This document shows, in pieces, positions 1 to 64,000 of a stretch of 64,000 nucleotides of DNA. The notes beneath the pieces are model-generated. The model did not search any database, was not told where the DNA came from, and saw only the letters and a program-made list of their open reading frames with translations. Position numbers and translations under genes: made by a program. Where the stretch lies: NCBI GenBank assembly GCA_964565705.1, contig CAZMGD010000003.1, positions 12,799 through 76,798 on the forward strand, given 5' to 3'. Within the stretch, counting starts at the first letter, position 1, and every line of letters begins with the position of its first letter. Origin of the DNA: an uncultured Ilumatobacteraceae bacterium. Lineage in GTDB: Bacteria > Actinomycetota > Acidimicrobiia > Acidimicrobiales > Ilumatobacteraceae.

Positions 1-1567
1 GCACGATTTCCGGCCTGACTACCAGCGGATCGCTGCGGTGCTGGTCGCCGCCGGCGACGTGCCGGTGCTGGCCACCACCGCGACCGCCAACGCCCGCGTC
101 ACGGCCGACGTCGCCGCGCAGCTCGGTGAGGCGACGACGGTGATCCGGGGCGGGTTGGCACGATCGTCGCTGCGGCTCGACGTCGTGCCCGATCTCGACG
201 CGACGCAGCGCTGGGCGTGGGTGGCCGCCGCACTCGGACGGATGCCGGGGTCGGGCATCGTCTACGCGCTCACCGTCGCCGAGGCCGAGCGGCTGGCCGG
301 CTTCTTGCAGCACGCCGGCATCGACGCCGTCGCCTACACCGGCCAGCTCGACGCCGAGGCTCGCGCTGCGATCGAGGCCCGATTGCAGGCCAACGCTGTG
401 AAGGCCGTCGTGGCCACCTCGGCGCTCGGCATGGGCTACGACAAGGCCGACCTGGCGTTCTGCATCCACGTCGGCTCGCCGTCATCGCCGGTCGCGATGT
501 ACCAGCAGGTCGGACGCGCCGGGCGGGCGATCGACGAGGCGGCCGCCGTGCTGCTGCCCGCCGAGACCGACGAGCGGCTCTGGGAGTACTTCGCCACGGC
601 CGGCATCCCCGACCCGGAACTGGCCGAGCGGGTGCTCGATCACTTGGCCAGCGGCCCGGCCTCGGTCCAGGCCCTCGAGCAGTCGACCGGCTCCCGCCGC
701 GGACGGATCGAGGCGCTGCTGCGGGTGCTCGCCGTCGACGGCGCCGTCGTCCGCGGCAGCGGCGGCTGGACGGCAACCGGCGAGCGCTGGACGTTCGACC
801 GCGCCAAGTACGCAGCGCTGCGCGCGGTGCGCGACACGGAGGCCGAGCTGATGCGGCAATACGCCCGCCGCGAGCGGTGCCTGATGTTGCTGTTGCAAGA
901 ATCGCTCGACGATCCCGAGCCCGTGCCGTGCGGACGGTGCGGCGTGTGCGCTGGCCAGCCCGTGGTGCCCGTCCAGCTCGACGACGCTGCGATCGAGGCG
1001 GTCCGCGACTGGATGCGCGACCGGCCGACTCGCCTCGAACCGCGCAAGATGTGGCCGTCCGGGTTGAACGGACGCCGCGGGCGGATCGCTGGCTGCGAAG
1101 AGGGTCGGGCGATCGCGTTCGCCGACGATGCCGCTTGGCCGGAGGTCATCGCCGAGGTCGCAACCAACCGCTGCGGCGAGGCGAGCAAGTCGGCCGCGCT
1201 TCGGGTGCTCGGTGCATGGCGTCGCGAGTGGGCCGCACGACCATCGATCGTCGTCCCGCTTCCCGGCCCCGACGGCGGCACCTACGCGTCGCAGCTGGCG
1301 GCGGCGATCGGCGAGGCCGGGAGGTTGCCGGTGGCCGAGCCGCTGCGCTGGTCGGGTGGTGCGGTGACGACCGACGGCTCCTCGGCCGCCAGGGTGCGGG
1401 CGCTCACCGATCGGTTGACGATCGACGCCGACCTGGCCCCCGGCGGCACGGTCTTGCTCGTCGCCGGCCAGGGCCGCACCGGCTGGACCATCACCCTCGC
1501 CGCTGCCCTGCTGCGCGATCACGGCGCCGCGGCCGTCCTCCCCCTGGTCGCTCACCAGCACCCCTGA
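1..1567 (+). CDS. recQ: RecQ-family ATP-dependent DNA helicase, 5' end cut by window edge, with a C-terminal PRTase/ComF-like tail
   Basis: Frame of ORF 38..1567 stays open to the window start. Helicase C-terminal motifs are present (ATSALGMGYDK, YQQVGRAGR), as is a RecQ Zn cluster (CLMLL...CGRCGVC). The last ~110 aa end in VLLVAGQGRTGWT, a PRPP-loop-like strand. Confidence 0.85.
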   Translation, partial: HDFRPDYQRIAAVLVAAGDVPVLATTATANARVTADVAAQLGEATTVIRGGLARSSLRLDVVPDLDATQRWAWVAAALGRMPGSGIVYALTVAEAERLAGFLQHAGIDAVAYTGQLDAEARAAIEARLQANAVKAVVATSALGMGYDKADLAFCIHVGSPSSPVAMYQQVGRAGRAIDEAAAVLLPAETDERLWEYFATAGIPDPELAERVLDHLASGPASVQALEQSTGSRRGRIEALLRVLAVDGAVVRGSGGWTATGERWTFDRAKYAALRAVRDTEAELMRQYARRERCLMLLLQESLDDPEPVPCGRCGVCAGQPVVPVQLDDAAIEAVRDWMRDRPTRLEPRKMWPSGLNGRRGRIAGCEEGRAIAFADDAAWPEVIAEVATNRCGEASKSAALRVLGAWRREWAARPSIVVPLPGPDGGTYASQLAAAIGEAGRLPVAEPLRWSGGAVTTDGSSAARVRALTDRLTIDADLAPGGTVLLVAGQGRTGWTITLAAALLRDHGAAAVLPLVAHQHP

Positions 1568-1589
1568 CCACCGGATCGGCTGGCGACGG

Positions 1590-3095
1590 TCAGGCGAGCA
1601 TCGACTGGACCGATTCGATGGTGTCGGCGTCGACGGGCGACTTGTCCGGTCGGTAGCGCTTGACCCTGGCGAAGCGCAACGCCAGACCACCCGGGTAGCG
1701 GGTGCTGCGCTGCACGCCGTCGAGCGCGATCTCGACGACGAGCTCCGGGCGCACCCAGACGACGCCGCGCTCGTCGCGCAGGGCGAGTTGCCGGAGGTGC
1801 TCGGTCTGCCAGCGCAGCAGGTCGTCGGTCAGCCCTTTGAAGGTCTTGCCGACCATGACGAACCCACCGGCGGGATCGCGGGCACCGAGGTGGAGGTTCG
1901 ACAACCATCCGGTCCGCCGGCCGTGGCCCCACTCCGCGGCGAGCACGACGAGGTCGAGCGTCTTGACCGGCTTGACCTTGCGCCACGACGCGCCCCGCCG
2001 CCCGGCCTCGTAGATGGAGCCGAGGTCCTTCACCATCACGCCCTCGTGGCGACGGTCGAGTGCGTCGGCCGCGAACGCTGCTGCGGACCCGCGGTCCGTC
2101 GTGCGCGGCACGACCCAGCACGTGGCGATGAGGTCGAGCGCCGCCTGGCGGACGTCCAGCGGCCGGTCGATGAGGTCGACGCCGTCGGCGTGCAGCACGT
2201 CGAAGAAGAAGGCCTGCAACCCCGCGTCGTTCGGGGCGCCCTCCGTGCCGAAGTGGCTCATCGTGTCCTGGAACTTCCGCGGTGCGCCGTCCTCGGTCAG
2301 GCCGATCGCTTCACCATCGAGCACGAACGGTTCACCGGGAAACGTCCGCACGATGTCGACCACGCCTGGCAGGCGCTCTCCGATCTCGTTGCCGTTGCGG
2401 GTGAAGATCCGCACGTCGTCGCGGACCCGGTGCACCTCGATCCGGGCACCGTCGAGCTTCCACTCCACCGACACCCGACCGATCGCGCCGAGCGCCTCGT
2501 CGAGGCCGGCGGCCGGGGAGGCGAGCATCGGCTGGACGAAGACGCCCACGCGCAAGCCGATCGCGGCGACCGCCGCGCTGCCTTCCGCCCCGAGCGCAGC
2601 AACGGCTGCCGTGGCGAGGTCGCCCGACAGCATGGCCGCCCGCCGTACGGCCGGTGCCGGCACCTCCGACGCCCTGGCGATCGCCTCGGCCATCACCCCG
2701 TCGAGCGCTCCCTGGCGCAGCTCACCACCAATGAGCGCGGCGAGCATCCCGGCCTCATCAGCGGTCGACGCCGCGAACAGCTGCTCGAGCAAACGGCGGC
2801 GACGTTCCTGCGACGACGGCCCGGTCGTCGCCGCCAGCGCCGAGAACGCCTCATCGATGTCACCGACCGTCAGCGTGGGCTCGGTGGCCGCGGGCACGTG
2901 CCGGACGCCTGACAGCGACGCCCAGCCGACGCCGATCCGGCCCTGGCGGATCGTGCCGGTGAGGAAGCCGACCACCGGTGCGACCTCGTCGAGATCGGCG
3001 GCGCGCAGCGCAGCAGCGAGCGCGGCGATCTTCTCGGTGCGCTTCGACGTGGCCGCGACGGCGACGGAGGTGGCGGCGACCTCGGCGAACAACAC
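1590..3095 (-). CDS. ligB: ATP-dependent DNA ligase (LigB type)
   Basis: 501-aa ORF with adenylation motif EWKLDGARI, EGVMVK, LSNLHLGARD and a C-terminal OB region GLALRFARVKRYRPDK. It is collinear with mycobacterial LigB as I recall it. Confidence 0.93.
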   Translation of the reverse strand: MLFAEVAATSVAVAATSKRTEKIAALAAALRAADLDEVAPVVGFLTGTIRQGRIGVGWASLSGVRHVPAATEPTLTVGDIDEAFSALAATTGPSSQERRRRLLEQLFAASTADEAGMLAALIGGELRQGALDGVMAEAIARASEVPAPAVRRAAMLSGDLATAAVAALGAEGSAAVAAIGLRVGVFVQPMLASPAAGLDEALGAIGRVSVEWKLDGARIEVHRVRDDVRIFTRNGNEIGERLPGVVDIVRTFPGEPFVLDGEAIGLTEDGAPRKFQDTMSHFGTEGAPNDAGLQAFFFDVLHADGVDLIDRPLDVRQAALDLIATCWVVPRTTDRGSAAAFAADALDRRHEGVMVKDLGSIYEAGRRGASWRKVKPVKTLDLVVLAAEWGHGRRTGWLSNLHLGARDPAGGFVMVGKTFKGLTDDLLRWQTEHLRQLALRDERGVVWVRPELVVEIALDGVQRSTRYPGGLALRFARVKRYRPDKSPVDADTIESVQSMLA

Positions 3096-3193
3096 GCGTC
3101 CATGATTGCCGTCCGAGCGTTGCGGGAACGACGGCGGGGTTCGGCGGGCGCTAGGTTCGCACGAGCCATCGAATGTGGAGAAGGAGCGTCCTC

Positions 3194-3556
3194 ATGGCAA
3201 GCGAGGGCTATCACGAGGACGGGCTGTCAGAGCCCGTCAAGGATCACCATCGGGCGATCGTGTCGATCATGGAGGAGTTCGAAGCGGTCGACTGGTACGA
3301 CCAGCGCGTCGACGCCACGTCCGACAACGAGCTCGCCGAGATCCTCGCCCACAACCGCGACGAGGAGAAGGAGCACGCGGCGATGACGCTGGAGTGGCTC
3401 CGTCGGCGGGACACGAAGCTCGACGAGATGCTCCGTACCTACCTGTTCACCGAGGGGTCGATCCTCGAGGTCGAAGAGTCGGCTGAGGGGCCGCACCAAC
3501 CGCCCGTGCCCGAGGGATCGCTCGGCATCGGCAGCCTGAAGGGAATCACGTCATGA
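3194..3556 (+). CDS. Encapsulated ferritin (EncFtn-type ferritin-like cargo) with C-terminal encapsulin targeting peptide
   Basis: GAAGGAG lies 7 nt before ATG 3194 (in frame inside ORF 3173..3556). Ferroxidase-type residues are present (MEEFEA, EEKEHAAM). The C-terminus GSLGIGSLKGITS matches the family-1 cargo-loading peptide. The stop overlaps the shell-gene start (ATGA). Confidence 0.88.
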   Translation: MASEGYHEDGLSEPVKDHHRAIVSIMEEFEAVDWYDQRVDATSDNELAEILAHNRDEEKEHAAMTLEWLRRRDTKLDEMLRTYLFTEGSILEVEESAEGPHQPPVPEGSLGIGSLKGITS

Positions 3557-4407
3557 ACCACCTGCTCCGCGACGTCGCACCGCTGACCGCCGGCGCGTGG
3601 GAGGTGGTGGACGACGAGGCCCGCACCCGCCTGACCGCCCTGCTCGCCGCCCGCCAGCTGGTCGACTTCGCTGGCCCGCACGGCTGGCAGCGCTCGGCGA
3701 TCGAGCTGGGGCGCGCCGTCGACATCGCGTCGCCCGGCCCCGGGCTCGTCGCCAAGCAGCGCGTCGTGCAGACGCTGATCGAGATCCGGGCGCCGTTCAA
3801 CCTGTCGCGCCGGGTGCTCGATGACATCGCCCGCGGCGCGGAGGATCCCGATCTGGACAGCCTGGCCGACGCCACCCGCGAGATCGCCGCCGCCGAGAAC
3901 CGGGCGGTGTTCCACGGCTTCGCCGCCGGGGGGATCGTCGGCATGACCGAGGCGTCGTCGCACACGTCGATCGCGCTCGAGACGGACTTCACCGAGTACC
4001 CGACGTCGGTTGCCAAGGGCATGAACGAGCTGCGCAGCGCCGGTGTCGAGGGGCCCTACGGCCTGGCGATCGGGCCCGAGGGCTACCAGGGCATCGTCGA
4101 GACGGCAGAGGGCGGCGGCTACCCGCTGATCAAGCATCTCAACGCGATCATGGGCGGGCCGGTCGTGTGGTCGCCCGGGGTCGAGGGGGCCGTGCTGCTC
4201 AGCACCCGCGGTGGCGACTTCCAGCTCGACTCCGGCCAGGACCTCTCGGTCGGCTACCTCAGCCACGACGCCGAGCAGGTGCAGCTGTACCTCGAGGAGA
4301 GCTTCACGTTCCGGGTCAAGGAACCGGATGCGGCGATCGCTCTCGTTCCGCCCACGGCCGCCCGCCGCGCACCGGCGCGTGCTGCTGCGGCCCGCAAGCG
4401 CACGTAG
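3553..4407 (+). CDS. Family-1 encapsulin shell protein (linocin M18/Cfp29-like) with an ~18-aa basic C-terminal extension
   Basis: N-terminus MNHLLRDVAPLT.AWE and GGDFQLDSGQDLSVGY...LYLEESFTF are collinear with Cfp29-type encapsulins. The tail PTAARRAPARAAAARKRT extends beyond the usual end. Confidence 0.92.
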   Translation: MNHLLRDVAPLTAGAWEVVDDEARTRLTALLAARQLVDFAGPHGWQRSAIELGRAVDIASPGPGLVAKQRVVQTLIEIRAPFNLSRRVLDDIARGAEDPDLDSLADATREIAAAENRAVFHGFAAGGIVGMTEASSHTSIALETDFTEYPTSVAKGMNELRSAGVEGPYGLAIGPEGYQGIVETAEGGGYPLIKHLNAIMGGPVVWSPGVEGAVLLSTRGGDFQLDSGQDLSVGYLSHDAEQVQLYLEESFTFRVKEPDAAIALVPPTAARRAPARAAAARKRT

Positions 4408-4464
4408 TCCGTCGCCCGACCGATTCGGTCCTGCGGCAGGGCGCGTCGGTAGGGTGCCGGGCAT

Positions 4465-5298
4465 ATGAGTGCTGGGGATCCGATCGCATCTGGTGAGCTG
4501 CTCCACACCGTCGTCGACGGGGTGGCCACGATCACACTGAACCGACCCGACTCGGCGAACGCGATCACACCCGATCAGCGCAACACCGTGATCCGATTGA
4601 TGGAGGATGCCAGCGGCGACCTGAACGTGCGCGTCGTCGTCATCACCGCGGTCGGCAAGCACTTCTGCACGGGTGCCGACCTGCGCGTCTCCAAGATCCC
4701 CGACAACCCGCGGCCCGAGGGTGCGCCCGAGCGGGCGGTCGGCGACGTCGGCCGCAACATCAAGCGCGGTGCCCAGCGCCTCGTCACCTCGATCATGGAC
4801 TGCGAGAAGCCCGTGATCGCCGCGGTCAACGGCACCGCCGCCGGCATCGGCTCGCACATCGCGCTCAGCGCCGACCTGATCATCGCCGCCGACACTGCTC
4901 GCTTCATCGAGGTGTTCTCGAGGCGCGGCATCACTCCCGACGGCGGTGGTGCCTACCTGCTACCGCGGATCATCGGCCTGCCGAAGGCGAAGGAGATGGT
5001 CTTCTTCGGCGACGACCTGCCTGCCGCTGATGCCGAGCGGATCGGCCTCGTCAACAAGGTCGTGCCCGCCGCCGAGCTGGAGGCGGCGACCGCCGAGTGG
5101 GCCGGGCGCCTGGCCAAAGGTCCGACCAAGGCGATCAGCCTCGCCAAGTTCCTCCTCAACCGCAGCCTCGACAGCGACCGCCAGACGGCGTTCGAGGAGG
5201 AGGCGTGGGCGCAAGAGCTCGCCTCGCGCACCGACGACTTCCAAGAGGGTGTGCAGGCGTTCATCGAGCGGCGTGAGGTCGCGTTCCGGGGCTGGTAG
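4465..5298 (+). CDS. Enoyl-CoA hydratase/isomerase (crotonase) family protein
   Basis: Crotonase signatures VVVITAVGKHFCTGADL and AAVNGTAAGIGSHIAL. Confidence 0.9.
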   Translation: MSAGDPIASGELLHTVVDGVATITLNRPDSANAITPDQRNTVIRLMEDASGDLNVRVVVITAVGKHFCTGADLRVSKIPDNPRPEGAPERAVGDVGRNIKRGAQRLVTSIMDCEKPVIAAVNGTAAGIGSHIALSADLIIAADTARFIEVFSRRGITPDGGGAYLLPRIIGLPKAKEMVFFGDDLPAADAERIGLVNKVVPAAELEAATAEWAGRLAKGPTKAISLAKFLLNRSLDSDRQTAFEEEAWAQELASRTDDFQEGVQAFIERREVAFRGW

Positions 5299-5319
5299 CC
5301 ACGATCAGAAGGGGGAGAC

Positions 5320-7218
5320 GTGACGGATGGGGGCTTTCGTCACCTGCTGACGCCGGGGTGCATCGGCGCCATGGAGCTGCGCAACCGGATCCTGATGTGC
5401 CCGATGGGCGACGCGCTCGCCGATCCCGACGGCACGGTCAACGATCGCCAGCTGGCCTACTACGGGGCCCGAGCGCGCGGCGGTGTCGCGCTCGTCATCA
5501 TGGGATCGGTGTCGGCCAGCTACCCGTACGGCTGCTACAGCCCTGGCCAGACCGGCGCGAGCGACGACCGCTTCGTGCCGGGGCTCACGCGCATGGCCGA
5601 TGAGGTCCACCGCCACGGTGCCAAGATCGCGGCCCAGATCACCCACGACGCCGGCAACAGCCGCTTCGACACCGAGCAGGGCTTCCCGGTGCTCGTGCCG
5701 TCGGTGCCGCATCCCGATCCGCCCGACCGCCTGTCGGGGATGGTCACGCCCGCCGAGGTCGAGGCGATGATGAAACCGTTCGTCACGCCGACGTCGAAGT
5801 TCGACATCAAGGTCGCCGACGAGGACGACATCGCCCAGCTGATCGAATGGTTCGCCAGCGCCGCCGAGCGGCTGGTCGGCTGCGGGTTCGACGGCATCGA
5901 GCTCCACGCCGGCCACGGCTACATCCTCGACTCGTTCCTGTCGCCGGCCACGAACCGCCGCGACGACCGTTGGGGTGGACCGGTCGAGAACCGGGCCCGC
6001 CTGCTGCTCGAGGTGCTCCGTGCCGTGACGTCGCGAGTGGGTGATGGCGTGCCGGTGTGGATGCGGATCAACGCCGAGGAGCGCCACCGGCCAGGCGGCG
6101 AGACGCTGCCCGACACGCTGCGGGTGATCGAGATGGCGGTCAACGCCGGCTTGGCCGCGGTGCACGTCAGCACGTTCTCCAACCCGATGGTCGGCATCGG
6201 CATCTGCGACGCGCACACGCCGCAGGATCCCGGGCACCTGCGCCCCAACTTCCAGGCGGTCAAGGCGTCGACGACCGTGCCGGTGATCGGGTTCGGGCGT
6301 CTGGAGCCTGACCTCGCCGAGGACGTGCTCGGCAGCGGCGATGCCGACTTCGTCGCGATGGGACGTCAGCTGCTGGCCGACCCCGACCTGCCGAACAAGC
6401 TGGCGCGCGGCGAGGCAGACGACATCCGACCGTGCATCTACCAGTACCGCTGCATCAACAACATCTTCGTCAACGAATCGATCCGCTGCGCGGTGAACGC
6501 GGCGACCGCCGAGGGCGACGAGGTCGCCCCACCGCCCGCAGCGCGCCCCCGTCGCGTCCTCGTCGTCGGCGCCGGACCCGCCGGGATGGAGACGGCGCAC
6601 CTGCTCGCTCGGTCCGGCCATCAGGTGACGCTCGCCGACGAGGCGACCGAGCTCGGCGGCCGGTTGATCCAGGCCGCGGAGGTCGATCCGCAGATGGCTG
6701 CCCTGCTCGGCTGGCTGCGCCGTCAGGTGTCTCGGTCAGACGTCGAGTTGCGGCTCGGCGACCGGCTCGACGCCGGGGGTGTCGCGGCGATCGGCGCCGA
6801 CGAGGTGGTCGACGCCACCGGGACGTCGTGGCCAGGCCTCGACCGGTTCGTCGCCTCCTGGCCGACGTGGCCCCGAGACGAGCCGCTGACCATCGAGGGT
6901 GGCGACAAGCCGGCGGTGTCGATCGCGGTCGCCGCAGCTGGTCAGGGCGTCGACGTCACGGTGGTCGAGCCGAGCGGCGTGTTCGCCCAGCGCGTCGGGC
7001 TGCCGGGTCGGGCCCGTTTCGTCCACGACGCCGAGCAGGCCGGCGTGCACCTCGTCACCGAGACGTCAGACGCGCCCGAGGTGTTCGATCTCCGCCCCGC
7101 CGTGCCGGTGTCCGTCGGCCACCTCGGCGCCCACCTCGTCGGCGACGTCACCGGCACCTGGGGCATCGAACCCGCCTTCCAGCAAGCCAGAGCCCTCGCC
7201 CAACTCCTGGCCCGCTGA
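5320..7218 (+). CDS. NADH:flavin oxidoreductase, 2,4-dienoyl-CoA reductase (FadH)-type architecture
   Basis: N-terminal OYE TIM-barrel (ELRNRILMCPMG, GFDGIELHAGHGYIL), a Cys cluster (RPCIYQYRCINN...IRC) and a C-terminal Rossmann VLVVGAGPAG. GTG start preceded by GAAGGGGGAG. Confidence 0.88.
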   Translation: MTDGGFRHLLTPGCIGAMELRNRILMCPMGDALADPDGTVNDRQLAYYGARARGGVALVIMGSVSASYPYGCYSPGQTGASDDRFVPGLTRMADEVHRHGAKIAAQITHDAGNSRFDTEQGFPVLVPSVPHPDPPDRLSGMVTPAEVEAMMKPFVTPTSKFDIKVADEDDIAQLIEWFASAAERLVGCGFDGIELHAGHGYILDSFLSPATNRRDDRWGGPVENRARLLLEVLRAVTSRVGDGVPVWMRINAEERHRPGGETLPDTLRVIEMAVNAGLAAVHVSTFSNPMVGIGICDAHTPQDPGHLRPNFQAVKASTTVPVIGFGRLEPDLAEDVLGSGDADFVAMGRQLLADPDLPNKLARGEADDIRPCIYQYRCINNIFVNESIRCAVNAATAEGDEVAPPPAARPRRVLVVGAGPAGMETAHLLARSGHQVTLADEATELGGRLIQAAEVDPQMAALLGWLRRQVSRSDVELRLGDRLDAGGVAAIGADEVVDATGTSWPGLDRFVASWPTWPRDEPLTIEGGDKPAVSIAVAAAGQGVDVTVVEPSGVFAQRVGLPGRARFVHDAEQAGVHLVTETSDAPEVFDLRPAVPVSVGHLGAHLVGDVTGTWGIEPAFQQARALAQLLAR

Positions 7219-7227
7219 CACCACCTC

Positions 7228-7360
7228 GAGACGAACCTGCGGTCGAACAGCGCCCGAAACGGGCGCGATCCGACCGCAGGTTCGTTCGGGGAGGTACAAC
7301 GAGACGAACCTGCGGTCACATCCGGCCCGAATCGGGCGCGATGTGACCGCAGGTTCGGTT
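7228..7360. repeat. Tandem pair of ~60-nt nested stem-loop elements (period 73 nt) between convergent genes; probable bidirectional terminator / REP-like element
   Basis: Unit 1 (7228-7288): GAGACGAACCTGCGGTCG...CGACCGCAGGTTCGTTC, with inner hairpin GCGCCCGAAACGGGCGC. Unit 2 (7301-7360): GAGACGAACCTGCGGTCACA...TGTGACCGCAGGTTCGGT, with inner GCCCGAATCGGGC. The units are roughly 85 percent identical by eye. Confidence 0.7.
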
Positions 7361-7378
7361 GGAGAGGGCAGGGGTTGG

Positions 7379-8599
7379 CTACGGGCGCCAGCGGCCGTCG
7401 GCGCTGAGGCGCAGCATCTTGATCGCGTTGCCGCGGGCGATCTTGGCGACGGTGGCGTCGTCGAGGTGGGCCACCTGCTCGGCGAAGATCTTCTTGGTGT
7501 ACGGCCACGTCGAGTCGGTGTGCGGGTAGTCGGTCTCGAACGTGACCTGATCCTCACCGATCTCGGCCAGGCTGCGCAGACCGTGCTTGTCACGGAAGAA
7601 GCAGCCGAAGATGCGATCCTTGTAGTAGGTGCTCGGCGGATCGGGGATCGTGTCCCGGACGCCACCCCAGGCCCGGTGCTCCAACCACACGTCGTCGGCG
7701 CGCTCGATCATGTACGGCAGCCAGCCGATCTGGCCCTCGCTGTAGGCGAGGCGCAGCTTCGGGAAGCGCACCATGACACCCGAGAACAGGTAGTCGCTGA
7801 ACGAGCTCATCGCGTTGCCGAAGCTCAGCGTGGCGGCGACCGCCGGCGGAGCGTCCGACGACGTGGCCGGCATCTGGCTGCTCGAGCCGATGTGCATGCA
7901 CACGAGGGTGTCGGTGTCGTTGCAGGCGGCGAAGAACGGGTCCCAGTACTGGCTGTGCAGCGTCGGCAGGCCGAGCTTGGCGGGGATCTCGCTGAACGCG
8001 ACGGCGGTGCAGCCGCGGGCGGCGTTGCGGTTGATCTCCTCGACGGCCAGGTTCACGTCCCACAGCGGGATGATCGGCAGCGGGATCAGGCGGCCGTCGG
8101 CGTCGCCGCACCATTCCTCGACCATCCAGTCGTTGTAGGCGCGCACGCAGGCGAGGGCCAGTTCCTTGTCGGTTGCCTCGGCGAACGTCTGGCCGCAGAA
8201 CCGGGGGAACGTCGGGAAGCACAGCGACGACTCGACGCCGTCGAGGTCCATGTCCTCCAGGCGGGCCGTCGGGTCGTAGCAGCCGGGCCGCATCTCGTCG
8301 TAGGTGATCGGCGCCATCTCCATGTCGTCACGGTCGAAGCCGACGGCGGCGACGTGGCGCTTGTGCGGCGCGATCAGGTCTTCGTAGAACCAGCACGAGC
8401 TCTTCGGCGCGTCGTCGGACCACTGGAAGTCGTACTTGACGCCACCGAGGTAGGTCATCTTGGCGATGCCCCGATCCTCGACGCGCGGCGAGCGCGGATC
8501 GTCGGCGAACTTCTTCGGCAGCCACTTCTGGAACAGGTGCGGCGGCTCGACGACGTGATCGTCGACGCTGACGAACTTCGGAATCTCCCGCTCGGTCAT
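7379..8599 (-). CDS. Amidohydrolase-2 family metal-dependent hydrolase/decarboxylase (paralog of 35925..37133)
   Basis: 406-aa ORF. N-terminus FVSVDDHVVEPP, then FPRFCGQ, AYNDWMVEEW, HIGSSS and a C-terminal ETDYPHTDSTWP, typical of PF04909-type enzymes. Confidence 0.85.
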   Translation of the reverse strand: MTEREIPKFVSVDDHVVEPPHLFQKWLPKKFADDPRSPRVEDRGIAKMTYLGGVKYDFQWSDDAPKSSCWFYEDLIAPHKRHVAAVGFDRDDMEMAPITYDEMRPGCYDPTARLEDMDLDGVESSLCFPTFPRFCGQTFAEATDKELALACVRAYNDWMVEEWCGDADGRLIPLPIIPLWDVNLAVEEINRNAARGCTAVAFSEIPAKLGLPTLHSQYWDPFFAACNDTDTLVCMHIGSSSQMPATSSDAPPAVAATLSFGNAMSSFSDYLFSGVMVRFPKLRLAYSEGQIGWLPYMIERADDVWLEHRAWGGVRDTIPDPPSTYYKDRIFGCFFRDKHGLRSLAEIGEDQVTFETDYPHTDSTWPYTKKIFAEQVAHLDDATVAKIARGNAIKMLRLSADGRWRP

Positions 8600-8641
8600 C
8601 TCGGCCCCCTCATGGGAAGGAAATCCTTGTGGATCAAGGTT

Positions 8642-8658
8642 TCTGACACGGTATCAGA
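8642..8658. promoter_or_regulatory. Type-1 operator-like palindrome, site 1a (TCTGACACGGTATCAGA)
   Basis: One mismatch to TCTGAC-N5-GTCAGA. Lies 43 nt upstream of amidohydrolase start 8599 and overlaps the stop of the upstream LLM gene. Confidence 0.55.
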
Positions 8659-9565
8659 TCTTTTCGAGAACTCGACTGGCGAACTTCTCGACAGCAGCAC
8701 TGTACGACGCCAGATCGGTGGCGGGCATCGCCACGGCCAGTGCGGTGGCCCCGGCCTCGCGCAGCTGGTGGATCTCGTCGACCAGTTCGCCGGGATCCCA
8801 CTCGCCGCCCCAGATCGTCAGCGCCTTGGGGATCGCGATGACGTCCAGCGCATCGGTGCGACCGGCGGCGGCCTCCATCGCCCGCAGCTCGGCGACGCGA
8901 GCAGCCAGATCGGCGACGGTCTCCATGCCCGGCGTGCCCAGGCGCTGCTCCGACTTCTTCGGGCTGGGCATCGGCGACCAACCGTTGGCGTGGGCGACGG
9001 CCCGGCGCATCGCCGCCTTCGAGTTGCCGCCGACCCAGATCGGCGGATGCGGGCGCTGCACCGGCGCCGGGCGCACCACGGACTGGCGTGCGGTGTAGCC
9101 GACGCCGTCGTGGTCGAACGGCTCGCCCTGCCACGCGAGGCGCATCGCGACGAGCGCGTCGTCGGCCCGCCGGGCCCGGTCGTCGAACGAGGCACCGAGG
9201 GCGTCGAACTCCGGCTGGAGGTAACCGACCCCGACGCCGACGATCACCCGGCCGGCGGACAGGGCGTCGAGGCTGGCGACCGCCTTCGCCGCCAGCAGCG
9301 GGTTGCGGTAGCCGAGCACGAGCAGGTTGAGGTGCAGCCGCAGCGTGGTGGTCGCGGCGGCCACGAAGCTGAGCGCGACGAACGGATCGAGCGTCTCGTG
9401 GCCGGTGGTCAGCCACGCCGCGTCGGGCGCGGGGTGATCGGTGACGAACACGGCGTCGAAGCCCGCCTGCTCCGCCACCCGGGATGCGGCGGCGATGCCG
9501 GCGGCCGTGCACAGCGTGCCGGACGGATCGGGGCGGTCGATGGGCAGGCTGACGGACACCTTCAT
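8654..9565 (-). CDS. Luciferase-like (LLM class) flavin/F420-dependent oxidoreductase
   Basis: Real start is MKVSVSLP (ATG 9565), giving 303 aa. The rest of the 605-aa track ORF is a frame shadow. LLM hallmarks: FDAVFVTDH, LNLLVLGYRNP, RPHPPIWVGG. Confidence 0.85.
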   Translation of the reverse strand: MKVSVSLPIDRPDPSGTLCTAAGIAAASRVAEQAGFDAVFVTDHPAPDAAWLTTGHETLDPFVALSFVAAATTTLRLHLNLLVLGYRNPLLAAKAVASLDALSAGRVIVGVGVGYLQPEFDALGASFDDRARRADDALVAMRLAWQGEPFDHDGVGYTARQSVVRPAPVQRPHPPIWVGGNSKAAMRRAVAHANGWSPMPSPKKSEQRLGTPGMETVADLAARVAELRAMEAAAGRTDALDVIAIPKALTIWGGEWDPGELVDEIHQLREAGATALAVAMPATDLASYSAAVEKFASRVLEKI

Positions 9566-9579
9566 GGGTCGATCCTCGC

Positions 9580-10563
9580 TCAGAGGTGTGGCAGCACCTC
9601 GTGCTGGAGCAGTTCGAGGCTCTCCCACGACCACTCCGGATCGATGCCGCCCATCAGCGGGTGCAGGATCAGCCCCTGCGCGCCCTCCGGCATCGCCTGG
9701 ACCATCGCGATGGTCTCGGCCGGGGTGAGGATCTGGTACACGCCCTCCCGCCGCATCGCCTCGACCGAGTCGGCCTTGCTCTCGGTCATCGACGGCGTGT
9801 CCTCGGTCTGCCACGACGAGAACGCTGCCGCGTCGTGCACGGCGAGCGGGCCGATGCGGGCCCAGTCGCGCTCGGGGTCGTTGCTGACGTGCAGGAAGTT
9901 CGGACCGCTCGGCCGGGAGATGAACACCGGCGCGTTGCCGCTGCGCTCGCACTCCTCGTGGTACGCGGCCTCGATCGCCGGGTCGAAGTAGCTGGGGATC
10001 ATGCCCATCCCGAGCCGGGCGGCGCGGCGGGCGGCGATCGTCGACGAGCCGCCCATCACCTGGATCGGCCCGCCCGGCGTGACCGGCGACGGCTGCACGC
10101 GCACGGTGCGGCCCTCGTACTCGAACGGCTCGCCCGTCCAGGCCTGGCGCAGGACGTCGACGACCTCCTCCAGGCGCTTGCCGCGGCGGTGGAAGTCCGA
10201 GTGCAGCACCTCGAACTCGAGCTCGCGGTAGCCGATCGCGAACGTGACGATCACCCGGTACGGTCCGGCGAGGTTGTCGAGCGTGGCGAGATCCTCGGCG
10301 AGGCGGATCGGGTCCCACAGTGGGGCGACGACCGCGGCGACGGTGATCGGGATCCGTTTCGTCGCCCCGGCGACAGCGCCGCCGACGACCAGCGGCGAGG
10401 GCATGTAGCCGTCGTCGGTCACGTGGTGCTCGCTGAGCGAGATCGTCGTGAACCCTTGAGCGTCGGCCCACCGTGCCTGCTCGATCATCGCCGAGTAGAG
10501 CGCGCTGTGCGGCGCCCCCTCCGGTGCCCGGCGCATGTCGTAGCGCAGCGTGACGTCGACCAT
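9580..10563 (-). CDS. Luciferase-like (LLM class) flavin/F420-dependent oxidoreductase
   Basis: 327-aa ORF with GFTTISLSEHH, VTFAIGYRELEF and GGPIQVMGGSS. Confidence 0.85.
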   Translation of the reverse strand: MVDVTLRYDMRRAPEGAPHSALYSAMIEQARWADAQGFTTISLSEHHVTDDGYMPSPLVVGGAVAGATKRIPITVAAVVAPLWDPIRLAEDLATLDNLAGPYRVIVTFAIGYRELEFEVLHSDFHRRGKRLEEVVDVLRQAWTGEPFEYEGRTVRVQPSPVTPGGPIQVMGGSSTIAARRAARLGMGMIPSYFDPAIEAAYHEECERSGNAPVFISRPSGPNFLHVSNDPERDWARIGPLAVHDAAAFSSWQTEDTPSMTESKADSVEAMRREGVYQILTPAETIAMVQAMPEGAQGLILHPLMGGIDPEWSWESLELLQHEVLPHL

Positions 10564-10596
10564 GTGTGTATCCCCCGAGGTGTGTTGGTGAACCGG

Positions 10597-11247
10597 CTAC
10601 AGCGTGCGGCCGGTGAGTGTCTGGTAGATGATCGCGGTGATCGTGTCGGCCAGGCGTTCGCGGGTCAGACCGCGGCGCTCCATCGACGTCTCGTAGGCGA
10701 GCAATCGCTCGACCATCGCGACCATGGCCGATCCGGCGGCGAACGCTTCGATCTCAGGCGACACCCGGCCGGCGGCCTGTCCGTCGCGCACCGACTCGGC
10801 CATTGGCTCGACCAGCATGACGTTGGATCTGCGTCGCGCGTCGCGGAAGCGGCGATCGCCCTCCTCGGCCTTGAGGTTGCGGATGCGCAGCACCGCGTGG
10901 TGCTCGTCCCAGAACTTCAGGTAGGCGTCCACGAAGTCACGGGCCCGAGCGGGGCCGTCGGAGCCACCCCAACCACCGTTCAGGTGGTCGACGAGCGGAC
11001 GCTCGTGGTCGGTGGCCTCGTCGGCGAGGGCGAGGATCGCAGCGTCGACGTCGGCGAAGTACTGGTAGAAGGTCGCCGGCGAGGTGCCGACTTCGCGGGT
11101 GACATCGACGACCTTGAGCTCCATGACCCCGCGCTCCTGGAGGAGGCGGGCGGTGGTCTCGAGCAACCGGCGCCGGGTGTGTTGGGCCCGGGCACCGATC
11201 ACCCGGCCATCGGCGGCGAGCACCTCGTTCGTCATGGTGCCGGTCAC
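10597..11247 (-). CDS. TetR/AcrR family transcriptional regulator
   Basis: N-terminal HTH (RRRLLETTARLLQERGVMELKVVDVTREVGTSPATFYQYF). GTG start. A type-1 palindrome lies 14 nt upstream. Confidence 0.9.
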   Translation of the reverse strand: MTGTMTNEVLAADGRVIGARAQHTRRRLLETTARLLQERGVMELKVVDVTREVGTSPATFYQYFADVDAAILALADEATDHERPLVDHLNGGWGGSDGPARARDFVDAYLKFWDEHHAVLRIRNLKAEEGDRRFRDARRRSNVMLVEPMAESVRDGQAAGRVSPEIEAFAAGSAMVAMVERLLAYETSMERRGLTRERLADTITAIIYQTLTGRTL

Positions 11248-11260
11248 GTTACTGCGCGTT

Positions 11261-11277
11261 TCTGACGGGGCGTCAGA
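11261..11277. promoter_or_regulatory. Type-1 operator-like palindrome, site 1b (TCTGACGGGGCGTCAGA)
   Basis: Perfect 6+5+6 inverted repeat located between the TetR start (11247) and the SDR stop (11284). Confidence 0.65.
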
Positions 11278-11283
11278 TCCTGT

Positions 11284-12183
11284 TCAGGCGCCGTAGACCG
11301 GGCCGGGCGTCGGGGCCTCGGCGATCAGGTCGGCGACGATCGCGCCCACCTCGTCGGGGTCGTAGCGGGCACCCTTGTCGAAGGGCTTGCCGTGCTGCCA
11401 GCCGTCGGCGACGCTCAGCTCGCCGCCGGCGATCTCGAACATCCGCCCGGTCACGTTGCACGCCGACGAGCCGAGCCAGACGACGATCGGTGAGATGTTG
11501 GCGGGATCCATCGCGTCGAAGCCCGACTCGGGCTTGCGCATCATCTCGGCGAACGCATCCTCGGTCATCCGGCTGCGCGCGGACGGGGCGATGCCGTTGG
11601 CGAGGATGCCGTAGCGGCCGAGCTCCACCGCGGCGGTGATCGTGAACCCGGCGATGCCGGCCTTGGCCGCGACGTAGTTGGCCTGGGAGACGCTGCCGAA
11701 CAGGCCGGCGCCCGACGTCGTCGTGACGATGCGGGCCTCGACCGGCGTGCCGGCCTTGGACTGCGCCCGCCAGTGGTCGATCGCGTGGCGCACCGGGCAG
11801 AACATGCCGCGCAGGTGCACCTTGATGACCGCATCCCACTCGTCGACGGACATGTTGACGATCATCCGGTCGCGCACGATGCCGGCGTTGCAGACGAGCG
11901 TGTCGATGCTGCCGAACGTGTCGATCGCCTGCTGGATCAGGCGCCCGGCGCCGTCCCAGTCGCTGACGTCGTCGCCGTTGACGGCGGCGCGCCCGCCGGC
12001 GGCCTCGATCTCGTTGACGACCTCCTGCGCGGGGCTGAGGTCGGCGCCCTCGCCGCCGAGCGTGGCGCCGAGGTCGTTGACGATGACCGCCGCGCCCTCC
12101 GCGGCGAAGGCGAGTGCATGCGCTCGGCCGAGCCCGCGCCCACCGCCGGTGATGACGACGACGCGCCCGTCACAGATTCCCAT
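11284..12183 (-). CDS. SDR family oxidoreductase, MFE-2/Hsd4A-like hydroxyacyl-CoA dehydrogenase type
   Basis: VVVITGGGRGLGRAHA, VIVNDLG...GEGAD, and YVAAK catalytic Tyr/Lys. Confidence 0.85.
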   Translation of the reverse strand: MGICDGRVVVITGGGRGLGRAHALAFAAEGAAVIVNDLGATLGGEGADLSPAQEVVNEIEAAGGRAAVNGDDVSDWDGAGRLIQQAIDTFGSIDTLVCNAGIVRDRMIVNMSVDEWDAVIKVHLRGMFCPVRHAIDHWRAQSKAGTPVEARIVTTTSGAGLFGSVSQANYVAAKAGIAGFTITAAVELGRYGILANGIAPSARSRMTEDAFAEMMRKPESGFDAMDPANISPIVVWLGSSACNVTGRMFEIAGGELSVADGWQHGKPFDKGARYDPDEVGAIVADLIAEAPTPGPVYGA

Positions 12184-12195
12184 CTTGTTCTCTCC

Positions 12196-13161
12196 TCAGA
12201 GGTTGTCGGCGTACGCCTCGGCCAGCGTGTCGCTGTTGGCGAAGTGGGTGTCGAGCACGCAGGCCCGCTTCCAGTAGCGCTGGGCGTCGACCTCCCACGT
12301 GTAGCCCATGCCGCCGTGCACCTGGATGCAGTTCTTGCCGCAGAACAGTGCGCCGTCGCCGGCGAGCAGCTTGGCGGCGGTCGCCGCCTGCTCGTCGGGG
12401 GTGCCGTCGCCCTTCCCGTCTCGCGTCACGCCGGCCGCGTACACCGCCGCGCGCACGACCTCCGTGCGCGTGAGCATGTCGGCGAGCAGGTGCTTGACGG
12501 CCTGGAACTGGCCGATCGGGCGGTCGAACTGGCGACGCTCGAGCGCGTACTTGCTGGCCAGCTCGACGGTCGCCTCGCACATGCCGAGCTGGAGCGCGGA
12601 CGTCAGGATCAGCCCGTCGATGCGCCAGGCGGCAGCCGTGTCGGCGTCGGCCACCTGCTCTCCGGCGGGCAGGTCGGCGGTGACGAACGAGACCGGGGTG
12701 AGCGCGTCGAGTGGACGCTCGGCGGTGACCGCGGTGACCGCACCCGGGTCGATCCGAGTGATCCCGGTCGACGACAGCACGAGGAGGTCGTCGAGCGAGC
12801 CGAGGTGCTCGATCACGGTGACCGGCTCGGACTCCTGCACGAGCCCGACGACGCGGCTGCCGTCGGCGGCGCCTGTGCCGAGATCGCCGGGCAGCGATGC
12901 GGCGAGGTGGCTGGCGACCAGCGGCCCGGGCGTCAGCGCCCGGCCGAGTTCGGCGAACGCGAGCACCGCTTCGGACGTGCCGAAGCCGTCGACGCGGAGG
13001 CTGAACACGCCGAGCTCGGCGAGCTCGGACCACAGGCCGCGGTCGATCGCGCCGTCGTTCAGCTCGATCGGGTGGAGGATCTCGAGCGGTGCCCGCCCGG
13101 TGAGGAACGACCGGATGCCGTCGCGCAGGGCGACCTGGTCGTCGGTGAGCTCGAAGTCCAT
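12196..13161 (-). CDS. Acyl-CoA dehydrogenase, short beta-type subunit
   Basis: Real start is MDFELTDDQ (ATG 13161, 321 aa), overlapping the upstream stop by 1 nt (TGATG). ACAD C-terminal motifs: RRQFDRPIGQFQAVKH and QVHGGMGYTWE. Confidence 0.85.
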   Translation of the reverse strand: MDFELTDDQVALRDGIRSFLTGRAPLEILHPIELNDGAIDRGLWSELAELGVFSLRVDGFGTSEAVLAFAELGRALTPGPLVASHLAASLPGDLGTGAADGSRVVGLVQESEPVTVIEHLGSLDDLLVLSSTGITRIDPGAVTAVTAERPLDALTPVSFVTADLPAGEQVADADTAAAWRIDGLILTSALQLGMCEATVELASKYALERRQFDRPIGQFQAVKHLLADMLTRTEVVRAAVYAAGVTRDGKGDGTPDEQAATAAKLLAGDGALFCGKNCIQVHGGMGYTWEVDAQRYWKRACVLDTHFANSDTLAEAYADNL

Positions 13162-14399
13162 CAGCGACCTCCTGCCGGACTCGTCGCCGGTGGTTCCTTG
13201 GGCATGCCGAGCACCCGCTCGGCGACGATGTTGCGCTGCACCTGCGAGGTGCCGGCGGCGATCCCGAGCGACAGCGCACGGATGCGGGCGGCGACGTGGC
13301 GGTGCGTGGAGAGCGTGCCGTTCGGCGTGGGCACGTCGTCGATCGACAGCGATGCCCGGTCGAAGAGGTGCATCGCCAGGTCGCCGAGGCGCTGACGCAG
13401 TTCGGCGTACGCCAGCTTGAACACGTTGCCGCCCGGGCCGACGAGGCCCGTGCGCTGGGCCTGCGAGATGTTGCGCTTGGTCAGCGCCCAGAGCGCGTCG
13501 AGCTCGGCCGACAGGCGTCCGATGTCGCGGCGCAGGCCGCGGTCGTCCCACGCTGCGACGCCGTGGCGGGTCAGCGACTTGGCCATGTCGGCGAGGTCGC
13601 GCACGGCCTCCATCGCCTCCAGCATCTCGCTGACGAAGGCCGTGCCACGCTCGAAGCTGAGCGTCACCATCGTGACCCGCCAGCCGTCGTTCTCGCCGCC
13701 GACGCGGTTGGCGACAGGCACCCGCACCTCGTCGAAGAACACCTCGCAGAACTCGGTGCTGCCCTCCATCGTGCGCAGGCGCCGGACGTCCATGCCCTCG
13801 AGGCCCATCGGCAGGATCAGCCAGGAGATGCCGCGGTGCTTGGGCGCCTCGGGATCGGTGCGCACGAGCATCTCGCAGTAGTCGGCGGTGTGGCCGAAGC
13901 TCGTCCAGATCTTCTGGCCGCTGATCACGTAGTCGTCGCCGTCGCGCACGGCCTTGGTGCGCAGGCTGGCGAGGTCGCTGCCGGCTTCGGGCTCGCTGAA
14001 GCCCTGGCACCAGACGTGCTCGCCCTTCAGGATCGCCGGGAGGTGGAACGCCTTCTGCTCGGGCGTCGCCTCGGCGATCAGGGTCGGTCCGGCGTGCAGC
14101 AGGCCGACGAAGTTCATGCCGACGTACGGTGCGCGGGCGCGCTCGGTCTCCTCGAGGAAGATCAGGTGCTCGGCCGGTGTGGCGCCGCGGCCGCCGTACT
14201 CGGCGGGCCAGTGGATGCCGGCGTAGCCGCCCTCGAACAGCATCCGCTGCCAGTTCGTGTCGTAGACGCGCCGAGCTTCCCAGTCGTCACGGTCGGGCTC
14301 CGGGGGTACCTCCGGCAACACCTCGGCCAGCCAGGCCCGCAGGTCGGCCCGGAAGGCCTCCTCTTCATCGCTGTAGCGCAGATCCACGTGTCTCGTCAC
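13161..14399 (-). CDS. Acyl-CoA dehydrogenase, alpha-type subunit
   Basis: 412-aa ORF with WPAEYGGRGAT, WCQGFSEPEAGSDLA, GQKIWTS and GTSQVQRNIVAERVLG. Confidence 0.9.
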   Translation of the reverse strand: MTRHVDLRYSDEEEAFRADLRAWLAEVLPEVPPEPDRDDWEARRVYDTNWQRMLFEGGYAGIHWPAEYGGRGATPAEHLIFLEETERARAPYVGMNFVGLLHAGPTLIAEATPEQKAFHLPAILKGEHVWCQGFSEPEAGSDLASLRTKAVRDGDDYVISGQKIWTSFGHTADYCEMLVRTDPEAPKHRGISWLILPMGLEGMDVRRLRTMEGSTEFCEVFFDEVRVPVANRVGGENDGWRVTMVTLSFERGTAFVSEMLEAMEAVRDLADMAKSLTRHGVAAWDDRGLRRDIGRLSAELDALWALTKRNISQAQRTGLVGPGGNVFKLAYAELRQRLGDLAMHLFDRASLSIDDVPTPNGTLSTHRHVAARIRALSLGIAAGTSQVQRNIVAERVLGMPKEPPATSPAGGR

Positions 14400-14423
14400 C
14401 CCTTCCTGCGGGCCGCGACCGTA

Positions 14424-14440
14424 TCTGATACACCGTCAGA
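14424..14440. promoter_or_regulatory. Type-1 operator-like palindrome, site 1c (TCTGATACACCGTCAGA)
   Basis: One mismatch. Centred in the 64-nt divergent region between starts 14399 (-) and 14464 (+). Confidence 0.6.
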
Positions 14441-14463
14441 AACGGGAAGCGGCTCCGGGGGAG

Positions 14464-15906
14464 ATGATGGACGAACGCTGGCCGGTGGTGGTCGGTCTGG
14501 GTGAGATGGTGCAGCGCGACGGCGTGTTCGACGCGGCCGGGCTGATGACCGAGAGCCTGCGCGCGGCGCGATCGGACGCCGGGCCCGGGCTGACCGAGCC
14601 CGATCTGGTGCTCGCGCCGCGGGGCATGTGGACGCACCCCGATCCCGGTCGGGCCGCAGCCCTGGCCACCGGTTCGCCGTCGGTACGATCGATCGTCGCC
14701 GAGATCGGGGTGCTCCAGACCACGTTGTTCCAGCGCTCGTTCGCCGAGATCCTCGCCGGCACGGCTTCGGTGGTCGCGGTCGTCGGGGGCGAAGCTCGCT
14801 ACCGTTCGGTGCGCGGCGGCGAGGAAGCACCGGGGGAGGGCGAGCCCGACGAGGTGCTGCGACCGACCAGCGAGATCATCACCCGGCTCGAGGTTGCGCG
14901 TGGCCTGGGCGTGCCCGCCCACCAGTACGCGCTGATCGAGTCGGCGCTCGCCCACCGCGCCGGCCGCACCCCGACCGAGCAGACGGCCGCGCTGGGCGAG
15001 CTGTGGGCGCTCGGTGCCACCGCGGCGGCGCGCAACCCGGGTGCCTGGCGGCGCGACGCACCGGACGCGGCGACGATCGCCGGTCCCGACGGCGGCAACC
15101 GGATGATCGCCACGCCCTACCGCAAGTGGCTCGTCAGCGACTGGACCGTCGACCAGGCGGTCGCGTTCGTGATCACCTCCGCCGGCGCGGCCCGCGCCGC
15201 GGGCATCCCCGAGGAGCGCTGGATCGTGCCGGTCTCGGCCGCTGTCTCCAACCACATGGTGCCGCTCAGCGAGCGAGCCGACATCGGGCGGTATCCGGCG
15301 ATGGAGGCGATCGGCGAGGCGCTGGTTGCAGCGGGCGTGCCGGCCGGCGACGCCGATCTGCGGGAGATCTACAGCTGCTTCCCCGCCGCCGTGCAGGTGC
15401 AGTGCGCTGCCCTCGGCATCGACCCGTGGACCGGGTGGACCGTCAGCGGCGGCATGACGTTCGGTGGCGGGCCACTCAACAACTTCGTGCTGCAGTCCAC
15501 CGCCGCCGTCGCTCGCGCGCTGCGAGCCGGAGCCGGCCGCACCGCGCTCGTCACCGCGGTCAGCGGGATGATCACCAAGGTCGGTGCCGTCGCCTGGCAG
15601 GTGGGCCGTCCCGTCGATTCGGCGGATGCCGCCGCCCTGTCGATCGACGTCACGGACGAGGCCGCGGCCCGCACCCCGACGTGCGCGGTCGACGCCGCCC
15701 TTCAGGGGGAACTGACGGTCGTCGCCCACACCGTCGTCCACGACAAGGGTGAGCCGTCCCGAGCGATCATCTTCGCCGAGGACGCTGCCGGCACCCGCAC
15801 CATCGCCACCTCCACCGCCCCCGAGGTCATCCAAGCCTGCACCGCCCGCGACCTCGTCGGCACGACGGCGACGGTCGAGCACGCCGAGGTCACCGCCCTC
15901 GCGTGA
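14464..15906 (+). CDS. Thiolase-like (SCP-x/Ltp-type) protein lacking the nucleophile Cys, with a C-terminal ~90-aa extension
   Basis: Thiolase-fold C-terminal pattern (EIYSCFPAAVQVQ, GGMTFGGGPLNN). The position of the usual CxSG nucleophile reads EIGVLQT. Confidence 0.65.
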   Translation: MMDERWPVVVGLGEMVQRDGVFDAAGLMTESLRAARSDAGPGLTEPDLVLAPRGMWTHPDPGRAAALATGSPSVRSIVAEIGVLQTTLFQRSFAEILAGTASVVAVVGGEARYRSVRGGEEAPGEGEPDEVLRPTSEIITRLEVARGLGVPAHQYALIESALAHRAGRTPTEQTAALGELWALGATAAARNPGAWRRDAPDAATIAGPDGGNRMIATPYRKWLVSDWTVDQAVAFVITSAGAARAAGIPEERWIVPVSAAVSNHMVPLSERADIGRYPAMEAIGEALVAAGVPAGDADLREIYSCFPAAVQVQCAALGIDPWTGWTVSGGMTFGGGPLNNFVLQSTAAVARALRAGAGRTALVTAVSGMITKVGAVAWQVGRPVDSADAAALSIDVTDEAAARTPTCAVDAALQGELTVVAHTVVHDKGEPSRAIIFAEDAAGTRTIATSTAPEVIQACTARDLVGTTATVEHAEVTALA

Positions 15907-15938
15907 AGCATCCGGTTGGTCCTGCCCAGGACGACGGC

Positions 15939-15981
15939 ATGGGCGCGCCACGCACCCTTAGAGCGTGCAGACCGCGCCCAT
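15939..15981. terminator. Nested stem-loop between convergent genes (no T-tract)
   Basis: ATGGGCGCG...CGCGCCCAT (9 bp) encloses CACGC...GCGTG. Lies 33 nt after stop 15906. Confidence 0.4.
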
Positions 15982-16009
15982 ACAAGCCCTGACACCGCCA
16001 TCGATGTTT

Positions 16010-16026
16010 CGCGAGCGCAGCGAGCC
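16010..16026 (-). repeat. Dispersed 17-mer, reverse-complement copy of GGCTCGCTGCGCTCGCG
   Basis: CGCGAGCGCAGCGAGCC is the exact reverse complement of the copy at 31308..31324. Confidence 0.7.
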
Positions 16027-16044
16027 ACCAGTGGAGCGAGCCAG

Positions 16045-16803
16045 CTAGCTCGTCACGCCGGTGTCGATGGGGACGATGCTGCCGCTCATGAAGCGGGCCT
16101 CGTCGCTGGCGACGAACGCGAAGCCGGCGGCGAGGTCTTCGGGCTCGGCGGTGCCCATCGGCGTCATCGTGCGGGCCAGCTTCTTGAAGCTCGCACCCTC
16201 GGGCACCGTGTTGGCGAAGCCAGGGATGATGTTCGTGTTGGTCGGGCCCGGCGCGATCGCGTTGACCCGCACACCCTGGTCGAGGTACTCGAAGGCCATC
16301 GCCTTGGTGAGCATGACGACGCCGCCCTTCGACGCGCAGTAGGCGGCGCTCCACGGCTGGCCCGAGATGCCGGCGTTGGACGCGGTGTTGACGATGTTGC
16401 CCTTGCTCTCCAGCAGGTGGGGCAGGGTGTAGCGGCTGACGAGGAACGTGCCGGTGAGGTTGGTGGCGATCGTCTCGTCCCACCCCTCGACCGTCTCCTC
16501 GTGGCTGAGCGCGAAGTGACCGAGACCGGCGATGTTGAGCACGACGTCGATGCCCCCGAGCTCGGCGACGACCGAGGCGATCATCGCCTCGACCGCGGCT
16601 GCGTGGCTGACGTCGCACACGTACGCGGTGGCGGAGCCGCCGGCTTCGGTGATCGCGCCGACCGTCGCGGCGAGCCCTTCGGCGTCGCGGTCGACGGCGG
16701 CGACGTGGCCTCCCTCGGCGGCGAAGCGCTTGGCGGTGGCCCGGCCGATGCCCGACGCGGCGCCCGTGCAGACGATGCGCTTGCCTTCGAAGCGAGCCGC
16801 CAT
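16045..16803 (-). CDS. SDR family oxidoreductase
   Basis: 252 aa with IVCTGAASGIGRATA, NTASNAG and YCASKGGV. Its start overlaps the upstream stop by 1 nt. Confidence 0.9.
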   Translation of the reverse strand: MAARFEGKRIVCTGAASGIGRATAKRFAAEGGHVAAVDRDAEGLAATVGAITEAGGSATAYVCDVSHAAAVEAMIASVVAELGGIDVVLNIAGLGHFALSHEETVEGWDETIATNLTGTFLVSRYTLPHLLESKGNIVNTASNAGISGQPWSAAYCASKGGVVMLTKAMAFEYLDQGVRVNAIAPGPTNTNIIPGFANTVPEGASFKKLARTMTPMGTAEPEDLAAGFAFVASDEARFMSGSIVPIDTGVTS

Positions 16804-17912
16804 CAGAAGGTCAGCACGCCGCGGGCGAGGTTGCCGCCCTCCATCTCGTGGATGACGGTCTCGTATTCCTCGAGCGGGTAGGTGGCCGAGACAAGCTCAT
16901 CGAGCTTGACGAGTCCGCGGCGATACAGGTCGATGATGAACGGCATGTCGCGGTGCGGCGAGTAGCTGCCGGCGCGGGTGCCGACGAGTCCACGATCCAC
17001 CTGGGTGAGGCGCGTGTAGATGCCCTCGTACCGGGCGTCGGGGGCCGGCACGCCGATGACGACGCACGTGCCACCCCAGTCCAGGCTCTCCAGCGCGTTC
17101 ATCGTGACGGTCGGGTGGGCCACCACGTCGAACGCCCAGTCCATGCCTCCGGCGTTGAACGGGCCACGGACCTGCGAGTCGCTGTAGGGCCGGAGGGCTG
17201 CGATCTGCTCGACGATGTCCGACGCCTTGCCGTCGAGGAAGTGGGTCGCGCCGAACTGGAGGGCGAGCGCTTCCTTCTTCGGCTCGGTGTCGACGGCGAC
17301 GATCGTCGACGCGCCTTGCACCTTCAGCGCCTGGAGCACGTTGAGCCCGACACCGCCGACGCCGAACACGACGGCGGCGTCGCCGTCGCGGACGTTGGCC
17401 CGGTTGAACACGGCACCCATGCCGGTGACGACGCCGCAGCCGACGAGGGCCGCCGACGTCAACGGCACGTCGTCGTCGATCTTCACGCACTGCGTGTCGC
17501 GCACGAGGGTGTACTCGCCGAACGCGCTCGTCGACGCGAAGTTCCACACCGGCTCGCCGCCCATGCTGAACGGCTGCGTGGGGGCACCGATGCTCTTGCG
17601 GCAGCGGGCCGGCTGGCCGTCGCCGCACTGCTTGCACACACCGCAAGACGCCAGGGTGGCGATCATGATGTGGTCGCCCTCCTGCACGTGGCTGACCGCG
17701 GAGCCGACCTTGTCGACGATGCCGGCGCCCTCGTGACCGCACACGGCAGGAGCGGGCACGACCCCGGCGTAGAGCCCGGTCATGAAGCTCACGTCGCTGT
17801 GGCAGAAGCCGGCAGCAGCCATCTTGACGACGACCTCGCGCGGGCCCGGATCGCGGACCTTCAGGTTGTCGACCAGCTTGGTCTCCGTACCGTCGTAGAC
17901 GATGCCTCGCAT
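16803..17912 (-). CDS. Zn-dependent alcohol dehydrogenase (MDR superfamily)
   Basis: Real start is MRGIVYDG (ATG 17912, 369 aa), with a GAGGGGG RBS. Motifs: GFCHSDVSF, CGHEGAGIV, CGVCKQCGDGQPARC and VFGVGGVG. Confidence 0.9.
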   Translation of the reverse strand: MRGIVYDGTETKLVDNLKVRDPGPREVVVKMAAAGFCHSDVSFMTGLYAGVVPAPAVCGHEGAGIVDKVGSAVSHVQEGDHIMIATLASCGVCKQCGDGQPARCRKSIGAPTQPFSMGGEPVWNFASTSAFGEYTLVRDTQCVKIDDDVPLTSAALVGCGVVTGMGAVFNRANVRDGDAAVVFGVGGVGLNVLQALKVQGASTIVAVDTEPKKEALALQFGATHFLDGKASDIVEQIAALRPYSDSQVRGPFNAGGMDWAFDVVAHPTVTMNALESLDWGGTCVVIGVPAPDARYEGIYTRLTQVDRGLVGTRAGSYSPHRDMPFIIDLYRRGLVKLDELVSATYPLEEYETVIHEMEGGNLARGVLTF

Positions 17913-17958
17913 CCCAGACCCCCTCAGGCTGTGGCCCCTCTGGCCGGCGGCGAGCGTA

Positions 17959-17975
17959 TCTGACGACCCGTCAGA
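17959..17975. promoter_or_regulatory. Type-1 operator-like palindrome, site 1d (TCTGACGACCCGTCAGA)
   Basis: Perfect inverted repeat 47 nt upstream of ADH start 17912. Confidence 0.65.
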
Positions 17976-17995
17976 CGGATCAACCGGGCCAGGCG

Positions 17996-18517
17996 TCAGG
18001 GCCAGTCGATGCCGGCCTGGATCGCGGCGGCGGTGACGCCGAGCAGCGAGCTGCGTTCCACCTGCTCGTAGCGGTCGCCTTCGCCGGTGAGCTCGAACCA
18101 CACGACGGTGTGCCGGTCGGGATCGGCGACGACGATCTCCCGGACACCGCATGCCGCGTAGTGCGGGAACTTCTCCCAGGTGTCGTCGCCCGGTGACAAC
18201 ACCTCCACGATCAGGGCCGCGGTCGGTACGTAGACGGTGGTCGGCATCGACCGGTGGAACCCGAGGTCGGGAACTCGGAAGTTGTCCTGCTCGCCGACGT
18301 TGAAGTCGGTCGAGCGGATCAGACCTGCTGCGTCAGCGGGGGCCTTGAGCAGATCGCCGATCATCATGGTGACCACGCCATGTCGTGGATGCGCTGCCGG
18401 CGCCATGTGGTAGTCGCCCTCCCAGATCTCGTCGAATCTGTCGATACCGAGGGCTTGGCGCCGAGCGATGAGCGCGTCGATCTCCGGCGGTCGCGGGCCG
18501 AGGATGACGGTGCGCAT
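17996..18517 (-). CDS. Uma2 family (DUF820, PD-(D/E)XK-like) putative endonuclease
   Basis: 173 aa with WEGDYHMAPAA, PDLGF and ALIVEVLSPGD...KFPHYAACGVREIVVADP, typical of Uma2. Confidence 0.8.
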   Translation of the reverse strand: MRTVILGPRPPEIDALIARRQALGIDRFDEIWEGDYHMAPAAHPRHGVVTMMIGDLLKAPADAAGLIRSTDFNVGEQDNFRVPDLGFHRSMPTTVYVPTAALIVEVLSPGDDTWEKFPHYAACGVREIVVADPDRHTVVWFELTGEGDRYEQVERSSLLGVTAAAIQAGIDWP

Positions 18518-18562
18518 CGAGCGCGAGCCTATCCGGCGGGTGTCGCGAGGATCGCGGGGCTG

Positions 18563-20137
18563 TCACGTGGTGAGGCGGTCGCGCAGCTCGAACTTGAGGA
18601 TCTTGCCGGACGGGTTGGTCGGCAGCGATTCGACGACGAACACCTTCCGAGGCACCTTGTAGTTGGCCATCTTCTCTCGGCTCCAGGCGATGACCTCGTC
18701 GGGATCGACGGTTGCGCCGGCGCGGGGGATCACGAACGCGACGCCGACCTCGCCCATCCGCTCATCGGGCATGCCGACCACCGCGGCCTGGGCGATCGCC
18801 GGGTGGCCGAGCAGGAAGTTCTCGATCTCGGCCGGGTAGGCGTTGTTGCCGCCGATGATGAACATGTCCTTGGTGCGGTCCGTGATCTGCACGTAGCCGC
18901 GCTCGTCCATCACGCCGATGTCGCCGGTGTGCAACCAGCCGTCGGCGTCGATCGCTTCGGCCGTGGCCTCCGGGTCGTCGAGGTAGCCGACCATCACGTT
19001 GTATCCACGGCAGAGGATCTCGCCGGGGTCGCCGGCGGGTACGTCGTTGCCGTCGGTGTCGACGATCTTGACCTCGACACCCTCGATCGCGCGTCCTGAC
19101 GTGTGCGAGATCGTCTCGGCATCGTCGTCGGGCCGGCAGATCGTGATCGTCCCGGTGGACTCGGTGAGCCCGTAGGCGGTGACGATCGTCTCGAACGTCA
19201 GCTCGTTGCGCATCCGCTCGATCATCTCCACCGGCACGGCGGCGGCACCGGTGACGGCGAGGCGCAGCGACGACAGGTCGTGGTTGGCGCGATCGGGGTG
19301 GTTGAGGATCGACAGGTACACCGTCGGCGGTCCGGGGAACGCGGTGATCCGCTCGGTCTCGATGCGGGCCAGCACGCGCTCGATGTCGAACGCCGGCTCG
19401 GGCACGATCGTGGCTCCCGTCAGGATGCACGCACAGATGCCGGCCTTGTACCCGAAGGAGTGGAAGAACGGGTTGACGAGCAGCATCCGGTCGCCGGCAC
19501 GCAGGCCGACCGTGTTGGCCCACGTCGTGAACACGCGGGTGGTCTGCTCGTGGGTGACCATCACGCCCTTCGAGCGACCGGTGGTGCCGGACGTGAAGAG
19601 GATGTCGCTGAGGTCGGTGGGCGCGACCGACGCAGCGCGGGCCTGCGCTGCCTCCGGGGTGACCGACGCGCCGCTGGCGAGGAAGTCGGCCCACGACGAC
19701 GTGCCCTCGACCTCGGCGCCACGCAGGATCACGATCGGCGGCAGCGGACGGTCGGCAGCCTCGGCGCGCAGCATGTCGAGGTAGCGGTTGCCGACGAACT
19801 CCTCGACGGCGAACAGCAGCTTGGCGTGGCTGCGGGTCAGCACGTCGAACGCCTCGAACCCCTTGAACCGCGTGTTGAGCGGCACGACGACGCCTCCGGC
19901 ACCGTGGATGCCCGTCGCCGCGACCACCCACTCGCGGATGTTGTGGCCCCAGATCGCGACCGTGTCGCCGGTCCGGATGCCGGCCGCGATCAGTGCTCGG
20001 GTGACCTCCTCGGCCTGGGCGGCGAGCTCGCGGTAGGTCACGTGGACGGCTCCGGGCTCATCAGGCGTGGTCGCATGGTCGGCGATCGCGTCGGTGTCCC
20101 CGTGCTCCTCGGCTGCCCGTCGGAGTGCCGCCGGCAT
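18563..20137 (-). CDS. AMP-dependent acyl-CoA synthetase/ligase (FadD-type)
   Basis: Motifs ILFTSGTTGRSKGVM, GYGLTE, TGDIG and PSGKILK. The start is uncertain: ATG 20137 is chosen, with GTG 20170 and ATG 20227 as alternatives. The upstream part of the 736-aa track ORF is a shadow. Confidence 0.85.
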   Translation of the reverse strand: MPAALRRAAEEHGDTDAIADHATTPDEPGAVHVTYRELAAQAEEVTRALIAAGIRTGDTVAIWGHNIREWVVAATGIHGAGGVVVPLNTRFKGFEAFDVLTRSHAKLLFAVEEFVGNRYLDMLRAEAADRPLPPIVILRGAEVEGTSSWADFLASGASVTPEAAQARAASVAPTDLSDILFTSGTTGRSKGVMVTHEQTTRVFTTWANTVGLRAGDRMLLVNPFFHSFGYKAGICACILTGATIVPEPAFDIERVLARIETERITAFPGPPTVYLSILNHPDRANHDLSSLRLAVTGAAAVPVEMIERMRNELTFETIVTAYGLTESTGTITICRPDDDAETISHTSGRAIEGVEVKIVDTDGNDVPAGDPGEILCRGYNVMVGYLDDPEATAEAIDADGWLHTGDIGVMDERGYVQITDRTKDMFIIGGNNAYPAEIENFLLGHPAIAQAAVVGMPDERMGEVGVAFVIPRAGATVDPDEVIAWSREKMANYKVPRKVFVVESLPTNPSGKILKFELRDRLTT

Positions 20138-20232
20138 CGTGGCCGGCGACGGGACCTGTGCGCCGCTCACGTGGGCGGCGACAGCGAGATGATCGGTGGG
20201 AGCTCGCGCATGCGCGCACAGTACCATCGGTT

Positions 20233-20249
20233 TCTGACGGGTCGTCAGG
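20233..20249. promoter_or_regulatory. Type-1 operator-like palindrome, site 1e (TCTGACGGGTCGTCAGG)
   Basis: One mismatch. Lies in the divergent region between the acyl-CoA ligase (-) and the enoyl-CoA hydratase (+). Confidence 0.55.
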
Positions 20250-20275
20250 TCGGCTGACGTGTGCCAGGGGGTCGT

Positions 20276-21061
20276 GTGTCCGAGTACGAAGCGTTGATCT
20301 ACGAGGCCGATGGGCCGGTGGGCTGGGTCACCCTGAACCGGGTCGATCGGCACAACGCGCTGAACGAGCAGATCGCCGGCGAGCTGCAGGACGTGTGGGC
20401 TCGACTGCGGATGGACGCCTCGATCAAGGTCGTCGTGCTGACGGCCGCCGGCGACAAGGCGTTCTGCACCGGCATCGACCGCAGCTGGCAGGTGCCGCAG
20501 CCGCCGAGCCACTTCATGATCGACGACCCGCTGATGAAGATCGGCCCGAAGACCAACGACCTCTGGAAGCCGGTGGTGGCGGCGGTCAACGGGATGGCCT
20601 GCGGCGGCGCCGCCTACCTGCTGGGCGAGGTCGAGACGATCGTCGCCGCCGACACCGCCACGTTCTTCGATCCACACACCACCTACGGCATGGCAGCCTG
20701 CTACGAGCCCATCTTGCTGTTCGGGCAGATGCCGTGGGGCGAGCTGTGCCGCCTGGCGCTGATGGGCAACCACGAGCGGATGTCAGCGCAGCGGGCCCAG
20801 CAGGTCGGGTTCGTGCAAGATGTCGTGCCGCTCGCCGAGCTGCGCGACGAGGCCGGCAGGATCGCTCAGGCGATGGCCTCGCAGCCCGCCGCCGCGCTGG
20901 AGGGCACGCTGCGCGCGCTGTGGTCGGCGCGGGAGATGGCTCGGGCGCAGGCGATCGCGATGGCGCCGCACCTCGTGACCCTCGGCAACCAGCCCGACGC
21001 GATCGCCGAGGGACAAGCGGCGTTCTCGTCCGGCCAGCGGATCAGCTGGACGCTGCGCTGA
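20276..21061 (+). CDS. Enoyl-CoA hydratase/isomerase family protein
   Basis: Motifs VTLNRVDRHNALN, VVVLTAAGDKAFCTGID and AAVNGMACGG. GTG 20276 follows AGGGGG; GTG 20261 is an alternative start. Confidence 0.85.
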   Translation: MSEYEALIYEADGPVGWVTLNRVDRHNALNEQIAGELQDVWARLRMDASIKVVVLTAAGDKAFCTGIDRSWQVPQPPSHFMIDDPLMKIGPKTNDLWKPVVAAVNGMACGGAAYLLGEVETIVAADTATFFDPHTTYGMAACYEPILLFGQMPWGELCRLALMGNHERMSAQRAQQVGFVQDVVPLAELRDEAGRIAQAMASQPAAALEGTLRALWSAREMARAQAIAMAPHLVTLGNQPDAIAEGQAAFSSGQRISWTLR

Positions 21062-21846
21062 TGCTGGCCCAGGACGCCTTCCGCCTCGACGGCCGGTTCG
21101 CCGTCGTCACCGGCGCCGCGCAGGGCATCGGCAAGGCGATCGCGATCGCGTTCGCCGAGTACGGCGCCGATCTCGCGATCTGCGACCGCAAGGTCGAGGG
21201 AATGGAGTCGACGGCCGAGGAGATCCGCGCGCTCGGGCGGACGTGCACGGCGACCGAGCTCGACGTCCGCTCGGTCGACGGTGTCAACGAGTGGATCGGC
21301 GCGATGGGCCGCATCGACGTGCTCGTCAACAACGCCGGCGGTGGCTTCCACGCCCACTTCGACACGGTCAGCGAGAAGGGCCAGAAGGCGCTGATCGACG
21401 AGAACTTCACCAGCGTCACGGCGTGCATCCGCGCCGCGCTGCCACACTTCACCGACGGCGGATCGATCATCAACGTGACGACCGTGGAGGCGTTCCGCGC
21501 CTCGCCCGGGTTCGGGATCTACGGGGCGATGAAGGCCGGCGTCGAGCACCTGTCCCGCACGCTCGCCCTCGAGCTGTCGCCGCGCGGCATCCGGGTCAAC
21601 ACGATCGCTCCCGACGGGATCGACACCGAGGGCGAGGTCGGCCTGATGGCCGCCACCGGGTCCTCCGAGGCGTACCGGGCCCAGCTCGCGCTCGGCGCAG
21701 GCACGATCGCCGAGGCCGCGGGGCCGGCCGTGTTCCTCGCGTCGTCCGCGTCCAAGTACCTGACGGGCACGACGCTCCACGTCGATGGTGGCAGCGACGC
21801 CGCCAGGGGCTGGCGCAAGCAGCCCAACGGCTCCTGGTTCCCCTGA
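21061..21846 (+). CDS. SDR family oxidoreductase
   Basis: Real start is MLAQDAF (ATG 21061), overlapping the upstream stop by 1 nt. Motifs: AVVTGAAQGIGKAIA, NNAGG and YGAMKAG. Confidence 0.88.
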   Translation: MLAQDAFRLDGRFAVVTGAAQGIGKAIAIAFAEYGADLAICDRKVEGMESTAEEIRALGRTCTATELDVRSVDGVNEWIGAMGRIDVLVNNAGGGFHAHFDTVSEKGQKALIDENFTSVTACIRAALPHFTDGGSIINVTTVEAFRASPGFGIYGAMKAGVEHLSRTLALELSPRGIRVNTIAPDGIDTEGEVGLMAATGSSEAYRAQLALGAGTIAEAAGPAVFLASSASKYLTGTTLHVDGGSDAARGWRKQPNGSWFP

Positions 21847-21857
21847 TCGCGGGTCAC

Positions 21858-21897
21858 TGCCTCACCTGGATGTCGGTTTCGGCGCCGACGTGAGGCA
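21858..21897. terminator. Nested stem-loop after the SDR gene, between convergent genes
   Basis: TGCCTCAC...GTGAGGCA (8 bp) encloses GTCGG...CCGAC. No T-tract. Confidence 0.35.
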
Positions 21898-21953
21898 CTG
21901 CCGGTCGGGCGGCGCCGTGGTACGGAGTCAAGCCCTGACCCGCGGCGGTCGGT

Positions 21954-23525
21954 TCAGAGGCCGGCCGCGGAGCCTACGATCGTGCGGGGGTCGGCGGCCC
22001 CGCGGCGGAGTCCGTCGGCGTCGATCGTGATGGCATGGGCGTGTCCGAACTGTCCGCTGAACGCAGGCGTCTCTCGCACGCGGTGGCCTCGCGACCGCAG
22101 ACCGTCGATCCAGCCCGCGGGCGCGTGACCCTCGATCGCGACGGTGTGGCCGCCGGCGGCCAGCCAGGTGTCGAAGCCGGTGCTCTCCGGCCGGGCGGGC
22201 TCCAGCACCCAGCGGGCCGCCTCGATCGCAGCAGCTGGTGATTCGCCACCGCCGAGCAGGCGCGCCGCCAGCTGGAGCAGGATCTGGGGCTGGGCGTCAC
22301 CGCCCATCGTCCCGAGGATCGCGGCCAGGCCCTGCTCCGGTCGGGTCGCGAGCACCGCGCACAGGGTGTGCGGTGGGCGACGACCCGGTGCCAGCTCGGC
22401 CGGGTGGCCCGGTTCGAGGCTGAAGCCCACCCCACGGTTGTGGAGGTTGATGCCGGTCGCCGGCTCGACCAGCCACGACCCGAACCCGGCGGCGTTGGAC
22501 TGGATGAGCGATACGCCCATGCCGCTGTCGTCGACCGTGCAGAGGTACGTGGTGTCGCCGGCACCGGATGGCGCGGTCGAGCCCGATGCCCGATCGAGGG
22601 CGATCTCACCGGCGCGGCCGCTGACCACGTCCACGAGCGCGTCGCCGTCGGCGCCGGCGTGGAGCACTGCCGGGCGATCGCGCCCGGCCGCGATGGCAGC
22701 CTCCACGAGGACGTGTGCCCACGCCGGATCGTTCGGGTCGGCCGGCAACCCGACCTCCTCGGCGAGGCGAGCGGCGCCGAGCAGGAGGTAGTTCTGCGAG
22801 TTCGGTGGAAGGCCCCAGAGCGTGTGGCCCCAGACCTCGATCGACAGCGCGGGCACCCAGTCGGCCGTCGCTCCGGCGAGGTCGGAGTCGGTGAACACAC
22901 CGCCACCGAGCTCCATCAGGCCCTGCCCGAACTCGCCCCCGTAGAAGGCCTCGCCGCCGCCGGTGGCGATCGCGCGCAACGTGCGGCCGACTCCGGGCCG
23001 ACGCACCCGTGCCCCGACACGGGTTGCCTGCTCGGCCAGCTCCTGCAACTGGGCCCGTCCTGCTGCGTCGACGGCGCCGAGCGATCCGACGAGCAGGGGC
23101 GACGCGGCGAAGCCCGCGTCGGCGAGACGGATCGCCGGTGCGAGCAGCGTGGTCAGCGGCAACGAGCCGAAGCGTTCGTGGAGTGCGATCCATCCGCTGA
23201 CGCACCCCGGCACCGTGACCGACACCGGATCGAGCCGGAACGGCATCTCCCGGTGGCCGCGAGCTCGAAGTGAGGCGGCGTCGGTCCCGCTGCCGGCTCG
23301 ACCGCTGCCGTTCAGCGCCGCCACGGAGCCGTCGCGGTGCACGAGCGCGAACAGGTCGCCGCCCATCCCGCACAGCCCGGGCTCGACGACCGCGATCGCG
23401 GCATTGGCGGCGATCGCGGCATCGACGGCGTTGCCCCCGAGTGCGAGCACGCCGATCCCAGCGGAGGTGGCCAGCTGATCGGCGCTGGCCACCATCCCCC
23501 CCAGCGAGCTCGCCTCGAACATCAC
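21954..23525 (-). CDS. ggt: Gamma-glutamyltransferase family protein, apparently without a signal peptide
   Basis: GMVASADQLATSAGIGVLALGGNAVDAAIAANAA, and the TTY autoprocessing-site context (AGDTTYLC). Start is GTG 23525 or ATG 23522. Confidence 0.88.
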   Translation of the reverse strand: MMFEASSLGGMVASADQLATSAGIGVLALGGNAVDAAIAANAAIAVVEPGLCGMGGDLFALVHRDGSVAALNGSGRAGSGTDAASLRARGHREMPFRLDPVSVTVPGCVSGWIALHERFGSLPLTTLLAPAIRLADAGFAASPLLVGSLGAVDAAGRAQLQELAEQATRVGARVRRPGVGRTLRAIATGGGEAFYGGEFGQGLMELGGGVFTDSDLAGATADWVPALSIEVWGHTLWGLPPNSQNYLLLGAARLAEEVGLPADPNDPAWAHVLVEAAIAAGRDRPAVLHAGADGDALVDVVSGRAGEIALDRASGSTAPSGAGDTTYLCTVDDSGMGVSLIQSNAAGFGSWLVEPATGINLHNRGVGFSLEPGHPAELAPGRRPPHTLCAVLATRPEQGLAAILGTMGGDAQPQILLQLAARLLGGGESPAAAIEAARWVLEPARPESTGFDTWLAAGGHTVAIEGHAPAGWIDGLRSRGHRVRETPAFSGQFGHAHAITIDADGLRRGAADPRTIVGSAAGL

Positions 23526-23620
23526 CCCGTGGTGGCCGCCGGCTGCAGCGGGGTGGGCGACACGGCGACGAACCCGTGGAAGAAGAACGCAGCGAAGGAT
23601 CCGATGATGCCCCGTTTCAT
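23522..23620 (-). CDS. 32-aa signal-peptide-like small ORF abutting the GGT start in another frame
   Basis: MKRGIIGSFAAFFFHGFVAVSPTPLQPAATTG has a basic n-region, a hydrophobic core and a Pro/Ala/Thr tail. Its TGA overlaps the GGT GTG/ATG start. Confidence 0.3.
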   Translation of the reverse strand: MKRGIIGSFAAFFFHGFVAVSPTPLQPAATTG

Positions 23621-23723
23621 GTGCCGCACCCTAGGTGACCGAGGCAACCCGAACCGCTGTTCCAACAACCCCGTGACACCCCGCGCGTACGGTTCGAACC
23701 AGCTTCCCCGCACGAACACATCG

Positions 23724-23743
23724 GTGCCGATCCAGATCGGCAC
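23724..23743. promoter_or_regulatory. Perfect 9-2-9 palindrome GTGCCGATC-CA-GATCGGCAC upstream of the SSB-like gene
   Basis: Lies 20 nt before ATG 23763, flanked by direct GCACGAAC repeats. The RBS GCAGGAG follows. Confidence 0.4.
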
Positions 23744-23762
23744 GAACGCAGGAGTCACGACC

Positions 23763-24125
23763 ATGAATCTCGTGGTGTTGCGCGGAACGCTGTCCAGCGA
23801 CCCCGTCGATCGACAGCTCGTCTCCGGCTCGACCATCTGGTCGCTGGAGGTCACGTCCCGAACGGCCGAGGGCGTGTTCAGCGCCCCGGTGGCATGGCTC
23901 GACCCGCCCCATCCGCCCCGCGTCACGAGCGGCGACGAGGTGGTCGTCGTCGGTCAGGTGCGGCGCCGCTTCTTCCGCAGCGGAGGATCGACGCAGAGCC
24001 GCACGGAGGTCGTGGCCACCTCGGTCACGCCCGCCCGGCGCACCGCCGACGTTCGGCGCGCGCTGCAGCGGGCCCGGGCCGTGCTCGACGACCAGGTCGC
24101 CGGTGACGATGCGCCCGCCGGTTGA
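23763..24125 (+). CDS. Small OB-fold, single-stranded-DNA-binding-protein-like protein
   Basis: 120 aa. MNLVVLRGTLSSDPVDRQL.SGS.IWSLEV resembles an SSB N-terminal OB strand pattern. No acidic C-terminal tip. Confidence 0.5.
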   Translation: MNLVVLRGTLSSDPVDRQLVSGSTIWSLEVTSRTAEGVFSAPVAWLDPPHPPRVTSGDEVVVVGQVRRRFFRSGGSTQSRTEVVATSVTPARRTADVRRALQRARAVLDDQVAGDDAPAG

Positions 24126-24130
24126 AGCGC

Positions 24131-25228
24131 TCAGGGCTGGGCGAACGCCCAGTCCAGCAACGCCGCCGCGCCGGCCACCCGCGCTGTGGCGCTCGACGCG
24201 CCGAGCGCGGTCACGATCACCTGCCGACCGTCGCGCTCGGCACCTCCGACGATGCTCCAGCCGGCGTCGGTGGTGTGCCCCGTCTTCACACCGTTCGCGC
24301 CGAGGTAGGACGTCAGGAGCCCGTTCGTGGCCGGGAACACCTGGCCGTGCAGCTTGGCGTCGGTGCGAGCGACGGTGCTGCGGAACGTCTCGTCCTGCAT
24401 CAGCGTCGCTGCCAGTGTCGTCATGTCGCGCGCCGTCGACACGGAGAACGGAGCATCCAGGCCCACCGGGTTGGCGGCTGCGGTGCCGGTCAGCCCGAGG
24501 GCCGCCGCGGCGGCGTTCATCTGAGCGGCGAAGGCCTCCTCGCTGCCGGCGAGGTCGATCGCGAGCGCGCGTGCCGCGTCGTTGGCACTGACGATCAGCA
24601 TCGCCCTCACCAGCAGGTCGCGCGGCAGCTGCTCGCCGGCGTACAGCCCGATCGACGACTCGGTCGGGTCGGTCCGCAGGTCGGGCACGGTCACGACGTG
24701 CGTTGGGTCGCCGGCCTGCATCACGACGTACGCGGTCAGCAGCTTCATCAAGCTGCCCACGGCCAACGGCGTGTCGGCCTCGCTGGCGGCCAGCCAGCGC
24801 CCGTTCGTGGCGTCGTAGATCGCGTAGGCCCGGGCATCGATCGCCGGCACGTCGGTGGCAGGCGCGACCGACTCGGGGATCGGTAGGACAACGGTCGTGG
24901 CCTCGGTGATGGGCGCGGCGGTGACTCGCGTCGAGGCCGTCGCGCTGGACGCACCGGACGCCGGCACCGTCGCAGTCGTGGTCGTCGCCGGCGTCGTGGT
25001 CGTCGCCCGCGTAGCGGTCGTCGCAGACGTGGTGGTCACCGTCGTGGTCGCCGCGTCGGCGGACGAGGGCGGCGCGACCGTGATCGGCAACGTCGGCAAC
25101 GTCGGCAACGTCGGCAGCGTGGCGGTCGACGTCGAGCCGTCGTGGCACGCACCGGTCGCGACGCTCAACACGACGGCCGCCAGGAGCGCACCCAACCGCG
25201 CGCGCAGCAGTGAGACCGGCCGTGGCAC
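24131..25228 (-). CDS. D-alanyl-D-alanine carboxypeptidase (peptidase S11) lipoprotein with a Thr/Ala/Pro-rich linker
   Basis: Signal peptide plus lipobox (VATGAC), SxxK motif (GSLMK), SAND (SxN) and KTGHT (KTG). Confidence 0.88.
   Translation of the reverse strand: MPRPVSLLRARLGALLAAVVLSVATGACHDGSTSTATLPTLPTLPTLPITVAPPSSADAATTTVTTTSATTATRATTTTPATTTTATVPASGASSATASTRVTAAPITEATTVVLPIPESVAPATDVPAIDARAYAIYDATNGRWLAASEADTPLAVGSLMKLLTAYVVMQAGDPTHVVTVPDLRTDPTESSIGLYAGEQLPRDLLVRAMLIVSANDAARALAIDLAGSEEAFAAQMNAAAAALGLTGTAAANPVGLDAPFSVSTARDMTTLAATLMQDETFRSTVARTDAKLHGQVFPATNGLLTSYLGANGVKTGHTTDAGWSIVGGAERDGRQVIVTALGASSATARVAGAAALLDWAFAQP
25085..25120. repeat. In-frame 9-bp tandem repeat (CGGCAACGT x3 plus one variant) encoding (TLP)4
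   Basis: Read directly: cggcaacgtcggcaacgtcggcaacgtcggcagcgt, inside the linker of the carboxypeptidase gene. Confidence 0.8.
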
Positions 25229-25271
25229 GGGCGGCGACGCTATCGCTCGGGCCCGGAGCCCGGTCCGCGGC

Positions 25272-26228
25272 TCAGGCCAGGATGCTGGCGGCTGCGCGCC
25301 GGCGGTGGAAGGTCGCGTCGCCGTAGCTGCGCTGCAGTGCCCAGGCCTTCTTCATCCAGAGCTGGAGGTCGGCCTCCCACGTGTAGCCGATGCCACCGTG
25401 CACCTGCATCGTGGTCCGCGTCGTGCGGTAGGCCGCATCGCTGGCGAACGTCTTGGCCATCGACACCGAGCGGGAGGCGTTCGGGTCACCGACGGTCAGC
25501 TCCCACGCGGCGGCGTACACCGCCGGCCGGGCGAACTCGACCTTCAGCAACGCGTCGGCGAGCAAGTGCTTGACCGCCTGGAACGAGCCGATCGGCTTGC
25601 CGAACTGCTCGCGCTGGCGGGCGTAGTCGGCGGCGATGTCGATCATCCGCTGGCTGGCACCGACCAGGTACGCGGCGGTGGCCAACGCGCCGCGGTCGAA
25701 CGCGGCATCGACGTCGAAGTCGAGCGGCGTGACCGTCCCGCCCGACACCGAGGCGAGGCTGCGACCGCTGTCGATGCCGTGCGCATCGACACATTCGACA
25801 TCGCGCAGCACGCCGTCAGGGGTCAGCACGATCGACGACACGGCGGCGTGGGCGACGTAGGGCGTGCCTTCGATCGCCGCAGTGGCAATCGTGTCGCCGG
25901 CGGCGATCGACGCCGCCAGCTCCGGGTCGCCGGCGAGCGCCGGGATCACCACAGCCATCGACTCGATGACCGGGCCGGGCACGGCCGCGTAGCCGAGCTG
26001 CTCGAACAGCAGGATCGCGTCGACGAAGCCGAGCCCCATCCCGCCGGCGTCCTCCGGCGCGAGCACGCCGATCACGCCCATCTCGGCGAGGTGACGCCAG
26101 AGGTCGGGGGAGTGGGCGCCGCCGCCCTCCCACAGCTCGCGCAGGTCGGCGGCGGTGAACTCGCCGGCCAACAGGTCTCGCAATCCGTCGGAGAACAGCA
26201 ACTGGTCGTCGGTGAAGGCGAAGCGCAC
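25272..26228 (-). CDS. Acyl-CoA dehydrogenase, short beta-type subunit
   Basis: Real start is VRFAFTDDQ (GTG 26228, 318 aa), 2 nt after the upstream stop. Motifs: REQFGKPIGSFQAVKH and QVHGGIGYTWE. Confidence 0.85.
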   Translation of the reverse strand: MRFAFTDDQLLFSDGLRDLLAGEFTAADLRELWEGGGAHSPDLWRHLAEMGVIGVLAPEDAGGMGLGFVDAILLFEQLGYAAVPGPVIESMAVVIPALAGDPELAASIAAGDTIATAAIEGTPYVAHAAVSSIVLTPDGVLRDVECVDAHGIDSGRSLASVSGGTVTPLDFDVDAAFDRGALATAAYLVGASQRMIDIAADYARQREQFGKPIGSFQAVKHLLADALLKVEFARPAVYAAAWELTVGDPNASRSVSMAKTFASDAAYRTTRTTMQVHGGIGYTWEADLQLWMKKAWALQRSYGDATFHRRRAAASILA

Positions 26229-26230
26229 CG

Positions 26231-27379
26231 TCAGACCCCCTTCGGCAGCTGGAGCACGCGGTCGGCGATGATGTTGCGCTGGATCTCGTTGGTGCCGGCG
26301 TAGATCGGGCCCGACAGCGAGAACAAGAACCCGTCCACCCAGCGCTCGTCCGGGCCCTCCAGCCGTTCCGCCTCGGGTCCGAGGATCTGGAGCGCGAGCT
26401 CGTGGATGCGCACGTCCATCTCCGACCAGAAGATCTTGTTCAGCGACGCCTCGGCACCGATCGGACGGCCCTCGATCATCGCCGTCACCGTGCGGTACGT
26501 GTGCAGCCGGTAGCCCTCGGCCTGCATCCAGACGTCGGCGACGGCATCGGACAGCGCGGTGTCGCTGTGGTCGGCTCGCTGCTTCCAGAGCGCGACCAGC
26601 CGGTCGGCGGCGGCGGAGAAGCGAGCGGGCGAGCGCAGCGACACACCGCGCTCGAAGCCGGCGGTGGCCATCGCCACGTACCAGCCGCGGCCCTCGGCGC
26701 CGAGCAGGTTCTCGACCGGCACGCGCACGTCGTCGAAGAAGATCTCGGCGAAGCCGGTGTCGCCGTCGAGCTGGGCGATCGGCCGCACCGTGATGCCGGG
26801 CAGGTCGAGCGGACAGAGGATGAACGTCAGGCCCTTGTGGCGCTGCGACTCCGGGTCGGTGCGGAAGATGCCGAAGCACCAGTCGGCCCACACCGCTCGC
26901 GACGCCCAGATCTTCTGGCCGTTGAGGATCCAGTCGTCCCCGTCACGGGTGGCCTTCGAACGGATCGCGGCGAGATCGCTGCCGGCGTTCGGCTCGCTCC
27001 ATGCCTGGGCCCAGACGATCTCGCTCGACGCCATCGTCGGCAAGAAGCGCGCTTTCTGCTCGTCGGTGCCGACCTCCTGGATCGTCGGGCCGAGCAGGAA
27101 GATGCCGTTCTGGTTGACCCGGCCCGGTGCACCGGCGCGGTAGTACTCCTCCTCGAAGATCAGCCACTTGATGTAGTCGGCGCCACGGCCGCCGTACTCG
27201 ACGGGCCACGACACAGCGGACCAGCCACCGTCGTGGAGCGTGCGCTCCCACTCCCGGTGCAGCGCGAACCCCACCTCCGTGTCGAAGCTCGGCAGTGGCT
27301 CGGCAGGCACGTGCTCGGCCAGCCACGCACGCGCCTCCTCCCGGAAGGCCTGTTCGTCGGCCGTGTACCTCAGATCCAT
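26231..27379 (-). CDS. Acyl-CoA dehydrogenase, alpha-type subunit
   Basis: 382 aa with WPVEYGGRGAD, AQAWSEPNAGSDLA, GQKIWAS and GTNEIQRNIIADRVL. Confidence 0.9.
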   Translation of the reverse strand: MDLRYTADEQAFREEARAWLAEHVPAEPLPSFDTEVGFALHREWERTLHDGGWSAVSWPVEYGGRGADYIKWLIFEEEYYRAGAPGRVNQNGIFLLGPTIQEVGTDEQKARFLPTMASSEIVWAQAWSEPNAGSDLAAIRSKATRDGDDWILNGQKIWASRAVWADWCFGIFRTDPESQRHKGLTFILCPLDLPGITVRPIAQLDGDTGFAEIFFDDVRVPVENLLGAEGRGWYVAMATAGFERGVSLRSPARFSAAADRLVALWKQRADHSDTALSDAVADVWMQAEGYRLHTYRTVTAMIEGRPIGAEASLNKIFWSEMDVRIHELALQILGPEAERLEGPDERWVDGFLFSLSGPIYAGTNEIQRNIIADRVLQLPKGV

Positions 27380-27488
27380 CGGCGGGCCAACCTACTGGCG
27401 CAGCGCGGTCGCCTCGAACTCCACGGTTCTCAGGGAACTCACACGGAGCGTCCAGCGGCGCTTGTGGATCCCGGCCGACAGTGACGGT

Positions 27489-28406
27489 ATGGAACCGCTC
27501 GACCCTCCTCGCCACACCGTGACCGACCACCCGTCGGGCCCGCCGCTGGTGGCCCCGGGCGATGCCTCCGAGAACCTCTGGGCACCGCCGCCACCCCCGG
27601 TCGCCTCGCCGCGCACGTACCGGCGGCGGCGCACGACAGCGCTGCTCGGCGTGTCCGCGGCGATCGCGCTGGCCGCCGGTGCGGGCGGTGGCTTCCTCGC
27701 CGCCAGCACCCAGGACCACGGCGGATCGACGTCGATCGCCAAGGTCCAGTCGGTCAGCCTCACCTCCGGAGCGAGCATCGCCGACCTGGTGCAGTCGCTC
27801 GAGTCGTCGGTGGTGTCCGTCGACACCGAGGTGGAGGTGCGCCAGGGCCCGTTCGTCCGGCAGGGTCAGGGCGCCGGCTCTGGCATCGTGCTGGAGGGCG
27901 GCTACATCCTGACCAACGCCCACGTCGTCGCGGACGCGACCTCGATCACGGTCACGCCGGCGGGGACCGGCACCGCTCGCACCGCGACGCTCGTCGGGGC
28001 CGACACGGCCAACGACGTGGCGGTGTTGAAGGTGGACGACACCACGGGTATGACGCCGGCGACGCTCGGCGACAGCGGCGCCGCCCAGGTCGGTGACTCG
28101 GTGATCGCGATCGGCAACGCGCTCGCGCTCGAGGGCGGGCTGACGGTGACCGAGGGGATCGTCTCGGCGACCGGCCGCACCATCGAGGACGAGAACGGCA
28201 CGCTGACCAACCTGATCCAGACCGACGCGGCGATCTCCTCGGGCAACTCCGGCGGCGCGCTCGTGAACACCAGCGGCGAGGTGATCGGGATGAACTCTGC
28301 AGTCGCCACGAGCAGCGGTTCGGTGTCGGCGTCCAACATCGGATTCGCCATCGCGATCAACCACGCGATGGACATCGCCGAGCAGCTGATCAACAGCGGC
28401 ACCTGA
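27489..28406 (+). CDS. Membrane-anchored trypsin-like serine protease (S1C/HtrA-like, no PDZ seen)
   Basis: Real start is MEPLD (ATG 27489). There is a TM segment ALLGVSAAIALAAGAGGGFLAA. Catalytic triad contexts: TNAHVV, NDVAVLKV, GNSGGALV. Confidence 0.85.
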   Translation: MEPLDPPRHTVTDHPSGPPLVAPGDASENLWAPPPPPVASPRTYRRRRTTALLGVSAAIALAAGAGGGFLAASTQDHGGSTSIAKVQSVSLTSGASIADLVQSLESSVVSVDTEVEVRQGPFVRQGQGAGSGIVLEGGYILTNAHVVADATSITVTPAGTGTARTATLVGADTANDVAVLKVDDTTGMTPATLGDSGAAQVGDSVIAIGNALALEGGLTVTEGIVSATGRTIEDENGTLTNLIQTDAAISSGNSGGALVNTSGEVIGMNSAVATSSGSVSASNIGFAIAINHAMDIAEQLINSGT

Positions 28407-28461
28407 GCCAACGGTCACGTCGCCCGGCCCGACCCGACCGCCGCGGGCGCCCGAGCCGTAG

Positions 28462-28478
28462 TCTGACGGTGTGTCAGA
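28462..28478. promoter_or_regulatory. Type-1 operator-like palindrome, site 1f (TCTGACGGTGTGTCAGA)
   Basis: Perfect inverted repeat at or overlapping the first candidate start (GTG 28471) of the DUF35-thiolase operon. Confidence 0.6.
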
Positions 28479-28947
28479 ACGTGTGAGGGTGCCCGCGGTG
28501 GAAGGGTGGTTCACCACCCCCGCCGACGGCGACGACGAGCAACCGCAGCTGATCGGCGCGAAGTGCGTGCAGTGCGCGACCTACGTGTTCCCGCCGCGGG
28601 CCACCGGGTGCCCGAACCCGGCATGCGACAGCGATGAGCTGGCGCCGGCGCCGCTGTCGCGACGGGGCAGGGTGTGGAGCTACACCGAGAACCGGTACGC
28701 GCCGCCGCCGCCGTTCAAGGCACCGGATCCGTACGAGCCGTACGCGCTCGCCGCGGTCGAGCTCGAGGCCGAGGGACTCGTCGTGCTCGGCCAGGTGGCC
28801 GAGGGTGTGCTCGCCGCCGACCTCACCGTCGGCATGGAGATGCAGCTCGAGATCGGCACGCTCTACAGCGACACCGACGACGACGGCAACACCGTCGACC
28901 ACCTCGTCTACATGTGGGCGCCCGCGGCGCCGTTGGGAGCGAAGTGA
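28471..28947 (+). CDS. DUF35-type Zn-ribbon/OB-fold protein (thiolase partner)
   Basis: Zn ribbon CVQC...CPNPAC followed by an OB region (GRVWSYT...LAAVELEAEGLVVLGQV). The true start may be a downstream GTG (28483/28489). Confidence 0.8.
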   Translation: MSERVRVPAVEGWFTTPADGDDEQPQLIGAKCVQCATYVFPPRATGCPNPACDSDELAPAPLSRRGRVWSYTENRYAPPPPFKAPDPYEPYALAAVELEAEGLVVLGQVAEGVLAADLTVGMEMQLEIGTLYSDTDDDGNTVDHLVYMWAPAAPLGAK

Positions 28948-30146
28948 TGAGTGATCGAGACATCGTCATCCTCGGCGCCGGCATGCACCCATGGGGCAAG
29001 TGGGGCCGCGACTTCACCGAGTACGGGATGGTCGCCGCCCGTACCGCACTGGCCGACGCCGGCCTCGCGTGGAGCGACGTGCAGTACGTCGCCGGCGCGG
29101 AGACGATCCGCAACGGCTATCCGGGGTTCGTCCCCGGCTCCACATTCGCCCAGAAACTCGGCTGGACCGGCGTGCCCGTGTCGTCGAGCTACGCGGCCTG
29201 CGCGTCCGGCTCGACAGCGCTGCAGGCGGCCCGCGCCAACATCCTCGCCGGGTTCTGCGACGTGGCGTTGGTGATCGGTGCCGACACCACCCCGAAGGGC
29301 TTCTTCGCCCCGGTCGGCGGCGAGCGCAGGACCGATCCCGACTGGCTGCGCTTCCACCTGCTCGGAGCGACCAACCCGGTGTACTTCGCCCTCAACGCCC
29401 GGCGCCGGATGGATGTGTACGGCGCGACCGCCGACGACTTCGCCCAGGTGAAGGTCAAGAACAGCCGCCACGGCCTGGAGAACCCCAACGCCCGGTTCCG
29501 CAAGGAGAACACGGTCGAGGACGTCGTCAACAGCCCGATCGTCAGCGACCCGCTGCGCCTGCTCGACATCTGCGCGACGAGCGACGGCGCGGCCGCGTTG
29601 ATCGTCGCCAGCAAGGAGTACGCCGAGTCCAAGCTCGGCAACCTCGCCGGTGTGCCCCGGGTGCGCGCCGTGTCGACCACGACGCCGACGTACCCGCAGA
29701 CGCGGCTCGAGCTGCCCGACTTCGCCACCGACTCCTCGGCCGTGGTCACGCCGCCGTCGCGCGGGTTCAAGGACGCGCTCATCTGGAACGCGTACGAGCA
29801 GGCGGGCCTCGGACCGGACGACGTGTCGTTCGCCGAGGTCTACGACCTGTCGACCGCGCTCGAGCTCGACTGGTACGAGAACCTCGGTCTGTGTGCCGAG
29901 GGTGAGGCAGAGCAGCTGCTGCGCAAGGGCGACACGACGATCGGCGGGCGCGTGCCCGTCAACCCGTCGGGTGGTCTGGCCTGCTTCGGTGAGGCGATCC
30001 CGGCCCAGGCGATCGCCCAGGTCTGCGAGCTCACCTGGCAGCTGCGCGGCCAGGCGACCGGTCGCCAGGTCGAGGGCGCGAAGGTCGGGATCACCGCCAA
30101 CCAGGGTCTGTTCGGGCACGGCTCGTCCGTGATCGTGAGCATCTGA
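28947..30146 (+). CDS. SCP-x/Ltp-type thiolase (lipid-transfer-protein-like ketoacyl-CoA thiolase/aldolase)
   Basis: Real start is MSDRDIVILGAG (ATG 28947, 1-nt overlap TGATG). Nucleophile context YAACASGSTAL; also NPSGGLACFGE. Confidence 0.85.
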   Translation: MSDRDIVILGAGMHPWGKWGRDFTEYGMVAARTALADAGLAWSDVQYVAGAETIRNGYPGFVPGSTFAQKLGWTGVPVSSSYAACASGSTALQAARANILAGFCDVALVIGADTTPKGFFAPVGGERRTDPDWLRFHLLGATNPVYFALNARRRMDVYGATADDFAQVKVKNSRHGLENPNARFRKENTVEDVVNSPIVSDPLRLLDICATSDGAAALIVASKEYAESKLGNLAGVPRVRAVSTTTPTYPQTRLELPDFATDSSAVVTPPSRGFKDALIWNAYEQAGLGPDDVSFAEVYDLSTALELDWYENLGLCAEGEAEQLLRKGDTTIGGRVPVNPSGGLACFGEAIPAQAIAQVCELTWQLRGQATGRQVEGAKVGITANQGLFGHGSSVIVSI

Positions 30147-30157
30147 AGGAGACACTC

Positions 30158-31306
30158 ATGGCTGAAGCATTCATCGTCGACGCAGTCCGCGCTCCGGTGG
30201 GCAAGCGCGGCGGCGGGCTGTCCGGCGTGCACCCGGCCGACCTCGGCGCGCACTCGATCAAGGCGCTGATCGAACGCACCGGGATCGACCCGGGCGCGGT
30301 CGACGACGTCGTGTTCGGCAACGTCGACTCGATCGGCCCGCAGGCCGGCGACATCGCCCGCACCTGCTGGCTCGTCGCCGGCATGCCCGAGCACGTGGCC
30401 GGCACGACCGTCGACCGTCAGTGCGGCTCCTCGCAGCAGGCGGTGCACTTCGCTGCCCAGGGCGTGATGAGCGGCACGCAGGATCTCGTCGTCGCCGGCG
30501 GCGTGCAGAACATGAGCCAGATCCCGATCAGCTCGGCGATGACCGCGGCCGAGCCGCTCGGCTTCACCGATCCGTTCAGCGGGTCGAAGGGTTGGGTCGC
30601 CCGGTACGGCAACGAGCCCGTCGACCAGTTCCACGGCGCCGAGATGATCGCCGCGAAGTGGGATCTGTCCCGCGAGGTGATGGAGGAGTTCGCCGTCGAC
30701 AGCCACGTGAAGGCGATCCGCGCTCGCGAGGAGGGTCGTTTCGAGACTCAGATCGCTCCGCTCGACGGCTGCACGTTCGACGAGGGCCCGCGCGAGCCGA
30801 ACTGGGACAAGATCCGCTCGCTGCCGACGCTCGTGCCCGGCGGCCGTCTGACGGCCGCGCTCGCCAGCCAGATCAGCGACAGTTCGGCCGCCCTGCTGAT
30901 CGCCAGCGAGGCTGCGCTGAAGACGCACAACCTGACGCCGCGTGCCCGCATCCACCACCTCAGCGTTCGCGGTGACGACCCGATCATGATGCTGTCGGCA
31001 CCGATCCCGGCGACCCGGTACGCGCTGGAGAAGACCGGCCTCACGCCCGACGACATCGACCTGGTCGAGATCAACGAAGCGTTCGCCTCGGTCGTGCTGG
31101 CCTGGCAGAAGGAACTGGACTGGGACCTGTCCAAGGTCAACGTCAACGGTGGGGCGATTGCACTCGGCCACCCGCTCGGCGCCACCGGCGCCCGCCTGAT
31201 GACGACGCTGCTGTACGAGCTCGAGCGCACCGGCGGCCGCTACGGCCTGCAGACGATGTGCGAGGGCGGCGGCCAGGCCAACGTCACCATCATCGAACGC
31301 CTCTGA
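30158..31306 (+). CDS. Acetyl-CoA C-acyltransferase (degradative thiolase, FadA type)
   Basis: Motifs VDRQCGSSQQAV, NVNGGAIALGHPLGATGA and MCEGGGQAN. AAGGAG RBS. Confidence 0.92.
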   Translation: MAEAFIVDAVRAPVGKRGGGLSGVHPADLGAHSIKALIERTGIDPGAVDDVVFGNVDSIGPQAGDIARTCWLVAGMPEHVAGTTVDRQCGSSQQAVHFAAQGVMSGTQDLVVAGGVQNMSQIPISSAMTAAEPLGFTDPFSGSKGWVARYGNEPVDQFHGAEMIAAKWDLSREVMEEFAVDSHVKAIRAREEGRFETQIAPLDGCTFDEGPREPNWDKIRSLPTLVPGGRLTAALASQISDSSAALLIASEAALKTHNLTPRARIHHLSVRGDDPIMMLSAPIPATRYALEKTGLTPDDIDLVEINEAFASVVLAWQKELDWDLSKVNVNGGAIALGHPLGATGARLMTTLLYELERTGGRYGLQTMCEGGGQANVTIIERL

Positions 31307-31307
31307 C

Positions 31308-31431
31308 GGCTCGCTGCGCTCGCGTCTGCCCCTGAACCCGCCGGGCCGGGCTCGCTGCGCTCGCTGTCAGCGGCTGCGGGGCAGGTTCGTTGTCGCGCTC
31401 GCCGTGTTCGGGTGAGCTCGCTGCGCTCGCG
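31308..31431 (+). repeat. Three direct copies of the 16-17-mer GGCTCGCTGCGCTCGC(G) in one intergenic region
   Basis: Copies at 31308-31324, 31349-31364 and 31415-31431. A fourth, inverted copy lies at 16010-16026. The region also holds CAGGTTCGTT, shared with the 7228-7360 hairpin arms. Confidence 0.75.
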
Positions 31432-31511
31432 AAGCCTCGGTGACGCGGGTCGGGCGCTGGCGGCCCCGTCGACGTCACGACCCGACCTGGGGCCGCGTAC
31501 GGTCTCGGGGC

Positions 31512-32531
31512 GTGCACTACGACCTCCGACTCCGGCCTGCGCAACCGCAGGCGCCCGCCGCCGATGCCTATGAGATCCACCGCAGCGAGGTGCCGGCGAC
31601 AGCTGGTCGTGACGCGCTGACGGTGGCCTACGTGCGCGAGGGGGCCGGTGGCTACCCGCTGGTGCTGCTGCACGGCTACCCCGAGACCAAGCGGATCTGG
31701 TGGCGGAACATCGACGCCCTCGTGGCCGCCGGCTACGAGGTGATCGTGCCCGACCTGCGCGGGTTCGGGGACTCGGACCTCTCCGCCGACGACGTGTACG
31801 ACCTCGCCGCCTACAGCCGCGACGTGTACCTGCTGGTGCGCGACGCGCTCGGGCACGAGACGTGCGGGATCGTCGGCGGTGACGTCGGCGGGGCGACCGC
31901 GGTCGATCTCGTCCACCGGTTTCCCGGGTTCGTCGACAAGCTCGTGTTCTTCGACACGGTGCCGCCGATGTGCATCGACGACTACGTCGCCGCCGGCATC
32001 GACCTCGGCGCGATGCGCTCCATCGGGTCGGGTCCGACCGGTGACTACCGGTACCGCCAGGGCGCGACGCCCGACGAGCTGGCCGCCGAGCTGGACACGC
32101 CCGCCAAGCGCCGCCGGTACATCGGCGACATGTACGGCCACCGACTGTGGGCGTCGCCGGGCACGTTCGATCAGGACGCGATCGACTTCATGACCGAGCC
32201 GTTCGCGACCGACGAGCGGATCCGGGCGAGCTGGGCCGTCTACCAGCTCGCGCACGGTCGACCGTCCAGCGAGCCGGCGCTGATGAGCGACAAGGTCGAC
32301 GTGGCGACGCTGATCCTCTACGGCATGGACGACCAGGTGGTCGGGCCGGACTTCGTGCACTGCTGCGAGATCGCGTTCACCGACCGCGTCGGCCCGGTCG
32401 TGCTGCCCGGCGCCGGCCACTTCCTCCAGTGGGAGCGCGCCGACCTGTTCAACGGGCTGGTGGCCAGCTTCTTCGGCGATCTCCGCGAGCGTCACCGAAC
32501 CGGGACCCCCACCTGGATCTCAACTACTTGA
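31512..32531 (+). CDS. Alpha/beta hydrolase, epoxide hydrolase / haloacetate dehalogenase-like
   Basis: LVLLHGYPETKRIWWRNI and nucleophile context IVGGDVGG. Start is uncertain (GTG 31512 chosen, GTG 31440 possible). Confidence 0.8.
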   Translation: MHYDLRLRPAQPQAPAADAYEIHRSEVPATAGRDALTVAYVREGAGGYPLVLLHGYPETKRIWWRNIDALVAAGYEVIVPDLRGFGDSDLSADDVYDLAAYSRDVYLLVRDALGHETCGIVGGDVGGATAVDLVHRFPGFVDKLVFFDTVPPMCIDDYVAAGIDLGAMRSIGSGPTGDYRYRQGATPDELAAELDTPAKRRRYIGDMYGHRLWASPGTFDQDAIDFMTEPFATDERIRASWAVYQLAHGRPSSEPALMSDKVDVATLILYGMDDQVVGPDFVHCCEIAFTDRVGPVVLPGAGHFLQWERADLFNGLVASFFGDLRERHRTGTPTWISTT

Positions 32532-32538
32532 CATCAAG
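32515..32538. promoter_or_regulatory. Type-2 AT-rich operator-like palindrome, site 2a
   Basis: The minus strand reads CTTGATGTCAAG-TA-GTTGAGATCC. Spans the hydrolase stop and lies ~48 nt upstream of the KstD-like ATG 32586. Confidence 0.55.
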
Positions 32539-32585
32539 TGGTTGGTGATCGATGATGGCCGCGCTGGCTGTCGTTGGGGGTGCAC

Positions 32586-34304
32586 ATGGCCGACTGGGGA
32601 CACAACGTCGACCTCTTGGTCATGGGATCGGGCGCCGCCGGACTGGCCGGGGCACTGCGGGCCGCCAGCCTCGGCCGTTCGGTGCTGATCGTCGAGAAGA
32701 GCGACGTGTGGGGTGGCTCGGCGGCGATGTCGGCCGGCGCGCTGTGGGTGCCGTGCAACACCGCGATGCGAGTCATCGGTCTCGAGGACTCCGAGGACGA
32801 CGCCATCCGCTACCTGACCTCCATCACCCACGGCGAGATCGACGAGTCGCGGCTGCGCGCGTTCGTCACCGAGTCGAACCGGATGATCGACTGGCTCGCC
32901 GCCAACAGCCACGTGACGTTCACGTCCCTGGAGCACTACCCCGACTACAACACCGACGTCGACGGTGCCCGACCCGGTGGCCGCTCGCTGGAACCGGATG
33001 CCTTCGACGCGACCGAGCTGGGCGACGCGTTCCGCACGCAGCACGAGCCTTACCCGGGCACGCTGATCCTGGGCAAGTTCCTGATGCGCATCCCCGAGGC
33101 GCGCGACCTCCTGATGCCGGGCATCAAGCCGAAGCTCGGCCTCGCCAAGGGTTTCGCCCGGTACTCCTCGAGATCCACGGCCCGCAAGCGATTCGGTGGC
33201 CGCGACCCGTACCTCACGATGGGGCAGGCGCTGACGGCGAGGCTGCGCCTATCGCTGAACGAGCGCGGTGTGCCGCTGTGGCTGAACGCACCCGTGCGCT
33301 CGCTGATCACCGAGGGCGACCGCGTCGTCGGCGCCGAGGTGGAGCGCGACGGTCGCACCGTCCGCGTTCGCGCCCACCGCGGCGTGCTGGTCGCATCGGG
33401 CGGCTTCGAGCGCGACCCGGAGATGCGCCAGCGGTATCAACGCGCACCGATCGGGGTCGACTGGACGGTGGGGCACGTCGGCAACACCGGCGACGGCATC
33501 CGTGCCGGCGAGGCGGTCGGCGGCGCGCTCGACACGGCGCTCATGGCCGAGGCGTGGTGGACGCCAGCGGTCGTCCCACCGGGCAGGGGCCCATCGGTCC
33601 TGGTGATCGAGAAGAGCCTGCCGCACGGCCTGTTCGTCACCCGCGACGGCCATCGGTTCGTGAACGAGGCGGCCAACTACAACGACGTGGGCGTCGTCAT
33701 GTTCGACACCGAGCAGCGCGGCGACGGCGCGGTGCCGGCCTGGTGGATCGTCGATGCGACCTACCGCAAGCGGTTCATCATCGGCCCGGTCGGGCCCGGC
33801 CAGATGATGCCGGACAAGAAGTTGCCGACCGCGCTGCAGCCCGGCAACGGCTGGCTGCACAAGGCCGAGACCCTCGACGACCTGGCCCGCGAGATCGGGC
33901 TCGACCCCGCCGTGCTCGGCGCGACCATCGAGCGGTTCAACGCCAACTCCCGGCGCGGCGACGACCCCGACTTCCATCGCGGCGAGACCGCCAACGACCG
34001 CTACTACTCCGACCCGCGGGTCAGCCCGAACCCGTCGCTCGGACCGGTCGAGACGGCGCCGTTCTACGCGGTGGAGGTGTTCCCGGGTGACCTCGGGACG
34101 AAGGCCGGGCTGATCACCGATGGCTCCAGCCGGGTGCTGCGCGAGGACGGCTCGGTGATCACCGGGCTGTACGCCGCCGGCAACACCGCGTCCACCGTGA
34201 TGGGCCGCTCGTACCCGGGCGCCGGTGCGACCCTCGCGCCGGCGATGCTCGGCGGATTCCTCGCCGCTGAGGCACTGGCGGCCGACGACGAGCACACCGG
34301 CTGA
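32586..34304 (+). CDS. FAD-dependent oxidoreductase, 3-oxosteroid 1-dehydrogenase (KstD) family
   Basis: DLLVMGSGAAGLAGAL, VEKSDVWGGSAAMSAGALW and a C-terminal GLYAAGN. ATG 32586 follows GGGGG; the track ORF starts at 32574. Confidence 0.8.
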   Translation: MADWGHNVDLLVMGSGAAGLAGALRAASLGRSVLIVEKSDVWGGSAAMSAGALWVPCNTAMRVIGLEDSEDDAIRYLTSITHGEIDESRLRAFVTESNRMIDWLAANSHVTFTSLEHYPDYNTDVDGARPGGRSLEPDAFDATELGDAFRTQHEPYPGTLILGKFLMRIPEARDLLMPGIKPKLGLAKGFARYSSRSTARKRFGGRDPYLTMGQALTARLRLSLNERGVPLWLNAPVRSLITEGDRVVGAEVERDGRTVRVRAHRGVLVASGGFERDPEMRQRYQRAPIGVDWTVGHVGNTGDGIRAGEAVGGALDTALMAEAWWTPAVVPPGRGPSVLVIEKSLPHGLFVTRDGHRFVNEAANYNDVGVVMFDTEQRGDGAVPAWWIVDATYRKRFIIGPVGPGQMMPDKKLPTALQPGNGWLHKAETLDDLAREIGLDPAVLGATIERFNANSRRGDDPDFHRGETANDRYYSDPRVSPNPSLGPVETAPFYAVEVFPGDLGTKAGLITDGSSRVLREDGSVITGLYAAGNTASTVMGRSYPGAGATLAPAMLGGFLAAEALAADDEHTG

Positions 34305-34358
34305 ACCGACGTGGGGGATCTGCCGGCCTGGGGAACCGCTCCGTTACAGTCGCCCACA

Positions 34359-34862
34359 ATGGCACCACGCAAGCGGGTCGACGACGCCCCCATCCCGCAG
34401 GCGGACACGGCGGACTACCGCCCGCGCGAGTTCGGCCGGATCACCTGGCTGATCAAGCTCGCCGAGCGAGAGGTCGGCAAGGAGCTCGATCGCGAGCTTC
34501 GCCACTCCGGTCTGACCAAGTCGCAGTTCGGTGTGCTGCAGGCGCTCATGCACCTCGAGCGGGCATCGTCGGCGGCTCTCGCTCGCACCGTCTTCGTGAC
34601 GCCACAGGCGATGGTCGGGATCGTCGCCGGCTTGGAGCGCAAGGGGTTCATCCGCCGCAAGACCTCGCGGGCGTCGGCACGCGTGATCGAGGCGACGGTC
34701 ACGGCGGCGGGCAGAGCCGCCTACGACGAGGGGGTCGACATGATCCGCAAGGTCGACGACATGCTCGCCCAGGAGTTCACCGACACCGAGCTGAGCGCCC
34801 TCAACGACTACCTGGAGCGGATGATCAACGTCGTCCAGACCGCCAACGGCAGCTTCCCCTGA
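34359..34862 (+). CDS. MarR family transcriptional regulator
   Basis: Winged-HTH core LTKSQFGVLQAL...ALARTVFVTPQAMVGIVAGLERKGFIRR. Alternative GTG start at 34311. Confidence 0.88.
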   Translation: MAPRKRVDDAPIPQADTADYRPREFGRITWLIKLAEREVGKELDRELRHSGLTKSQFGVLQALMHLERASSAALARTVFVTPQAMVGIVAGLERKGFIRRKTSRASARVIEATVTAAGRAAYDEGVDMIRKVDDMLAQEFTDTELSALNDYLERMINVVQTANGSFP

Positions 34863-34876
34863 CCGAGACCCGACGG

Positions 34877-35935
34877 TCAGCCGAACGTGGCGAACGCCTT
34901 GTTCGAGTTGAACACGGTCGTCTCGACGTAGGTGCTCCACGTCAGGCCGAGCCCCGCCTCCTCCACGGCGCCGAGCAGGCAGAACCAGTTGAGCATCTCC
35001 TGCTGACCGGAGCGCTCGATCGAATCGAGCGTCGCGTCGTGCCAGGGTGCGTGGTCGCCGCTGACCAGCGCCTCGTAGAGCACGCGGTCGGCGGGGTTGT
35101 CCGGCCACATCCGCCACCCGGCGTCGTGCAGGAAGCCGTGCGACCAGCTCGACGAGGCGACGAGCGCGACCCGAAGATCGCTCGCCGCGGCGGCCCGGGC
35201 GACGGCGCGGCCGACCTCGATGCACCGTCGCGGCGACGGGCTCGGCGGGTCGAGCGGCGGGGGCTCGTCATCGGCAGCGAAGCGGGCCATCCCGCCGCGT
35301 CGGCCGATCGCCAGGCGCCCGTAGCAGTTGACCGTCATCGGCACCACCGGATGCGCGAACCCATCCCGTCCGTAGTCGAGGAACAGCACCGTGTTGGCGA
35401 TCGCGTGGGGGAACGGCCGGTCGGCGCGCGGTCCGTACGAGTAGGCGACGTCGACGCCGTCGTCGAGCAGCGCGGCGGCGAGCGACCGGCCGAACGCGGC
35501 ATGGCCAGGCACGCCGAACGTCGTGTCGATCGGTTCGTCCCACACGTTCGGGACCGCCGTCCCCGACGGTGATCGCCACGGCTGGAACGTCAGCTCGTCG
35601 GCGGCGATCACGCAGAACGCCGGCACGACGTCCTCACGGAACAGCTCGTACTGGTCGTCGCCCCAGATCACGACGGCGTCGGGTCCGAACGCGTCCAGCT
35701 CGGCACGGATGCGCGCGCACCCGGCGACCAGCGCCGACCGATGGGCCCGAGCCGCCTCGATCCGGTCGCGGTCGTACTCGGCGCGCATCCCCTCCGGCCA
35801 GCCGTCCCCGGCCTTGACCGCCTCGGGCACCGCAGGATCGGCGAGCGCGAACTGCAGCGCCCGATCCATCATCTCGTCGGGCCAGGCGAGCGGTGGGAAG
35901 TGGGTGAGGCCGAGACCGAGGATCTCACCCATCAC
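34877..35935 (-). CDS. Class III (LigB-type) extradiol ring-cleavage dioxygenase family protein
   Basis: 352 aa with ILGLGLTHFPPL, VVIWGDDQYE and SSSWSHGF, typical of PF02900 enzymes. Confidence 0.7.
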   Translation of the reverse strand: MMGEILGLGLTHFPPLAWPDEMMDRALQFALADPAVPEAVKAGDGWPEGMRAEYDRDRIEAARAHRSALVAGCARIRAELDAFGPDAVVIWGDDQYELFREDVVPAFCVIAADELTFQPWRSPSGTAVPNVWDEPIDTTFGVPGHAAFGRSLAAALLDDGVDVAYSYGPRADRPFPHAIANTVLFLDYGRDGFAHPVVPMTVNCYGRLAIGRRGGMARFAADDEPPPLDPPSPSPRRCIEVGRAVARAAAASDLRVALVASSSWSHGFLHDAGWRMWPDNPADRVLYEALVSGDHAPWHDATLDSIERSGQQEMLNWFCLLGAVEEAGLGLTWSTYVETTVFNSNKAFATFG

Positions 35936-37133
35936 TGGCCCCGAGCCCGAACACCCGGCGGGCGTTGCCCGTCAGCACCCGGTCGCGATCGTCGGGGGAG
36001 AGGTGAGCGACCTGCCCGAGCAGCAGCTCCCGGGTGTGCGGCCAGCTGCTGTCGCCGTGGGGGTAGTCGCACTCCACCATCACGTTGCCGACGCCGATCT
36101 CCTCGATCGACGCCGCGCCGTGCCGATCGTCGATGAAGCACCCGAAGACGTGGTCGCGGAACAGCTCGCTCGGGCGGACATCCACCGAGCCGAGGTTGAA
36201 CGAGCCGGCGTCGACCGAGCCCATCCCGGTGAGGCCGAAGCCGGTGCCCGTCTTGAGGCGCGGTGCGTAGCGGTCGAACACGTAGTCGGCGCGCTCGAGG
36301 ATCGCCGGGATCCAGCCGATGCCGCCTTCGGACAGGCACAGCTTGAGGTTCGGGTAGCGGACGAACAGCCCGCTGTAGAGCCAGTCGGCGAGGGCCGAGG
36401 CAGCGAGGTTCGACGGCAGCGTCGCGACCACGAGCGGAGGTGCGTCGTCGCAGGTGTAGGGCAGCCTGGACGACGACCCGATGTGCGCGCACACCGGCAT
36501 GTTCGCCTCGGCGCAGGCGGCGAACACCGGATCCCAGTACTTGGTCCGGTCATGCACCGACGGGAGGCCGAGCGCGGCCGGGTTCTCCGAGAACGTGACC
36601 GCACGCGCTCCCTTGGCCGCGCAGCGCTCCACCTCGGCGAGCGCGAGCGACGCGTCCCACAGCGGGAGGATGATCATCGGGATCAGGCGACCGGGCACGG
36701 CCGCGCACCACTCGTCGATCATCCAGTCGTTGTAGGCGCGCACGCAGGCGAGGCCGAGCTCGCGGTCGGCCGCCTCGGTGAACTCCTGGCCGCAGAAGCG
36801 CGGGAACGACGGGAAGCAGAGCGACGCGTCGATGCCCGCCGCGTCGAGGTCGCGGACGCGTGCCTCGGGCTGGTAGCAGCCGGGACGTAGGTCTTCGTAG
36901 CGCTCCGGGAAGTCGACGAGGTCGCGCTTGCCCGACGCCGGGTCGAACAACCGCCCGCCGAGCTCGGCGAGCGGCTTGCGCTTGCGCTCGAAGCGCCACA
37001 CGATCGTGCCATCCTCCTCGACGGCGCGCGGGCACTCGTCGAGCCACTTGCGCGGCAGGCGACTCGTCCACACGTCGGGTGGCTCGACGACGTGATCGTC
37101 CACCGAGATCATCCGCACCTCGTCGATGCTCAC
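35925..37133 (-). CDS. Amidohydrolase-2 family metal-dependent hydrolase/decarboxylase (paralog of 7379..8599)
   Basis: Start GTG 37133 overlaps the upstream stop (GTGA), giving 402 aa. ISVDDHVVEPP, FPRFCGQ, AYNDWMIDEW, HIGSSS and ECDYPHGDSSWP are collinear with the paralog. Confidence 0.85.
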   Translation of the reverse strand: MSIDEVRMISVDDHVVEPPDVWTSRLPRKWLDECPRAVEEDGTIVWRFERKRKPLAELGGRLFDPASGKRDLVDFPERYEDLRPGCYQPEARVRDLDAAGIDASLCFPSFPRFCGQEFTEAADRELGLACVRAYNDWMIDEWCAAVPGRLIPMIILPLWDASLALAEVERCAAKGARAVTFSENPAALGLPSVHDRTKYWDPVFAACAEANMPVCAHIGSSSRLPYTCDDAPPLVVATLPSNLAASALADWLYSGLFVRYPNLKLCLSEGGIGWIPAILERADYVFDRYAPRLKTGTGFGLTGMGSVDAGSFNLGSVDVRPSELFRDHVFGCFIDDRHGAASIEEIGVGNVMVECDYPHGDSSWPHTRELLLGQVAHLSPDDRDRVLTGNARRVFGLGASDG

Positions 37134-38128
37134 CTGGTCGCGCCCTCCGTCAGCCCGAGGAACGCGCATGCGCTGCGCCTCCTGATCGTGTCGAGCGTGC
37201 CAACGTCGAGGCCCTCCTGTTCGGCGAGCGCGTCGAGCACGTAGCCGGGGCGCTCGGCGAAGAACGGGGCATCCGACCCGATCATCACCCGATCGGGCCC
37301 GACGAGGTCGACGAGGGCGCGCAAGGCCGCCGGCTCGTAGGTCAGCGTGTCGTACCACAGGGCCCGGGCCGCCGCGTACGGGGACGGGCTGCGTGCGGCG
37401 CGGGCCGCGTCGGTGTGCCAGAACGCCGCCATCCGGGGCAGGTGCATCGTGAACGTGCCGCCGCCATGGCTGGCGCCGAGGCGCAACCCCGGGCTCTGCT
37501 CGACCGCCCCGTTGGCGAGCAGCGCGGCGACGCAGGTGCCGATCTCGGGCGGGAAGTTCACCGCCGCCGACATCGGGGGGTCGGCCACGCAGCTCCAGTG
37601 CGGCGGGTGGAACGCGTGGACGAACACGCACAGACCGGCGGCGGCCGCCGCTCTGAAGAACGGCAGGAACGCCGGCGATCCGGCGCTGACGCCGTTCACG
37701 TTCGAGCCGATCTGGACGCCCACCAACCCCAGATCCCGCACCTGATCGAGCGCCTCGATCGCGGCGCCGACGTCCTGCAGGGGCACGGTGCCCAGACCGA
37801 CGAAGCGACGCTGGTCGGCGGCCACCATGGCCGCGATCGCCTCGTTGAGGGCGGCGCAGAAGCGCCGCCCGACCGCCGGCTCCGCCCAGTAGCTGAACAG
37901 CTCGGGCATCACCGACAGCGCCTGCACCTGCACGCCCGCTGCGTCCATCTCCACCAGGCGCGCCGCTGGATCCCACGCCGGCTGTGACACGGTGCGGAAC
38001 AGGGTTCCACCGACCAGCACGTCGGCCACGTCGTTCCGCTGGACCAGTGACGCGAACCGGTCGTCGTGCCCGAACGGCAGCCCCTCCGGCACCACATGCG
38101 TGTGGACGTCGATCACGATGGTGCTCAC
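37130..38128 (-). CDS. Amidohydrolase-2 family protein (ACMSD/LigW-like decarboxylase or lactonase type)
   Basis: IDVHTHVVP is near the N-terminus; also VFVHAFHPP and MIGSDAPF. GTG 38128 is chosen; GTG 38173 would sit inside the operator/promoter. Confidence 0.78.
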   Translation of the reverse strand: MSTIVIDVHTHVVPEGLPFGHDDRFASLVQRNDVADVLVGGTLFRTVSQPAWDPAARLVEMDAAGVQVQALSVMPELFSYWAEPAVGRRFCAALNEAIAAMVAADQRRFVGLGTVPLQDVGAAIEALDQVRDLGLVGVQIGSNVNGVSAGSPAFLPFFRAAAAAGLCVFVHAFHPPHWSCVADPPMSAAVNFPPEIGTCVAALLANGAVEQSPGLRLGASHGGGTFTMHLPRMAAFWHTDAARAARSPSPYAAARALWYDTLTYEPAALRALVDLVGPDRVMIGSDAPFFAERPGYVLDALAEQEGLDVGTLDTIRRRSACAFLGLTEGATR

Positions 38129-38163
38129 CCCCTCGGCGTCAATGTCGCATCGATGACAGGTGG

Positions 38164-38183
38164 TTGTCAACACGTTGATATTC
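38164..38183. promoter_or_regulatory. Type-2 AT-rich operator-like palindrome, site 2b (TTGTCAAC-AC-GTTGATATTC)
   Basis: Lies in the divergent region between the amidohydrolase operon (-) and the P450 operon (+). Confidence 0.6.
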
Positions 38184-38192
38184 CACTACGTT
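38164..38192 (+). promoter_or_regulatory. Candidate housekeeping-sigma promoter for the P450 operon (-35 TTGTCA, 17-nt spacer, -10 TACGTT)
   Basis: Hexamers read directly. The -10 fits the TAnnnT pattern. Lies 30 nt upstream of GTG 38222. Confidence 0.4.
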
Positions 38193-38221
38193 CAGCTCAT
38201 CGACGCTTCAAGGGGGGCACA

Positions 38222-39391
38222 GTGGCCGTCGTTTCGTTGAGCGATCCCGACTTCCTGCTCGATCCGTATCCGGCGATCGCCGAGCACCGCCACGAGGGGA
38301 TCGTCCCCAACCCGGATCAAGGCGGCTGGTGGGTGCTCGACTCCGAGGCGATCTGGTCGCTCATCCGCGACCCGCGCTCGGCCAGCGACCCGGAGCTGGC
38401 CGACCCCGACGCCCCGATCACCAAGGTGTTCAAGAACGGTCGGCTGTCGATCTTCTACATGGATCCGCCCGATCACACCCGCGTGCGCGGCTCGGTGAAG
38501 GCCGACTTCGCCCCCCGCCAGGTGGCCGACCTCGAGTCGACGATCGTCGCCACGGCGACCGAGATCCTCGACCGGTTGCCGGCCTCCGGGCGGATCGACG
38601 TCGCCGCGTCGTTCGGCGACGTGCTGCCGATGACGGTGATGAGCGACTTCCTCGGTGTGGAGCCCGAGCGCCGTGACGAGTTCCGCACCTGGACCCTGAC
38701 CCGGATCAAGGGCATGTTCAACCCGAAGCTCAACAACACGCCAGAGTTCATCGAGTCGACGGTCCGGCTGCGCCAGTACTTCTCGGAGCGGATCGGCGCA
38801 GCGGAGCGAGGGCCGGTGCCCGGCCTCGTCGGCCAGTTGGTGGCGAGCGGGGAACTGAGTCACGACGAGATGGTCGACCTGCTCGTGGTGATGCTCGGCG
38901 CCGGGATCATCACCACGGCCGACCTGATCTCCAACACCCTCCACGCGTTGCTCACCAACCCGGGTGAGTTGGCGGCGCTGTACGCAGACCGTGAACTGAT
39001 CCCGGCGGCGATCGAGGAGACGCTGCGCTTCGACTCGCCCGCGCTGTCGGCCGGCCGGATCCTGACCGAGGACCGCGAGATGTTCGGGCACCCCATCGCC
39101 GCGGGCACGTGGCTGAGGCTGATGACCGCCGCCGTCGGGCGCGATCCCGCTCGCAACCCGGATCCCGACCGATATTCGTTGCGTCGCGAACGACGCGAGC
39201 ACGTGGCGTTCGGTGGAGGGCTGCACCACTGCCTCGGCCTCCACCTGGGGAAGCTCGAAGCAGGTGTGGCGTTGGGCCTGCTCCTGGATCGGTACCCGTC
39301 CATGTCGCTCGCCGACATGCCCGATCCCGCGGTCCGGCGCATCGTTCCGGGGTTCCGAGGCTTCGACCACCTGTGGATCGAGGCGGCGTGA
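38222..39391 (+). CDS. Cytochrome P450
   Basis: Heme loop FGGGLHHCLGLHLG, EETLR (ExxR) and I-helix AGIITTA. GTG 38222 follows AAGGGGGG. Confidence 0.92.
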   Translation: MAVVSLSDPDFLLDPYPAIAEHRHEGIVPNPDQGGWWVLDSEAIWSLIRDPRSASDPELADPDAPITKVFKNGRLSIFYMDPPDHTRVRGSVKADFAPRQVADLESTIVATATEILDRLPASGRIDVAASFGDVLPMTVMSDFLGVEPERRDEFRTWTLTRIKGMFNPKLNNTPEFIESTVRLRQYFSERIGAAERGPVPGLVGQLVASGELSHDEMVDLLVVMLGAGIITTADLISNTLHALLTNPGELAALYADRELIPAAIEETLRFDSPALSAGRILTEDREMFGHPIAAGTWLRLMTAAVGRDPARNPDPDRYSLRRERREHVAFGGGLHHCLGLHLGKLEAGVALGLLLDRYPSMSLADMPDPAVRRIVPGFRGFDHLWIEAA

Positions 39392-40314
39392 GGATCGGGG
39401 TCAACGGCAACAAGTTCGTCGCCTCCGGTGATCTCGAGGCCGTCGCCGGGCTCGCCGCCGCGGTCGCCGACGCAGGGGTCGGTTCGTACTGGCTGGCCCA
39501 GCACCCCGCCGGCTCGCTGGACGCGATCACCGCGCTGGCCGTCATCGGCCAGCGACAGCCAGCCCTCTCGCTCGGGGTCGGGGTCGTGCCGGTCTGGGGC
39601 CGGCACCCGGCGGCGATGGCCGCCCAGGCGCTCACCGCCGCGCAGGCGGTGCCCGGCGGTCTGACCGTCGGGATCGGCCTGTCCCACCCGGCGATGGTCG
39701 GCGAGCACTACCGCGAGATGTACGGGCGCCCGACCCGGACCATGCGCGAGTACCTGGAGGTGCTCGTGCCGCTGGTCGTGGACGGCAAGGTGGAGCACCA
39801 CGGCGACGTCTACGACTGCACGGCGTCGGTGACCCTGGCCTCCGAGCGCCGCCCGACGATCCTCGTCGCCGCGATGGGCGAGCAGATGCTCGGGCTTGCC
39901 GGTCGCCTGGCCCACGGCACGATCACCTCGTGGACCGGGCCCAACACGCTGCGCGACCACATCGTCCCGACGATCACCCGGTCCGCGGCGGAGGCGGGCA
40001 ACCCGCCACCACGGATCGCCGCGATCTTCCAGGTCTGCGTCACCGACGAGGTGGAGGAGGCCCGCGAGTCGGTGCACCGGTGGTTCCTCTTCCACGGCAA
40101 GGCACCGTCGTACGAGGCGATGTTGGAGCGCGAGGGCGTCGCATCGGCCAGCGACGTCGCGATCATCGGGCACGAGGCGGACGTCCGACGGCGCATCCGC
40201 GAGCTGGCCGAGATCGGGGTCACCGACCTCGTCGTCGGCGAGGCGCTGGCACCCGGCGCGACCGACACCGCCCGCACCCGCTCCCTGCTCGCCGAGCTCG
40301 CCGCCGAGCTGTGA
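39388..40314 (+). CDS. Luciferase-like (LLM class) flavin/F420-dependent oxidoreductase
   Basis: GTG 39388 overlaps the P450 stop (GTGA), giving 308 aa. Motifs: SYWLAQH, LGVGVVPVWGRHP and ILVAAMG. Confidence 0.82.
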   Translation: MRIGVNGNKFVASGDLEAVAGLAAAVADAGVGSYWLAQHPAGSLDAITALAVIGQRQPALSLGVGVVPVWGRHPAAMAAQALTAAQAVPGGLTVGIGLSHPAMVGEHYREMYGRPTRTMREYLEVLVPLVVDGKVEHHGDVYDCTASVTLASERRPTILVAAMGEQMLGLAGRLAHGTITSWTGPNTLRDHIVPTITRSAAEAGNPPPRIAAIFQVCVTDEVEEARESVHRWFLFHGKAPSYEAMLEREGVASASDVAIIGHEADVRRRIRELAEIGVTDLVVGEALAPGATDTARTRSLLAELAAEL

Positions 40315-43300
40315 GCACCCACACCACCGACCAGCAGCGCGGCTATCGGCTGGAGGACCAGCTCGGTGCCGCCGACGGCGAGGTGACGATGAGCGGCGTG
40401 CACGCGCTGCTGCGGGCGCCGCTCGACACGGTGCGCGCGGATGCGGCCCTCGGGCGGCGGACGTCGGGCGTCGTGTGCGGTTACCGGGGCTCACCGCTCG
40501 GTACGGTCGACATCGCCTACGACACCCACCGTCGCACGCTGATGGACCACGACATCCGCTTCGTCAACGGTGTCAACGAGGACCTCGCCGCCACGCTGAT
40601 CTGGGGCACCCAGACGGCGCAGCGCGATCCGACGTGCACGGTCGACGGCGTGCTCGGCCTCTGGTACGGCAAGGCGCCCGGCCTCGACCGCTCCGGTGAT
40701 GCGCTGCGCCACGCCAACCTGTCGGGTGTGCCACCGACGGGCGGCGTCGTCGCCGCGGTCGGCGACGATCCAGAGTGCAAGTCGTCGACGGTGCCGTCGG
40801 CGACCGAGTGGACGCTCGCCGACCTGGCGATGCCGGCGCTGGTGCCGGCCACCGTGCAGGAGGTGCTCGACCTCGGCCGCCACGGCTACGAGCTGTCCCG
40901 CCGAAGCGGGTCGTGGGTCGGGCTGAAGATGCACGCCGACATCGCCGACGGCTACGCGACCGTCTCGGTCGGTCAGCCGCTCCCGTCGGTCGTGCCGTAC
41001 GAGAGGGATGGCTCGGCCTGGCGCGCCCACCTCGACGACCGGATGTTCGCGCCGTGGTCGATGCTGCTGGAGGAGGAGGCCATCGGGCCCCGCCTGGACG
41101 CCGCTCACCACTACGTCCGCGCCGCCGGTCTCGACGTCGTGCACGGACGCGGCGAGGCCCGCGTCGGCATCGTCGCCGCCGGCAAGTCATACGGCGACAC
41201 GGTGACCGCGCTCGGCGAGCTCGGGCTGACGCTGGACGACCTGGCGCGCCGTGGCGTCCGGTTCCTCAAGCCGGCGTTGGTGTGGCCGCTCGAACCCTCG
41301 ACCGTGCGCGAGTTCGCGACCGGCCTCAGCGAGATCGTCGTGGTCGAGGAGAAGCGGGCGTTCCTCGAGGAGCAGCTGCGCTCGATCCTCTACGGATCGC
41401 CCCAACCGCCGCGGATCTCGGGCAAGCGCGATCCGGACGGGCAGCGCCTCGTCCCTGCCGGCGGCGTGCTCGACATCGGCACCGTCGCATCCGCCCTGCG
41501 CCGCCGGTTGGAGACGTACCTCGGGGCCGACGTCTTGCGCGCACCGCGAACGCTGATCCCCGTCGATGCGTCGATCGAGATCCCGGCCCGGACGCCCTAC
41601 TTCTGCTCAGGGTGCCCGCACAACCGCTCGACCGTGGTGCCGGACGGATCGGTGGCCGGCGGCGGGATCGGCTGCCATGGCATGGCGCTGTTCACCCGCG
41701 AACGCGCCGTCGGGACGACGCAGATGGGGGGCGAGGGCGTGCAGTGGGTCGGCGCATCGCTGTTCAGCTCGGAGACCCACCGGTTCCAGAACATCGGCGA
41801 CGGCACGCTCGCCCATTCCGGCTTCCTCGCCGTCCGCCAGGCGGTCGCAGCCGGCACGAACGTGACGTTCAAGATCCTCGCCAACGGCGTCGTGGCGATG
41901 ACCGGCGGGCAGGAGGCAGCCGGTGCCCTGCCGATCCCGGCGCTGACCCGCCAGCTCGACGCCGAGGGCGTGGTCCGCATCGACGTCGTGACCGACGATC
42001 CATCGCGCTACGGCCGGGGTGCGCCGTTCGCCGACGGCGTTCGGGTGCACGACCGTCGAGAGCTGGATGCCGTGCAGCGCGAGCTGCGCGACGTCGGCGG
42101 GGTGACGGCGCTGATCTACGACCAGGCGTGCGCCGCCGACCTGCGCCGGGCCCGCAAGCGGGGCAAGGCTCCGACGCCGAACGTCCGGGTCGTGATCAAC
42201 GAGGCGGTCTGCGAGGGCTGCGGCGACTGCGGCGACGTGTCGAACTGCCTGAGCGTGCATCCCGTCGACACCCCGTTCGGGCGCAAGACCCGCATCCACC
42301 AGGACTCGTGCAACCTCGACATGAGCTGCATCGAGGGCGACTGCCCGGCGTTCGTCACGGTCACACCGCCGGGGCGGACGGCACGCCATCGGGCGGAACG
42401 GACCGACGTTCCCCAGAGCGTCGCGGAGCCGGTGCGACCGGCGTCGGCCGCCGTGCTCGTCGCCGGGATCGGTGGCACGGGCGTGGTGACGGTCGGTCAG
42501 GTGCTGTCGACGGCGGCAAACCTGGATGGGCTCGACGTCTCGAGCGTGGACCAGACCGGGATGGCCCAGAAGGGCGGTCCGGTCGTGTCGCACCTCCGGA
42601 TCGGCCCTGGTTCGGGCGACGGTGCGGCACGCCTCGAAGCCGGACGAGCGGATGCCTACCTCGTGTTCGATCTGCTGACCGGCGTCTCTCCGATCAACCT
42701 GGCCCGGCTCGACCCGGCTCGGACGCGGGCGGTGATCTCGACGTCGCAGGTGCCGACCGGAGCGATGGTCACCGACCTCCACCGCGAGTACCCACCGCTG
42801 CCGCCACTGTTGGCGCTGATCGAGGCTGCGTCCGTGCCCGGCGGCAACCTCGTGATCGACGCCGAGGCGGTAGCGCTGGAGCGCTTCGGGTCGCAGCCCG
42901 CCGCCAACCTGATCGTCGTCGGTGCCGCGTACCAGCGCGGATTGCTGCCGCAGTCGGCAGCGAGCATCGAGCGGGCGATCGAGCTGAACGGCGTCGCCGT
43001 CGAGCTCAATGTCGCCGCGTTCCGCCTCGGGCGTGAGATCGGTGCCGACCCGGCGCGCGCCGCCGTCGCAACCGCACGACCAGCGCCGCGCGTCACGGGA
43101 ACCGCCAGCCGGTTGATCGCCGACGTGGGCGGCGACACCGTGCTGGAGGATGTGCTGGGCTGGCGCGTGCCCGAGCTGATCGCGTACCAGGACGTGGCGT
43201 ACGCGACGCGCTATGTCGACGTGGTCGCCAGGGTTCGCGCCGCCGAGGTCGCGGCGGGTGCTTCGTCGAGCGACTTCTCGTCGACCGTCGCCCGCAACCT

Positions 43301-43781
43301 GTTCCACCTCATGGCCTACAAGGACGAGTACGAGGTCGCGCGGCTGCACGGTCGGGCCGCATGGCGCGACCAGCTCGACGAGGAGTTCGGGCGTGGATCG
43401 CGTGTGTCGTTCCATCTGCAACCACCGATTGCGACGCGCATCGGCCTCGACCGCAAGATCCAGCTCGGCGAGCGCACTGCCGGCCTGACGTTCGCGGCGT
43501 TGCGTCGGATGAAGAAGCTGCGCGGCACGAGCCTCGATCCGTTCGGCCGCACGCAGGAGCGGCGCGATGAGCGAGCGCTGATCGACGAGTACGTGCAGCT
43601 GGTCGACCGCCTGCTGCCGCTGCTCGCCACTCGCGCCGGAGACGCCGTGCGGATCGCCGGTCTGGTGGATTCGGTCCGCGGGTTCGCCCACGTCAAGCAG
43701 CGCAACCTGGATCGCTATCGCGAGGAGCTCGCCGCGGCCCTGGCCGCGCTCGACGTTCCCATCGGAGGGGAGGCTCCATGA
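40311..43781 (+). CDS. Indolepyruvate/2-oxoacid:ferredoxin oxidoreductase family protein (fused alpha-beta, ~1156 aa)
   Basis: GTG 40311 overlaps the LLM stop (GTGA). Motifs: GYRGSPLG, the TPP-domain GIGCHGM and two 4Fe-4S Cys motifs (CEGCGDCGDVSNC, CNLDMSCIEGDCP). Confidence 0.88.
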   Translation: MSTHTTDQQRGYRLEDQLGAADGEVTMSGVHALLRAPLDTVRADAALGRRTSGVVCGYRGSPLGTVDIAYDTHRRTLMDHDIRFVNGVNEDLAATLIWGTQTAQRDPTCTVDGVLGLWYGKAPGLDRSGDALRHANLSGVPPTGGVVAAVGDDPECKSSTVPSATEWTLADLAMPALVPATVQEVLDLGRHGYELSRRSGSWVGLKMHADIADGYATVSVGQPLPSVVPYERDGSAWRAHLDDRMFAPWSMLLEEEAIGPRLDAAHHYVRAAGLDVVHGRGEARVGIVAAGKSYGDTVTALGELGLTLDDLARRGVRFLKPALVWPLEPSTVREFATGLSEIVVVEEKRAFLEEQLRSILYGSPQPPRISGKRDPDGQRLVPAGGVLDIGTVASALRRRLETYLGADVLRAPRTLIPVDASIEIPARTPYFCSGCPHNRSTVVPDGSVAGGGIGCHGMALFTRERAVGTTQMGGEGVQWVGASLFSSETHRFQNIGDGTLAHSGFLAVRQAVAAGTNVTFKILANGVVAMTGGQEAAGALPIPALTRQLDAEGVVRIDVVTDDPSRYGRGAPFADGVRVHDRRELDAVQRELRDVGGVTALIYDQACAADLRRARKRGKAPTPNVRVVINEAVCEGCGDCGDVSNCLSVHPVDTPFGRKTRIHQDSCNLDMSCIEGDCPAFVTVTPPGRTARHRAERTDVPQSVAEPVRPASAAVLVAGIGGTGVVTVGQVLSTAANLDGLDVSSVDQTGMAQKGGPVVSHLRIGPGSGDGAARLEAGRADAYLVFDLLTGVSPINLARLDPARTRAVISTSQVPTGAMVTDLHREYPPLPPLLALIEAASVPGGNLVIDAEAVALERFGSQPAANLIVVGAAYQRGLLPQSAASIERAIELNGVAVELNVAAFRLGREIGADPARAAVATARPAPRVTGTASRLIADVGGDTVLEDVLGWRVPELIAYQDVAYATRYVDVVARVRAAEVAAGASSSDFSSTVARNLFHLMAYKDEYEVARLHGRAAWRDQLDEEFGRGSRVSFHLQPPIATRIGLDRKIQLGERTAGLTFAALRRMKKLRGTSLDPFGRTQERRDERALIDEYVQLVDRLLPLLATRAGDAVRIAGLVDSVRGFAHVKQRNLDRYREELAAALAALDVPIGGEAP

Positions 43782-44521
43782 CCACGGACGCACCGCGCGT
43801 CGCGCTCGTCACCGGCGCGGCCGGAGGCATCGGACGCGCCTATGCGCAGCGGCTGGCGAGCGACGGTCTCGTCGTCGCCGCGGTCGACCTCGTCGCGCCC
43901 GATGAGACCGTGGCGTCGATCGCCGCCACGGGGGGCACCGCGGACGCGTTCGTCGCCGACGTGACCGATCCCGCCGCTGTCGACGCGTGCGTCGCTGCGA
44001 TCGGCGCTCGGCTGGGTGCGCCGGCGGTGCTCGTCAACAACGTCGGCGTGTACCCGGTCACCACGTGGGATGACCTCACGTTGCAGGAGTTGCGACGGGT
44101 GTTCAGCATCAACCTCGAATCGGCGTTCCTCATGTGCAAGGCCTGCGTCCCGGCCATGCGCGATGCACGGTGGGGGCGGATCATCAACATCGCCTCGCGC
44201 ACGTTCTGGTTGCCGACCCCCGACATGGCGGCGTATCTGGCGAGCAAGGGGGCCGTGATCGGGCTCACCCGGGCGCTGGCGACGGAGCTGGGCGGGCACG
44301 GGATCACGGCGAACGTGGTCGCCCCTGGCCTGACCCGGACGGCCTCGATCGAGGCGATCACGGCGGACGCGGTCTTCGAGATGACGAAGAACATGCAGGC
44401 GATCAAGCGGACGCAACAACCCGACGACCTTGCCGGGCTCGTGTCGTTCCTCGCCTCCGATGACGCCGCGTTCATGACCGGGCAGACGGTCATGGTGGAC
44501 GGTGGCCTGATCCGCCTGTGA
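43778..44521 (+). CDS. SDR family oxidoreductase (FabG-like)
   Basis: ATG overlaps the IOR stop (ATGA). Motifs: ALVTGAAGGIGRAYA, NNVG and YLASKGAV. Confidence 0.9.
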   Translation: MTTDAPRVALVTGAAGGIGRAYAQRLASDGLVVAAVDLVAPDETVASIAATGGTADAFVADVTDPAAVDACVAAIGARLGAPAVLVNNVGVYPVTTWDDLTLQELRRVFSINLESAFLMCKACVPAMRDARWGRIINIASRTFWLPTPDMAAYLASKGAVIGLTRALATELGGHGITANVVAPGLTRTASIEAITADAVFEMTKNMQAIKRTQQPDDLAGLVSFLASDDAAFMTGQTVMVDGGLIRL

Positions 44522-44534
44522 GAGCATCAGGACA

Positions 44535-44555
44535 TTGATATCAAGTCGTTGACAT
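44535..44555. promoter_or_regulatory. Type-2 AT-rich operator-like palindrome, site 2c
   Basis: The plus strand reads TTGATATCAAG-TC-GTTGACAT; the minus strand reads ATGTCAAC-GA-CTTGATATCAA. Lies 54 nt upstream of ATG 44609. Confidence 0.6.
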
Positions 44556-44577
44556 GTATGGGGTCGATGAGTAGGTT
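44549..44577 (+). promoter_or_regulatory. Candidate housekeeping-sigma promoter (-35 TTGACA, 17-nt spacer, -10 TAGGTT)
   Basis: Hexamers read directly. The -35 lies inside operator site 2c. The GGGGAGG RBS follows. Confidence 0.45.
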
Positions 44578-44608
44578 CGCCGTAAGGGCATGACGGGGAG
44601 GTGACGCG

Positions 44609-45490
44609 ATGCAGCTGGGCTACGTGGGATCCACGGCGACGGATCTGCCGGCGTGGCGGGGGTACGCGACCGAGGTGCTCGGTCAGGAGATCACCCCGGA
44701 CAGCACCGACGAGGTGCTGTACCTCCGCGCCGACTTCCACCACCACCGGCTCGCGGTGCACGCCGGTGACACGGACGACGTCGCGTACGTCGGGTGGGAG
44801 CTGAACGACCCGGCGGATCTCGCCGCGCGGGTCGCGATCGTCGAGGCCGCTGGGGTCAGCGTGAAGCAGGGCACGCCAGAGGAGCTCGCCCTGCGGTGCG
44901 TGCTCGACCTGGCCTGGTTCGAGTGCCCGTTCTCCGGGGTGCGCACCGAGCTGTACATCGGACCCGAGGTGCACTTCCAGCCGCCGTTCCGGCCGAGCCG
45001 GGCGATCGGCGGCTTCGTGACCGGTGATCAGGGTCTCGGCCACCTCGTGCTGTACGCACCCGACATCGCCAACGCCGAACGCTTCTACGCGGACGTGCTC
45101 GGCTTCGCCACGAGCGACCGCGTGATCGTGCCGGGGCTCGGGCAGCTCGCCGCGTTCATGCACTGCAACACGCGCCACCACTCCCTCGGGTTGATGGCGA
45201 TCCCGGGCACGCCGCGGCGCATCCAGCACGTGATGTTCGAGGTCGCCGACATCGACACGGTGGGCACGACCTACGACATCTGTGCCGCACGCGAGATCAC
45301 GACGACGACGCTCGGTCGGCACCTGAACGACCACGCGTTCTCCTTCTACTTCCGCAACCCGTCGGGGTGGCACTTCGAGTACGGGTGGGGCCCGCGTTCG
45401 ATCGACCCGGCGACGTGGCGGATCGAGCACTTCAACGGGATCCGGCCGCAGGGCGAATGGGGCCACGACGGCCTCATGTCGATGGTCTGA
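44609..45490 (+). CDS. Type I (VOC-fold) extradiol dioxygenase, BphC/HsaC-like
   Basis: 293 aa with a two-domain VOC pattern: LGYVG, HHHRLAV, GLGHLVL, HHSLGL and NPSGWHFEYGWG. Confidence 0.85.
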   Translation: MQLGYVGSTATDLPAWRGYATEVLGQEITPDSTDEVLYLRADFHHHRLAVHAGDTDDVAYVGWELNDPADLAARVAIVEAAGVSVKQGTPEELALRCVLDLAWFECPFSGVRTELYIGPEVHFQPPFRPSRAIGGFVTGDQGLGHLVLYAPDIANAERFYADVLGFATSDRVIVPGLGQLAAFMHCNTRHHSLGLMAIPGTPRRIQHVMFEVADIDTVGTTYDICAAREITTTTLGRHLNDHAFSFYFRNPSGWHFEYGWGPRSIDPATWRIEHFNGIRPQGEWGHDGLMSMV

Positions 45491-45523
45491 CCCGACCACG
45501 CAGGCAAGGCCAAGGAGACCACC

Positions 45524-46585
45524 ATGACGATCCGCGTCGCGCTCTGGACGACGGGCAACATCGCCAAGTTCGCCGGCCGGGCGATCCTCGACCACCCCGA
45601 CCTCGAGCTCGTCGGCGCCTACTCGTGGAGCGAGTCGAAGGCCGGCACCAATGTCGGGACGTTGATCGGCGTCGACCCGATCGGCATCGTGTCGACGCAC
45701 GACATCGACGAGCTGATCGCTGCCGGGCCCGACGTCGTCGGGTACTACCCGATCATGAACCCCGACGAGGTGCCCGGCCACGTCGACAACGTCTGCCGGC
45801 TGCTGGAGGCGGGCATCGACGTGGTCAGCTCGGCCAACATCGTGACCGGGCGATGGTGGAACGCCGAGGACCGGTTCAACGAGGCTGGGGCACGGGGCAA
45901 CGCCTCGGTGTTCGGCAGCGGCGTGAACCCCGGCTACGTGAACCAGTTGCTGCTCACCGCGTCCGGCGCGTGCAGCACCGTGAGCAAGCTGTCGGTCTGG
46001 GAGGAAGCGGAGTGCTCCGGCTACGCGTCACCAGAGCTCTGGGAGACGGTCGCGTTCGGGCACCCGCCGGACGAACCCGGCATCGAGGAGCACTTCCGGC
46101 GCGGCATCTCGGTGTTCGAGGACACTGTGGCGATGATGGCCGACGCCCTGGAGGTCGAGCTCGACGAGATCGCCTACGTGCCCGAGGTCGCGATCGCGAC
46201 CAGGGACCTCGACCTCGGTTGGATGCTGATCCCGGAGGGCACCGTCGCCGGGCTCAAGAACCGCTGGGTCGGGCGCGTCGGCGGCAGCGACGTGATCGAG
46301 CTCGGCACCGTCTGGAAGATGACCGAGGACGTCGAGCCGAACTGGGAGATCCGCCACGGCTGGCACCTCCAGGTGGACGGCACGCCGACCGTGAAGATGC
46401 ACGTCGCCGGCTGGCCGGCTGCTGGCTCCACCGCCGACTCCGAGGCGCTGATGAGCATCGCCATGATCATGACCGCGATGCCGACCGTGCACGCCATCCC
46501 CCACGTCGTGCGCGCCCGGCCGGGCGTGGTCACCTACAAAGACCTGCCGCTCGTCACCGCGGCCGGCTGCGTGCGCCCGAGGTAG
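45524..46585 (+). CDS. NAD(P)-binding DapB-like (dihydrodipicolinate reductase N-domain family) oxidoreductase
   Basis: IRVALWTTGNIAKFAGRAIL.HPDLELVGA and ICRLLEAGIDVVSSAN. AAGGAG RBS. Confidence 0.55.
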   Translation: MTIRVALWTTGNIAKFAGRAILDHPDLELVGAYSWSESKAGTNVGTLIGVDPIGIVSTHDIDELIAAGPDVVGYYPIMNPDEVPGHVDNVCRLLEAGIDVVSSANIVTGRWWNAEDRFNEAGARGNASVFGSGVNPGYVNQLLLTASGACSTVSKLSVWEEAECSGYASPELWETVAFGHPPDEPGIEEHFRRGISVFEDTVAMMADALEVELDEIAYVPEVAIATRDLDLGWMLIPEGTVAGLKNRWVGRVGGSDVIELGTVWKMTEDVEPNWEIRHGWHLQVDGTPTVKMHVAGWPAAGSTADSEALMSIAMIMTAMPTVHAIPHVVRARPGVVTYKDLPLVTAAGCVRPR

Positions 46586-46626
46586 TCGCCGCGCGATCCA
46601 CACGCGGCGCGGTTTGGAGTCGAGCC

Positions 46627-47070
46627 ATGAGCACCGAACACATCGAATCGATCAAGCGGGTCAAGCAGCGCTACTTCGCGGCCGTCGACGCGAAGGACGC
46701 CGACGCATTGCGCGAGTGCTTCACGAGCGACGCGACGCTCGACTACGGACCCGGCAGCGCGCCGACGGTCGACGAGATGGTGGCCGACTACCCCCAGCTG
46801 CCACGAGAGGCAGACGGCAGCGTCTCCGTCCTCGATTCCCACCTCGGTGTACACGCCGAGATCGATCTGGTCAGCGACACCGAGGCGGTCGGCACCTGGG
46901 CGCTGCAGTTCCGGCGCGTCGATCGGACAGCCGGTACGGAGATGGTGTTGTACGGCGATTATCGCGACCAGTACGTCCTCGACGGCGACAGCTGGAAGAT
47001 CCGATCGTGCATCTTCCGGACGAGGTGGGGACGCATCGCACCCCTGCCACCCGGCACCATCTTCATCTGA
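46627..47070 (+). CDS. SnoaL-like / NTF2-fold protein
   Basis: Real start is MSTEHIESIK (ATG 46627, GGAG RBS). KQRYFAAVDAKDADALRECFTSDA is typical of the SnoaL_4/NTF2 family. Confidence 0.7.
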   Translation: MSTEHIESIKRVKQRYFAAVDAKDADALRECFTSDATLDYGPGSAPTVDEMVADYPQLPREADGSVSVLDSHLGVHAEIDLVSDTEAVGTWALQFRRVDRTAGTEMVLYGDYRDQYVLDGDSWKIRSCIFRTRWGRIAPLPPGTIFI

Positions 47071-47124
47071 CCGGTCGCGCCTCGACGCCGTGTCGCGGCG
47101 CTCGGCCGCCGCCAGAATGGTGTC

Positions 47125-47535
47125 ATGCCGGTCGCGTTCAACCACACGATCGTTCACGCCCGCGACGCGATGGAGTCCGCCACGTTCTTCAGCGAGATGC
47201 TGGGTCTCGACGCACCACGTCGCTTCGGCCCGTTCCTCGCCGTCGCCGTCGAGCACGGTGCGACGTTCGACTTCGCCCAGGTCGCAGACGGGGAGACCGT
47301 CCACCCCCAGCACTACGCGTTCCTCGTGACGGAGGACGACTTCGACAGCATCTACCGCCGAATCGTCGAGCGCGGGATCGAGCACTACCCCGAGCCGCAC
47401 TTCGGGCGGACGAACGAGATCAACCACAACGACGGCGGCCGCGGCGTCTACTGGTGTGACCCGAGCGGGCACTTCCTCGAGATCCTGACCGTGCCGTATG
47501 GGGGATGGCCACCGGGGTCGAGCCGCACGCCCTGA
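47125..47535 (+). CDS. VOC (glyoxalase/bleomycin-resistance/dioxygenase) family protein
   Basis: 136 aa with FNHTIVHARD, HYAFLV and DPSGHFLEI. Confidence 0.8.
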   Translation: MPVAFNHTIVHARDAMESATFFSEMLGLDAPRRFGPFLAVAVEHGATFDFAQVADGETVHPQHYAFLVTEDDFDSIYRRIVERGIEHYPEPHFGRTNEINHNDGGRGVYWCDPSGHFLEILTVPYGGWPPGSSRTP

Positions 47536-47541
47536 CCGCCG

Positions 47542-48699
47542 TCAGCGCGCGTGGCGGAGGATCTGGTTGACCCGCGCGGCCTGTCTCGTCTGGTGGTCGC
47601 GTTCTGCGAGGTTCGGGGCGTTGCGGGCTGCCTCTGCGTAGAGACGGGCAGCGCGCTCGAGATCACCGTTGCGCTCGTGGAGGTACGCGGCGACCGCTTC
47701 GCGGCGCGGGATGTGTTCGGCGACCTCGGCAAGCGCGGCCAACCCCGCGGGCGCGCCGTCTGCCTCGCCGATCGCGACCGCACGGTTGAGCCGCACGATC
47801 GGGGTGTCGGCGAACCGGAGCAGCTCGTCGTACCACTCCACGATCTGCACCCAGTCGGTCTCCTCGAAGCGCGACGCGTCGGCATGGAGCGCAGCGATCG
47901 CCGCTTGCGACTGGTACTCGCCGAGCTGATCGCGGGCCAGGGCGGCCTGGATGATGGCGATCCCCTCGGCGATCAGCTCGGTGTCCCACCGCGTGCGGTC
48001 CTGTTCGGCGAGCGGCACGATCCTTCCGTCCAGTCCGGTGCGGCTGCGCCGCCGCGAGTGGTGCAGCAGCATCAGCGCCAGCAGCCCCTCGACCTCGGGG
48101 AGGTCGGCCAGTGCCCGGAGCTGGCGGGTGAGCCGGATCGCCTCGGCCGCGAGATCGACGTCGCCCGAGTAGCCCTCGTTGAAGACCAGGTAGAGCACGC
48201 GCATCACCGTGCGCGGGTCGCCAGGTTGTCCGAGACCGACGTTGCCGAGCGTGCGCTTCGCCCGGCTGATGCGCTGGGCCATGGTGCGCTCGGGCACCAG
48301 GTAGGCCTGGGCGATCTGACGGGTCGTGAGCCCGCCCACCGCCCGCAACGTCAGCGCGACCGCCGACGAAGGAGTCAGATCGGGATGGGCGCAGAGGAAG
48401 TAGAGGTCCAAGGTGTCGTCCCCGCCGACCGCCGCACCCGTCGGCGGCTCGGTGTCGACGCGGACCTCGCGAGCCCGGCGAGCGGAGCCGGACCGCGCCA
48501 TGTCGATGAAGGAGCGCCAGGCGACGGTGACGAGCCATGCCTGAGGGTCGAGCGGGGGCCCGGTCTGCCAGGTCGAGAGCGCACGGATGAGCGCCTCCTG
48601 GACGGCGTCCTCGGCCGTCGCGAAGTCCGCACCGCGACGGACGAGGACGCTCAGCACCCGCGGGACGAGCTCGCGCAGCTCGGCCTCGTCCACGCTCAC
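47542..48699 (-). CDS. ECF sigma factor with long C-terminal TPR-like extension (ECF42-type)
   Basis: GTG 48699 overlaps the DGPF-gene stop (GTGA), giving 385 aa. Region 2 (EDAVQEALIRAL...WLVTVAWRSFIDMAR), region 4 (GGLTTRQIAQAYLVPERTMAQRISRAK) and ~200 aa of helical repeats are present. Confidence 0.8.
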   Translation of the reverse strand: MSVDEAELRELVPRVLSVLVRRGADFATAEDAVQEALIRALSTWQTGPPLDPQAWLVTVAWRSFIDMARSGSARRAREVRVDTEPPTGAAVGGDDTLDLYFLCAHPDLTPSSAVALTLRAVGGLTTRQIAQAYLVPERTMAQRISRAKRTLGNVGLGQPGDPRTVMRVLYLVFNEGYSGDVDLAAEAIRLTRQLRALADLPEVEGLLALMLLHHSRRRSRTGLDGRIVPLAEQDRTRWDTELIAEGIAIIQAALARDQLGEYQSQAAIAALHADASRFEETDWVQIVEWYDELLRFADTPIVRLNRAVAIGEADGAPAGLAALAEVAEHIPRREAVAAYLHERNGDLERAARLYAEAARNAPNLAERDHQTRQAARVNQILRHAR

Positions 48700-49103
48700 T
48701 CGGCCACGGTGGGCGGTGCCGTGAGGAACGGTCGGACCTCCAACCATTCGTGGATCGGCTTCCCACCGGCGCCCGGCGCTGCCGACAGCTCGCCAGCGAG
48801 CTCGATCGCTCGGTCGTGGCTGTCGACGTCGATGACCATCCATCCGGCAATGAGATCCTTGGTCTCGGCGAATGGTCCATCGGTCACCGGTGGCCGCCCC
48901 TCACCGTCGGAGCGGACCCACAGGCCGTCGGGCGACAGGGCCTGCCCGTCGACGAACTCGCCGGTGTCCTCGAGCCGGGCGGCGAAGTCGTTCATGTACC
49001 GGATGTGGGCCTCGACCTCCTCGGGCGTCCACTGATCCATCGGCACGTCGTTGTCCGGCGCCGGCGCGCCTCGGTAGTGCTTGAGCAACAGGTACTTGGC
49101 CAT
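48696..49103 (-). CDS. YCII-related DGPF-domain protein
   Basis: 135 aa. MAKYLLLKHY and the DGPF motif (PPVTDGPFAETKD). GAGGAG RBS. Confidence 0.85.
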   Translation of the reverse strand: MAKYLLLKHYRGAPAPDNDVPMDQWTPEEVEAHIRYMNDFAARLEDTGEFVDGQALSPDGLWVRSDGEGRPPVTDGPFAETKDLIAGWMVIDVDSHDRAIELAGELSAAPGAGGKPIHEWLEVRPFLTAPPTVAE

Positions 49104-49151
49104 CGTGTTCTCCTCGTGTGACGACGGCCCGCTGGCCGCGTCCACCCCTGG

Positions 49152-49178
49152 GACGGAGCAAGGTGTCCATTCTCGACA
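49152..49178 (-). promoter_or_regulatory. Candidate ECF-type promoter upstream of the DGPF-sigma operon (TGTCGA-N17-CGTC)
   Basis: The minus strand reads TGTCGAgaatggacaccttgctcCGTC, ending 49 nt before ATG 49103. It matches my recollection of the ECF42 target motif (unverified). Confidence 0.35.
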
Positions 49179-49204
49179 TCGTCCATCCTGGCAAGGGCAT
49201 CTCG

Positions 49205-49437
49205 ATGGGGTCGATTGCCGGCCCCGACAGGACGAGGCGTGTCGCGCTCGCCGGCCGAACCGTGTCGAACACGAGGGCGAGGCGAGTCGGCCTGTCTCGG
49301 ACGGCCTACCTCCGGCGGGCACTGAGCGCGAGCACGTCCTCGACGGGCATCCGGTGACGCTCGACCACCTCGCGCGGGCGGCCCACCTCGCTGCAGATCT
49401 CGACGACCCCGATGTGATGTCCGACGCCTGGTCGTGA
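49205..49437 (+). pseudogene. Frameshifted RHH-type antitoxin remnant (vapB-like)
   Basis: The N-part (...GLSRTAYLRRAL) is in one frame and the C-part (EREHVLDGHPVTLDHLARAAHL...) in another. The stop overlaps the GTG of the downstream PIN remnant (GTGA). Confidence 0.35.
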
Positions 49438-49671
49438 CGACCTGGCTCATCGACAAGTCGGCGATCGGGCGGCTTCAGGATCGAGGACCGCGCGCTCGAG
49501 GTCCAGTCAGCGCTCGCAGATCGTGGGCAGCACCGCGCCCCGTCGATTCCGGACCTGCCGATCGCCGCAACGGCCGAGCTTGCCAGGCTCACCGTCCTTC
49601 ACGTCGACAAGGACTTCGAGCTGATCGCGTCGCTCACCCAGCAGCCGGTCGAGCGCCCCGACGTCGCGTGA
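49434..49671 (+). pseudogene. PIN-domain toxin (vapC-like) remnant with internal deletion/frameshift
   Basis: N-terminus [15 protein letters not shown] is in frame 0. The C-terminus [52 protein letters not shown] is in frame +1, ending at TGA 49669-49671. Total ~79 codons versus ~130 expected. Confidence 0.55.
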
Positions 49672-49732
49672 CGACCCAGTCGGCGTTCAGCGAGGGTTGC
49701 CGGCAGTGGCATGTGGATGGCATGATCGTGGC

Positions 49733-49969
49733 ATGCCACGAACCCGACTGAGCACCACGGTCGACGGAGAACTTCTCGACCACGTTCGGCAGATGCGGGT
49801 CGGAGCCAGCGATGCCGAGCTCGTCGACGAGGCGTTGGCGGCGCTCCTCGCCCGGCATCGGGCTGCGGAGATCGACGCGTCATATGCGGCGACGTACGCC
49901 GCGCATCCCCTGGACGAGCCCGATGAGTGGGGCGATCTCGAGTCCTTCCGGGCCGCTGTCTCACGATGA
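49733..49969 (+). CDS. mazE: Type II antitoxin, MazE/RHH-like
   Basis: 78 aa starting [18 protein letters not shown], with an acidic C-terminus. The stop overlaps the toxin ATG (ATGA). Confidence 0.75.
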
Positions 49970-50292
49970 CCGACCTCCCTCGTCGTGGTGAGGTGTGGTG
50001 GTGTGAGCCGCCCGAGATCGGTCGACGTCCCATCGTGGTGCTCTCGCGGGATGCAGCCATTCCGCGGCTGCGCCGGGCGCTGATCGCTCCGTGCACGACG
50101 ACGATCCGCGGTCTGGCGAGCGAGGTGGTGTTGGAACCCGGGCAGGACCCGGTGCCCCGGAAGAGCGCCGTGAACCTCGACTCGGTGGAGTCGGTGTCGG
50201 TGGGGTTGCTCGTCGAGCGAATCGGTCGGGTCAGCGACACACGGATGGGGGAGATCTGCGCCGCGCTCGAGGTGGCGACCGACTGTCGGTGA
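49966..50292 (+). CDS. mazF: Type II toxin, PemK/MazF family endoribonuclease
   Basis: 108 aa with [24 protein letters not shown] and SAVNLDSV. Confidence 0.85.
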
Positions 50293-50335
50293 TGGTGCTG
50301 CCCCCGGGTGCCGTCTCGCCGATGCCCCGGGAACA

Positions 50336-51463
50336 TCACGGCGGCGCGCGGCCGTGGAGGAACTTGTCGCGGTTGTGGGAGGTGCACTGGAGGCGGCCGT
50401 TCTCGTAGGAGGTGGGCCCGCCGTCCTCGACGGGGATGATGTGGTCGACGTCGCAGTGGGCGATGGGCTCGTCGCATCCGGCGGGGTGGGTGCAGTGGCG
50501 GTCGCGGACCTGGATGGCTCGGCGGAGCCACCCGCGGAACGTGCGCTGATCCGACACACCGAGCAGGTGCTTCGCATCGTCGAACACGAAGCTCTGCACC
50601 TCGGTCGCGGAGAGGTGGGGCACGACCAGCCCGGGCGTGACGACCGTCCCCGACGACAACTGGCAGAGGCGGGCCACCGTCTCGGTGCCGGCCAGGATGC
50701 AGACCAGTGGCTCCGGGCGCCGACCGCTGGCGGGCGCGGTGTGGGCCCGCACCGCCATCTCGACGAGTGCTGCCGCCCGCCGAGCAACCTGGGAGCGCTT
50801 CACGCCGTCGCGCCGGTCGGCTCGGTACAGGTCGTGCTCGATGCGGCGCAGCGCTTCGCGGAACATCGCACCGCCGACGGGATCGAGCGCGCCACGGAGG
50901 TGCACCGTGCCCTCGAAGGTCTCGGTCGCGGTCAGCGATGTGGCATCGAGCAGGTCGCGCCCTGCACGTTCGCAGCCGTCGGGATCGACTCGGTGGCACC
51001 AGTACTGCACGATCTGCTTGACCTCGGCGAAGCGCATCGTCCTGCACTGGGTGAGCATCCAGTCCTCGTCACCGGCGAACGCCGACGAGCGCACCTCGTT
51101 GCTGTTCGCCTTCGCCAGCAGGTCGACGTGCGCGCCGGAGATCGCCCCGTGTTGCAAAGCGTCGAGCGTCGCCGGCATCGTCCGCAGCGCCTTGGCCCGG
51201 CGCACGAAGGTGCGTGCCTCGTTCGCCGAGAGGTTGCCGTCGCGAGACAGTCGCGCCCAGGCCGCCCTCGATCCGTCCGACCGCCAGATGCTCTTCTGCT
51301 CCCAGACCCCGACGGCGCGCACGATCGCTGCCAGCAAGCGGCTGCTTCCACGGGCGAGGCCGATCGCGATCTCGTTCAGTTCGATATCGGACACGTCGTC
51401 GAGGTCGATCGCTTGCAGCTCGTCGAGCGTCTCGGCGAGGTGTTCGAGCGCTGCCACTCCCAT
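50336..51463 (-). CDS. DUF222 + HNH endonuclease domain protein (REP13E12-like family)
   Basis: 375 aa with the N-terminal DUF222 pattern and a C-terminal HNH (RDRHCTHPGCDEP...CDVDHIIP...NGRLQCTSHN). Confidence 0.85.
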   Translation of the reverse strand: MGVAALEHLAETLDELQAIDLDDVSDIELNEIAIGLARGSSRLLAAIVRAVGVWEQKSIWRSDGSRAAWARLSRDGNLSANEARTFVRRAKALRTMPATLDALQHGAISGAHVDLLAKANSNEVRSSAFAGDEDWMLTQCRTMRFAEVKQIVQYWCHRVDPDGCERAGRDLLDATSLTATETFEGTVHLRGALDPVGGAMFREALRRIEHDLYRADRRDGVKRSQVARRAAALVEMAVRAHTAPASGRRPEPLVCILAGTETVARLCQLSSGTVVTPGLVVPHLSATEVQSFVFDDAKHLLGVSDQRTFRGWLRRAIQVRDRHCTHPAGCDEPIAHCDVDHIIPVEDGGPTSYENGRLQCTSHNRDKFLHGRAPP

Positions 51464-51476
51464 GGCGCAACGCTAG

Positions 51477-51491
51477 CGAACAGGTGTTCGA
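51477..51491. promoter_or_regulatory. LexA SOS box (CGAAC-AGGT-GTTCGA)
   Basis: Matches the actinobacterial consensus TCGAAC-N4-GTTCGA at 11 of 12 specified positions. Lies 14-28 nt upstream of HNH gene start 51463. Confidence 0.6.
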
Positions 51492-51543
51492 TCGACAACC
51501 TTCGTACCGAGATCCCTCGGGTTCTGGGCCGTCTGTACGGCCG

Positions 51544-51987
51544 TCAGGGAGTCGGGCCGAGGGCGGCGAGTGCCTCCTCTTGCCGATCGCTCCACGAGAG
51601 CGTGTCGACCATGTGCGCGCTGCGCCATCCGTCGACCGTCCGCACCATCCGATGCGTGTACCACCCTCCGCAGAAGAACTGCGCGCCCGTGACCGTGCGC
51701 ATCTGGCAGAAGTAGCCGGCGCGCAACGACGCCTCGTCGCCGTCGAGGCCGATCTCGATGTTCGACACGAGGTGCTGCGAGTCCGGGAACGCGGGCATCG
51801 TCGCTGCGACCCACGCGAGCACCTCGTCCAGCGCTGCGGCCGGACCGCCGACCGAGGTGTAGTCGATCGTCGCCTCGGGCGTGAACACCGTCCGCAGCAG
51901 CGGCCAGTCCTGCGCGTCCATCGCCCGCGCGTACCGGTGCAACACGGCGTGGATCTCGAAGTGATCGGAGATCGTGTGCAGGTCCAT
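51544..51987 (-). CDS. SnoaL-like / NTF2-fold protein
   Basis: Real start is MDLHTISDHFEIH (ATG 51987, 147 aa), overlapping the upstream stop by 1 nt. HRYARAMDAQDW is typical of SnoaL_4. Confidence 0.72.
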   Translation of the reverse strand: MDLHTISDHFEIHAVLHRYARAMDAQDWPLLRTVFTPEATIDYTSVGGPAAALDEVLAWVAATMPAFPDSQHLVSNIEIGLDGDEASLRAGYFCQMRTVTGAQFFCGGWYTHRMVRTVDGWRSAHMVDTLSWSDRQEEALAALGPTP

Positions 51988-54266
51988 CACGCGCTGCCCT
52001 GGATCGCGCGCCAGACGCGCTCGGGGGTGGCGGGCATCTCGATGTGGCGCACGCCGAGGTGGGAGAGCGCGTCGACGACCGCGCTCTGCACGGCCGGCGT
52101 CGAGCCGGTCGTGCCGGACTCGCCGATGCCCTTCGCGCCGAGCGGGTTGACGGGGGTCGGCGTCTCGTGCTCCACCAGCTCGAACATCGGGAGCTCGGCG
52201 GCCGAGATGAACGCGTAGTCGGCGAGGTTCGCCGTGCGCGGGTTGCCGTCCTCGTCGTAGGCCACCTGTTCGAGCAGCGCCTGGGCGACGCCCTGGGCGA
52301 TGCCGCCGTGCAGCTGGCCGTCGGTCAGCAACGGGTTGAGGATGGTGCCGGCGTCGTCGCAGGCGACGAGGCGGATGAGGCGCACGTCGCCGGTCTCGGT
52401 GTCGACCTCCACCACTGCGACGTGGGTGCCAAACGGATACGTCGCGTTGCTGGCCACGAAGCGCGACGAGACGTCCAGCTCGACCGAACGCTCCTTCGCG
52501 TGGGCGGCGACCTCGGCCCACGACAGCGCGACCGCCGGCGTGCCGGCCACGTGGAGGCAACCCTCGCCGACGACGATGTCGGCAGGATCGGCCTCGAGCA
52601 CCTCGCCGGCCAACGACCGGGCGAGCGTGAGCAGCTCGCCGCTGGCCTGCTGGACCGCGGCGCCACCCTGTTGCAGACCGCGCGAACCGTACGTTCCACC
52701 GCCGGCCGGGATCAGGTCGGTGTCGCCGTGCAGCACCGTGACATCGGCCATCGCAACGCCGAGCACCTCGGCGACGAGCATCGAGAACGCGGTGTCGTGG
52801 CCCTGACCGTGCGGCGACGTGCCGGCGTACACGGTCACGCGCCCGTCGACGTCGACGGCGAGGCGTGCACCCTCGCTCTTCTCGCCAGCGGTGGCCGAGT
52901 TGCCGGTGACCTCCACGTAGCAGCTGACGCCGATGCCGATCTGCACGACGTCGCCGCGCTCGCGCCGTGCTTGCTGCTCGGCCCGCAGCGCCGCGTAGTC
53001 GGCGCGCTCGAGCGCCGCGTCGAGTGCCGACTCGTACGCCCCGCAGTCGTACACGGCGCCGACGGCCGTCGGCCGGTCCGAGGAGAACGGGGGGATCAGG
53101 TTGCGGCGGCGCACGTGCACCGGATCGAGACCGATCTCGGCGGCGAACAGGTCCATCGCCCGCTCGATCGCCGCGGCGGCCTCTGGTCGCCCCGAGCCGC
53201 GGTACGCGGCGACCGGTGTGGTGTTGGTGACCACCGACCGGGCCGTGCACTCGACTCGCTCGATGTCGTACACGCCGCTCGTCATCGGCCTGGTCAGCAT
53301 CACGGGGATCAGGGCGCCGAACGCGGGCACGGCACCGGCGTCCTGGGTGATGTCGAGCCGGTAGGCCTCGACCCGACCTCCACGCGTCCCCCCGATCGTG
53401 ATCCGGTGCAGCTGTCCACGCCCGTGGAACAACCCGACCATGCTCTCCGTGCGCGTCTCCGTCCACCGCAGCGGCCGGCCGATCGCCGCCGACAGGCCGC
53501 CGAGCATCAGCTCCTCGGGGTGCATCCCCGACTTCGGACCGAACCCGCCGCCCATGTCGGGCACGATCACGTGCACCCGTTCCTCGCCGCCGTAGATCTG
53601 GGCCAGCACGTCGCGCAGCATGTGCGGCACCTGCGACGTCGCCCACTGGTGCAGCCTGCCGTCGGGCCCCCACGCGCACGCCGCCGAGCGGACCTCCAGT
53701 GGGCACGGCGCGAGGCGCTGGTTCAGGAACGTCGCCTCGACCACGACCTCGCAGCCGTCGAACAGATCGTCGGAGGGCGGGGGGACGCCCATCCACGAGC
53801 CGTCCATCACGAGGTTGGTGCCGAGTTCGGGATACAGCAGCACCTCGCCGGTGAGGGCCGCCTCGATGCCGACCACGGCCGGCAACACGTCGATGTCGGC
53901 GACCACGGCCTCGGCCGCGTCCGCGGCCTGCGCCGCTGTCTCGGCGACGATCGCGGCGATCGGCTCACCGACGAAGCGGACCCGCCCCGAGGCGAGCGGC
54001 GTCGTGGCGATGCCGGGGTTGAACGGGTTGGGCTGCGGCTCCAGGCCGAGGTCGGCCGCGGTGACGACCGCGAGCACGCCGGGCATCGCCCGCGCGTCGC
54101 TGGCGTCGATCGAGCGGATGTCGCCGTGGGCGACCTGCGAGCGGGCGTAGGCGACGAACGCTGCCCCGTCCAGCAACGGATCGCACACGTCGGCGACGTA
54201 CGTGCCACCGGCCGTCAGCAGCCGCGGATCCTCGACCCGCCGGACCCGGTTCCCGAGGATGCTCAT
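51987..54266 (-). CDS. Xanthine dehydrogenase / aldehyde oxidase family molybdopterin-binding large subunit
   Basis: 759 aa with RVEDPRLLTG-like N-terminus, GGGFG, YRGSGRPE and KGIGESGT. Confidence 0.88.
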   Translation of the reverse strand: MSILGNRVRRVEDPRLLTAGGTYVADVCDPLLDGAAFVAYARSQVAHGDIRSIDASDARAMPGVLAVVTAADLGLEPQPNPFNPGIATTPLASGRVRFVGEPIAAIVAETAAQAADAAEAVVADIDVLPAVVGIEAALTGEVLLYPELGTNLVMDGSWMGVPPPSDDLFDGCEVVVEATFLNQRLAPCPLEVRSAACAWGPDGRLHQWATSQVPHMLRDVLAQIYGGEERVHVIVPDMGGGFGPKSGMHPEELMLGGLSAAIGRPLRWTETRTESMVGLFHGRGQLHRITIGGTRGGRVEAYRLDITQDAGAVPAFGALIPVMLTRPMTSGVYDIERVECTARSVVTNTTPVAAYRGSGRPEAAAAIERAMDLFAAEIGLDPVHVRRRNLIPPFSSDRPTAVGAVYDCGAYESALDAALERADYAALRAEQQARRERGDVVQIGIGVSCYVEVTGNSATAGEKSEGARLAVDVDGRVTVYAGTSPHGQGHDTAFSMLVAEVLGVAMADVTVLHGDTDLIPAGGGTYGSRGLQQGGAAVQQASGELLTLARSLAGEVLEADPADIVVGEGCLHVAGTPAVALSWAEVAAHAKERSVELDVSSRFVASNATYPFGTHVAVVEVDTETGDVRLIRLVACDDAGTILNPLLTDGQLHGGIAQGVAQALLEQVAYDEDGNPRTANLADYAFISAAELPMFELVEHETPTPVNPLGAKGIGESGTTGSTPAVQSAVVDALSHLGVRHIEMPATPERVWRAIQGSA

Positions 54267-54270
54267 CGGC

Positions 54271-55032
54271 TCAGAACGTGTCCGGACGAACCAGCGCGTC
54301 GGTGCCGCCGTCGATCACCAGGAACGAGCCGACCAGGAAGCTCGCCGCAGGGGACAGCGCCCATGCGGCGGCCGAGGCGATCTCCGGCGGTTCGGCCCAC
54401 GAGCCGCGCGGCACGGGCACCGCATCCATCAGCGGCCCGAACTGCTCGTCGGCAAGTGCGCCGGCGGTGAGCCCGGTGTGGGTGTTGCCAGGCGCGAGCG
54501 CGTTGATCCGGATCCCGTCGGCCACCCACGCCGGCGCGTTGCGGCGCACGTAGAGGGCGAGCGCCCGCTTCGACCCCGAGTAGCCCATGCCGCCGTCGAT
54601 CTTGCCGGACAGGTCGATCGCGGTCGCTTCGTCCCCGGTGAGGCAGGCCTCGACGATCGCCTCGTCGTACGGTGCGATCGTCGCCGCGATCGAGGATGCG
54701 ACGATCGCCGCCGGCGCCTCGCCCAACGCCAGCGCAGGTCGCAGCCCCTCCAGCAGAGCGACGGCGCCGAAGAAGTTCACGGTTGCCTGCGCCACCGCGC
54801 CCACCTGCGGGCCGACACCGGCGAGTGCGGCGAGGCCGTCGAGGCGGCCGGCGCATGCATCGAGCACCTCCTCGACCGCGACCGCACGTCCGTCCGGTGT
54901 GGACAGGTCGACCACGACGTCGGCGTCGCGCTGATCGACCGTGATCACGCGATGGCCCTCGGCGCGCAGCTGCGCGGTGAGCGCGCGAGCGATGCCCGAC
55001 GCGGCCCCCGAGACGCACAGGGTTCGCGTCAT
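54271..55032 (-). CDS. SDR, 3alpha-hydroxysteroid dehydrogenase/carbonyl reductase-like
   Basis: Collinear with my recollection of Comamonas 3alpha-HSD/CR: SGAASGIA, DADVVVDLSTPDGR, YSGSKRAL, INALAPG and VIDGGTDALVRP. Confidence 0.75.
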   Translation of the reverse strand: MTRTLCVSGAASGIARALTAQLRAEGHRVITVDQRDADVVVDLSTPDGRAVAVEEVLDACAGRLDGLAALAGVGPQVGAVAQATVNFFGAVALLEGLRPALALGEAPAAIVASSIAATIAPYDEAIVEACLTGDEATAIDLSGKIDGGMGYSGSKRALALYVRRNAPAWVADGIRINALAPGNTHTGLTAGALADEQFGPLMDAVPVPRGSWAEPPEIASAAAWALSPAASFLVGSFLVIDGGTDALVRPDTF

Positions 55033-55457
55033 GCGTCACCTCCCGGCCGGTCGACGAGCACCTTCTCGTACGAGCCGGGACTGGTGATCGCCATGTACGA
55101 CGCCGGTTCGGCCCCGACGTTGTGGATGCCGTGGGGCACGGTGGCGGGCACGATCACCGCCTTGCCGGCCGTCACCCGGATCGGGTCGAGGTCGGCCAGG
55201 TGGTACTCGACCTCGCCGCGCAGCACGACGTGCAGGTGCTCGGTCGTCGGGTGCATGTGGAAGTCGTTCCACTGGCCGGGTTCGAGGTTCCAGAGCACGA
55301 TGCCGAGCTGGCCGGCGATCCAGGCGAAGGACACGACGGCCGACTCCTCCGAGAAGATCTGGTAGTCCGCGGGATCGAACACGAACGTCGCCGGATCGTT
55401 CGGATCGATCCTGCCGGCCAGCTCCGCGTGGATCTGCTCGTGTGACGCGTCAGCCAT
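55029..55457 (-). CDS. Cupin domain protein
   Basis: HMHPTTEHLHVVLRGE...VPHGIHN is a two-His cupin motif. ATG 55457 lies 6 nt after GGAG; ATG 55463 is an alternative. Confidence 0.75.
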   Translation of the reverse strand: MADASHEQIHAELAGRIDPNDPATFVFDPADYQIFSEESAVVSFAWIAGQLGIVLWNLEPGQWNDFHMHPTTEHLHVVLRGEVEYHLADLDPIRVTAGKAVIVPATVPHGIHNVGAEPASYMAITSPGSYEKVLVDRPGGDA

Positions 55458-56427
55458 TGCCATCTCCAGAGGTCGTGTCGACGTACCCGGCGCGCATCTC
55501 GGACCAGGCCTTGCCGTTGGTCTCGGCGGCGTCGCGCCAGGCCGGGGGGAGGTCGGTGTAGGGCGGGCGCGGTGGGCCGCAGCGCATGTAGCCAGCGACC
55601 TGGATGCGGGCCTTCTCGAGCTGCAAGTTGTACTTGGCGAAGTCGGCGAAGTCGGGGATCGGCAGCGGCACTGACGCGATGTCGGCCAGTATCGCCCGGG
55701 CGGTATCGACGTCTCCCTTGCCGATCGCCGCCAGTGCCGCGACCCATGGCTCCGGGCCCATCGCGCACGACGTGGCCCACGCCGCGGTGACCGACTCCGG
55801 CACCGCCTCGTAGGCGGCGCCGAGCGTGCCGCCCTCACCGTGCATGAAGTTCACCTGCGCGCCCGCGGCGTCGAACACCTCACGGTTGAAGCCGAAGCCC
55901 ACCTTGCAGGCCACCACGGTCGGGCAGCGGGCGGCGATGCCCTGCCAGAACGCCAGCGGGTAGTCGAACTTGAAGAAGAACGAGTTCGCGTACACGAGCA
56001 CGGCAAGGTCGGGCACCGCCGCGCTGAGGTCGGCGTGGAACCCGACGGCGTTGTCGACCGTCGGTGTCTGCCACAGCGGCAGGCCGACGAACGCCCCGTC
56101 GAGGCCGAGGTCGCGGATGGCCCGCATCTGCTCGACGACCTCCCGGGTGCCGAGCGCAGTGGCGCCGGCGAACAGCGGCACACGCCCGCCGACCGCGTCG
56201 CGCACCGCCGGGTACAGCACCTGCTTCTCGGCCCAGGTGAGCGTCGCGCACTCGCCGGTGGTGCCGCAGAGACCGATCGCCGACACACCGTCGCGGATCA
56301 ACTGGTCGGCCACGCGGGTGATCTCCTCGAGATCGATCGTGTGCTCCGCACCGAACGGATCGGCGCCCTCGCGCAGCGGCGTGGGCGGCAGCGCCATCAC
56401 GCCGGTGAGATCGCTCGCCGTCAGCAT
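55450..56427 (-). CDS. Dihydrodipicolinate synthase / class I aldolase family protein
   Basis: 325 aa with GLCGTTGECATLT, YANSFF and the Schiff-base Lys context VVACKVG. Confidence 0.78.
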   Translation of the reverse strand: MLTASDLTGVMALPPTPLREGADPFGAEHTIDLEEITRVADQLIRDGVSAIGLCGTTGECATLTWAEKQVLYPAVRDAVGGRVPLFAGATALGTREVVEQMRAIRDLGLDGAFVGLPLWQTPTVDNAVGFHADLSAAVPDLAVLVYANSFFFKFDYPLAFWQGIAARCPTVVACKVGFGFNREVFDAAGAQVNFMHGEGGTLGAAYEAVPESVTAAWATSCAMGPEPWVAALAAIGKGDVDTARAILADIASVPLPIPDFADFAKYNLQLEKARIQVAGYMRCGPPRPPYTDLPPAWRDAAETNGKAWSEMRAGYVDTTSGDGNG

Positions 56428-56867
56428 CAGGCGCTCGTCGCGAACGTCAGGTACGGCAGGATCGGGCTCATGTCGCTGTAGACCTTCTCGCCGAGGGAGA
56501 TCTCGCCGTCGAAGGCGAAGATCCCGACCGACTTCACCGTCGCCATCTCGCCGGGCGTGCTGCCGTCGAGCCCGTTGGGGAAGTCGGTCTCGACCTCGAC
56601 GATGACGTTGTCGTCGGCATGGTGGAAGCGCACGGCCCGGTGGACGATCCCAGGCAGCGCAGTGAACATCAGCTCCAGCAGCTGACGCACCTCGTCCTGG
56701 CCGCGCAACACCACGTCGATCGACGCCAGGTCGTACGTGGGCGGATCGATCATCGTGGCGAGCACCATGTCGGCGTTCATCTCGGTCTCGCCGCGCAGGT
56801 GGGTGGCGAGCGTCGCTTCGCGCTTGGCGCGCAGCTCGGCGCTCGGCGATGTCGGGGTGTCGGTCAT
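56427..56867 (-). CDS. SnoaL/NTF2-fold (ester cyclase-like) protein
   Basis: 146 aa. Pattern DMVLATMIDPPTYD...GIVHRAVRFHHADDNVIVE...FDGEISLGEKVY. Confidence 0.55.
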   Translation of the reverse strand: MTDTPTSPSAELRAKREATLATHLRGETEMNADMVLATMIDPPTYDLASIDVVLRGQDEVRQLLELMFTALPGIVHRAVRFHHADDNVIVEVETDFPNGLDGSTPGEMATVKSVGIFAFDGEISLGEKVYSDMSPILPYLTFATSA

Positions 56868-56901
56868 TGGAGTGCTCCTCTCAGGTGCGGATGCGGGTCG
56901 A

Positions 56902-58104
56902 TCAGCCGAACGGACCGGGCGCTGGTGGCAGGCCCATCACCATCCGACCCCAGTTGCCGTACGCGGTGTCGGTGTTGAACCCCTGGTGGGCGGCGAGCCC
57001 GCGCACGTCGCGCCACCACTTGTTGGCCGGATGTCCCTCGAACAGCGCCGACCCGCCGCTGCGCCGCATCGTCTCGTCGACGACGTCGGTGCACAGCTTC
57101 ACGGCGAACGTCGAGTCCCGGCCGACGGCCAGGGCGCTGGCGGGATCCGCGGGCCCGTCGCCCGGGTCGTCGAGCTGCCGGGCGGTCGTGCGCAGGACCG
57201 TCTCGGCCGCGCTCACCATCGCCGACACCTCGCCGATGTGCACGAGCATCGGCCCCTCGGTGCCGATGCGCTCACCGGTGTAGATGAGCCGCTTCGACTG
57301 CATGTACTCGGTGAAGTGCTTCACCGCGGCGCGAGCCCCGCCGAGGATCGGCGCGGCGAGATAGATCGCGAGGCAGGTGAACGACCGCCGGAACAGCGGC
57401 GACGTGTTGACCTCGGCCCCCGGCGTCATGCCCATCAGGGCGAGCATCGGGTCGAGGATCCGGTGGTCGGGGATCACCGTGTGCTCGATCGACAGCGAGT
57501 TGCTGCCGGTGCCCTGGGCGCCGACCGTGCGCCAGTCGGTCCCGACCGCGTAGTCGGTGCGCGGCACGAGACCCCACCGCATCGCCGGTGGCGTGCCGTC
57601 GTCACCGGCCGGCGTCCGGAATCCCACCATCGCCCACTCGGCGTGATCCGATGCCGACGAGAACGGCCAGGTTCCGTCGGTCAGTTGCCAGCCGCCGTCC
57701 ACCCGCGCCACGCCCGCTCGCGACGGCGCGAACGACGAGGACATCAGCACCGTCGCGTCATCGTCCCAGATGTCGTGCTGCGCCTGGTCGGGGAACAGGC
57801 CGATGATCCACTCATGGCTGGCGAGGATGACGTACGCCCAGCCGACCGACACGTCGCCCTCGGCGAGGGTCGCGCCGACGTCGAGGATCGCCTCCACGCC
57901 GAGCTCGGGACCGCCGAAGCGCGCTGGCTGGTTGAGACGCAGCAGGCCCGACGCCCGCAGCTCGTCCATCGTCGAGTCGGGCACGCGGCGCAGCGCTTCG
58001 GTCTCGGCCCACCGCTCGGGCAGCCGGGCCGCGATCGCCGCCGCGCGCTCGACGGCGTCGTCGGCGGTCTGCGGCGGGTCGGTCTGGACGGGTGACTCGA
58101 TCAC
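56902..58104 (-). CDS. Acyl-CoA-dehydrogenase-fold flavin-dependent monooxygenase, HsaA-like oxygenase component
   Basis: Collinear with HsaA as I recall it: LRRVPDSTMDELRASGLLRLNQP..FGG, GWAY...HEW and DGGWQLTGTWPFSS. GTG 58104 follows GGAG + 7 nt; the track ORF starts at 58143. Confidence 0.78.
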   Translation of the reverse strand: MIESPVQTDPPQTADDAVERAAAIAARLPERWAETEALRRVPDSTMDELRASGLLRLNQPARFGGPELGVEAILDVGATLAEGDVSVGWAYVILASHEWIIGLFPDQAQHDIWDDDATVLMSSSFAPSRAGVARVDGGWQLTDGTWPFSSASDHAEWAMVGFRTPAGDDGTPPAMRWGLVPRTDYAVGTDWRTVGAQGTGSNSLSIEHTVIPDHRILDPMLALMGMTPGAEVNTSPLFRRSFTCLAIYLAAPILGGARAAVKHFTEYMQSKRLIYTGERIGTEGPMLVHIGEVSAMVSAAETVLRTTARQLDDPGDGPADPASALAVGRDSTFAVKLCTDVVDETMRRSGGSALFEGHPANKWWRDVRGLAAHQGFNTDTAYGNWGRMVMGLPPAPGPFG

Positions 58105-58205
58105 GCAAGCGCTCCATGGCTCAGACGGTGGGTGGCGGCTCACCGCGCGGTCCCCGGTTCGCGCCCGATCGGTCTGCCGACGCCATCATCCTTCATCATC
58201 CACAC

Positions 58206-58230
58206 CTTGATGTCAATGTCTTGATATTCA
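58206..58230. promoter_or_regulatory. Type-2 AT-rich operator-like palindrome, site 2d (CTTGATGTCAAT-GT-CTTGATATTCA)
   Basis: Lies ~100 nt upstream of the HsaA-like start and just after ABC ATPase stop 58234. Confidence 0.6.
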
Positions 58231-58233
58231 TGG

Positions 58234-58929
58234 TCAACGCAAGTAGCTCGCAGCCACGAGCTCCCCTTCGGCGGCGAGTTCGGCGGCGCTCCCGGCCAGC
58301 ACGACGTCGCCATGGTTGAGCACGACCGCGCGGTCCGCGACGCGCAGCGCCTTGTGCACGTGCTGCTCGACGAGCAGCACACCGCAGCCGCCGTCGGTCG
58401 CGATCGTGCGCAGGACGGGTAGGAGTCGGTCGACGATGATCGGCGCCAGGCCGAGGCTCATCTCGTCGACCATCAAGAGGCGTGGGCGGCCGAGCAGCGC
58501 TCGCCCGAGCGCGAGCATCTGCTGCTCGCCACCCGACAGCAGTCCCGCCCGCCGGTCGAGCAGCGGCTCGAGCGCCGGGAACAGGTCGAGCACCCGCTCG
58601 AGGTCACCTGCGCCGCCACGCCCGAGCCGGAGGTTCTCGCGGACCGTCAGCTGGAAGAACAGCGCCCGGTCCTCGGGCACGTGCCCCAGACCCAGGCGGG
58701 CGAGCTGGTGCGGCCGGCGGCCCTTGGTCGTGGCGCCGAACAACGTGATCTCACCGTGCAGCACGGGCAGGATGCCTGAGATCGTGAGCAGCGACGTGGT
58801 CTTGCCCGCCCCGTTCGGGCCGAGCAGGGCGACGACCTCGCCCTCGGCGACCTCGAGGTCGAGATCGCGCACGACGGGCACGCCGTCGTACCCGGCGCGC
58901 AGGCCCGACACGCGCAGCAGCGCGGTCAC
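58234..58929 (-). CDS. ABC transporter ATP-binding protein, LivF type
   Basis: GTG 58929 overlaps the upstream stop (GTGA), giving 231 aa. Walker A GPNGAGKTT, signature LSGGEQQ, Walker B LLMVDE. Confidence 0.9.
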   Translation of the reverse strand: MTALLRVSGLRAGYDGVPVVRDLDLEVAEGEVVALLGPNGAGKTTSLLTISGILPVLHGEITLFGATTKGRRPHQLARLGLGHVPEDRALFFQLTVRENLRLGRGGAGDLERVLDLFPALEPLLDRRAGLLSGGEQQMLALGRALLGRPRLLMVDEMSLGLAPIIVDRLLPVLRTIATDGGCGVLLVEQHVHKALRVADRAVVLNHGDVVLAGSAAELAAEGELVAASYLR

Positions 58930-59696
58930 GAGGTGCCCTCGGGCTCGTCGATGCCGAGGTACGCCTCGCGCACGAGCGGATCGCTGCGCACCTCGTCGGC
59001 ACTGCCGTGGGCGATGACCTGGCCGAACTCCAGCACGTAGATGCGCTGGCAGATGCCGAGCACCAGGCCCATGTCGTGATCGACCAAGAGGACGCTCGTG
59101 CCGTGATCGACCACTCGCTGGATCGCCCGGCCGAGCTGCACGCTCTCGTCCGAGTCGAGCCCGGCCGCGGGCTCGTCGAGCAGCACGACGCGCGGTTCGG
59201 CGACCAGTGCCCGGGCGACGCCGACGAGCTTGCGCTGGCCGAGGGAGAGGTCGTCGGGCATGCGGGGCAGCAGGTCGCCGATCCCGAGCACGGTCGTCGC
59301 CCACTCGAGCGCAGAGCTGTGACACCGCCGCCGGGGGCGCACGACATCGGCGAGCGGCGCCCACCACTTGGGGCGCTCCGCGGCCACCAGCAGGTTCTCC
59401 TCGACCGTGAGATCGCCGAACAGCTCCAGGGACTGGAACGTGCGGGTCAGGCCGGCGAGCGAGCGGCGGTGCGCGCCGAGCCGGTTCATCTCCTGCCCGC
59501 AGAACTCGACCACCCCGGTGCTCGGCACGAACCCGGTGATCGCGTCGATGCAGGTCGTCTTGCCCGCGCCGTTGGGCCCGATCAGGCCGACCAGCTCGCC
59601 GCTGTCCACGTGCAGGTCGACCTGGTTCACCGCGACGAGACCACCGAAGCGGACCATCAGGCCACGGGTCGCGAGCAGGGTGGCACGCTCGGTCAT
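58926..59696 (-). CDS. ABC transporter ATP-binding protein, LivG type
   Basis: 256 aa. Walker A GPNGAGKTT, LSLGQRK, VVLLDEPAAG. Confidence 0.9.
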   Translation of the reverse strand: MTERATLLATRGLMVRFGGLVAVNQVDLHVDSGELVGLIGPNGAGKTTCIDAITGFVPSTGVVEFCGQEMNRLGAHRRSLAGLTRTFQSLELFGDLTVEENLLVAAERPKWWAPLADVVRPRRRCHSSALEWATTVLGIGDLLPRMPDDLSLGQRKLVGVARALVAEPRVVLLDEPAAGLDSDESVQLGRAIQRVVDHGTSVLLVDHDMGLVLGICQRIYVLEFGQVIAHGSADEVRSDPLVREAYLGIDEPEGTS

Positions 59697-61819
59697 CGGG
59701 CGAGCCCACCAGAGGTCGCCGTGGTCGTCAGCGGATCAACGGCAGCCGTCGCTTCGGCCTCGTCGCCGTGCGGCTGGCCGCCCGCGGCGTGCTGCCTGCG
59801 GCGGCGGCGCTTCGCGCGCTGCTCGTACAGGGCGCCGGCGACACCGGTGGGATGGAGCACGGCGACGACGATCAGGCCGAGCCCGCTCGCCAACTCCTGC
59901 CAGGCCTCGATGTGCACGACCTTCTCGAACAGCACGGTGGCCAAGCCGCCGAGGATGGTGATGCCGGCGATCATCGCCCCGCCGATGCTGGCGATGCCGC
60001 CGAGGTAGGCCACGGCGAGGAGGCTGAGCGACTGGAGCGCGGCGAACCCCTGCGGTGACAGCCGGCCACCCGCCTGGTAGGCGAGCAGTGCCCCGCCGAG
60101 CCCGGCGACGAACGACGACAGCGCGAACGCGGAGAGCTTGACGCGCGCGACGTGCACGCCCGCCGCTGCTGCTGCTGCCTCGTTCGAGCGCACGGCCAGC
60201 ATCCGCCGCCCGGTCGTCGAGCGGCGCAGGTTGGCGACGGCGAGGCACATCAGGCAGGTGACGATGAGCACCAGCACGCCGAACACCGGTGAGGGGATCT
60301 TGTCGTCGCCGAGGAAGAAGGAGTCGAACGGACCGAGCCCGATCCCGAACAGCTTCGGCGAGTCGGCGGTCAGCGGGCGGGCCTCGTACTGCGTCACCGT
60401 CGGGTTGTTGAACACCATCTTCTCGAGCACCACGGCGAGCGACAGGGTGATCACGGCCAGGTTGACCCCGCGGACGCGAAGCGCGGGGATCCCGACCAGC
60501 ACACCCAGCACGGTCGCGGCCAGCGCGGCGAGAAGCGGCGCCAGCGGGAACGGCACCCCCCACCGGCCGGAGATCCACGTCAATGCGAACGCGGAGAATC
60601 CGGCGATGGCCATCTGGGCGAGGGAGATCTGGCCGACGTAGCCGGTCAGCACGACGAGCGACAGCGCGAGGGTGACCCCGATCAAGGAGGTGGTGATCGC
60701 CTGGCGCACGTCGAACTGGAGGAACGACACGGCGACGAAGCCCACCGCGAACAGCGCCGTGACTCCGACCCCCGGGTGGTTCACGGGCGGTGCGCTGGGG
60801 AGCTTGCCCTCCCGCAGCGCGCCGCGGGTCGGGAGGGTGTCGCCGCGAACCATCATCGTCACCGCGATCACGAGGAACGGCACCAGCTCGCGGCTGCCGC
60901 GAGGCAACCAGTCGGTCGCCGGACGGGAGTCCAGGTACTGCACGAGCTGGTCGAGCATCCCGATCGCCAGCCCGGCCACGGCGGCGACGATGAAGGACGT
61001 GAAGCTGGCGACGAGGGCGGCCGCCAGCGCGGGGATCACGAACAGCGTGAAGTTGACCGGGCTGATCGTCGTGATCGGCGACACCAGGATCCCGACCAGC
61101 CCGGCGAGCAGCATCGCCAGCACCCAGTTCGCGCCGGCCAGCACGTCCGGGCTGTAACCGAGCAGCGACGCACCCTTCTCGTTCTCGGCAGCTGCGGTCG
61201 TCGCCAGGCCGAAGCGGGTGGCCCGGTACAGCAGCGTGAGCAGGAGCGCGAGGACGACCGTGACGGCCGCCAGCAACAGGCGATCCCACGGGATCACGAC
61301 GCCGGCGAAGTGGAACCCCGACGTCGGCAGGATCGAGCCGACGCTTCGGCTCTCGGATCCGAAGCGCAGCGTGATGCTCGCCTGGAGCACGAGCATGATG
61401 CCGACCGCGGCCACGACCTTGGCCAGCGGCGGCGCGTCGTGCATCGGTCGGAACACGAGGAAGTGCACCAGCAGCCCGATGATCATCCCGGCGCTCAGCG
61501 AGATGAGGAGCGCCGGGATGAACGGCATCGGGTCGCCGAAGCCGAGGAACGTCGGCCAGTCAGGGAGGTCGAGGTCGCCGCCGAAGAACCGGTTCGCAAC
61601 GCCCTCGACGAGCGCCAGCGGGTTGGGCAGCGGCAGCAGCGGCATCCGGCCGCTGCGCCGCAGCTCGCTGTAGGTGTAGGCCACGAACGCCGTGACGGCA
61701 CCGTGGCTGAAGTTGACGACCCCCGAACCCCGGTATGCGAGCACCAGGCCCTGTGCCATCGCCCCGTAGAGCGCCCCGGCCCCGAGGCCGAGGAGCATGA
61801 AGGCGAGATACGAGTTCAC
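59693..61819 (-). CDS. Fused LivH-LivM type branched-chain-amino-acid-family ABC permease
   Basis: 708 aa with two consecutive multi-TM permease modules. The stop overlaps the ATPase start (ATGA). Confidence 0.85.
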   Translation of the reverse strand: MNSYLAFMLLGLGAGALYGAMAQGLVLAYRGSGVVNFSHGAVTAFVAYTYSELRRSGRMPLLPLPNPLALVEGVANRFFGGDLDLPDWPTFLGFGDPMPFIPALLISLSAGMIIGLLVHFLVFRPMHDAPPLAKVVAAVGIMLVLQASITLRFGSESRSVGSILPTSGFHFAGVVIPWDRLLLAAVTVVLALLLTLLYRATRFGLATTAAAENEKGASLLGYSPDVLAGANWVLAMLLAGLVGILVSPITTISPVNFTLFVIPALAAALVASFTSFIVAAVAGLAIGMLDQLVQYLDSRPATDWLPRGSRELVPFLVIAVTMMVRGDTLPTRGALREGKLPSAPPVNHPGVGVTALFAVGFVAVSFLQFDVRQAITTSLIGVTLALSLVVLTGYVGQISLAQMAIAGFSAFALTWISGRWGVPFPLAPLLAALAATVLGVLVGIPALRVRGVNLAVITLSLAVVLEKMVFNNPTVTQYEARPLTADSPKLFGIGLGPFDSFFLGDDKIPSPVFGVLVLIVTCLMCLAVANLRRSTTGRRMLAVRSNEAAAAAAGVHVARVKLSAFALSSFVAGLGGALLAYQAGGRLSPQGFAALQSLSLLAVAYLGGIASIGGAMIAGITILGGLATVLFEKVVHIEAWQELASGLGLIVVAVLHPTGVAGALYEQRAKRRRRRQHAAGGQPHGDEAEATAAVDPLTTTATSGGLAR

Positions 61820-61848
61820 GAGGTGGTGCGTTCAGCCGTTCCGTGACG

Positions 61849-63240
61849 TCAGTTGGCGTAGGCGTCGTACGGGCCGGGCACCGCGTCGGTGAACGTGCCG
61901 TCGTCGTTGATCCGCATGATCCGGGTCTCGGTCGTGCAGAGCGCCGGCAGCACCGCGCCCGGGCACGACAGGGTGCGGGGCCCGAGGAACATCGGCCCGG
62001 TGAAGGACATCAGCCCGTCGCGCCAGCTGTCGCGGCTCAGGTTGTCGGCGCCGATGTCGTTGCCGATCTGCCACAGCGTGATCAGCTGGCCGAAGCTCTG
62101 CGAGGCGCTCGTCAGCCCGACGGCGTCGCCCAGTCCTGCGGCCTCCATCTGGGCGATGAAGAGGTCGAGCTCGGGGTCCTCATCGGTCAGACCGGGCAGC
62201 ACCGACGGTGCGCCGACCAGCCAGTCGGTGACGCCGCCGTTCGTCTCGTTGATCACGCTCGGGTCGCCGCACGACGAGACCGCGAGCACCGGCTTGTCGG
62301 AGCCGATCTGGGTGAGCGCGTTCGCCACCTGGGTGCAGGTGTTGGCGGCCGTGACCAGGATGTAGGCGTCGTTGTCGTTCGCCTGGAGGGCGCCGGCGAG
62401 GTCGGTCTCGGCGGTGCCGGCGAGCACCGAGTCGATCGTGATGCCGTCGAGCTGCGGCGCCGCCTTCATGCTGTCGATCACGGCCTGGCCACCACTGTTG
62501 CCCTCGGCGACGACGGTCAGCGACGTCGCGCCGAGCTCGCGCACGGCGTAGTCGGCGAGGCCGACCACGATGCCGGCGCCACCCGGCGTGAACGCGATCG
62601 CCGACGGGCTGGTGTAGTCGGCGGTGTTGAGCGGGGTGCCCTCCAGCGCGACCAGGTTTCCCTGCTCGAGCACCGGCCAGAACGCGTCCGAGCCGAGCAC
62701 GAACTGCGTGGTCACGATGTGGATCGAGTCGTCGTTGACCATCTGCTGGCCGCACTGCTGGTTGCTGTCGGGGTCGAGCCCCGTGTTGCAGTCGACCAGC
62801 TCGACCGGGTGGCCGCCGATGCCGCCGAGGCTGGTGTTGATGTACTCGACCGCGCCTTGCGCGCCGGCCAGGGGGCCGGGGAACGACGGTGTGCCCTCGC
62901 TCTGGTTGACGAGGCCGATCCGCACCGGATCGAGCGAGTCGTCGGCCGCACCGGTCTCCTCGGGGATGAAGAAGTCCCCGTCGGCCATCGCCTCGGTCGT
63001 GGACGGCGCCGCCGTGCTGCCCGAAGCAGCGGTGGTGCCCGGCGCGGCGGTGGTCGCCGTGCCGCCGCCTGCAGTGGTCTCCGGCGCAGCGGTCGTCTCG
63101 GCCGCGGCGGTCGTGTCCGCGGCGGCTGCCGTCGTCGCCGCGGCCGTGTCGTCCGTGTCGTCGTCCCCGCCGCATCCGGCGGCGAGCACGGTCAGCACGG
63201 CAGTGCACGCGAGCGCGCGCGTCCAACTCGATCGCAGCAT
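61849..63240 (-). CDS. ABC transporter substrate-binding lipoprotein (LivJ/PBP type 1 family) with Thr/Ala-rich linker
   Basis: Signal peptide and lipobox LAAGC, an ~70-aa T/A-rich linker, then a PBP1 fold (IGLVNQSEG, GADNLSRD...). Confidence 0.85.
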   Translation of the reverse strand: MLRSSWTRALACTAVLTVLAAGCGGDDDTDDTAAATTAAAADTTAAAETTAAPETTAGGGTATTAAPGTTAASGSTAAPSTTEAMADGDFFIPEETGAADDSLDPVRIGLVNQSEGTPSFPGPLAGAQGAVEYINTSLGGIGGHPVELVDCNTGLDPDSNQQCGQQMVNDDSIHIVTTQFVLGSDAFWPVLEQGNLVALEGTPLNTADYTSPSAIAFTPGGAGIVVGLADYAVRELGATSLTVVAEGNSGGQAVIDSMKAAPQLDGITIDSVLAGTAETDLAGALQANDNDAYILVTAANTCTQVANALTQIGSDKPVLAVSSCGDPSVINETNGGVTDWLVGAPSVLPGLTDEDPELDLFIAQMEAAGLGDAVGLTSASQSFGQLITLWQIGNDIGADNLSRDSWRDGLMSFTGPMFLGPRTLSCPGAVLPALCTTETRIMRINDDGTFTDAVPGPYDAYAN

Positions 63241-63292
63241 GTGAAATCCCCCTCGGTTGCTTGCCCCTGGGGTCAGTGAAAACCATCAGCTA

Positions 63293-63317
63293 CTTGATGT
63301 CAACACCTTTATCAATC
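63293..63317. promoter_or_regulatory. Type-2 AT-rich operator-like palindrome, site 2e (CTTGATGTCAAC-AC-CTTTATCAATC)
   Basis: Lies 53-77 nt upstream of substrate-binding-protein start 63240. Confidence 0.55.
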
Positions 63318-63332
63318 CGCTGATGCGGTCGA

Positions 63333-64000
63333 TCAGCTGCGCGGGGCGAGCGCGCGGCGCAACACGTCGAGCTGCTCGGCGGCCGCCCGCTTCGACACCT
63401 CGGCCGTCGGAACGACGGCCGAGCCGTGGAACGTGCCCGGGTAGGAGTGCAGCTCGACCTTGACGCCGGCGGCGAGCATCCGGGCCGCGTAGACGATCCC
63501 CTCGTCGCGCAGCGGGTCGAACTCCATCGTCGACACGTAGGCGGGGGGCAGGCCGGCGAGGTCGGCGGCGCGCGCCGGCGCGGCGTAGATCGGGATCTCG
63601 GTCGGCGACGGGTCGCCGAGGTAGTAGCGCCAGCTCATGACCGCGTTGGGACGGTTCCACATCGGCGTGTCGACGAACGCCTGCATGCTCGCCGTCTCCA
63701 GCCGGTCGTCGAGCTCGGGGATCCCGAGGAACTGGAAGCAGATCTTCGGGCCGCCGTGGTCGCGGGCGAACAGCGCCAGACCGGCGGCCAGGCCACCGCC
63801 GGCGGACTGGCCGTAGACGGCGATCCGGTCGGTGTCGACGCCGAGCTCGTCCGCGTTGGCGGCCAGCCAGGTGAGGGCGGCGTAGCAGTCGTGCAAGCCG
63901 GCGGGGTACGGGTGCTCGGGCGCGAGGCGGTACTCGACGCTGACGACGACTGCCGACACCTCGCGCGCCAGCTGCACCGAGCTCTGTTGCTCGCCGTCCA
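63333..64000 (-). CDS. Alpha/beta hydrolase, hormone-sensitive-lipase-like esterase (N-terminus beyond window)
   Basis: Nucleophile elbow GQSAGGGLA, and C-terminal DPLRDEG and GTFHG. The frame is open to the window end. Confidence 0.82.
   Translation of the reverse strand, partial: DGEQQSSVQLAREVSAVVVSVEYRLAPEHPYPAGLHDCYAALTWLAANADELGVDTDRIAVYGQSAGGGLAAGLALFARDHGGPKICFQFLGIPELDDRLETASMQAFVDTPMWNRPNAVMSWRYYLGDPSPTEIPIYAAPARAADLAGLPPAYVSTMEFDPLRDEGIVYAARMLAAGVKVELHSYPGTFHGSAVVPTAEVSKRAAAEQLDVLRRALAPRS

Follow-up and report, generated by a model that had tools for sequence, protein, structure and literature searches.

A recurrent 19-bp palindrome as the probable operator of a putative autoregulated EthR-like TetR repressor in a β-oxidation-type gene cluster of an uncultured actinobacterium

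The window analyzed here, the whole 64 kb stretch of DNA under study, contains a segment in which operons for acyl-CoA-type catabolic enzymes surround a gene for a TetR-family regulator and carry six copies of a short palindrome, designated O1–O6 (Table 1). The gene assignments made in a preliminary description of this DNA were all upheld by Pfam and NCBIfam profiles; for instance, the FadD3-family acyl-CoA ligase matches NF005801 at 725.8 bits (cut-off 657), and the DUF35-Ltp-thiolase operon yields matches to PRK06059 (746.6; cut-off 424) and PRK07801 (680.5; cut-off 591). The ACADa-ACADb-SDR operon reads into the TetR gene, and the arrangement of the latter with the two luciferase-like oxidoreductase (LLM) genes is identical in a related genome (L083). 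An open reading frame at 8634-9512, considered for the second of these genes (LLM2), was discarded as an Arg-rich, wrong-frame translation with no homology; the correct gene is the one tabulated. No CoA transferase of the ipdAB type was seen in the site-bearing segment. Elsewhere in its sequence, the window also holds another short dispersed repeat, GCTCGCTGCGCTCGC, in four perfect copies.

Table 1. Genes and palindromic sites of the segment (window coordinates; assignments of genes to sites are predictions).
Feature	Position	Strand	Details
Amidohydro_2 enzyme, predicted target of O1	7379..8599	-	Pfam; SD GAGGGGG + ATG 8599
Two luciferase-like oxidoreductase genes	LLM1 9580-10563, LLM2 8654-9565	-	co-oriented, downstream of TetR
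TetR-family regulator, proposed cognate repressor	10597..11235	-	212 aa; TetR_N + TetR_C_38
ACADa-ACADb-SDR operon, predicted under O3	11284..14399	-	ACADa 13161-14387/14399, ACADb 12196-13161, PRK07791-type SDR 11284-12183
Thiolase-like protein (TLP1 / PRK08257-like), predicted divergent target of O3	14464..15906	+	
Zn-ADH-SDR operon, predicted under O4	16045..17912	-	Zn-ADH 16803-17912, SDR 16045-16803
FadD3-family acyl-CoA ligase, predicted target of O5	18563..20170	-	start ATG 20137 or GTG 20170
Enoyl-CoA hydratase (ECH)-SDR, predicted divergent target of O5	20276..21846	+	ECH 20276-21061, SDR 21061-21846
DUF35-Ltp-thiolase operon, predicted under O6	28498..31306	+	DUF35/ChsH2-like OB protein 28498-28947, Ltp-type thiolase 28947-30146, thiolase 30158-31306
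O1, putative operator	8642..8658	.	TCTGACACGGTATCAGA, on - strand TCTGATACCGTGTCAGA; 25.6 bits; 42 nt upstream of amidohydrolase ATG 8599
O2, putative operator, perfect	11261..11277	.	28.7 bits; in 48-nt gap from SDR stop (11284) to TetR ATG (11235)
O3, putative operator	14424..14440	.	28.1 bits; centre of 64-76 nt divergent gap, ACADa (-) / TLP1 (+)
O4, putative operator, perfect	17959..17975	.	26.3 bits; 46 nt upstream of Zn-ADH ATG 17912, downstream of Uma2 stop
O5, putative operator	20233..20249	.	23.8 bits; divergent gap, ligase (-) / ECH-SDR (+), 26 nt upstream of ECH GTG 20276
O6, putative operator, perfect	28462..28478	.	25.4 bits; 19 nt upstream of DUF35 GTG 28498

The palindrome TCTGAC-N5-GTCAGA occurs six times in the 64 kb window, as three perfect copies and three with one mismatch (O1, O3 and O5). 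We thus recovered all six 17-nt sites of the preliminary description at the same places and with the same division into perfect and imperfect copies, and its estimate that chance would supply far fewer than one such site in 64 kb holds good: windows shuffled so as to preserve dinucleotides yield 0.01 perfect sites each, or 0.18 when one mismatch is allowed, and six matches were reached in none of 100 such windows. When the window was rescanned with a weight matrix made from 97 sites, the six scored 23.8–28.7 bits and everything else at most 13.8 bits; the score distribution is therefore bimodal. This rescan revealed no weaker site above noise, including in the ring-cleavage half of the window, and none upstream of the second ACAD pair, which had already been described as lacking one. 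A search allowing two mismatches retrieved a single further match, at 48315, which we rejected as an additional operator: it is internal to an ECF-sigma gene, and its 13.8 bits equal the best score in 20 shuffled windows. The refined consensus is ATCTGACG-N3-CGTCAGAT (19 bp), where the core is generally extended by A/T on both sides, plus G7/C11. The longer flank previously ascribed to most of the sites did not survive, both elements of the gtT...TC extension being present in three of the six; the stretch shared among the sites is 17–19 bp only, and the sequence beyond it is unrelated.

All six sites are located in short gaps of 48–140 nt upstream of operons, with O3 and O5 placed between divergent genes. 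The distance from site to start codon is 19–46 nt for seven of the eight flanking genes and 62–95 nt for the ligase. Two positional details needed correction. The sites had been described as entirely intergenic, which is true of five, whereas O1 shares 5 nt with the TGA stop codon of LLM2. The site at 11261 had been placed 14 nt from the TetR start; the start supported by homologues is ATG 11235 and not GTG 11247, and the gap is consequently 25 nt rather than 13–14.

The regulator displays an N-terminal TetR-type helix-turn-helix (PF00440 TetR_N, E 2.4e-7, residues 28-66) and a C-terminal TetR_C_38 domain (PF19352, E 1.2e-24), with an additional below-threshold Pfam match to EthR_C, and has more than 1200 homologues. 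Its AF2 model (pLDDT 90.9) has nine helices arranged in the all-helical, two-domain TetR fold. A fold search against the PDB recovered 157 matches at E≤0.001, the best 50 of which are all TetR-family proteins or unnamed putative regulators; among these 50, the best is EthR (TM 0.76/0.83, 21% identity), which is also the nearest of the solved structures in sequence (E 7e-11; 34 PDB sequence matches). The model supports a TetR fold with confidence, and EthR comes nearest to it. The helix-turn-helix is nearly invariant in 27 homologues, with the recognition helix TSPATFYQYF; part of this helix's invariance across loci was built in, as the peptide ATFYQYF served to seed the genome scan, and for the same reason its identity in motif-bearing and motif-less loci is a biased and uninformative comparison.

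We then used homologues of the local TetR to fetch 80 genome loci, which were scanned across ±10 kb for sites with at most one mismatch. At least one site was present in 48 of the 80, amounting to 92 sites in 1.28 Mb, or about 25 times the chance rate. Sixty-four of these 92 sites (70%) lie no more than 150 nt upstream of, and facing, a homologue of a protein from the window regulon, as against 47 of 1200 random positions (3.9%). The genes downstream of them code for the amidohydrolase (18), TetR (10), the ligase (8) and ACADa (7), and homologues of the ADH, the PRK07791 SDR and Ltp/DUF35 are flanked by a site in five cases each. The reverse test gave a concordant picture: when metagenome contigs were fetched with nothing but the 19-bp consensus, 33 of 80 sites (41%) in them abut regulon-type genes, versus 3.45% for random positions. 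The preliminary description had named equal frequency in coding DNA as a finding that would speak against its proposal; by a crude coding classifier, coding DNA holds 11 of 97 sites, compared with 877 of 1215 random positions.

The same description had proposed that the palindrome marks the promoter regions of the β-oxidation half, including that upstream of TetR itself, and had looked to orthologous operons for conservation. The comparative loci agree with the proposal, and conservation is seen upstream of orthologues of the amidohydrolase, ADH, ACADa-ACADb-SDR-TetR, DUF35-Ltp-thiolase, ligase and TetR genes. Amidohydrolase orthologues in eight loci are preceded by the O1 variant with a central TACCGT (TANNNT-like); 12 loci have a site in the SDR-TetR gap or directly upstream of TetR; upstream sites accompany ADH orthologues and FadD-type ligases in five loci each, and DUF35-Ltp-thiolase orthologues directly in four. 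The gene order ACADa-ACADb-SDR-TetR is retained in 13 loci. In the close relatives L081–L084, whose TetR proteins are 61–79% identical to the one studied here, ACADa-upstream and amidohydrolase-upstream sites occur in all three full-length loci, and the SDR-TetR gap site in L081–L083. Overall, conserved sites are found in dozens of Acidimicrobiia MAGs, in Myxococcota/deltaproteobacterial MAGs, in a Pseudomonadales MAG and in Streptomyces, where the site lies between a FadD3-like ligase and Ltp/ECH; the TetR orthologue of a Streptomyces strain is 36% identical. The only regulator consistently found in related loci is this TetR. The remaining 32 of the 80 loci have no canonical site (at most one mismatch, ±10 kb); several of them are short contigs or possess two-mismatch sites adjoining TetR, and one paralogous TetR subgroup seems to be devoid of canonical sites.

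Phylogenetic footprinting, which the preliminary description had suggested, was applied to ACADa: when 13 of its upstream regions were aligned, conservation outside coding DNA was confined to one island, made up of the operator and a TANNNT (-10-like) hexamer that abuts it. In seven of the 13 regions an SD is lacking and the start codon lies 9 nt after the hexamer (15 nt in L105), an arrangement suggestive of leaderless ACADa mRNA; with such a layout the operator would cover the -35/spacer region. When TANNNT hexamers were tallied by position around 106 sites, their peak fell on the operator or immediately 3′ of it, which lends weak support, as the A/T flanks of the motif themselves contribute to the peak. 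A scan for sigma-70 consensus elements around all six sites found nothing, which is uninformative, being expected of a 70% GC actinobacterium. The sequencing runs that hold the locus are all DNA metagenomes (compost, sludge and soil), with no RNA runs among them.

From the motif and its statistics, the promoter-proximal placement of the sites, their conservation at orthologous positions, their co-occurrence with the TetR clade and the TetR fold of the regulator, we infer with considerable confidence that the six palindromes are operators of the TetR protein, which would act as an autoregulated repressor by binding them and occluding six core promoters. The palindrome is very probably the binding site of this TetR, since the pairing of the two recurs in many uncultured relatives. 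The best reading of the regulon is as a FadD3-like ligase/ACAD-pair/DUF35-Ltp/thiolase system of an uncultured Acidimicrobiia-like actinobacterium. We envisage that a TetR homodimer, presumably one per site, would engage each 19-bp site via the invariant helix-turn-helix, the half-sites of ATCTGACG-N3-CGTCAGAT being about one helical turn apart. As the sites overlap or abut core promoters, the repressor would block RNA polymerase at six promoter regions, two of them bidirectional, and may thus control at least 16 genes: those for the amidohydrolase, TetR-LLM-LLM, ACADa-ACADb-SDR, the thiolase-like protein, ADH-SDR, the ligase, ECH-SDR and DUF35-Ltp-thiolase. The TetR gene would fall inside its own regulon, behind O2 and downstream of the O3-driven ACAD operon, an arrangement from which negative autoregulation would be expected. 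Release of the repressor is probably brought about by a pathway metabolite entering the putative EthR-like C-terminal pocket; by analogy with KstR2/HIP-CoA, KstR and the acyl-CoA-sensing FadR, the most likely candidate effector is a CoA thioester made by the FadD3-like ligase.

The palindrome could also be a genuine operator of some other regulator, such as the MarR protein encoded at 34311-34862, 6 kb past O6, or a factor encoded beyond the window. The absence of a nearby canonical site from 32 of the 80 TetR-homologue loci would fit such an arrangement, and the physical contact between TetR and operator is something that we infer. Yet the loci were fetched by TetR alone and still displayed the roughly 25-fold enrichment of the motif; it stands directly upstream of the TetR gene in 10 cases, and in six loci this placement persists even where the neighboring genes differ. 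Other regulators do not recur in the related loci, and the MarR gene lies outside the segment carrying the sites. We accordingly regard a different cognate regulator as unlikely.

Inverted repeats might instead function in RNA, as 6–8 bp hairpins in 5′ leaders or between cistrons that serve as signals for processing, stability or attenuation. Each site can indeed fold as a short hairpin (-6.5 to -14.4 kcal/mol), and read-through would transcribe O1 and O2, which lie between co-oriented genes. Against this, no U-tract follows any site, no terminator-like site overlaps the six, the fold z-scores are mostly unremarkable (-0.7 to -2.7 for seven of eight folds) and an Rfam search of 7000-30000 returned no match; we therefore dismissed an intrinsic terminator or a known RNA element. 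Moreover, it is the stem sequence itself that is conserved, without covariation, from Acidimicrobiia to Streptomyces, Myxococcota and a 48% GC gammaproteobacterium. Sites at the centre of divergent gaps or just 5′ of -10-like hexamers on leaderless-type genes would not be transcribed there, and an RNA element is not expected to track a TetR gene, all of which makes a role in RNA highly improbable. The presence of GCTCGCTGCGCTCGC does establish that short dispersed repeats occur in the window, and the palindrome might by the same token be a REP/MITE-like repeat with no regulatory function, or a set of chance matches; but with six matches reached in none of 100 shuffles, similarity confined to 17–19 bp between unrelated flanks, and orthologous positions kept across distant taxa, this explanation is effectively refuted.

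The TetR protein and its operator, of which we found no earlier description, are thus very probably a well-supported but ordinary TetR local switch and, being conceptually standard, would be of modest surprise to specialists. They nevertheless provide a large TetR clade, now labeled only 'AcrR/TetR family' and with members mostly from uncultured Acidimicrobiia of freshwater, soil and compost, with a precise and testable pairing of regulator and operator. The 19-bp motif offers a means of marking out the regulon in MAGs; through it, otherwise generic SDR, ACAD, amidohydrolase, LLM and Ltp genes become connected as parts of one pathway, and it indicates which ligase product is the likely inducer. 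As a compact repressor/operator part, the pair might also find use in biosensors. A broader proposition, which we offer only tentatively and think rather less likely than its negation, is that this clade acts through its operator as the master switch of a catabolic module that is widespread but has so far escaped description, and whose substrate would be a bulky acid, alicyclic or derived from a steroid (HIP-like, FadD3-activated). In uncultured Acidimicrobiia the system would then be a functional counterpart of KstR2 from an unrelated EthR-like lineage, and the module would have spread together with its operator to Streptomyces, Myxococcota and some Gammaproteobacteria. If the substrate is a steroid-ring or alicyclic intermediate, abundant uncultured actinobacteria would control such chemistry by means of a regulator that is related to neither KstR nor KstR2.

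Literature searches on the half-sites and on the Streptomyces variant of the motif yielded primers, unrelated matches and a single comparable element, the SAV151 operator of Streptomyces avermitilis, TCTGACATGGTGTCGTGTCAGA, which is bound by a TetR-family protein (PMC10933834). It has the same outer hexamers, TCTGAC...GTCAGA, around a spacer of 10 nt versus 5 here, and the phasing of its half-sites therefore differs; until tested, we treat the resemblance as coincidental, with no sign of orthology. Searches on TetR and steroids in Acidimicrobiia found nothing relevant, and the text of a survey of mycobacterial TetR motifs, in which the motifs themselves are figures, contains no CTGAC/GTCAG string (PMC4482099).

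Among characterized regulators, EthR (Rv3855, M. tuberculosis) is the best match by sequence and by fold, with the sub-threshold EthR_C match in addition. Several dimers of EthR bind DNA cooperatively, and the protein controls a single divergent monooxygenase gene; the present protein, by contrast, is proposed to act through a compact 19-bp palindrome at six promoters of a multi-operon regulon. The mycobacterial survey describes the EthR motif as larger, more complex and multi-copy, with no classical palindrome (PMC4482099). Bacillus halodurans FadR is also found among the best 50 of the 157 fold matches (ranks 29, 35 and 44). Bacillus FadR/YsiA and Thermus FadR are TetR repressors with several palindromic operators before β-oxidation operons, from which acyl-CoA releases them; the resemblance to FadR is weak (TM about 0.64, 12–14% identity), and the operators and enzyme set differ.

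KstR (Rv3574), the TetR repressor of the cholesterol regulon, recognizes a 14-bp palindrome and has a CoA-thioester effector. Like the system proposed here, it exemplifies TetR control of steroid/lipid side-chain β-oxidation genes (ACAD pairs, Ltp/DUF35, hydratases); its box, TnnAACnnGTTnnA, is not matched exactly anywhere in the 64 kb window. With 83 genes in M. smegmatis, the KstR regulon far exceeds in size the one described here (PMC3068626). KstR2 (Rv3557c) of Mycobacterium and Rhodococcus, the TetR repressor of HIP (steroid C/D-ring) catabolism, has a 14-bp operator with the consensus AnCAAGnnCTTGnT, placed in three intergenic gaps 22–82 bp from the start codons (PMC3068626). That operator differs from the 19-bp ATCTGACG-N3-CGTCAGAT of this study: the KstR2 consensus matches none of the six sites, its four one-mismatch matches in the window all lying elsewhere, and the earlier statement that the palindrome corresponds to neither the KstR nor the KstR2 box stands for every one of the six. 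None of the 34 PDB sequence matches, nor any of the best 50 of the 157 fold matches, is a chain named KstR or KstR2. The likeness to KstR2 lies in the proposed design, an autoregulated local TetR repressor with a short palindrome repeated in a few short, partly divergent gaps of one catabolic cluster, at motif-to-start distances of 19–95 nt here, and in the kinds of genes controlled, namely a FadD3-family ligase, heteromeric ACADs, an ECH, SDRs and a thiolase. To these, unlike KstR2, the predicted regulon of the uncultured Acidimicrobiia-like host adds an amidohydrolase, two LLM oxidoreductases, a Zn-ADH and DUF35-Ltp.

A search for TCTGAC-N5-GTCAGA recovered three perfect and three one-mismatch copies in the window (O1–O6, 17 nt each; see table), against chance expectations of 0.01 and 0.18, respectively, in dinucleotide-preserving shuffles, none of 100 of which reached six sites. 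This confirms the six-site palindrome of the preliminary description. Allowing two mismatches added only position 48315, within an ECF-sigma gene. With a weight matrix of 97 sites and a noise level drawn from 20 shuffled windows, O1–O6 scored 23.8–28.7 bits and the next best, 48315, scored 13.8 bits, which equals the top of the shuffled windows; given this gap, the window therefore contains exactly six sites. The same scan of the window found no site in the ring-cleavage half and, bearing out an earlier observation, none upstream of the second acyl-CoA dehydrogenase (ACAD) pair. The full flank (gtT...TC), which most sites had been said to share, is present in only three of the six.

Genes of this 70% G+C segment were called from codon-position GC, named using Pfam and NCBIfam, and given starts from in-frame start codons, Shine-Dalgarno (SD) sequences and homologues; the gene assignments previously made proved right. 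A longest-ORF listing had offered 8634-9512(-) as a gene; we rejected this Arg-rich, wrong-frame ORF in favor of the luciferase-like oxidoreductase LLM2, whose counterpart in L083, one of the closer related loci, matches it at 81% identity. A Uma2-family gene (putative restriction-endonuclease-like) separates the FadD3-family ligase from O4, the ADH operator; related loci usually have no Uma2 gene between ligase and ADH.

Table. Genes of the segment and the six palindromic sites, with distances from the proximal site edge to the nearest start codon
Feature	Position	Strand	Remarks
Amidohydro_2	7379-8599	-	
O1	8642		one mismatch; 42 nt to amidohydrolase start
LLM2	8654-9565	-	
LLM1	9580-10563	-	
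TetR	10597-11235	-	
O2	11261		perfect; 25 nt to TetR start
PRK07791-type SDR	11284-12183	-	
ACADb	12196-13161	-	
ACADa	13161-14387/14399	-	alternative starts
O3	14424		one mismatch; 24-36 nt to ACADa start, 23-26 nt to TLP1 start
Thiolase-like TLP1	14464-15906	+	
SDR	16045-16803	-	
Zn-ADH	16803-17912	-	
O4	17959		perfect; 46 nt to ADH start
Uma2	17996-18517	-	
FadD3-family ligase	18563-20137/20170	-	725.8 bits vs cut-off 657
O5	20233		one mismatch; 26 nt to ECH start, 62-95 nt to ligase start
ECH	20276-21061	+	
SDR	21061-21846	+	
Unrelated block after this SDR			GGT, DD-carboxypeptidase, second ACAD pair, trypsin-like protease
O6	28462		perfect; 19 nt to DUF35 start
DUF35/ChsH2-like	28498-28947	+	
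Ltp	28947-30146	+	PRK06059, 746.6 vs 424
Thiolase	30158-31306	+	PRK07801, 680.5 vs 591

The locations of O1–O6 are classical repressor positions, and their spacing is comparable to the 22–82 bp between motif and start for KstR2 (PMC3068626). Divergent gaps house O3 and O5, with O3 central in a gap of only 64–76 nt. The TetR start had been placed 14 nt from its site, but the homologue-supported ATG at 11235 (212 aa) gives the longer distance in the table. Likewise, the sites had been called wholly intergenic: they do lie mostly in gap DNA upstream of operons, but the left half-site of O1 includes the TGA stop of LLM2 (...AAG ATC TGA TAC...), an overlap also found in L083.

The proposed cognate repressor combines TetR_N and TetR_C_38 domains (Pfam) and yields a confident AlphaFold2 model of the nine-helix TetR fold (pLDDT 90.9). 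Its homologues, more than 1200, bear generic names only; uncultured Acidimicrobiia (the Ilumatobacteraceae and related groups) supply most of them, and an alignment of 27 shows hardly any variation in the recognition helix TSPATFYQYF. Scanning genomes with the TetR alignment as seed retrieved 80 loci (1.28 Mb), mostly from Acidimicrobiia MAGs with a TetR 40–59% identical to that of the window, the rest from Myxococcota/deltaproteobacterial MAGs, one Pseudomonadales MAG of 48% GC, and Streptomyces (35–37% identity). We found 92 sites (≤1 mismatch) in 48 of these loci, about 25 times the chance rate. Upon mapping the window proteins onto the loci, 64 of the 92 proved to lie ≤150 nt upstream of, and to point to, a homologue of a regulon protein (amidohydrolase, 18; TetR, 10; ligase, 8; ACADa, 7; ADH, PRK07791 SDR and Ltp/DUF35, 5 each), compared to 47 of 1200 random positions; by this phylogenetic footprinting the motif is conserved upstream of orthologous operons. 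Nor is it equally frequent in coding DNA, where a crude coding classifier placed 11 of 97 sites as against 877 of 1215 random positions. In the reverse direction, metagenome contigs scanned with the 19-bp consensus alone gave 80 loci, and 33 of the 80 sites lay ≤150 nt upstream of a regulon-protein homologue (mostly ACADa, amidohydrolase, SDR, DUF35-Ltp and ligase), versus 3.45% of random positions on the same contigs; low-GC contigs devoid of regulon-type neighbors are probably chance matches. This strong comparative evidence backs the reading of a cis-regulatory palindrome paired with the local TetR, which, judging from sequence, would bind these sites, repress the adjoining operons and respond to an effector.

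Four closer relatives (L081–L084) encode a TetR 61–79% identical to that of the window, with which L083 is fully syntenic. The ACADa-upstream and amidohydrolase-upstream sites are kept in all three full-length loci (L081, L083, L084) and the SDR/TetR-gap site in L081–L083; in L084 an extra gene separates SDR from TetR, and a site instead occupies the divergent SDR/LLM gap past TetR. A paralogous TetR subgroup (L028, L035, L042, L046, L048, L050-L053, L076; 44–54% identical) has an unchanged recognition helix and a different neighborhood, with Amidohydro- and Ltp-like genes and a divergent SDR pair; no canonical site was found within 10 kb in these loci, and their close relatives L041 and L044 have a site directly upstream of TetR. 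Streptomyces loci with TetR orthologues 35–37% identical (L062, L065, L068, L071, L072, L074, L077) carry variant sites around them, e.g., TCTGATGTACCGTCAGA, TCTGACGGTACGTCAGT and GCTGACTnnCCGTCAGA, including in the gap between a FadD3-like ligase (49–53% identical) and Ltp/ECH genes; these cultured carriers are possible experimental hosts. Two public MAG records titled 'Bifidobacterium breve' (L030, CAMAQM010000015.1; L040, CAMDCC010000229.1) have a G+C of 68–69%, the former with an Acidimicrobiia-type ACAD-SDR-TetR-amidohydrolase locus and the latter, a 5-kb contig, with just the TetR homologue; their taxonomic labels are almost certainly wrong.

The consensus refined from the 97 sites is ATCTGACG-N3-CGTCAGAT; in genomes of ~70% G+C, the flanking positions, which were not selected for, carry A/T in 89% of sites, and G occupies position 7 in 74%. 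Across 13 aligned ACADa-orthologue upstream regions, the operator is the sole conserved non-coding island. In nine of these it directly precedes a hexamer (TACGGT, TACGCT, TACTCT, TACTGT, TAATGT or TACACT) that always matches the actinobacterial -10 pattern TANNNT, a clustering produced in part by the motif's own flanks. Seven of the regions have the start codon 9 nt past the hexamer (15 nt in L105) without an SD, a layout that suggests leaderless mRNAs; at such promoters the operator would cover about -32 to -14. The operator at the amidohydrolase keeps a conserved variant of its own, TCTGATACCGTGTCAGAAAC, which contains TACCGT at its center. A sigma-70 consensus scan around the sites found no promoter, and the promoters assigned here are candidates predicted from these patterns.

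That the operator belongs to some other regulator, e.g., the MarR encoded at 34311, appears quite improbable: such a regulator would leave unexplained both the motif in loci fetched via TetR alone and its frequent position immediately before the TetR gene. The inverted repeat is also unlikely to act as an RNA hairpin, as the sites show no U-tracts, terminator calls or Rfam match, have ordinary fold z-scores, and keep their stem sequence across phyla without covariation; moreover, lying upstream of the -10-like hexamers, they would stay untranscribed. Chance or a REP-like repeat is ruled out by the shuffle statistics and the orthologous positions.

A second short repeat, GCTCGCTGCGCTCGC, unrelated to the operator, occurs in four perfect copies (0.14 expected): three direct ones (31309-31430) in the gap from the thiolase stop (31306) to an alpha/beta-hydrolase start, and one inverted (16011-16025) in the convergent TLP1/SDR gap. 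Because all copies lie at gene 3' ends, it may be REP-like or terminator-associated. Elsewhere, an encapsulin shell gene (Linocin_M18; 3173-4407 region), preceded by an EncFtn-like cargo gene, adjoins an ATP-dependent DNA ligase and a helicase fragment. A DUF222/HNH endonuclease gene (50336-51463) lies in a stretch of weak coding signal (49–51.6 kb); such genes are often mobile or repeated in actinobacteria. The ring-attack-type genes in the other half of the window (32574-46585) code for a KstD-like FAD dehydrogenase (32574-34304; below the NCBIfam cut-off), the MarR, two Amidohydro_2 proteins, a P450, LigB-type and BphC/HsaC-like extradiol dioxygenases, and a large indolepyruvate-ferredoxin-oxidoreductase-like protein; they lack the TetR operator and are therefore under separate control. 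A one-mismatch KstR2-like box, ATCAAGTGGTTGGT (32533-32546), sits in a gap of 42 nt just upstream of the dehydrogenase. Four such boxes are present in the window versus 0.21 expected, the other three inside coding DNA, and no KstR2-type regulator was identified within the window.

Text searches confined to open papers, run with the half-sites and with the Streptomyces variant, turned up no account of this operator; an earlier one may exist in subscription literature or regulon databases. The nearest solved relative of the TetR is EthR (sequence E 7e-11; fold TM 0.76/0.83, 21% identity), whose operator architecture and regulon size differ from those of the window system; no chain named KstR or KstR2 was among the sequence matches or the fold matches listed. 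The SAV151 site shares the outer hexamers of O1–O6 but has a 10-nt spacer. As noted in the preliminary description, O1–O6 are distinct from the KstR and KstR2 boxes, neither the former nor the latter (AnCAAGnnCTTGnT) matching any of them; because of this and the EthR-like rather than KstR-like protein, the system belongs to neither regulon. It is mechanistically ordinary, probably a local repressor of the TetR type paired with its operator, and the pair can aid annotation across a large clade of uncultured actinobacteria. In type it is known: like KstR2 and KstR, it would be an autoregulated TetR repressor with a short palindrome that recurs in a handful of promoter gaps, some of them divergent, within a CoA-dependent catabolic cluster that even includes a FadD3-family ligase.

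Follow-up and report, generated by a model that had tools for sequence, protein, structure and literature searches.

The window, meaning the whole stretch of 64,000 nucleotides analysed here, comes from an uncultured Ilumatobacteraceae bacterium. Its oxygenase/transport half carries five AT-rich palindromes, named O1 to O5, together with the catabolic and transport genes that they precede (Table 1). Gene assignments come from Pfam, and the HsaA-, HsaC- and KstD-like proteins were also scored on NCBIfam equivalog models. For the genes behind the sites (KstD-like, amidohydrolase/LigB, P450, HsaC-like, HsaA-like and ABC importer), Pfam agrees with the first-pass annotation. All HsaA-, HsaC- and KstD-like proteins score below the equivalog cut-offs. 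For instance, the KstD-like protein reaches 558 bits against the 3-oxosteroid 1-dehydrogenase model, whose cut-off is 788. Therefore, these names denote a likeness at family level only, and a steroid substrate is not established by them.

Several of these units keep their gene order in related loci (L numbers). Synteny of the LigB/amidohydrolase unit is kept in L002-L010 and L050-L052, and the gene order of the P450 unit, which encodes a fused indolepyruvate:ferredoxin oxidoreductase-family (IOR-like) protein of 1156 aa, is also conserved. The order of the O4 unit is identical in L043, L053, L054, L059 and L060, and that of the ABC importer recurs in L059 and L060.

Table 1. Sites, predicted promoters and genes in the window (matrix scores in bits for the sites)
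Feature	Position	Strand	Sequence or content	Score	Remarks
O1	32517-32534		ATCTCAAC-TA-CTTGACAT	29.5	heads KstD-like/MarR operon, 52 bp ahead of KstD-like start; overlaps stop codon of hydrolase gene 31440-32531
O2	38164-38181		TTGTCAAC-AC-GTTGATAT	29.5	93-bp gap between divergent amidohydrolase/LigB and P450 operons
O3	44538-44555		ATATCAAG-TC-GTTGACAT	29.0	upstream of extradiol dioxygenase operon
O4	58210-58227		ATGTCAAT-GT-CTTGATAT	28.8	between last ABC ATPase gene and HsaA-like operon
O5	63297-63314		ATGTCAAC-AC-CTTTATCA	20.0	upstream of ABC importer operon; weakest, distal half degenerate
Predicted promoter, O1	32528-32533; 32551-32556		TTGACA, 17 nt, GATGAT
Predicted promoter, O2 rightward	38164-38169; 38187-38192		TTGTCA, 17 nt, TACGTT
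Predicted promoter, O2 leftward	38170-38165		TTGACA, 18 nt, GACATT
Predicted promoter, O3	44549-44554; 44572-44577		TTGACA, 17 nt, TAGGTT
Predicted promoter, O4	58216-58211; 58193-58188	-	TTGACA, 17 nt, AAGGAT
Secondary weak site by O1	32530-32549		GACATCAAGTGGTTGGTGAT	11.2	14 bp from O1; within -35/-10 spacer
Secondary weak site by O2	38152-38171			10.5	11 bp from O2
Secondary weak site by O3	44523-44542			11.7-13.5	14 bp from O3; conserved in L052 at 9915
Secondary weak site by O4	58195-58214			12.0-12.2	14 bp from O4; -35/-10 spacer of HsaA-like promoter
Secondary site by O5	63282-63301		core TCAAG-TA-GCTGA	12.0-13.1	14 bp from O5; spacer of importer promoter
Extra half-site, exact	32528-32537; 58207-58216; 63294-63303
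Extra half-site, variant	44535-44544		TTGATATCAA
TetR gene	10597-11247
KstD-like FAD flavoprotein	32586-34304	+	FAD_binding_2, E 6.5e-85		first gene of O1 operon
MarR-family regulator, 167 aa	34359-34862	+	Pfam MarR_2 (PF12802), 39.0 bits (cut-off 27)
LigB-type dioxygenase unit	34877-38128	-	LigB-type dioxygenase, two Amidohydro_2 genes		leftward from O2
P450 unit	38222-44521	+	P450, luciferase-like monooxygenase, fused IOR-family protein, SDR		rightward from O2
Extradiol dioxygenase unit	44609-47535	+	extradiol dioxygenase (BphC/HsaC-like), DAP_DH_C-like, SnoaL_4, glyoxalase		O3 unit
ECF sigma factor gene	47542-48843		Sigma70_r2/r4, DUF6596		adjoins YCII gene
HsaA-like unit	51544-58143	-	HsaA-like oxygenase, SnoaL_2, DHDPS-like, cupin, SDR, molybdenum hydroxylase large subunit, SnoaL_4		O4 unit
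Liv-type ABC importer unit	58234-63240	-	binding protein, fused permease, two ATPases		O5 unit

The dyad and its overlap with predicted promoters

All five palindromes (5/5) are found by direct reading of the window sequence. They share an 18-bp dyad with the consensus (A/T)T(G/A)TCAAS-NN-STTGA(C/T)A(T/A), in which the TCAA core lies at -6 to -3 and the TTGA core at +2 to +5 relative to the centre. The first-pass annotation had aligned them as one motif, and they do represent one shared cis-element, all five scoring 20-29.5 bits on a symmetric matrix. The source of this matrix is 24 unique sites from other genomes, all outside the window; the first matrix was built without the sites of L050-L055 and L058-L060. 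The best non-operator match elsewhere in the window has 14.6 bits, and the maxima of 200 dinucleotide shuffles of the window average 8.8 bits, with a top value of 17.5 bits. Furthermore, the pattern TGTCAASNNSTTGA has 16 matches in the window at two mismatches or fewer for 5.5 expected, a number reached by none of 100 shuffles, and TTGATGTCAA has six matches at one mismatch or fewer for 0.68 expected. Four of the five sites are intergenic and the fifth (O1) overlaps a stop codon, in a window that is about 94% coding. The dyad has the size and geometry of operators of MarR systems, namely a (pseudo)palindrome spanning roughly 16-20 bp whose cores are spaced by about one helical turn.

The sequence TTGACA or TTGTCA, oriented towards the downstream gene, is contained in every site. 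In five of the six predicted promoter directions, an nAnnnT hexamer follows this -35 hexamer of the dyad at 17-18 nt, the -10 boxes at 17-nt spacing being of the TAnnnT or RAnGAT type; at O5, a search recognised no canonical -10. The overlap between the motif and -35 hexamers with 17-nt spacing, already pointed out in the first-pass annotation, is thus seen again and fits repression by occlusion. As in MarR systems, the operators overlap the (predicted) core promoters, with a -10 box conserved at O2 (alignment A2). The leftward promoter at O2 would leave almost no leader, in conflict with the apparent ribosome-binding site.

The hexamers and their spacing would also suit a motif that is mere promoter sequence, consisting of a strong TTGACA with AT-rich DNA upstream or in the spacer and served by no dedicated regulator. 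This is very unlikely given the half of the dyad that does not act as -35: lying upstream of the hexamer or in the spacer, it is as conserved as the other half (TCAA and TTGA, 95-97% each). Secondary dyads at fixed phases also argue against it. Moreover, no promoter in the window's first half carries the motif according to the matrix scan, and no site of at least 20 bits occurs in about 485 kb of control actinobacterial loci, which include a Rhodococcus plasmid with an HsaA/HsaC-like gene pair, an IclR regulator and no MarR. These scans also speak against the earlier worry that the motif might simply follow generic -35 hexamers and AT-richness.

Since a sigma promoter does not need dyad symmetry, which is conserved here, it is extremely improbable that the sites are promoters of the ECF sigma factor encoded in the window, with TGTCAA as an ECF-type -35. 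The sigma gene does sit between regulated blocks, and the P450 promoter, TGTCAAC-N17-CGTT, bears a loose likeness to ECF-type -35/-10 pairs. However, the downstream hexamers vary from site to site (GATGAT, TAGGTT, AAGGAT, TACGTT) and the sigma/YCII block is missing from the orthologous region of L052 and from the other loci.

Conservation and phased second sites

Phylogenetic footprinting, proposed earlier as a check, finds all five sites conserved at orthologous promoters in other Acidimicrobiia contigs, where the flanking DNA diverges. L004, L050 and L051 keep O1 ahead of their KstD-like orthologues; the left flanks diverge, and in L050 a different gene lies upstream. O2 is an invariant block across 11 aligned orthologous gaps (alignment A2), in which the TACGnT -10, the ribosome-binding site and the start codon are conserved along with it. 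Conserved counterparts of O3 precede the orthologous genes of L052 (90% identity) and L054/L055 (67%), and those of O4 the HsaA-like orthologues of L043, L052/L058, L053, L054, L059 and L060. The promoters orthologous to that of O5 (L058, L059 and L060) keep TTGACATCAAGTAGCTGATGGTTTTCACTG, and the distal half is degenerate in all three. These comparisons indicate that the five palindromes are real, evolutionarily conserved binding sites on the promoters of the catabolic cluster.

The extra half-site and overlapping palindromes described in the first-pass annotation are also found, exactly at three sites and as a variant at a fourth, and the arrangement recurs in phase. Among 37 contexts, a weaker second site lies exactly 14 bp off in 13 and 11 bp off in seven; at other offsets of 1-30 bp these contexts have none, save one case at 15 bp. 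The secondary site beside O4 is conserved in L043, L052 and L058, and that beside O5 in L058 (18.3 bits), L059 and L060. A partner at the 11-bp offset, ATCTCAAG, is conserved in L002, L003, L005 and L007.

The MarR gene and other candidate regulators

The MarR-family protein, which is present in the database as the same 167-aa protein (P0001), also matches Pfam MarR (PF01047; 34.1 bits, cut-off 24.6) and has the winged helix of this family. Its PDB matches are all MarR-family proteins. The best of these is Rv2887 from Mycobacterium tuberculosis (E 5.6e-10), a match of only 43 bits over residues 41-145, i.e. the winged helix, and the genomic context and targets of Rv2887 are unrelated. Named equivalogs (HpaR, Saro_0803 family, BilQ, FabT) were rejected for the window protein, with best scores of 45.2 bits (cut-off 200) and 44.3 bits (cut-off 121.2).

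The first-pass annotation saw no site ahead of the MarR gene and hence suggested that the regulator may be encoded elsewhere. This inference is not supported. O1 heads an operon in which the MarR gene comes second, its start lying 54 bp past the stop codon of the KstD-like gene; most simply, both genes are co-transcribed from the O1 promoter. Since no site lies immediately before it in the window, autoregulation depends here on co-transcription across the 54-bp gap. In related loci, the motif lies about 140-180 bp directly upstream of the MarR gene (L002, L003, L005, L006, L007, L008 and L010) or heads an operon that MarR closes (L004, L050, L051, L012, L033 and L039). Hence, a site ahead of the regulator gene or operon is found at O1, in seven loci directly and in six at the head of the operon, as autoregulation would require. 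The KstD-like gene accompanies MarR in the motif-headed operon of the window, L004, L050 and L051, and in L002, L003, L006, L007 and L010 two unknown genes and a P450 paralogue precede MarR in such an operon. A MarR of 51% identity ends an operon of homologous enzymes (DHDPS-like, cupin, SDR, HsaA-like and HsaC-like genes) in L012, from an Actinomycetota MAG, and in L033 and L039, from Mycobacterium asiaticum, with a heading site of 22.6-26.5 bits.

The motif follows close orthologues of this regulator. Of 40 retrieved loci that carry MarR homologues, only the nine with close orthologues of 61-80% identity contain the strict motif. Catenulisporales homologues of 43-49% identity, which came from the same two peptide patterns (one being VTPQAMVG), have unrelated gene contexts and no such motif within 10 kb. 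We therefore consider, with a probability of roughly three in four and from sequence evidence, that the five palindromes are the operators of the MarR-family regulator encoded in the window.

It is unlikely that they serve instead another factor (TetR, IclR, LysR or other) encoded outside the window while MarR controls something else. This would suit the window MarR, which has no site directly ahead, and L054, where two sites adjoin a LysR gene on a contig that carries no MarR. The co-occurrence with MarR could also be a by-product of synteny: both the motif and MarR keep company with one set of enzyme genes, so that co-occurrence, taken alone, would still leave some room for an unlinked regulator. 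However, in the MAG of L054 (WGS prefix CAZCCS01, assembly GCA_964497005.1), a MarR gene and the site belonging to it are on contig 17 (L008) and further sites on contig 30 (L054), so that the regulon acts in trans. Moreover, the motif stands directly before MarR in seven loci and heads MarR operons in both Acidimicrobiia and Mycobacterium, and the motif-bearing loci compared by BLAST with the window proteins have no further regulator in common. The TetR regulator, the window's only other classical DNA-binding regulator (the ECF sigma factor being treated above as a rival), has a separate palindrome, TCTGAC-N5-GTCAGA. This palindrome occurs six times, including once 14 bp ahead of the TetR gene itself. 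BLAST against window proteins found no TetR orthologue in L002-L010, L012, L033 and L039.

The KstR2 box, following a description by Kendall et al., is reportedly AnCAAGnnCTTGnT. The dyad core TCAAS-NN-STTGA resembles it and the neighbouring genes are KstD-, HsaA- and HsaC-like, which could suggest that the sites are KstR2-like (core CAAG-NN-CTTG) and serve a steroid regulator of the TetR family. Such an identity is highly improbable. The window has four matches to the KstR2 pattern at one mismatch or fewer, none on the centre of a primary site, and KstR boxes TnnAACnnGTTnnA are absent from it; the sites thus resemble these boxes without fitting them, as had been proposed. Furthermore, the only TetR of the window is closest to EthR (E 2e-7), has its own operator type and lacks an orthologue in the compared loci, and KstR and KstR2 structures are not among its matches. 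KstR and KstR2 systems are alike in having palindromic boxes before many operons of a catabolic island, the CAAS-NN-STTG core recalling KstR2, but differ in that they rely on TetR-family regulators, of which the window holds no KstR or KstR2 orthologue, and on box patterns that the sites do not match.

Proposed mechanism and significance

MarR binding, the sign of regulation, the promoters, the transcription start sites and the ligand are all elements that we infer. A MarR dimer would bind the 18-bp dyad, whose TCAA/TTGA cores, about 9-10 bp apart, suit the insertion of two winged helices into successive major grooves. Every dyad would provide, with one of its halves, the -35 hexamer (TTGACA/TTGTCA) of a housekeeping-sigma promoter and, therefore, bound MarR would block RNA polymerase. 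With such hexamers embedded in the sites, repression by promoter occlusion, relieved by a pathway metabolite, is likely. The weaker dyad 14 bp (or 11 bp) off, often in the -35/-10 spacer, probably takes a second dimer. A pathway substrate or intermediate would release MarR and de-repress six transcription units with about 30 genes: the KstD-like and marR unit, which would provide negative autoregulation, LigB with two amidohydrolases, P450/luciferase-like monooxygenase/IOR-like/SDR, the extradiol dioxygenase, the HsaA-like and the ABC importer units. With its centre near -38, the dyad might in principle also be used by an activator.

Among known systems, the CouR regulon of Rhodococcus jostii RHA1 has the most similar architecture, CouR being a MarR repressor of p-hydroxycinnamate catabolism (PMC4737184). 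Both systems combine an actinobacterial MarR with several catabolic promoters, a near-consensus TTGAcA -35 overlapped by a TTGA/TCAA inverted repeat, a divergent promoter pair with a common box, inclusion of the regulator's own promoter and a scheme of de-repression by a metabolite (predicted for the window). CouR differs in its regulated genes and presumed ligand. Its box, cATTGA-N5-TCAATg, has outward polarity and a 5-bp spacer, whereas the window dyad is TCAAS-N2-STTGA, and ATTGA-N5-TCAAT has no match in the window at one mismatch or fewer. The second dyad phased at 14 bp is a feature of the window system that the part of the CouR report used here does not describe. PcaV from Streptomyces coelicolor, a MarR repressor of the protocatechuate operon (PMC3616709), is similar in acting on an aromatic catabolic operon, in its 20-bp inverted-repeat operators, conserved between species despite a change in gene order, and in its autoregulation. 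However, the PcaV operators are TCAG-N4-CTGA and lie past the transcription start site or close to pcaV, and there are two in one intergenic region compared with five or six promoters in the window regulon.

The mechanism is that of an ordinary, textbook gene switch, here in little-studied uncultured bacteria. The motif would join about 30 genes without known specificity in a single regulon for which a candidate sensor can be named, and would divide the window into two regulons: TetR with TCTGAC-N5-GTCAGA for the beta-oxidation half and MarR with the dyad for the oxygenase/transport half. It can also be used to find more regulon members in Acidimicrobiia genomes.

A speculative and rather doubtful extension is that the regulon marks an undescribed catabolic pathway for steroid-, oestrogen- or other polycyclic aromatic-like compounds, distributed from Acidimicrobiia to M. 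asiaticum, with a MarR that senses an intermediate and binds as two dimers on the 14-bp-phased dyads. The proteobacterial EdcA/EdcC oestrogen route combines a P450 with an indolepyruvate:ferredoxin-oxidoreductase-type enzyme (PMC8085986). The pathway envisaged here would join such a pair to KstD-, HsaA- and HsaC-like and LigB/amidohydrolase steps. Since a related MarR, the motif and the operon are present in Mycobacterium asiaticum, which is cultured, the regulator, its ligand and hence the pathway substrate could be tested in that species instead of in the uncultured source organisms.

Five putative operators in the oxygenase/transport half of the window

The five-site feature is real and conserved. 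It also looks functional and is best explained, from its sequence and gene context, as a set of operators belonging to a catabolic regulon under MarR control. All five AT-rich palindromes reported in the first-pass annotation (O1 to O5, putative operators with the 18-bp dyad (A/T)T(G/A)TCAAS-NN-STTGA(C/T)A(T/A)) were read directly in the window, at exactly the positions it listed. The window has about 70% G+C and is about 94% coding; even so, four sites fall between genes, and the remaining one overlaps a stop codon, with the next gene beginning 52 bp further on. With up to two mismatches, TGTCAASNNSTTGA is found 16 times in the window versus 5.5 expected, a number that none of the shuffles reaches, and the extra half-site TTGATGTCAA is found six times with up to one mismatch versus 0.68 expected. 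Furthermore, a symmetric weight matrix, trained on sites that all came from other genomes, gives the five sites 29.5, 29.5, 29.0, 28.8 and 20.0 bits, the next-best match in the window being 14.6 bits. The maximum per shuffle averages 8.8 bits over 200 dinucleotide shuffles, with a highest value of 17.5. The best non-operator match (27156-27175, 14.3-14.6 bits, AAGATCAGCCACTTGATGTA) falls within an acyl-CoA dehydrogenase gene, about 200 bp from its 5' end, and is kept at position 2148 of the related contig L050, most simply because it is coding sequence. A literature search with the motif strings matched only unrelated eukaryotic papers.

Genes were called with a GC3-based caller and annotated by Pfam and NCBIfam. 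Names such as KstD-like, HsaA-like and HsaC-like are used at the family level, all the "steroid-like" enzymes being below the NCBIfam equivalog cut-offs. For the P450, considered for an analogy with the oestrogen aed/edc genes, the best plasmid matches are only about 35% identical. The inserted-looking block that divides the presumed MarR-regulated units includes 1.19 kb without a called gene (49146-50335); the related contig L052 lacks the block.

Operators, predicted promoters and genes of the window (cores O1 to O5 are in a common orientation)
Feature	Position	Sequence or content	Predicted promoter (-35, spacing, -10)
O1	32517-32534	ATCTCAAC-TA-CTTGACAT	TTGACA, 17 nt, GATGAT (also in strict consensus scan)
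O2	38164-38181	TTGTCAAC-AC-GTTGATAT	rightward TTGTCA, 17 nt, TACGTT; leftward TTGACA, 18 nt, GACATT
O3	44538-44555	ATATCAAG-TC-GTTGACAT	TTGACA, 17 nt, TAGGTT
O4	58210-58227	ATGTCAAT-GT-CTTGATAT	TTGACA, 17 nt, AAGGAT
O5	63297-63314	ATGTCAAC-AC-CTTTATCA	
Hydrolase	31440-32531	alpha/beta hydrolase	
KstD-like gene	32586-34304	FAD flavoprotein	
MarR gene	34359-34862		
Amidohydrolase/LigB unit	34877-38128	LigB and two Amidohydro_2 genes, opposite strand	
P450 unit	38222-44521	P450, luciferase-like monooxygenase, fused 1156-aa indolepyruvate:ferredoxin-oxidoreductase-family protein, SDR	
HsaC-like unit	44609-47535	BphC/HsaC-like extradiol dioxygenase	
Inserted-looking block	47.5-51.5 kb (47542-51457)	ECF sigma factor with DUF6596, YCII gene, DUF222/HNH gene	
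HsaA-like unit	51544-58143 (minus strand)		
ABC importer	58234-63240 (minus strand)	Liv-type	
TetR gene	10597-11247	minus strand	
TetR-type palindrome	8642-8658	TCTGAC-N5-GTCAGA	
TetR-type palindrome	11261-11277	TCTGAC-N5-GTCAGA	
TetR-type palindrome	14424-14440	TCTGAC-N5-GTCAGA	
TetR-type palindrome	17959-17975	TCTGAC-N5-GTCAGA	
TetR-type palindrome	20233-20249	TCTGAC-N5-GTCAGA	
TetR-type palindrome	28462-28478	TCTGAC-N5-GTCAGA	

Orthologous promoters and predicted mechanism

Forty loci around MarR homologues were fetched from species-representative genomes, and additional contigs were reached via relatives of four proteins (MarR, the extradiol dioxygenase, the HsaA-like protein and the binding protein). 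Searching for homologues and then looking them up proved more productive than a metagenome scan with the HsaA-like protein, which gave one informative locus (L043); another contig, L044 (1.96 kb), is truncated at the 5' end of the HsaA-like gene and has no upstream DNA. The phylogenetic footprinting suggested at the outset recovered orthologous counterparts of all five sites in other contigs. In an alignment of 11 orthologous amidohydrolase/P450 gaps, O2 is the invariant block; a TACGnT -10, the ribosome-binding site and the start codon are conserved as well, and the rest diverges. O1 is kept ahead of KstD-like orthologues in L004, L050 and L051, including L050, where the upstream neighbour gene is different and the left flank unrelated. 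O3 is kept ahead of the dioxygenase (L052, L054/L055) and O4 ahead of the HsaA-like gene (L043, L052/L058, L053, L054, L059, L060). Since the sites of L050-L055 and L058-L060 were left out of the first matrix, they constitute an independent validation.

Within every dyad, TTGACA or TTGTCA is oriented as a -35 hexamer towards the gene it precedes, and at O1, O2 (both ways), O3 and O4 a second hexamer, of the form nAnnnT, follows after 17-18 nt. The importer promoter at O5 has the -35 hexamer and no nAnnnT -10 at this distance. This relaxed nAnnnT rule was used in place of a strict sigma-70 scan, which, needing at least four of six matches to TATAAT, picked out just the O1 promoter and a single alternative at O2. 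As the -35 hexamer is inside the dyad, a bound MarR dimer would sit over the -35 region and keep RNA polymerase out, and repression would be released by an inducing ligand; with a -35 so close to consensus, a need for activation is less likely. We infer binding, repression, promoters and ligand alike from sequence and comparison.

A weaker second dyad occurs at a fixed phase: of 37 distinct contexts, 13 have it at exactly 14 bp and seven at 11 bp; among the other offsets from 1 to 30 bp, these contexts show only a single case, at 15 bp. It falls inside the -35/-10 spacer at O1, O4 and O5. This phasing supports, without proving it, the earlier idea that two dimers may bind. Contigs L058, L059 and L060 keep O5 ahead of the binding-protein gene, in stretches (L058 5886-5919, L059 4596-4629, L060 1159-1192) orthologous to window 63282-63315. 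In every genome TTGACATCAAGTAGCTGATGGTTTTCACTG is conserved, whereas the primary dyad has a degenerate distal half (ATAAAG); the second dyad in the spacer, TCAAG-TA-GCTGA, is conserved in all three. Hence, this "secondary" dyad may be the functional operator at the importer promoter.

MarR as the candidate regulator

Several observations point to MarR, the sole classical DNA-binding regulator in the second half of the window, as the regulator of the five sites. Close relatives of this 167-aa protein (61-96% identity) are found only in metagenomes and MAGs labelled Acidimicrobiia, Acidimicrobiaceae or Actinomycetes. Among the forty loci, the strict motif is confined to the nine with a MarR of 61-80% identity to that of the window; the 31 with more distant homologues all lack it. 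In seven of the loci examined (L002, L003, L005, L006, L007, L008 and L010), the start of MarR is preceded, at a distance of 140-180 bp, by a site scoring 20-24 bits. A motif-headed operon ends with MarR, and its other genes vary: a KstD-like gene in the window, L004, L050 and L051, two unknown genes and a P450 paralogue in L002, L003, L006, L007 and L010. The site tracks MarR and not any particular enzyme gene. In the window, MarR starts 54 bp past the KstD-like stop codon, with no terminator-like feature noted in this gap. The initial remark on the lack of a site upstream of MarR holds only narrowly: the gene is most simply read as part of a motif-headed operon.

Moreover, in two Mycobacterium asiaticum loci (L033, L039) and an Actinomycetota MAG (L012), the last gene of an operon of about 9 kb encodes a MarR with 51% identity. 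This operon, headed by a site of 22.6-26.5 bits (L033 1136-1155, L039 1066-1085, L012 1075-1094), encodes a luciferase-like enzyme, an esterase, an extradiol dioxygenase, two unmatched genes and DHDPS-like, cupin, SDR, HsaA-like and HsaC-like proteins, the last five being homologues of window genes. M. asiaticum is thus a cultured organism in which regulator and ligand could be tested. The MAG with WGS prefix CAZCCS01 (GCA_964497005.1) carries MarR and its own site on contig 17 (L008) and two further sites, ahead of KstD-like, HsaA-like and HsaC-like genes, on contig 30 (L054), which gives the picture of a trans-acting regulon.

No site reaches 20 bits in about 485 kb of other actinobacterial loci, among them a Rhodococcus plasmid that has an IclR regulator beside paired HsaA-like and HsaC-like genes but lacks MarR. 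Plasmid-borne homologues of the dioxygenase (58% identity) in Rhodococcus and Prescottella served as a negative control: their cluster is a different one, has an IclR regulator and carries no motif. MarR homologues of Catenulisporales, Actinospica and Actinocrinis (43-49% identity) are uninformative and paralogue-like, given their unrelated neighbourhoods and lack of motif. Among L013-L038, other common elements lie about 195-275 bp upstream of these homologues, TTTATCATGGCCTGGAGAG in Actinospica and Actinocrinis and a different one, AATATGATGGGCTTGAACAA, in Catenulispora.

MarR passes Pfam thresholds and is not an equivalog of any named MarR (45 bits for the Saro_0803 family, cut-off 200; 44 for HpaR, cut-off 121); the closest solved structure is Rv2887 (E 5.6e-10). 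The system, found in an uncultured lineage, is of a well-known kind. The closest known architecture is that of Rhodococcus jostii RHA1, whose CouR regulon comprises four promoters (PMC4737184). In each, an inverted repeat, cATTGA-N5-TCAATg, overlaps a TTGAcA -35 box, and one repeat is common to a divergent promoter pair. This box differs from the window dyad in polarity and spacing, and no CouR box is present in the window. PcaV of Streptomyces coelicolor, with TCAG-N4-CTGA operators, is a second analogue (PMC3616709). KstR and KstR2 boxes do not fit the sites, as already remarked for KstR in the first-pass annotation, and the window has no KstR-type TetR. The window's ECF sigma factor as recogniser of the sites was rejected by argument alone.

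TetR and other features of the first half

The window's TetR was also considered as the binder of the five sites and rejected, as it has its own palindrome. TCTGAC-N5-GTCAGA is found six times with up to one mismatch (0.18 expected), always between genes of the first, beta-oxidation half, one copy being 14 bp upstream of the TetR gene. It is probably the operator of TetR, defining a separate regulon. BLAST comparison of the motif-bearing loci L002-L010, L012, L033 and L039 with the window's proteins gave no TetR orthologue. The five-site motif would both delimit a catabolic regulon and set the MarR regulon apart from the neighbouring TetR regulon.

Rfam gave no RNA family match in the window. 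A 605-bp gap (23526-24130) has no confidently called gene and is overlapped by a long ORF (23631-25148) without Pfam match. The direct repeat GGCTCGCTGCGCTCGC occurs three times at 31307-31439, between the thiolase and alpha/beta hydrolase genes. Between convergent genes, a 68-nt element is present in two tandem copies (7227-7367; 82% identical, 73 bp apart), each a hairpin with 26-bp arms that looks like a REP-type repeat or terminator. Finally, paired encapsulated-ferritin (EncFtn) and encapsulin shell genes adjoin the catabolic island (3173-4407).
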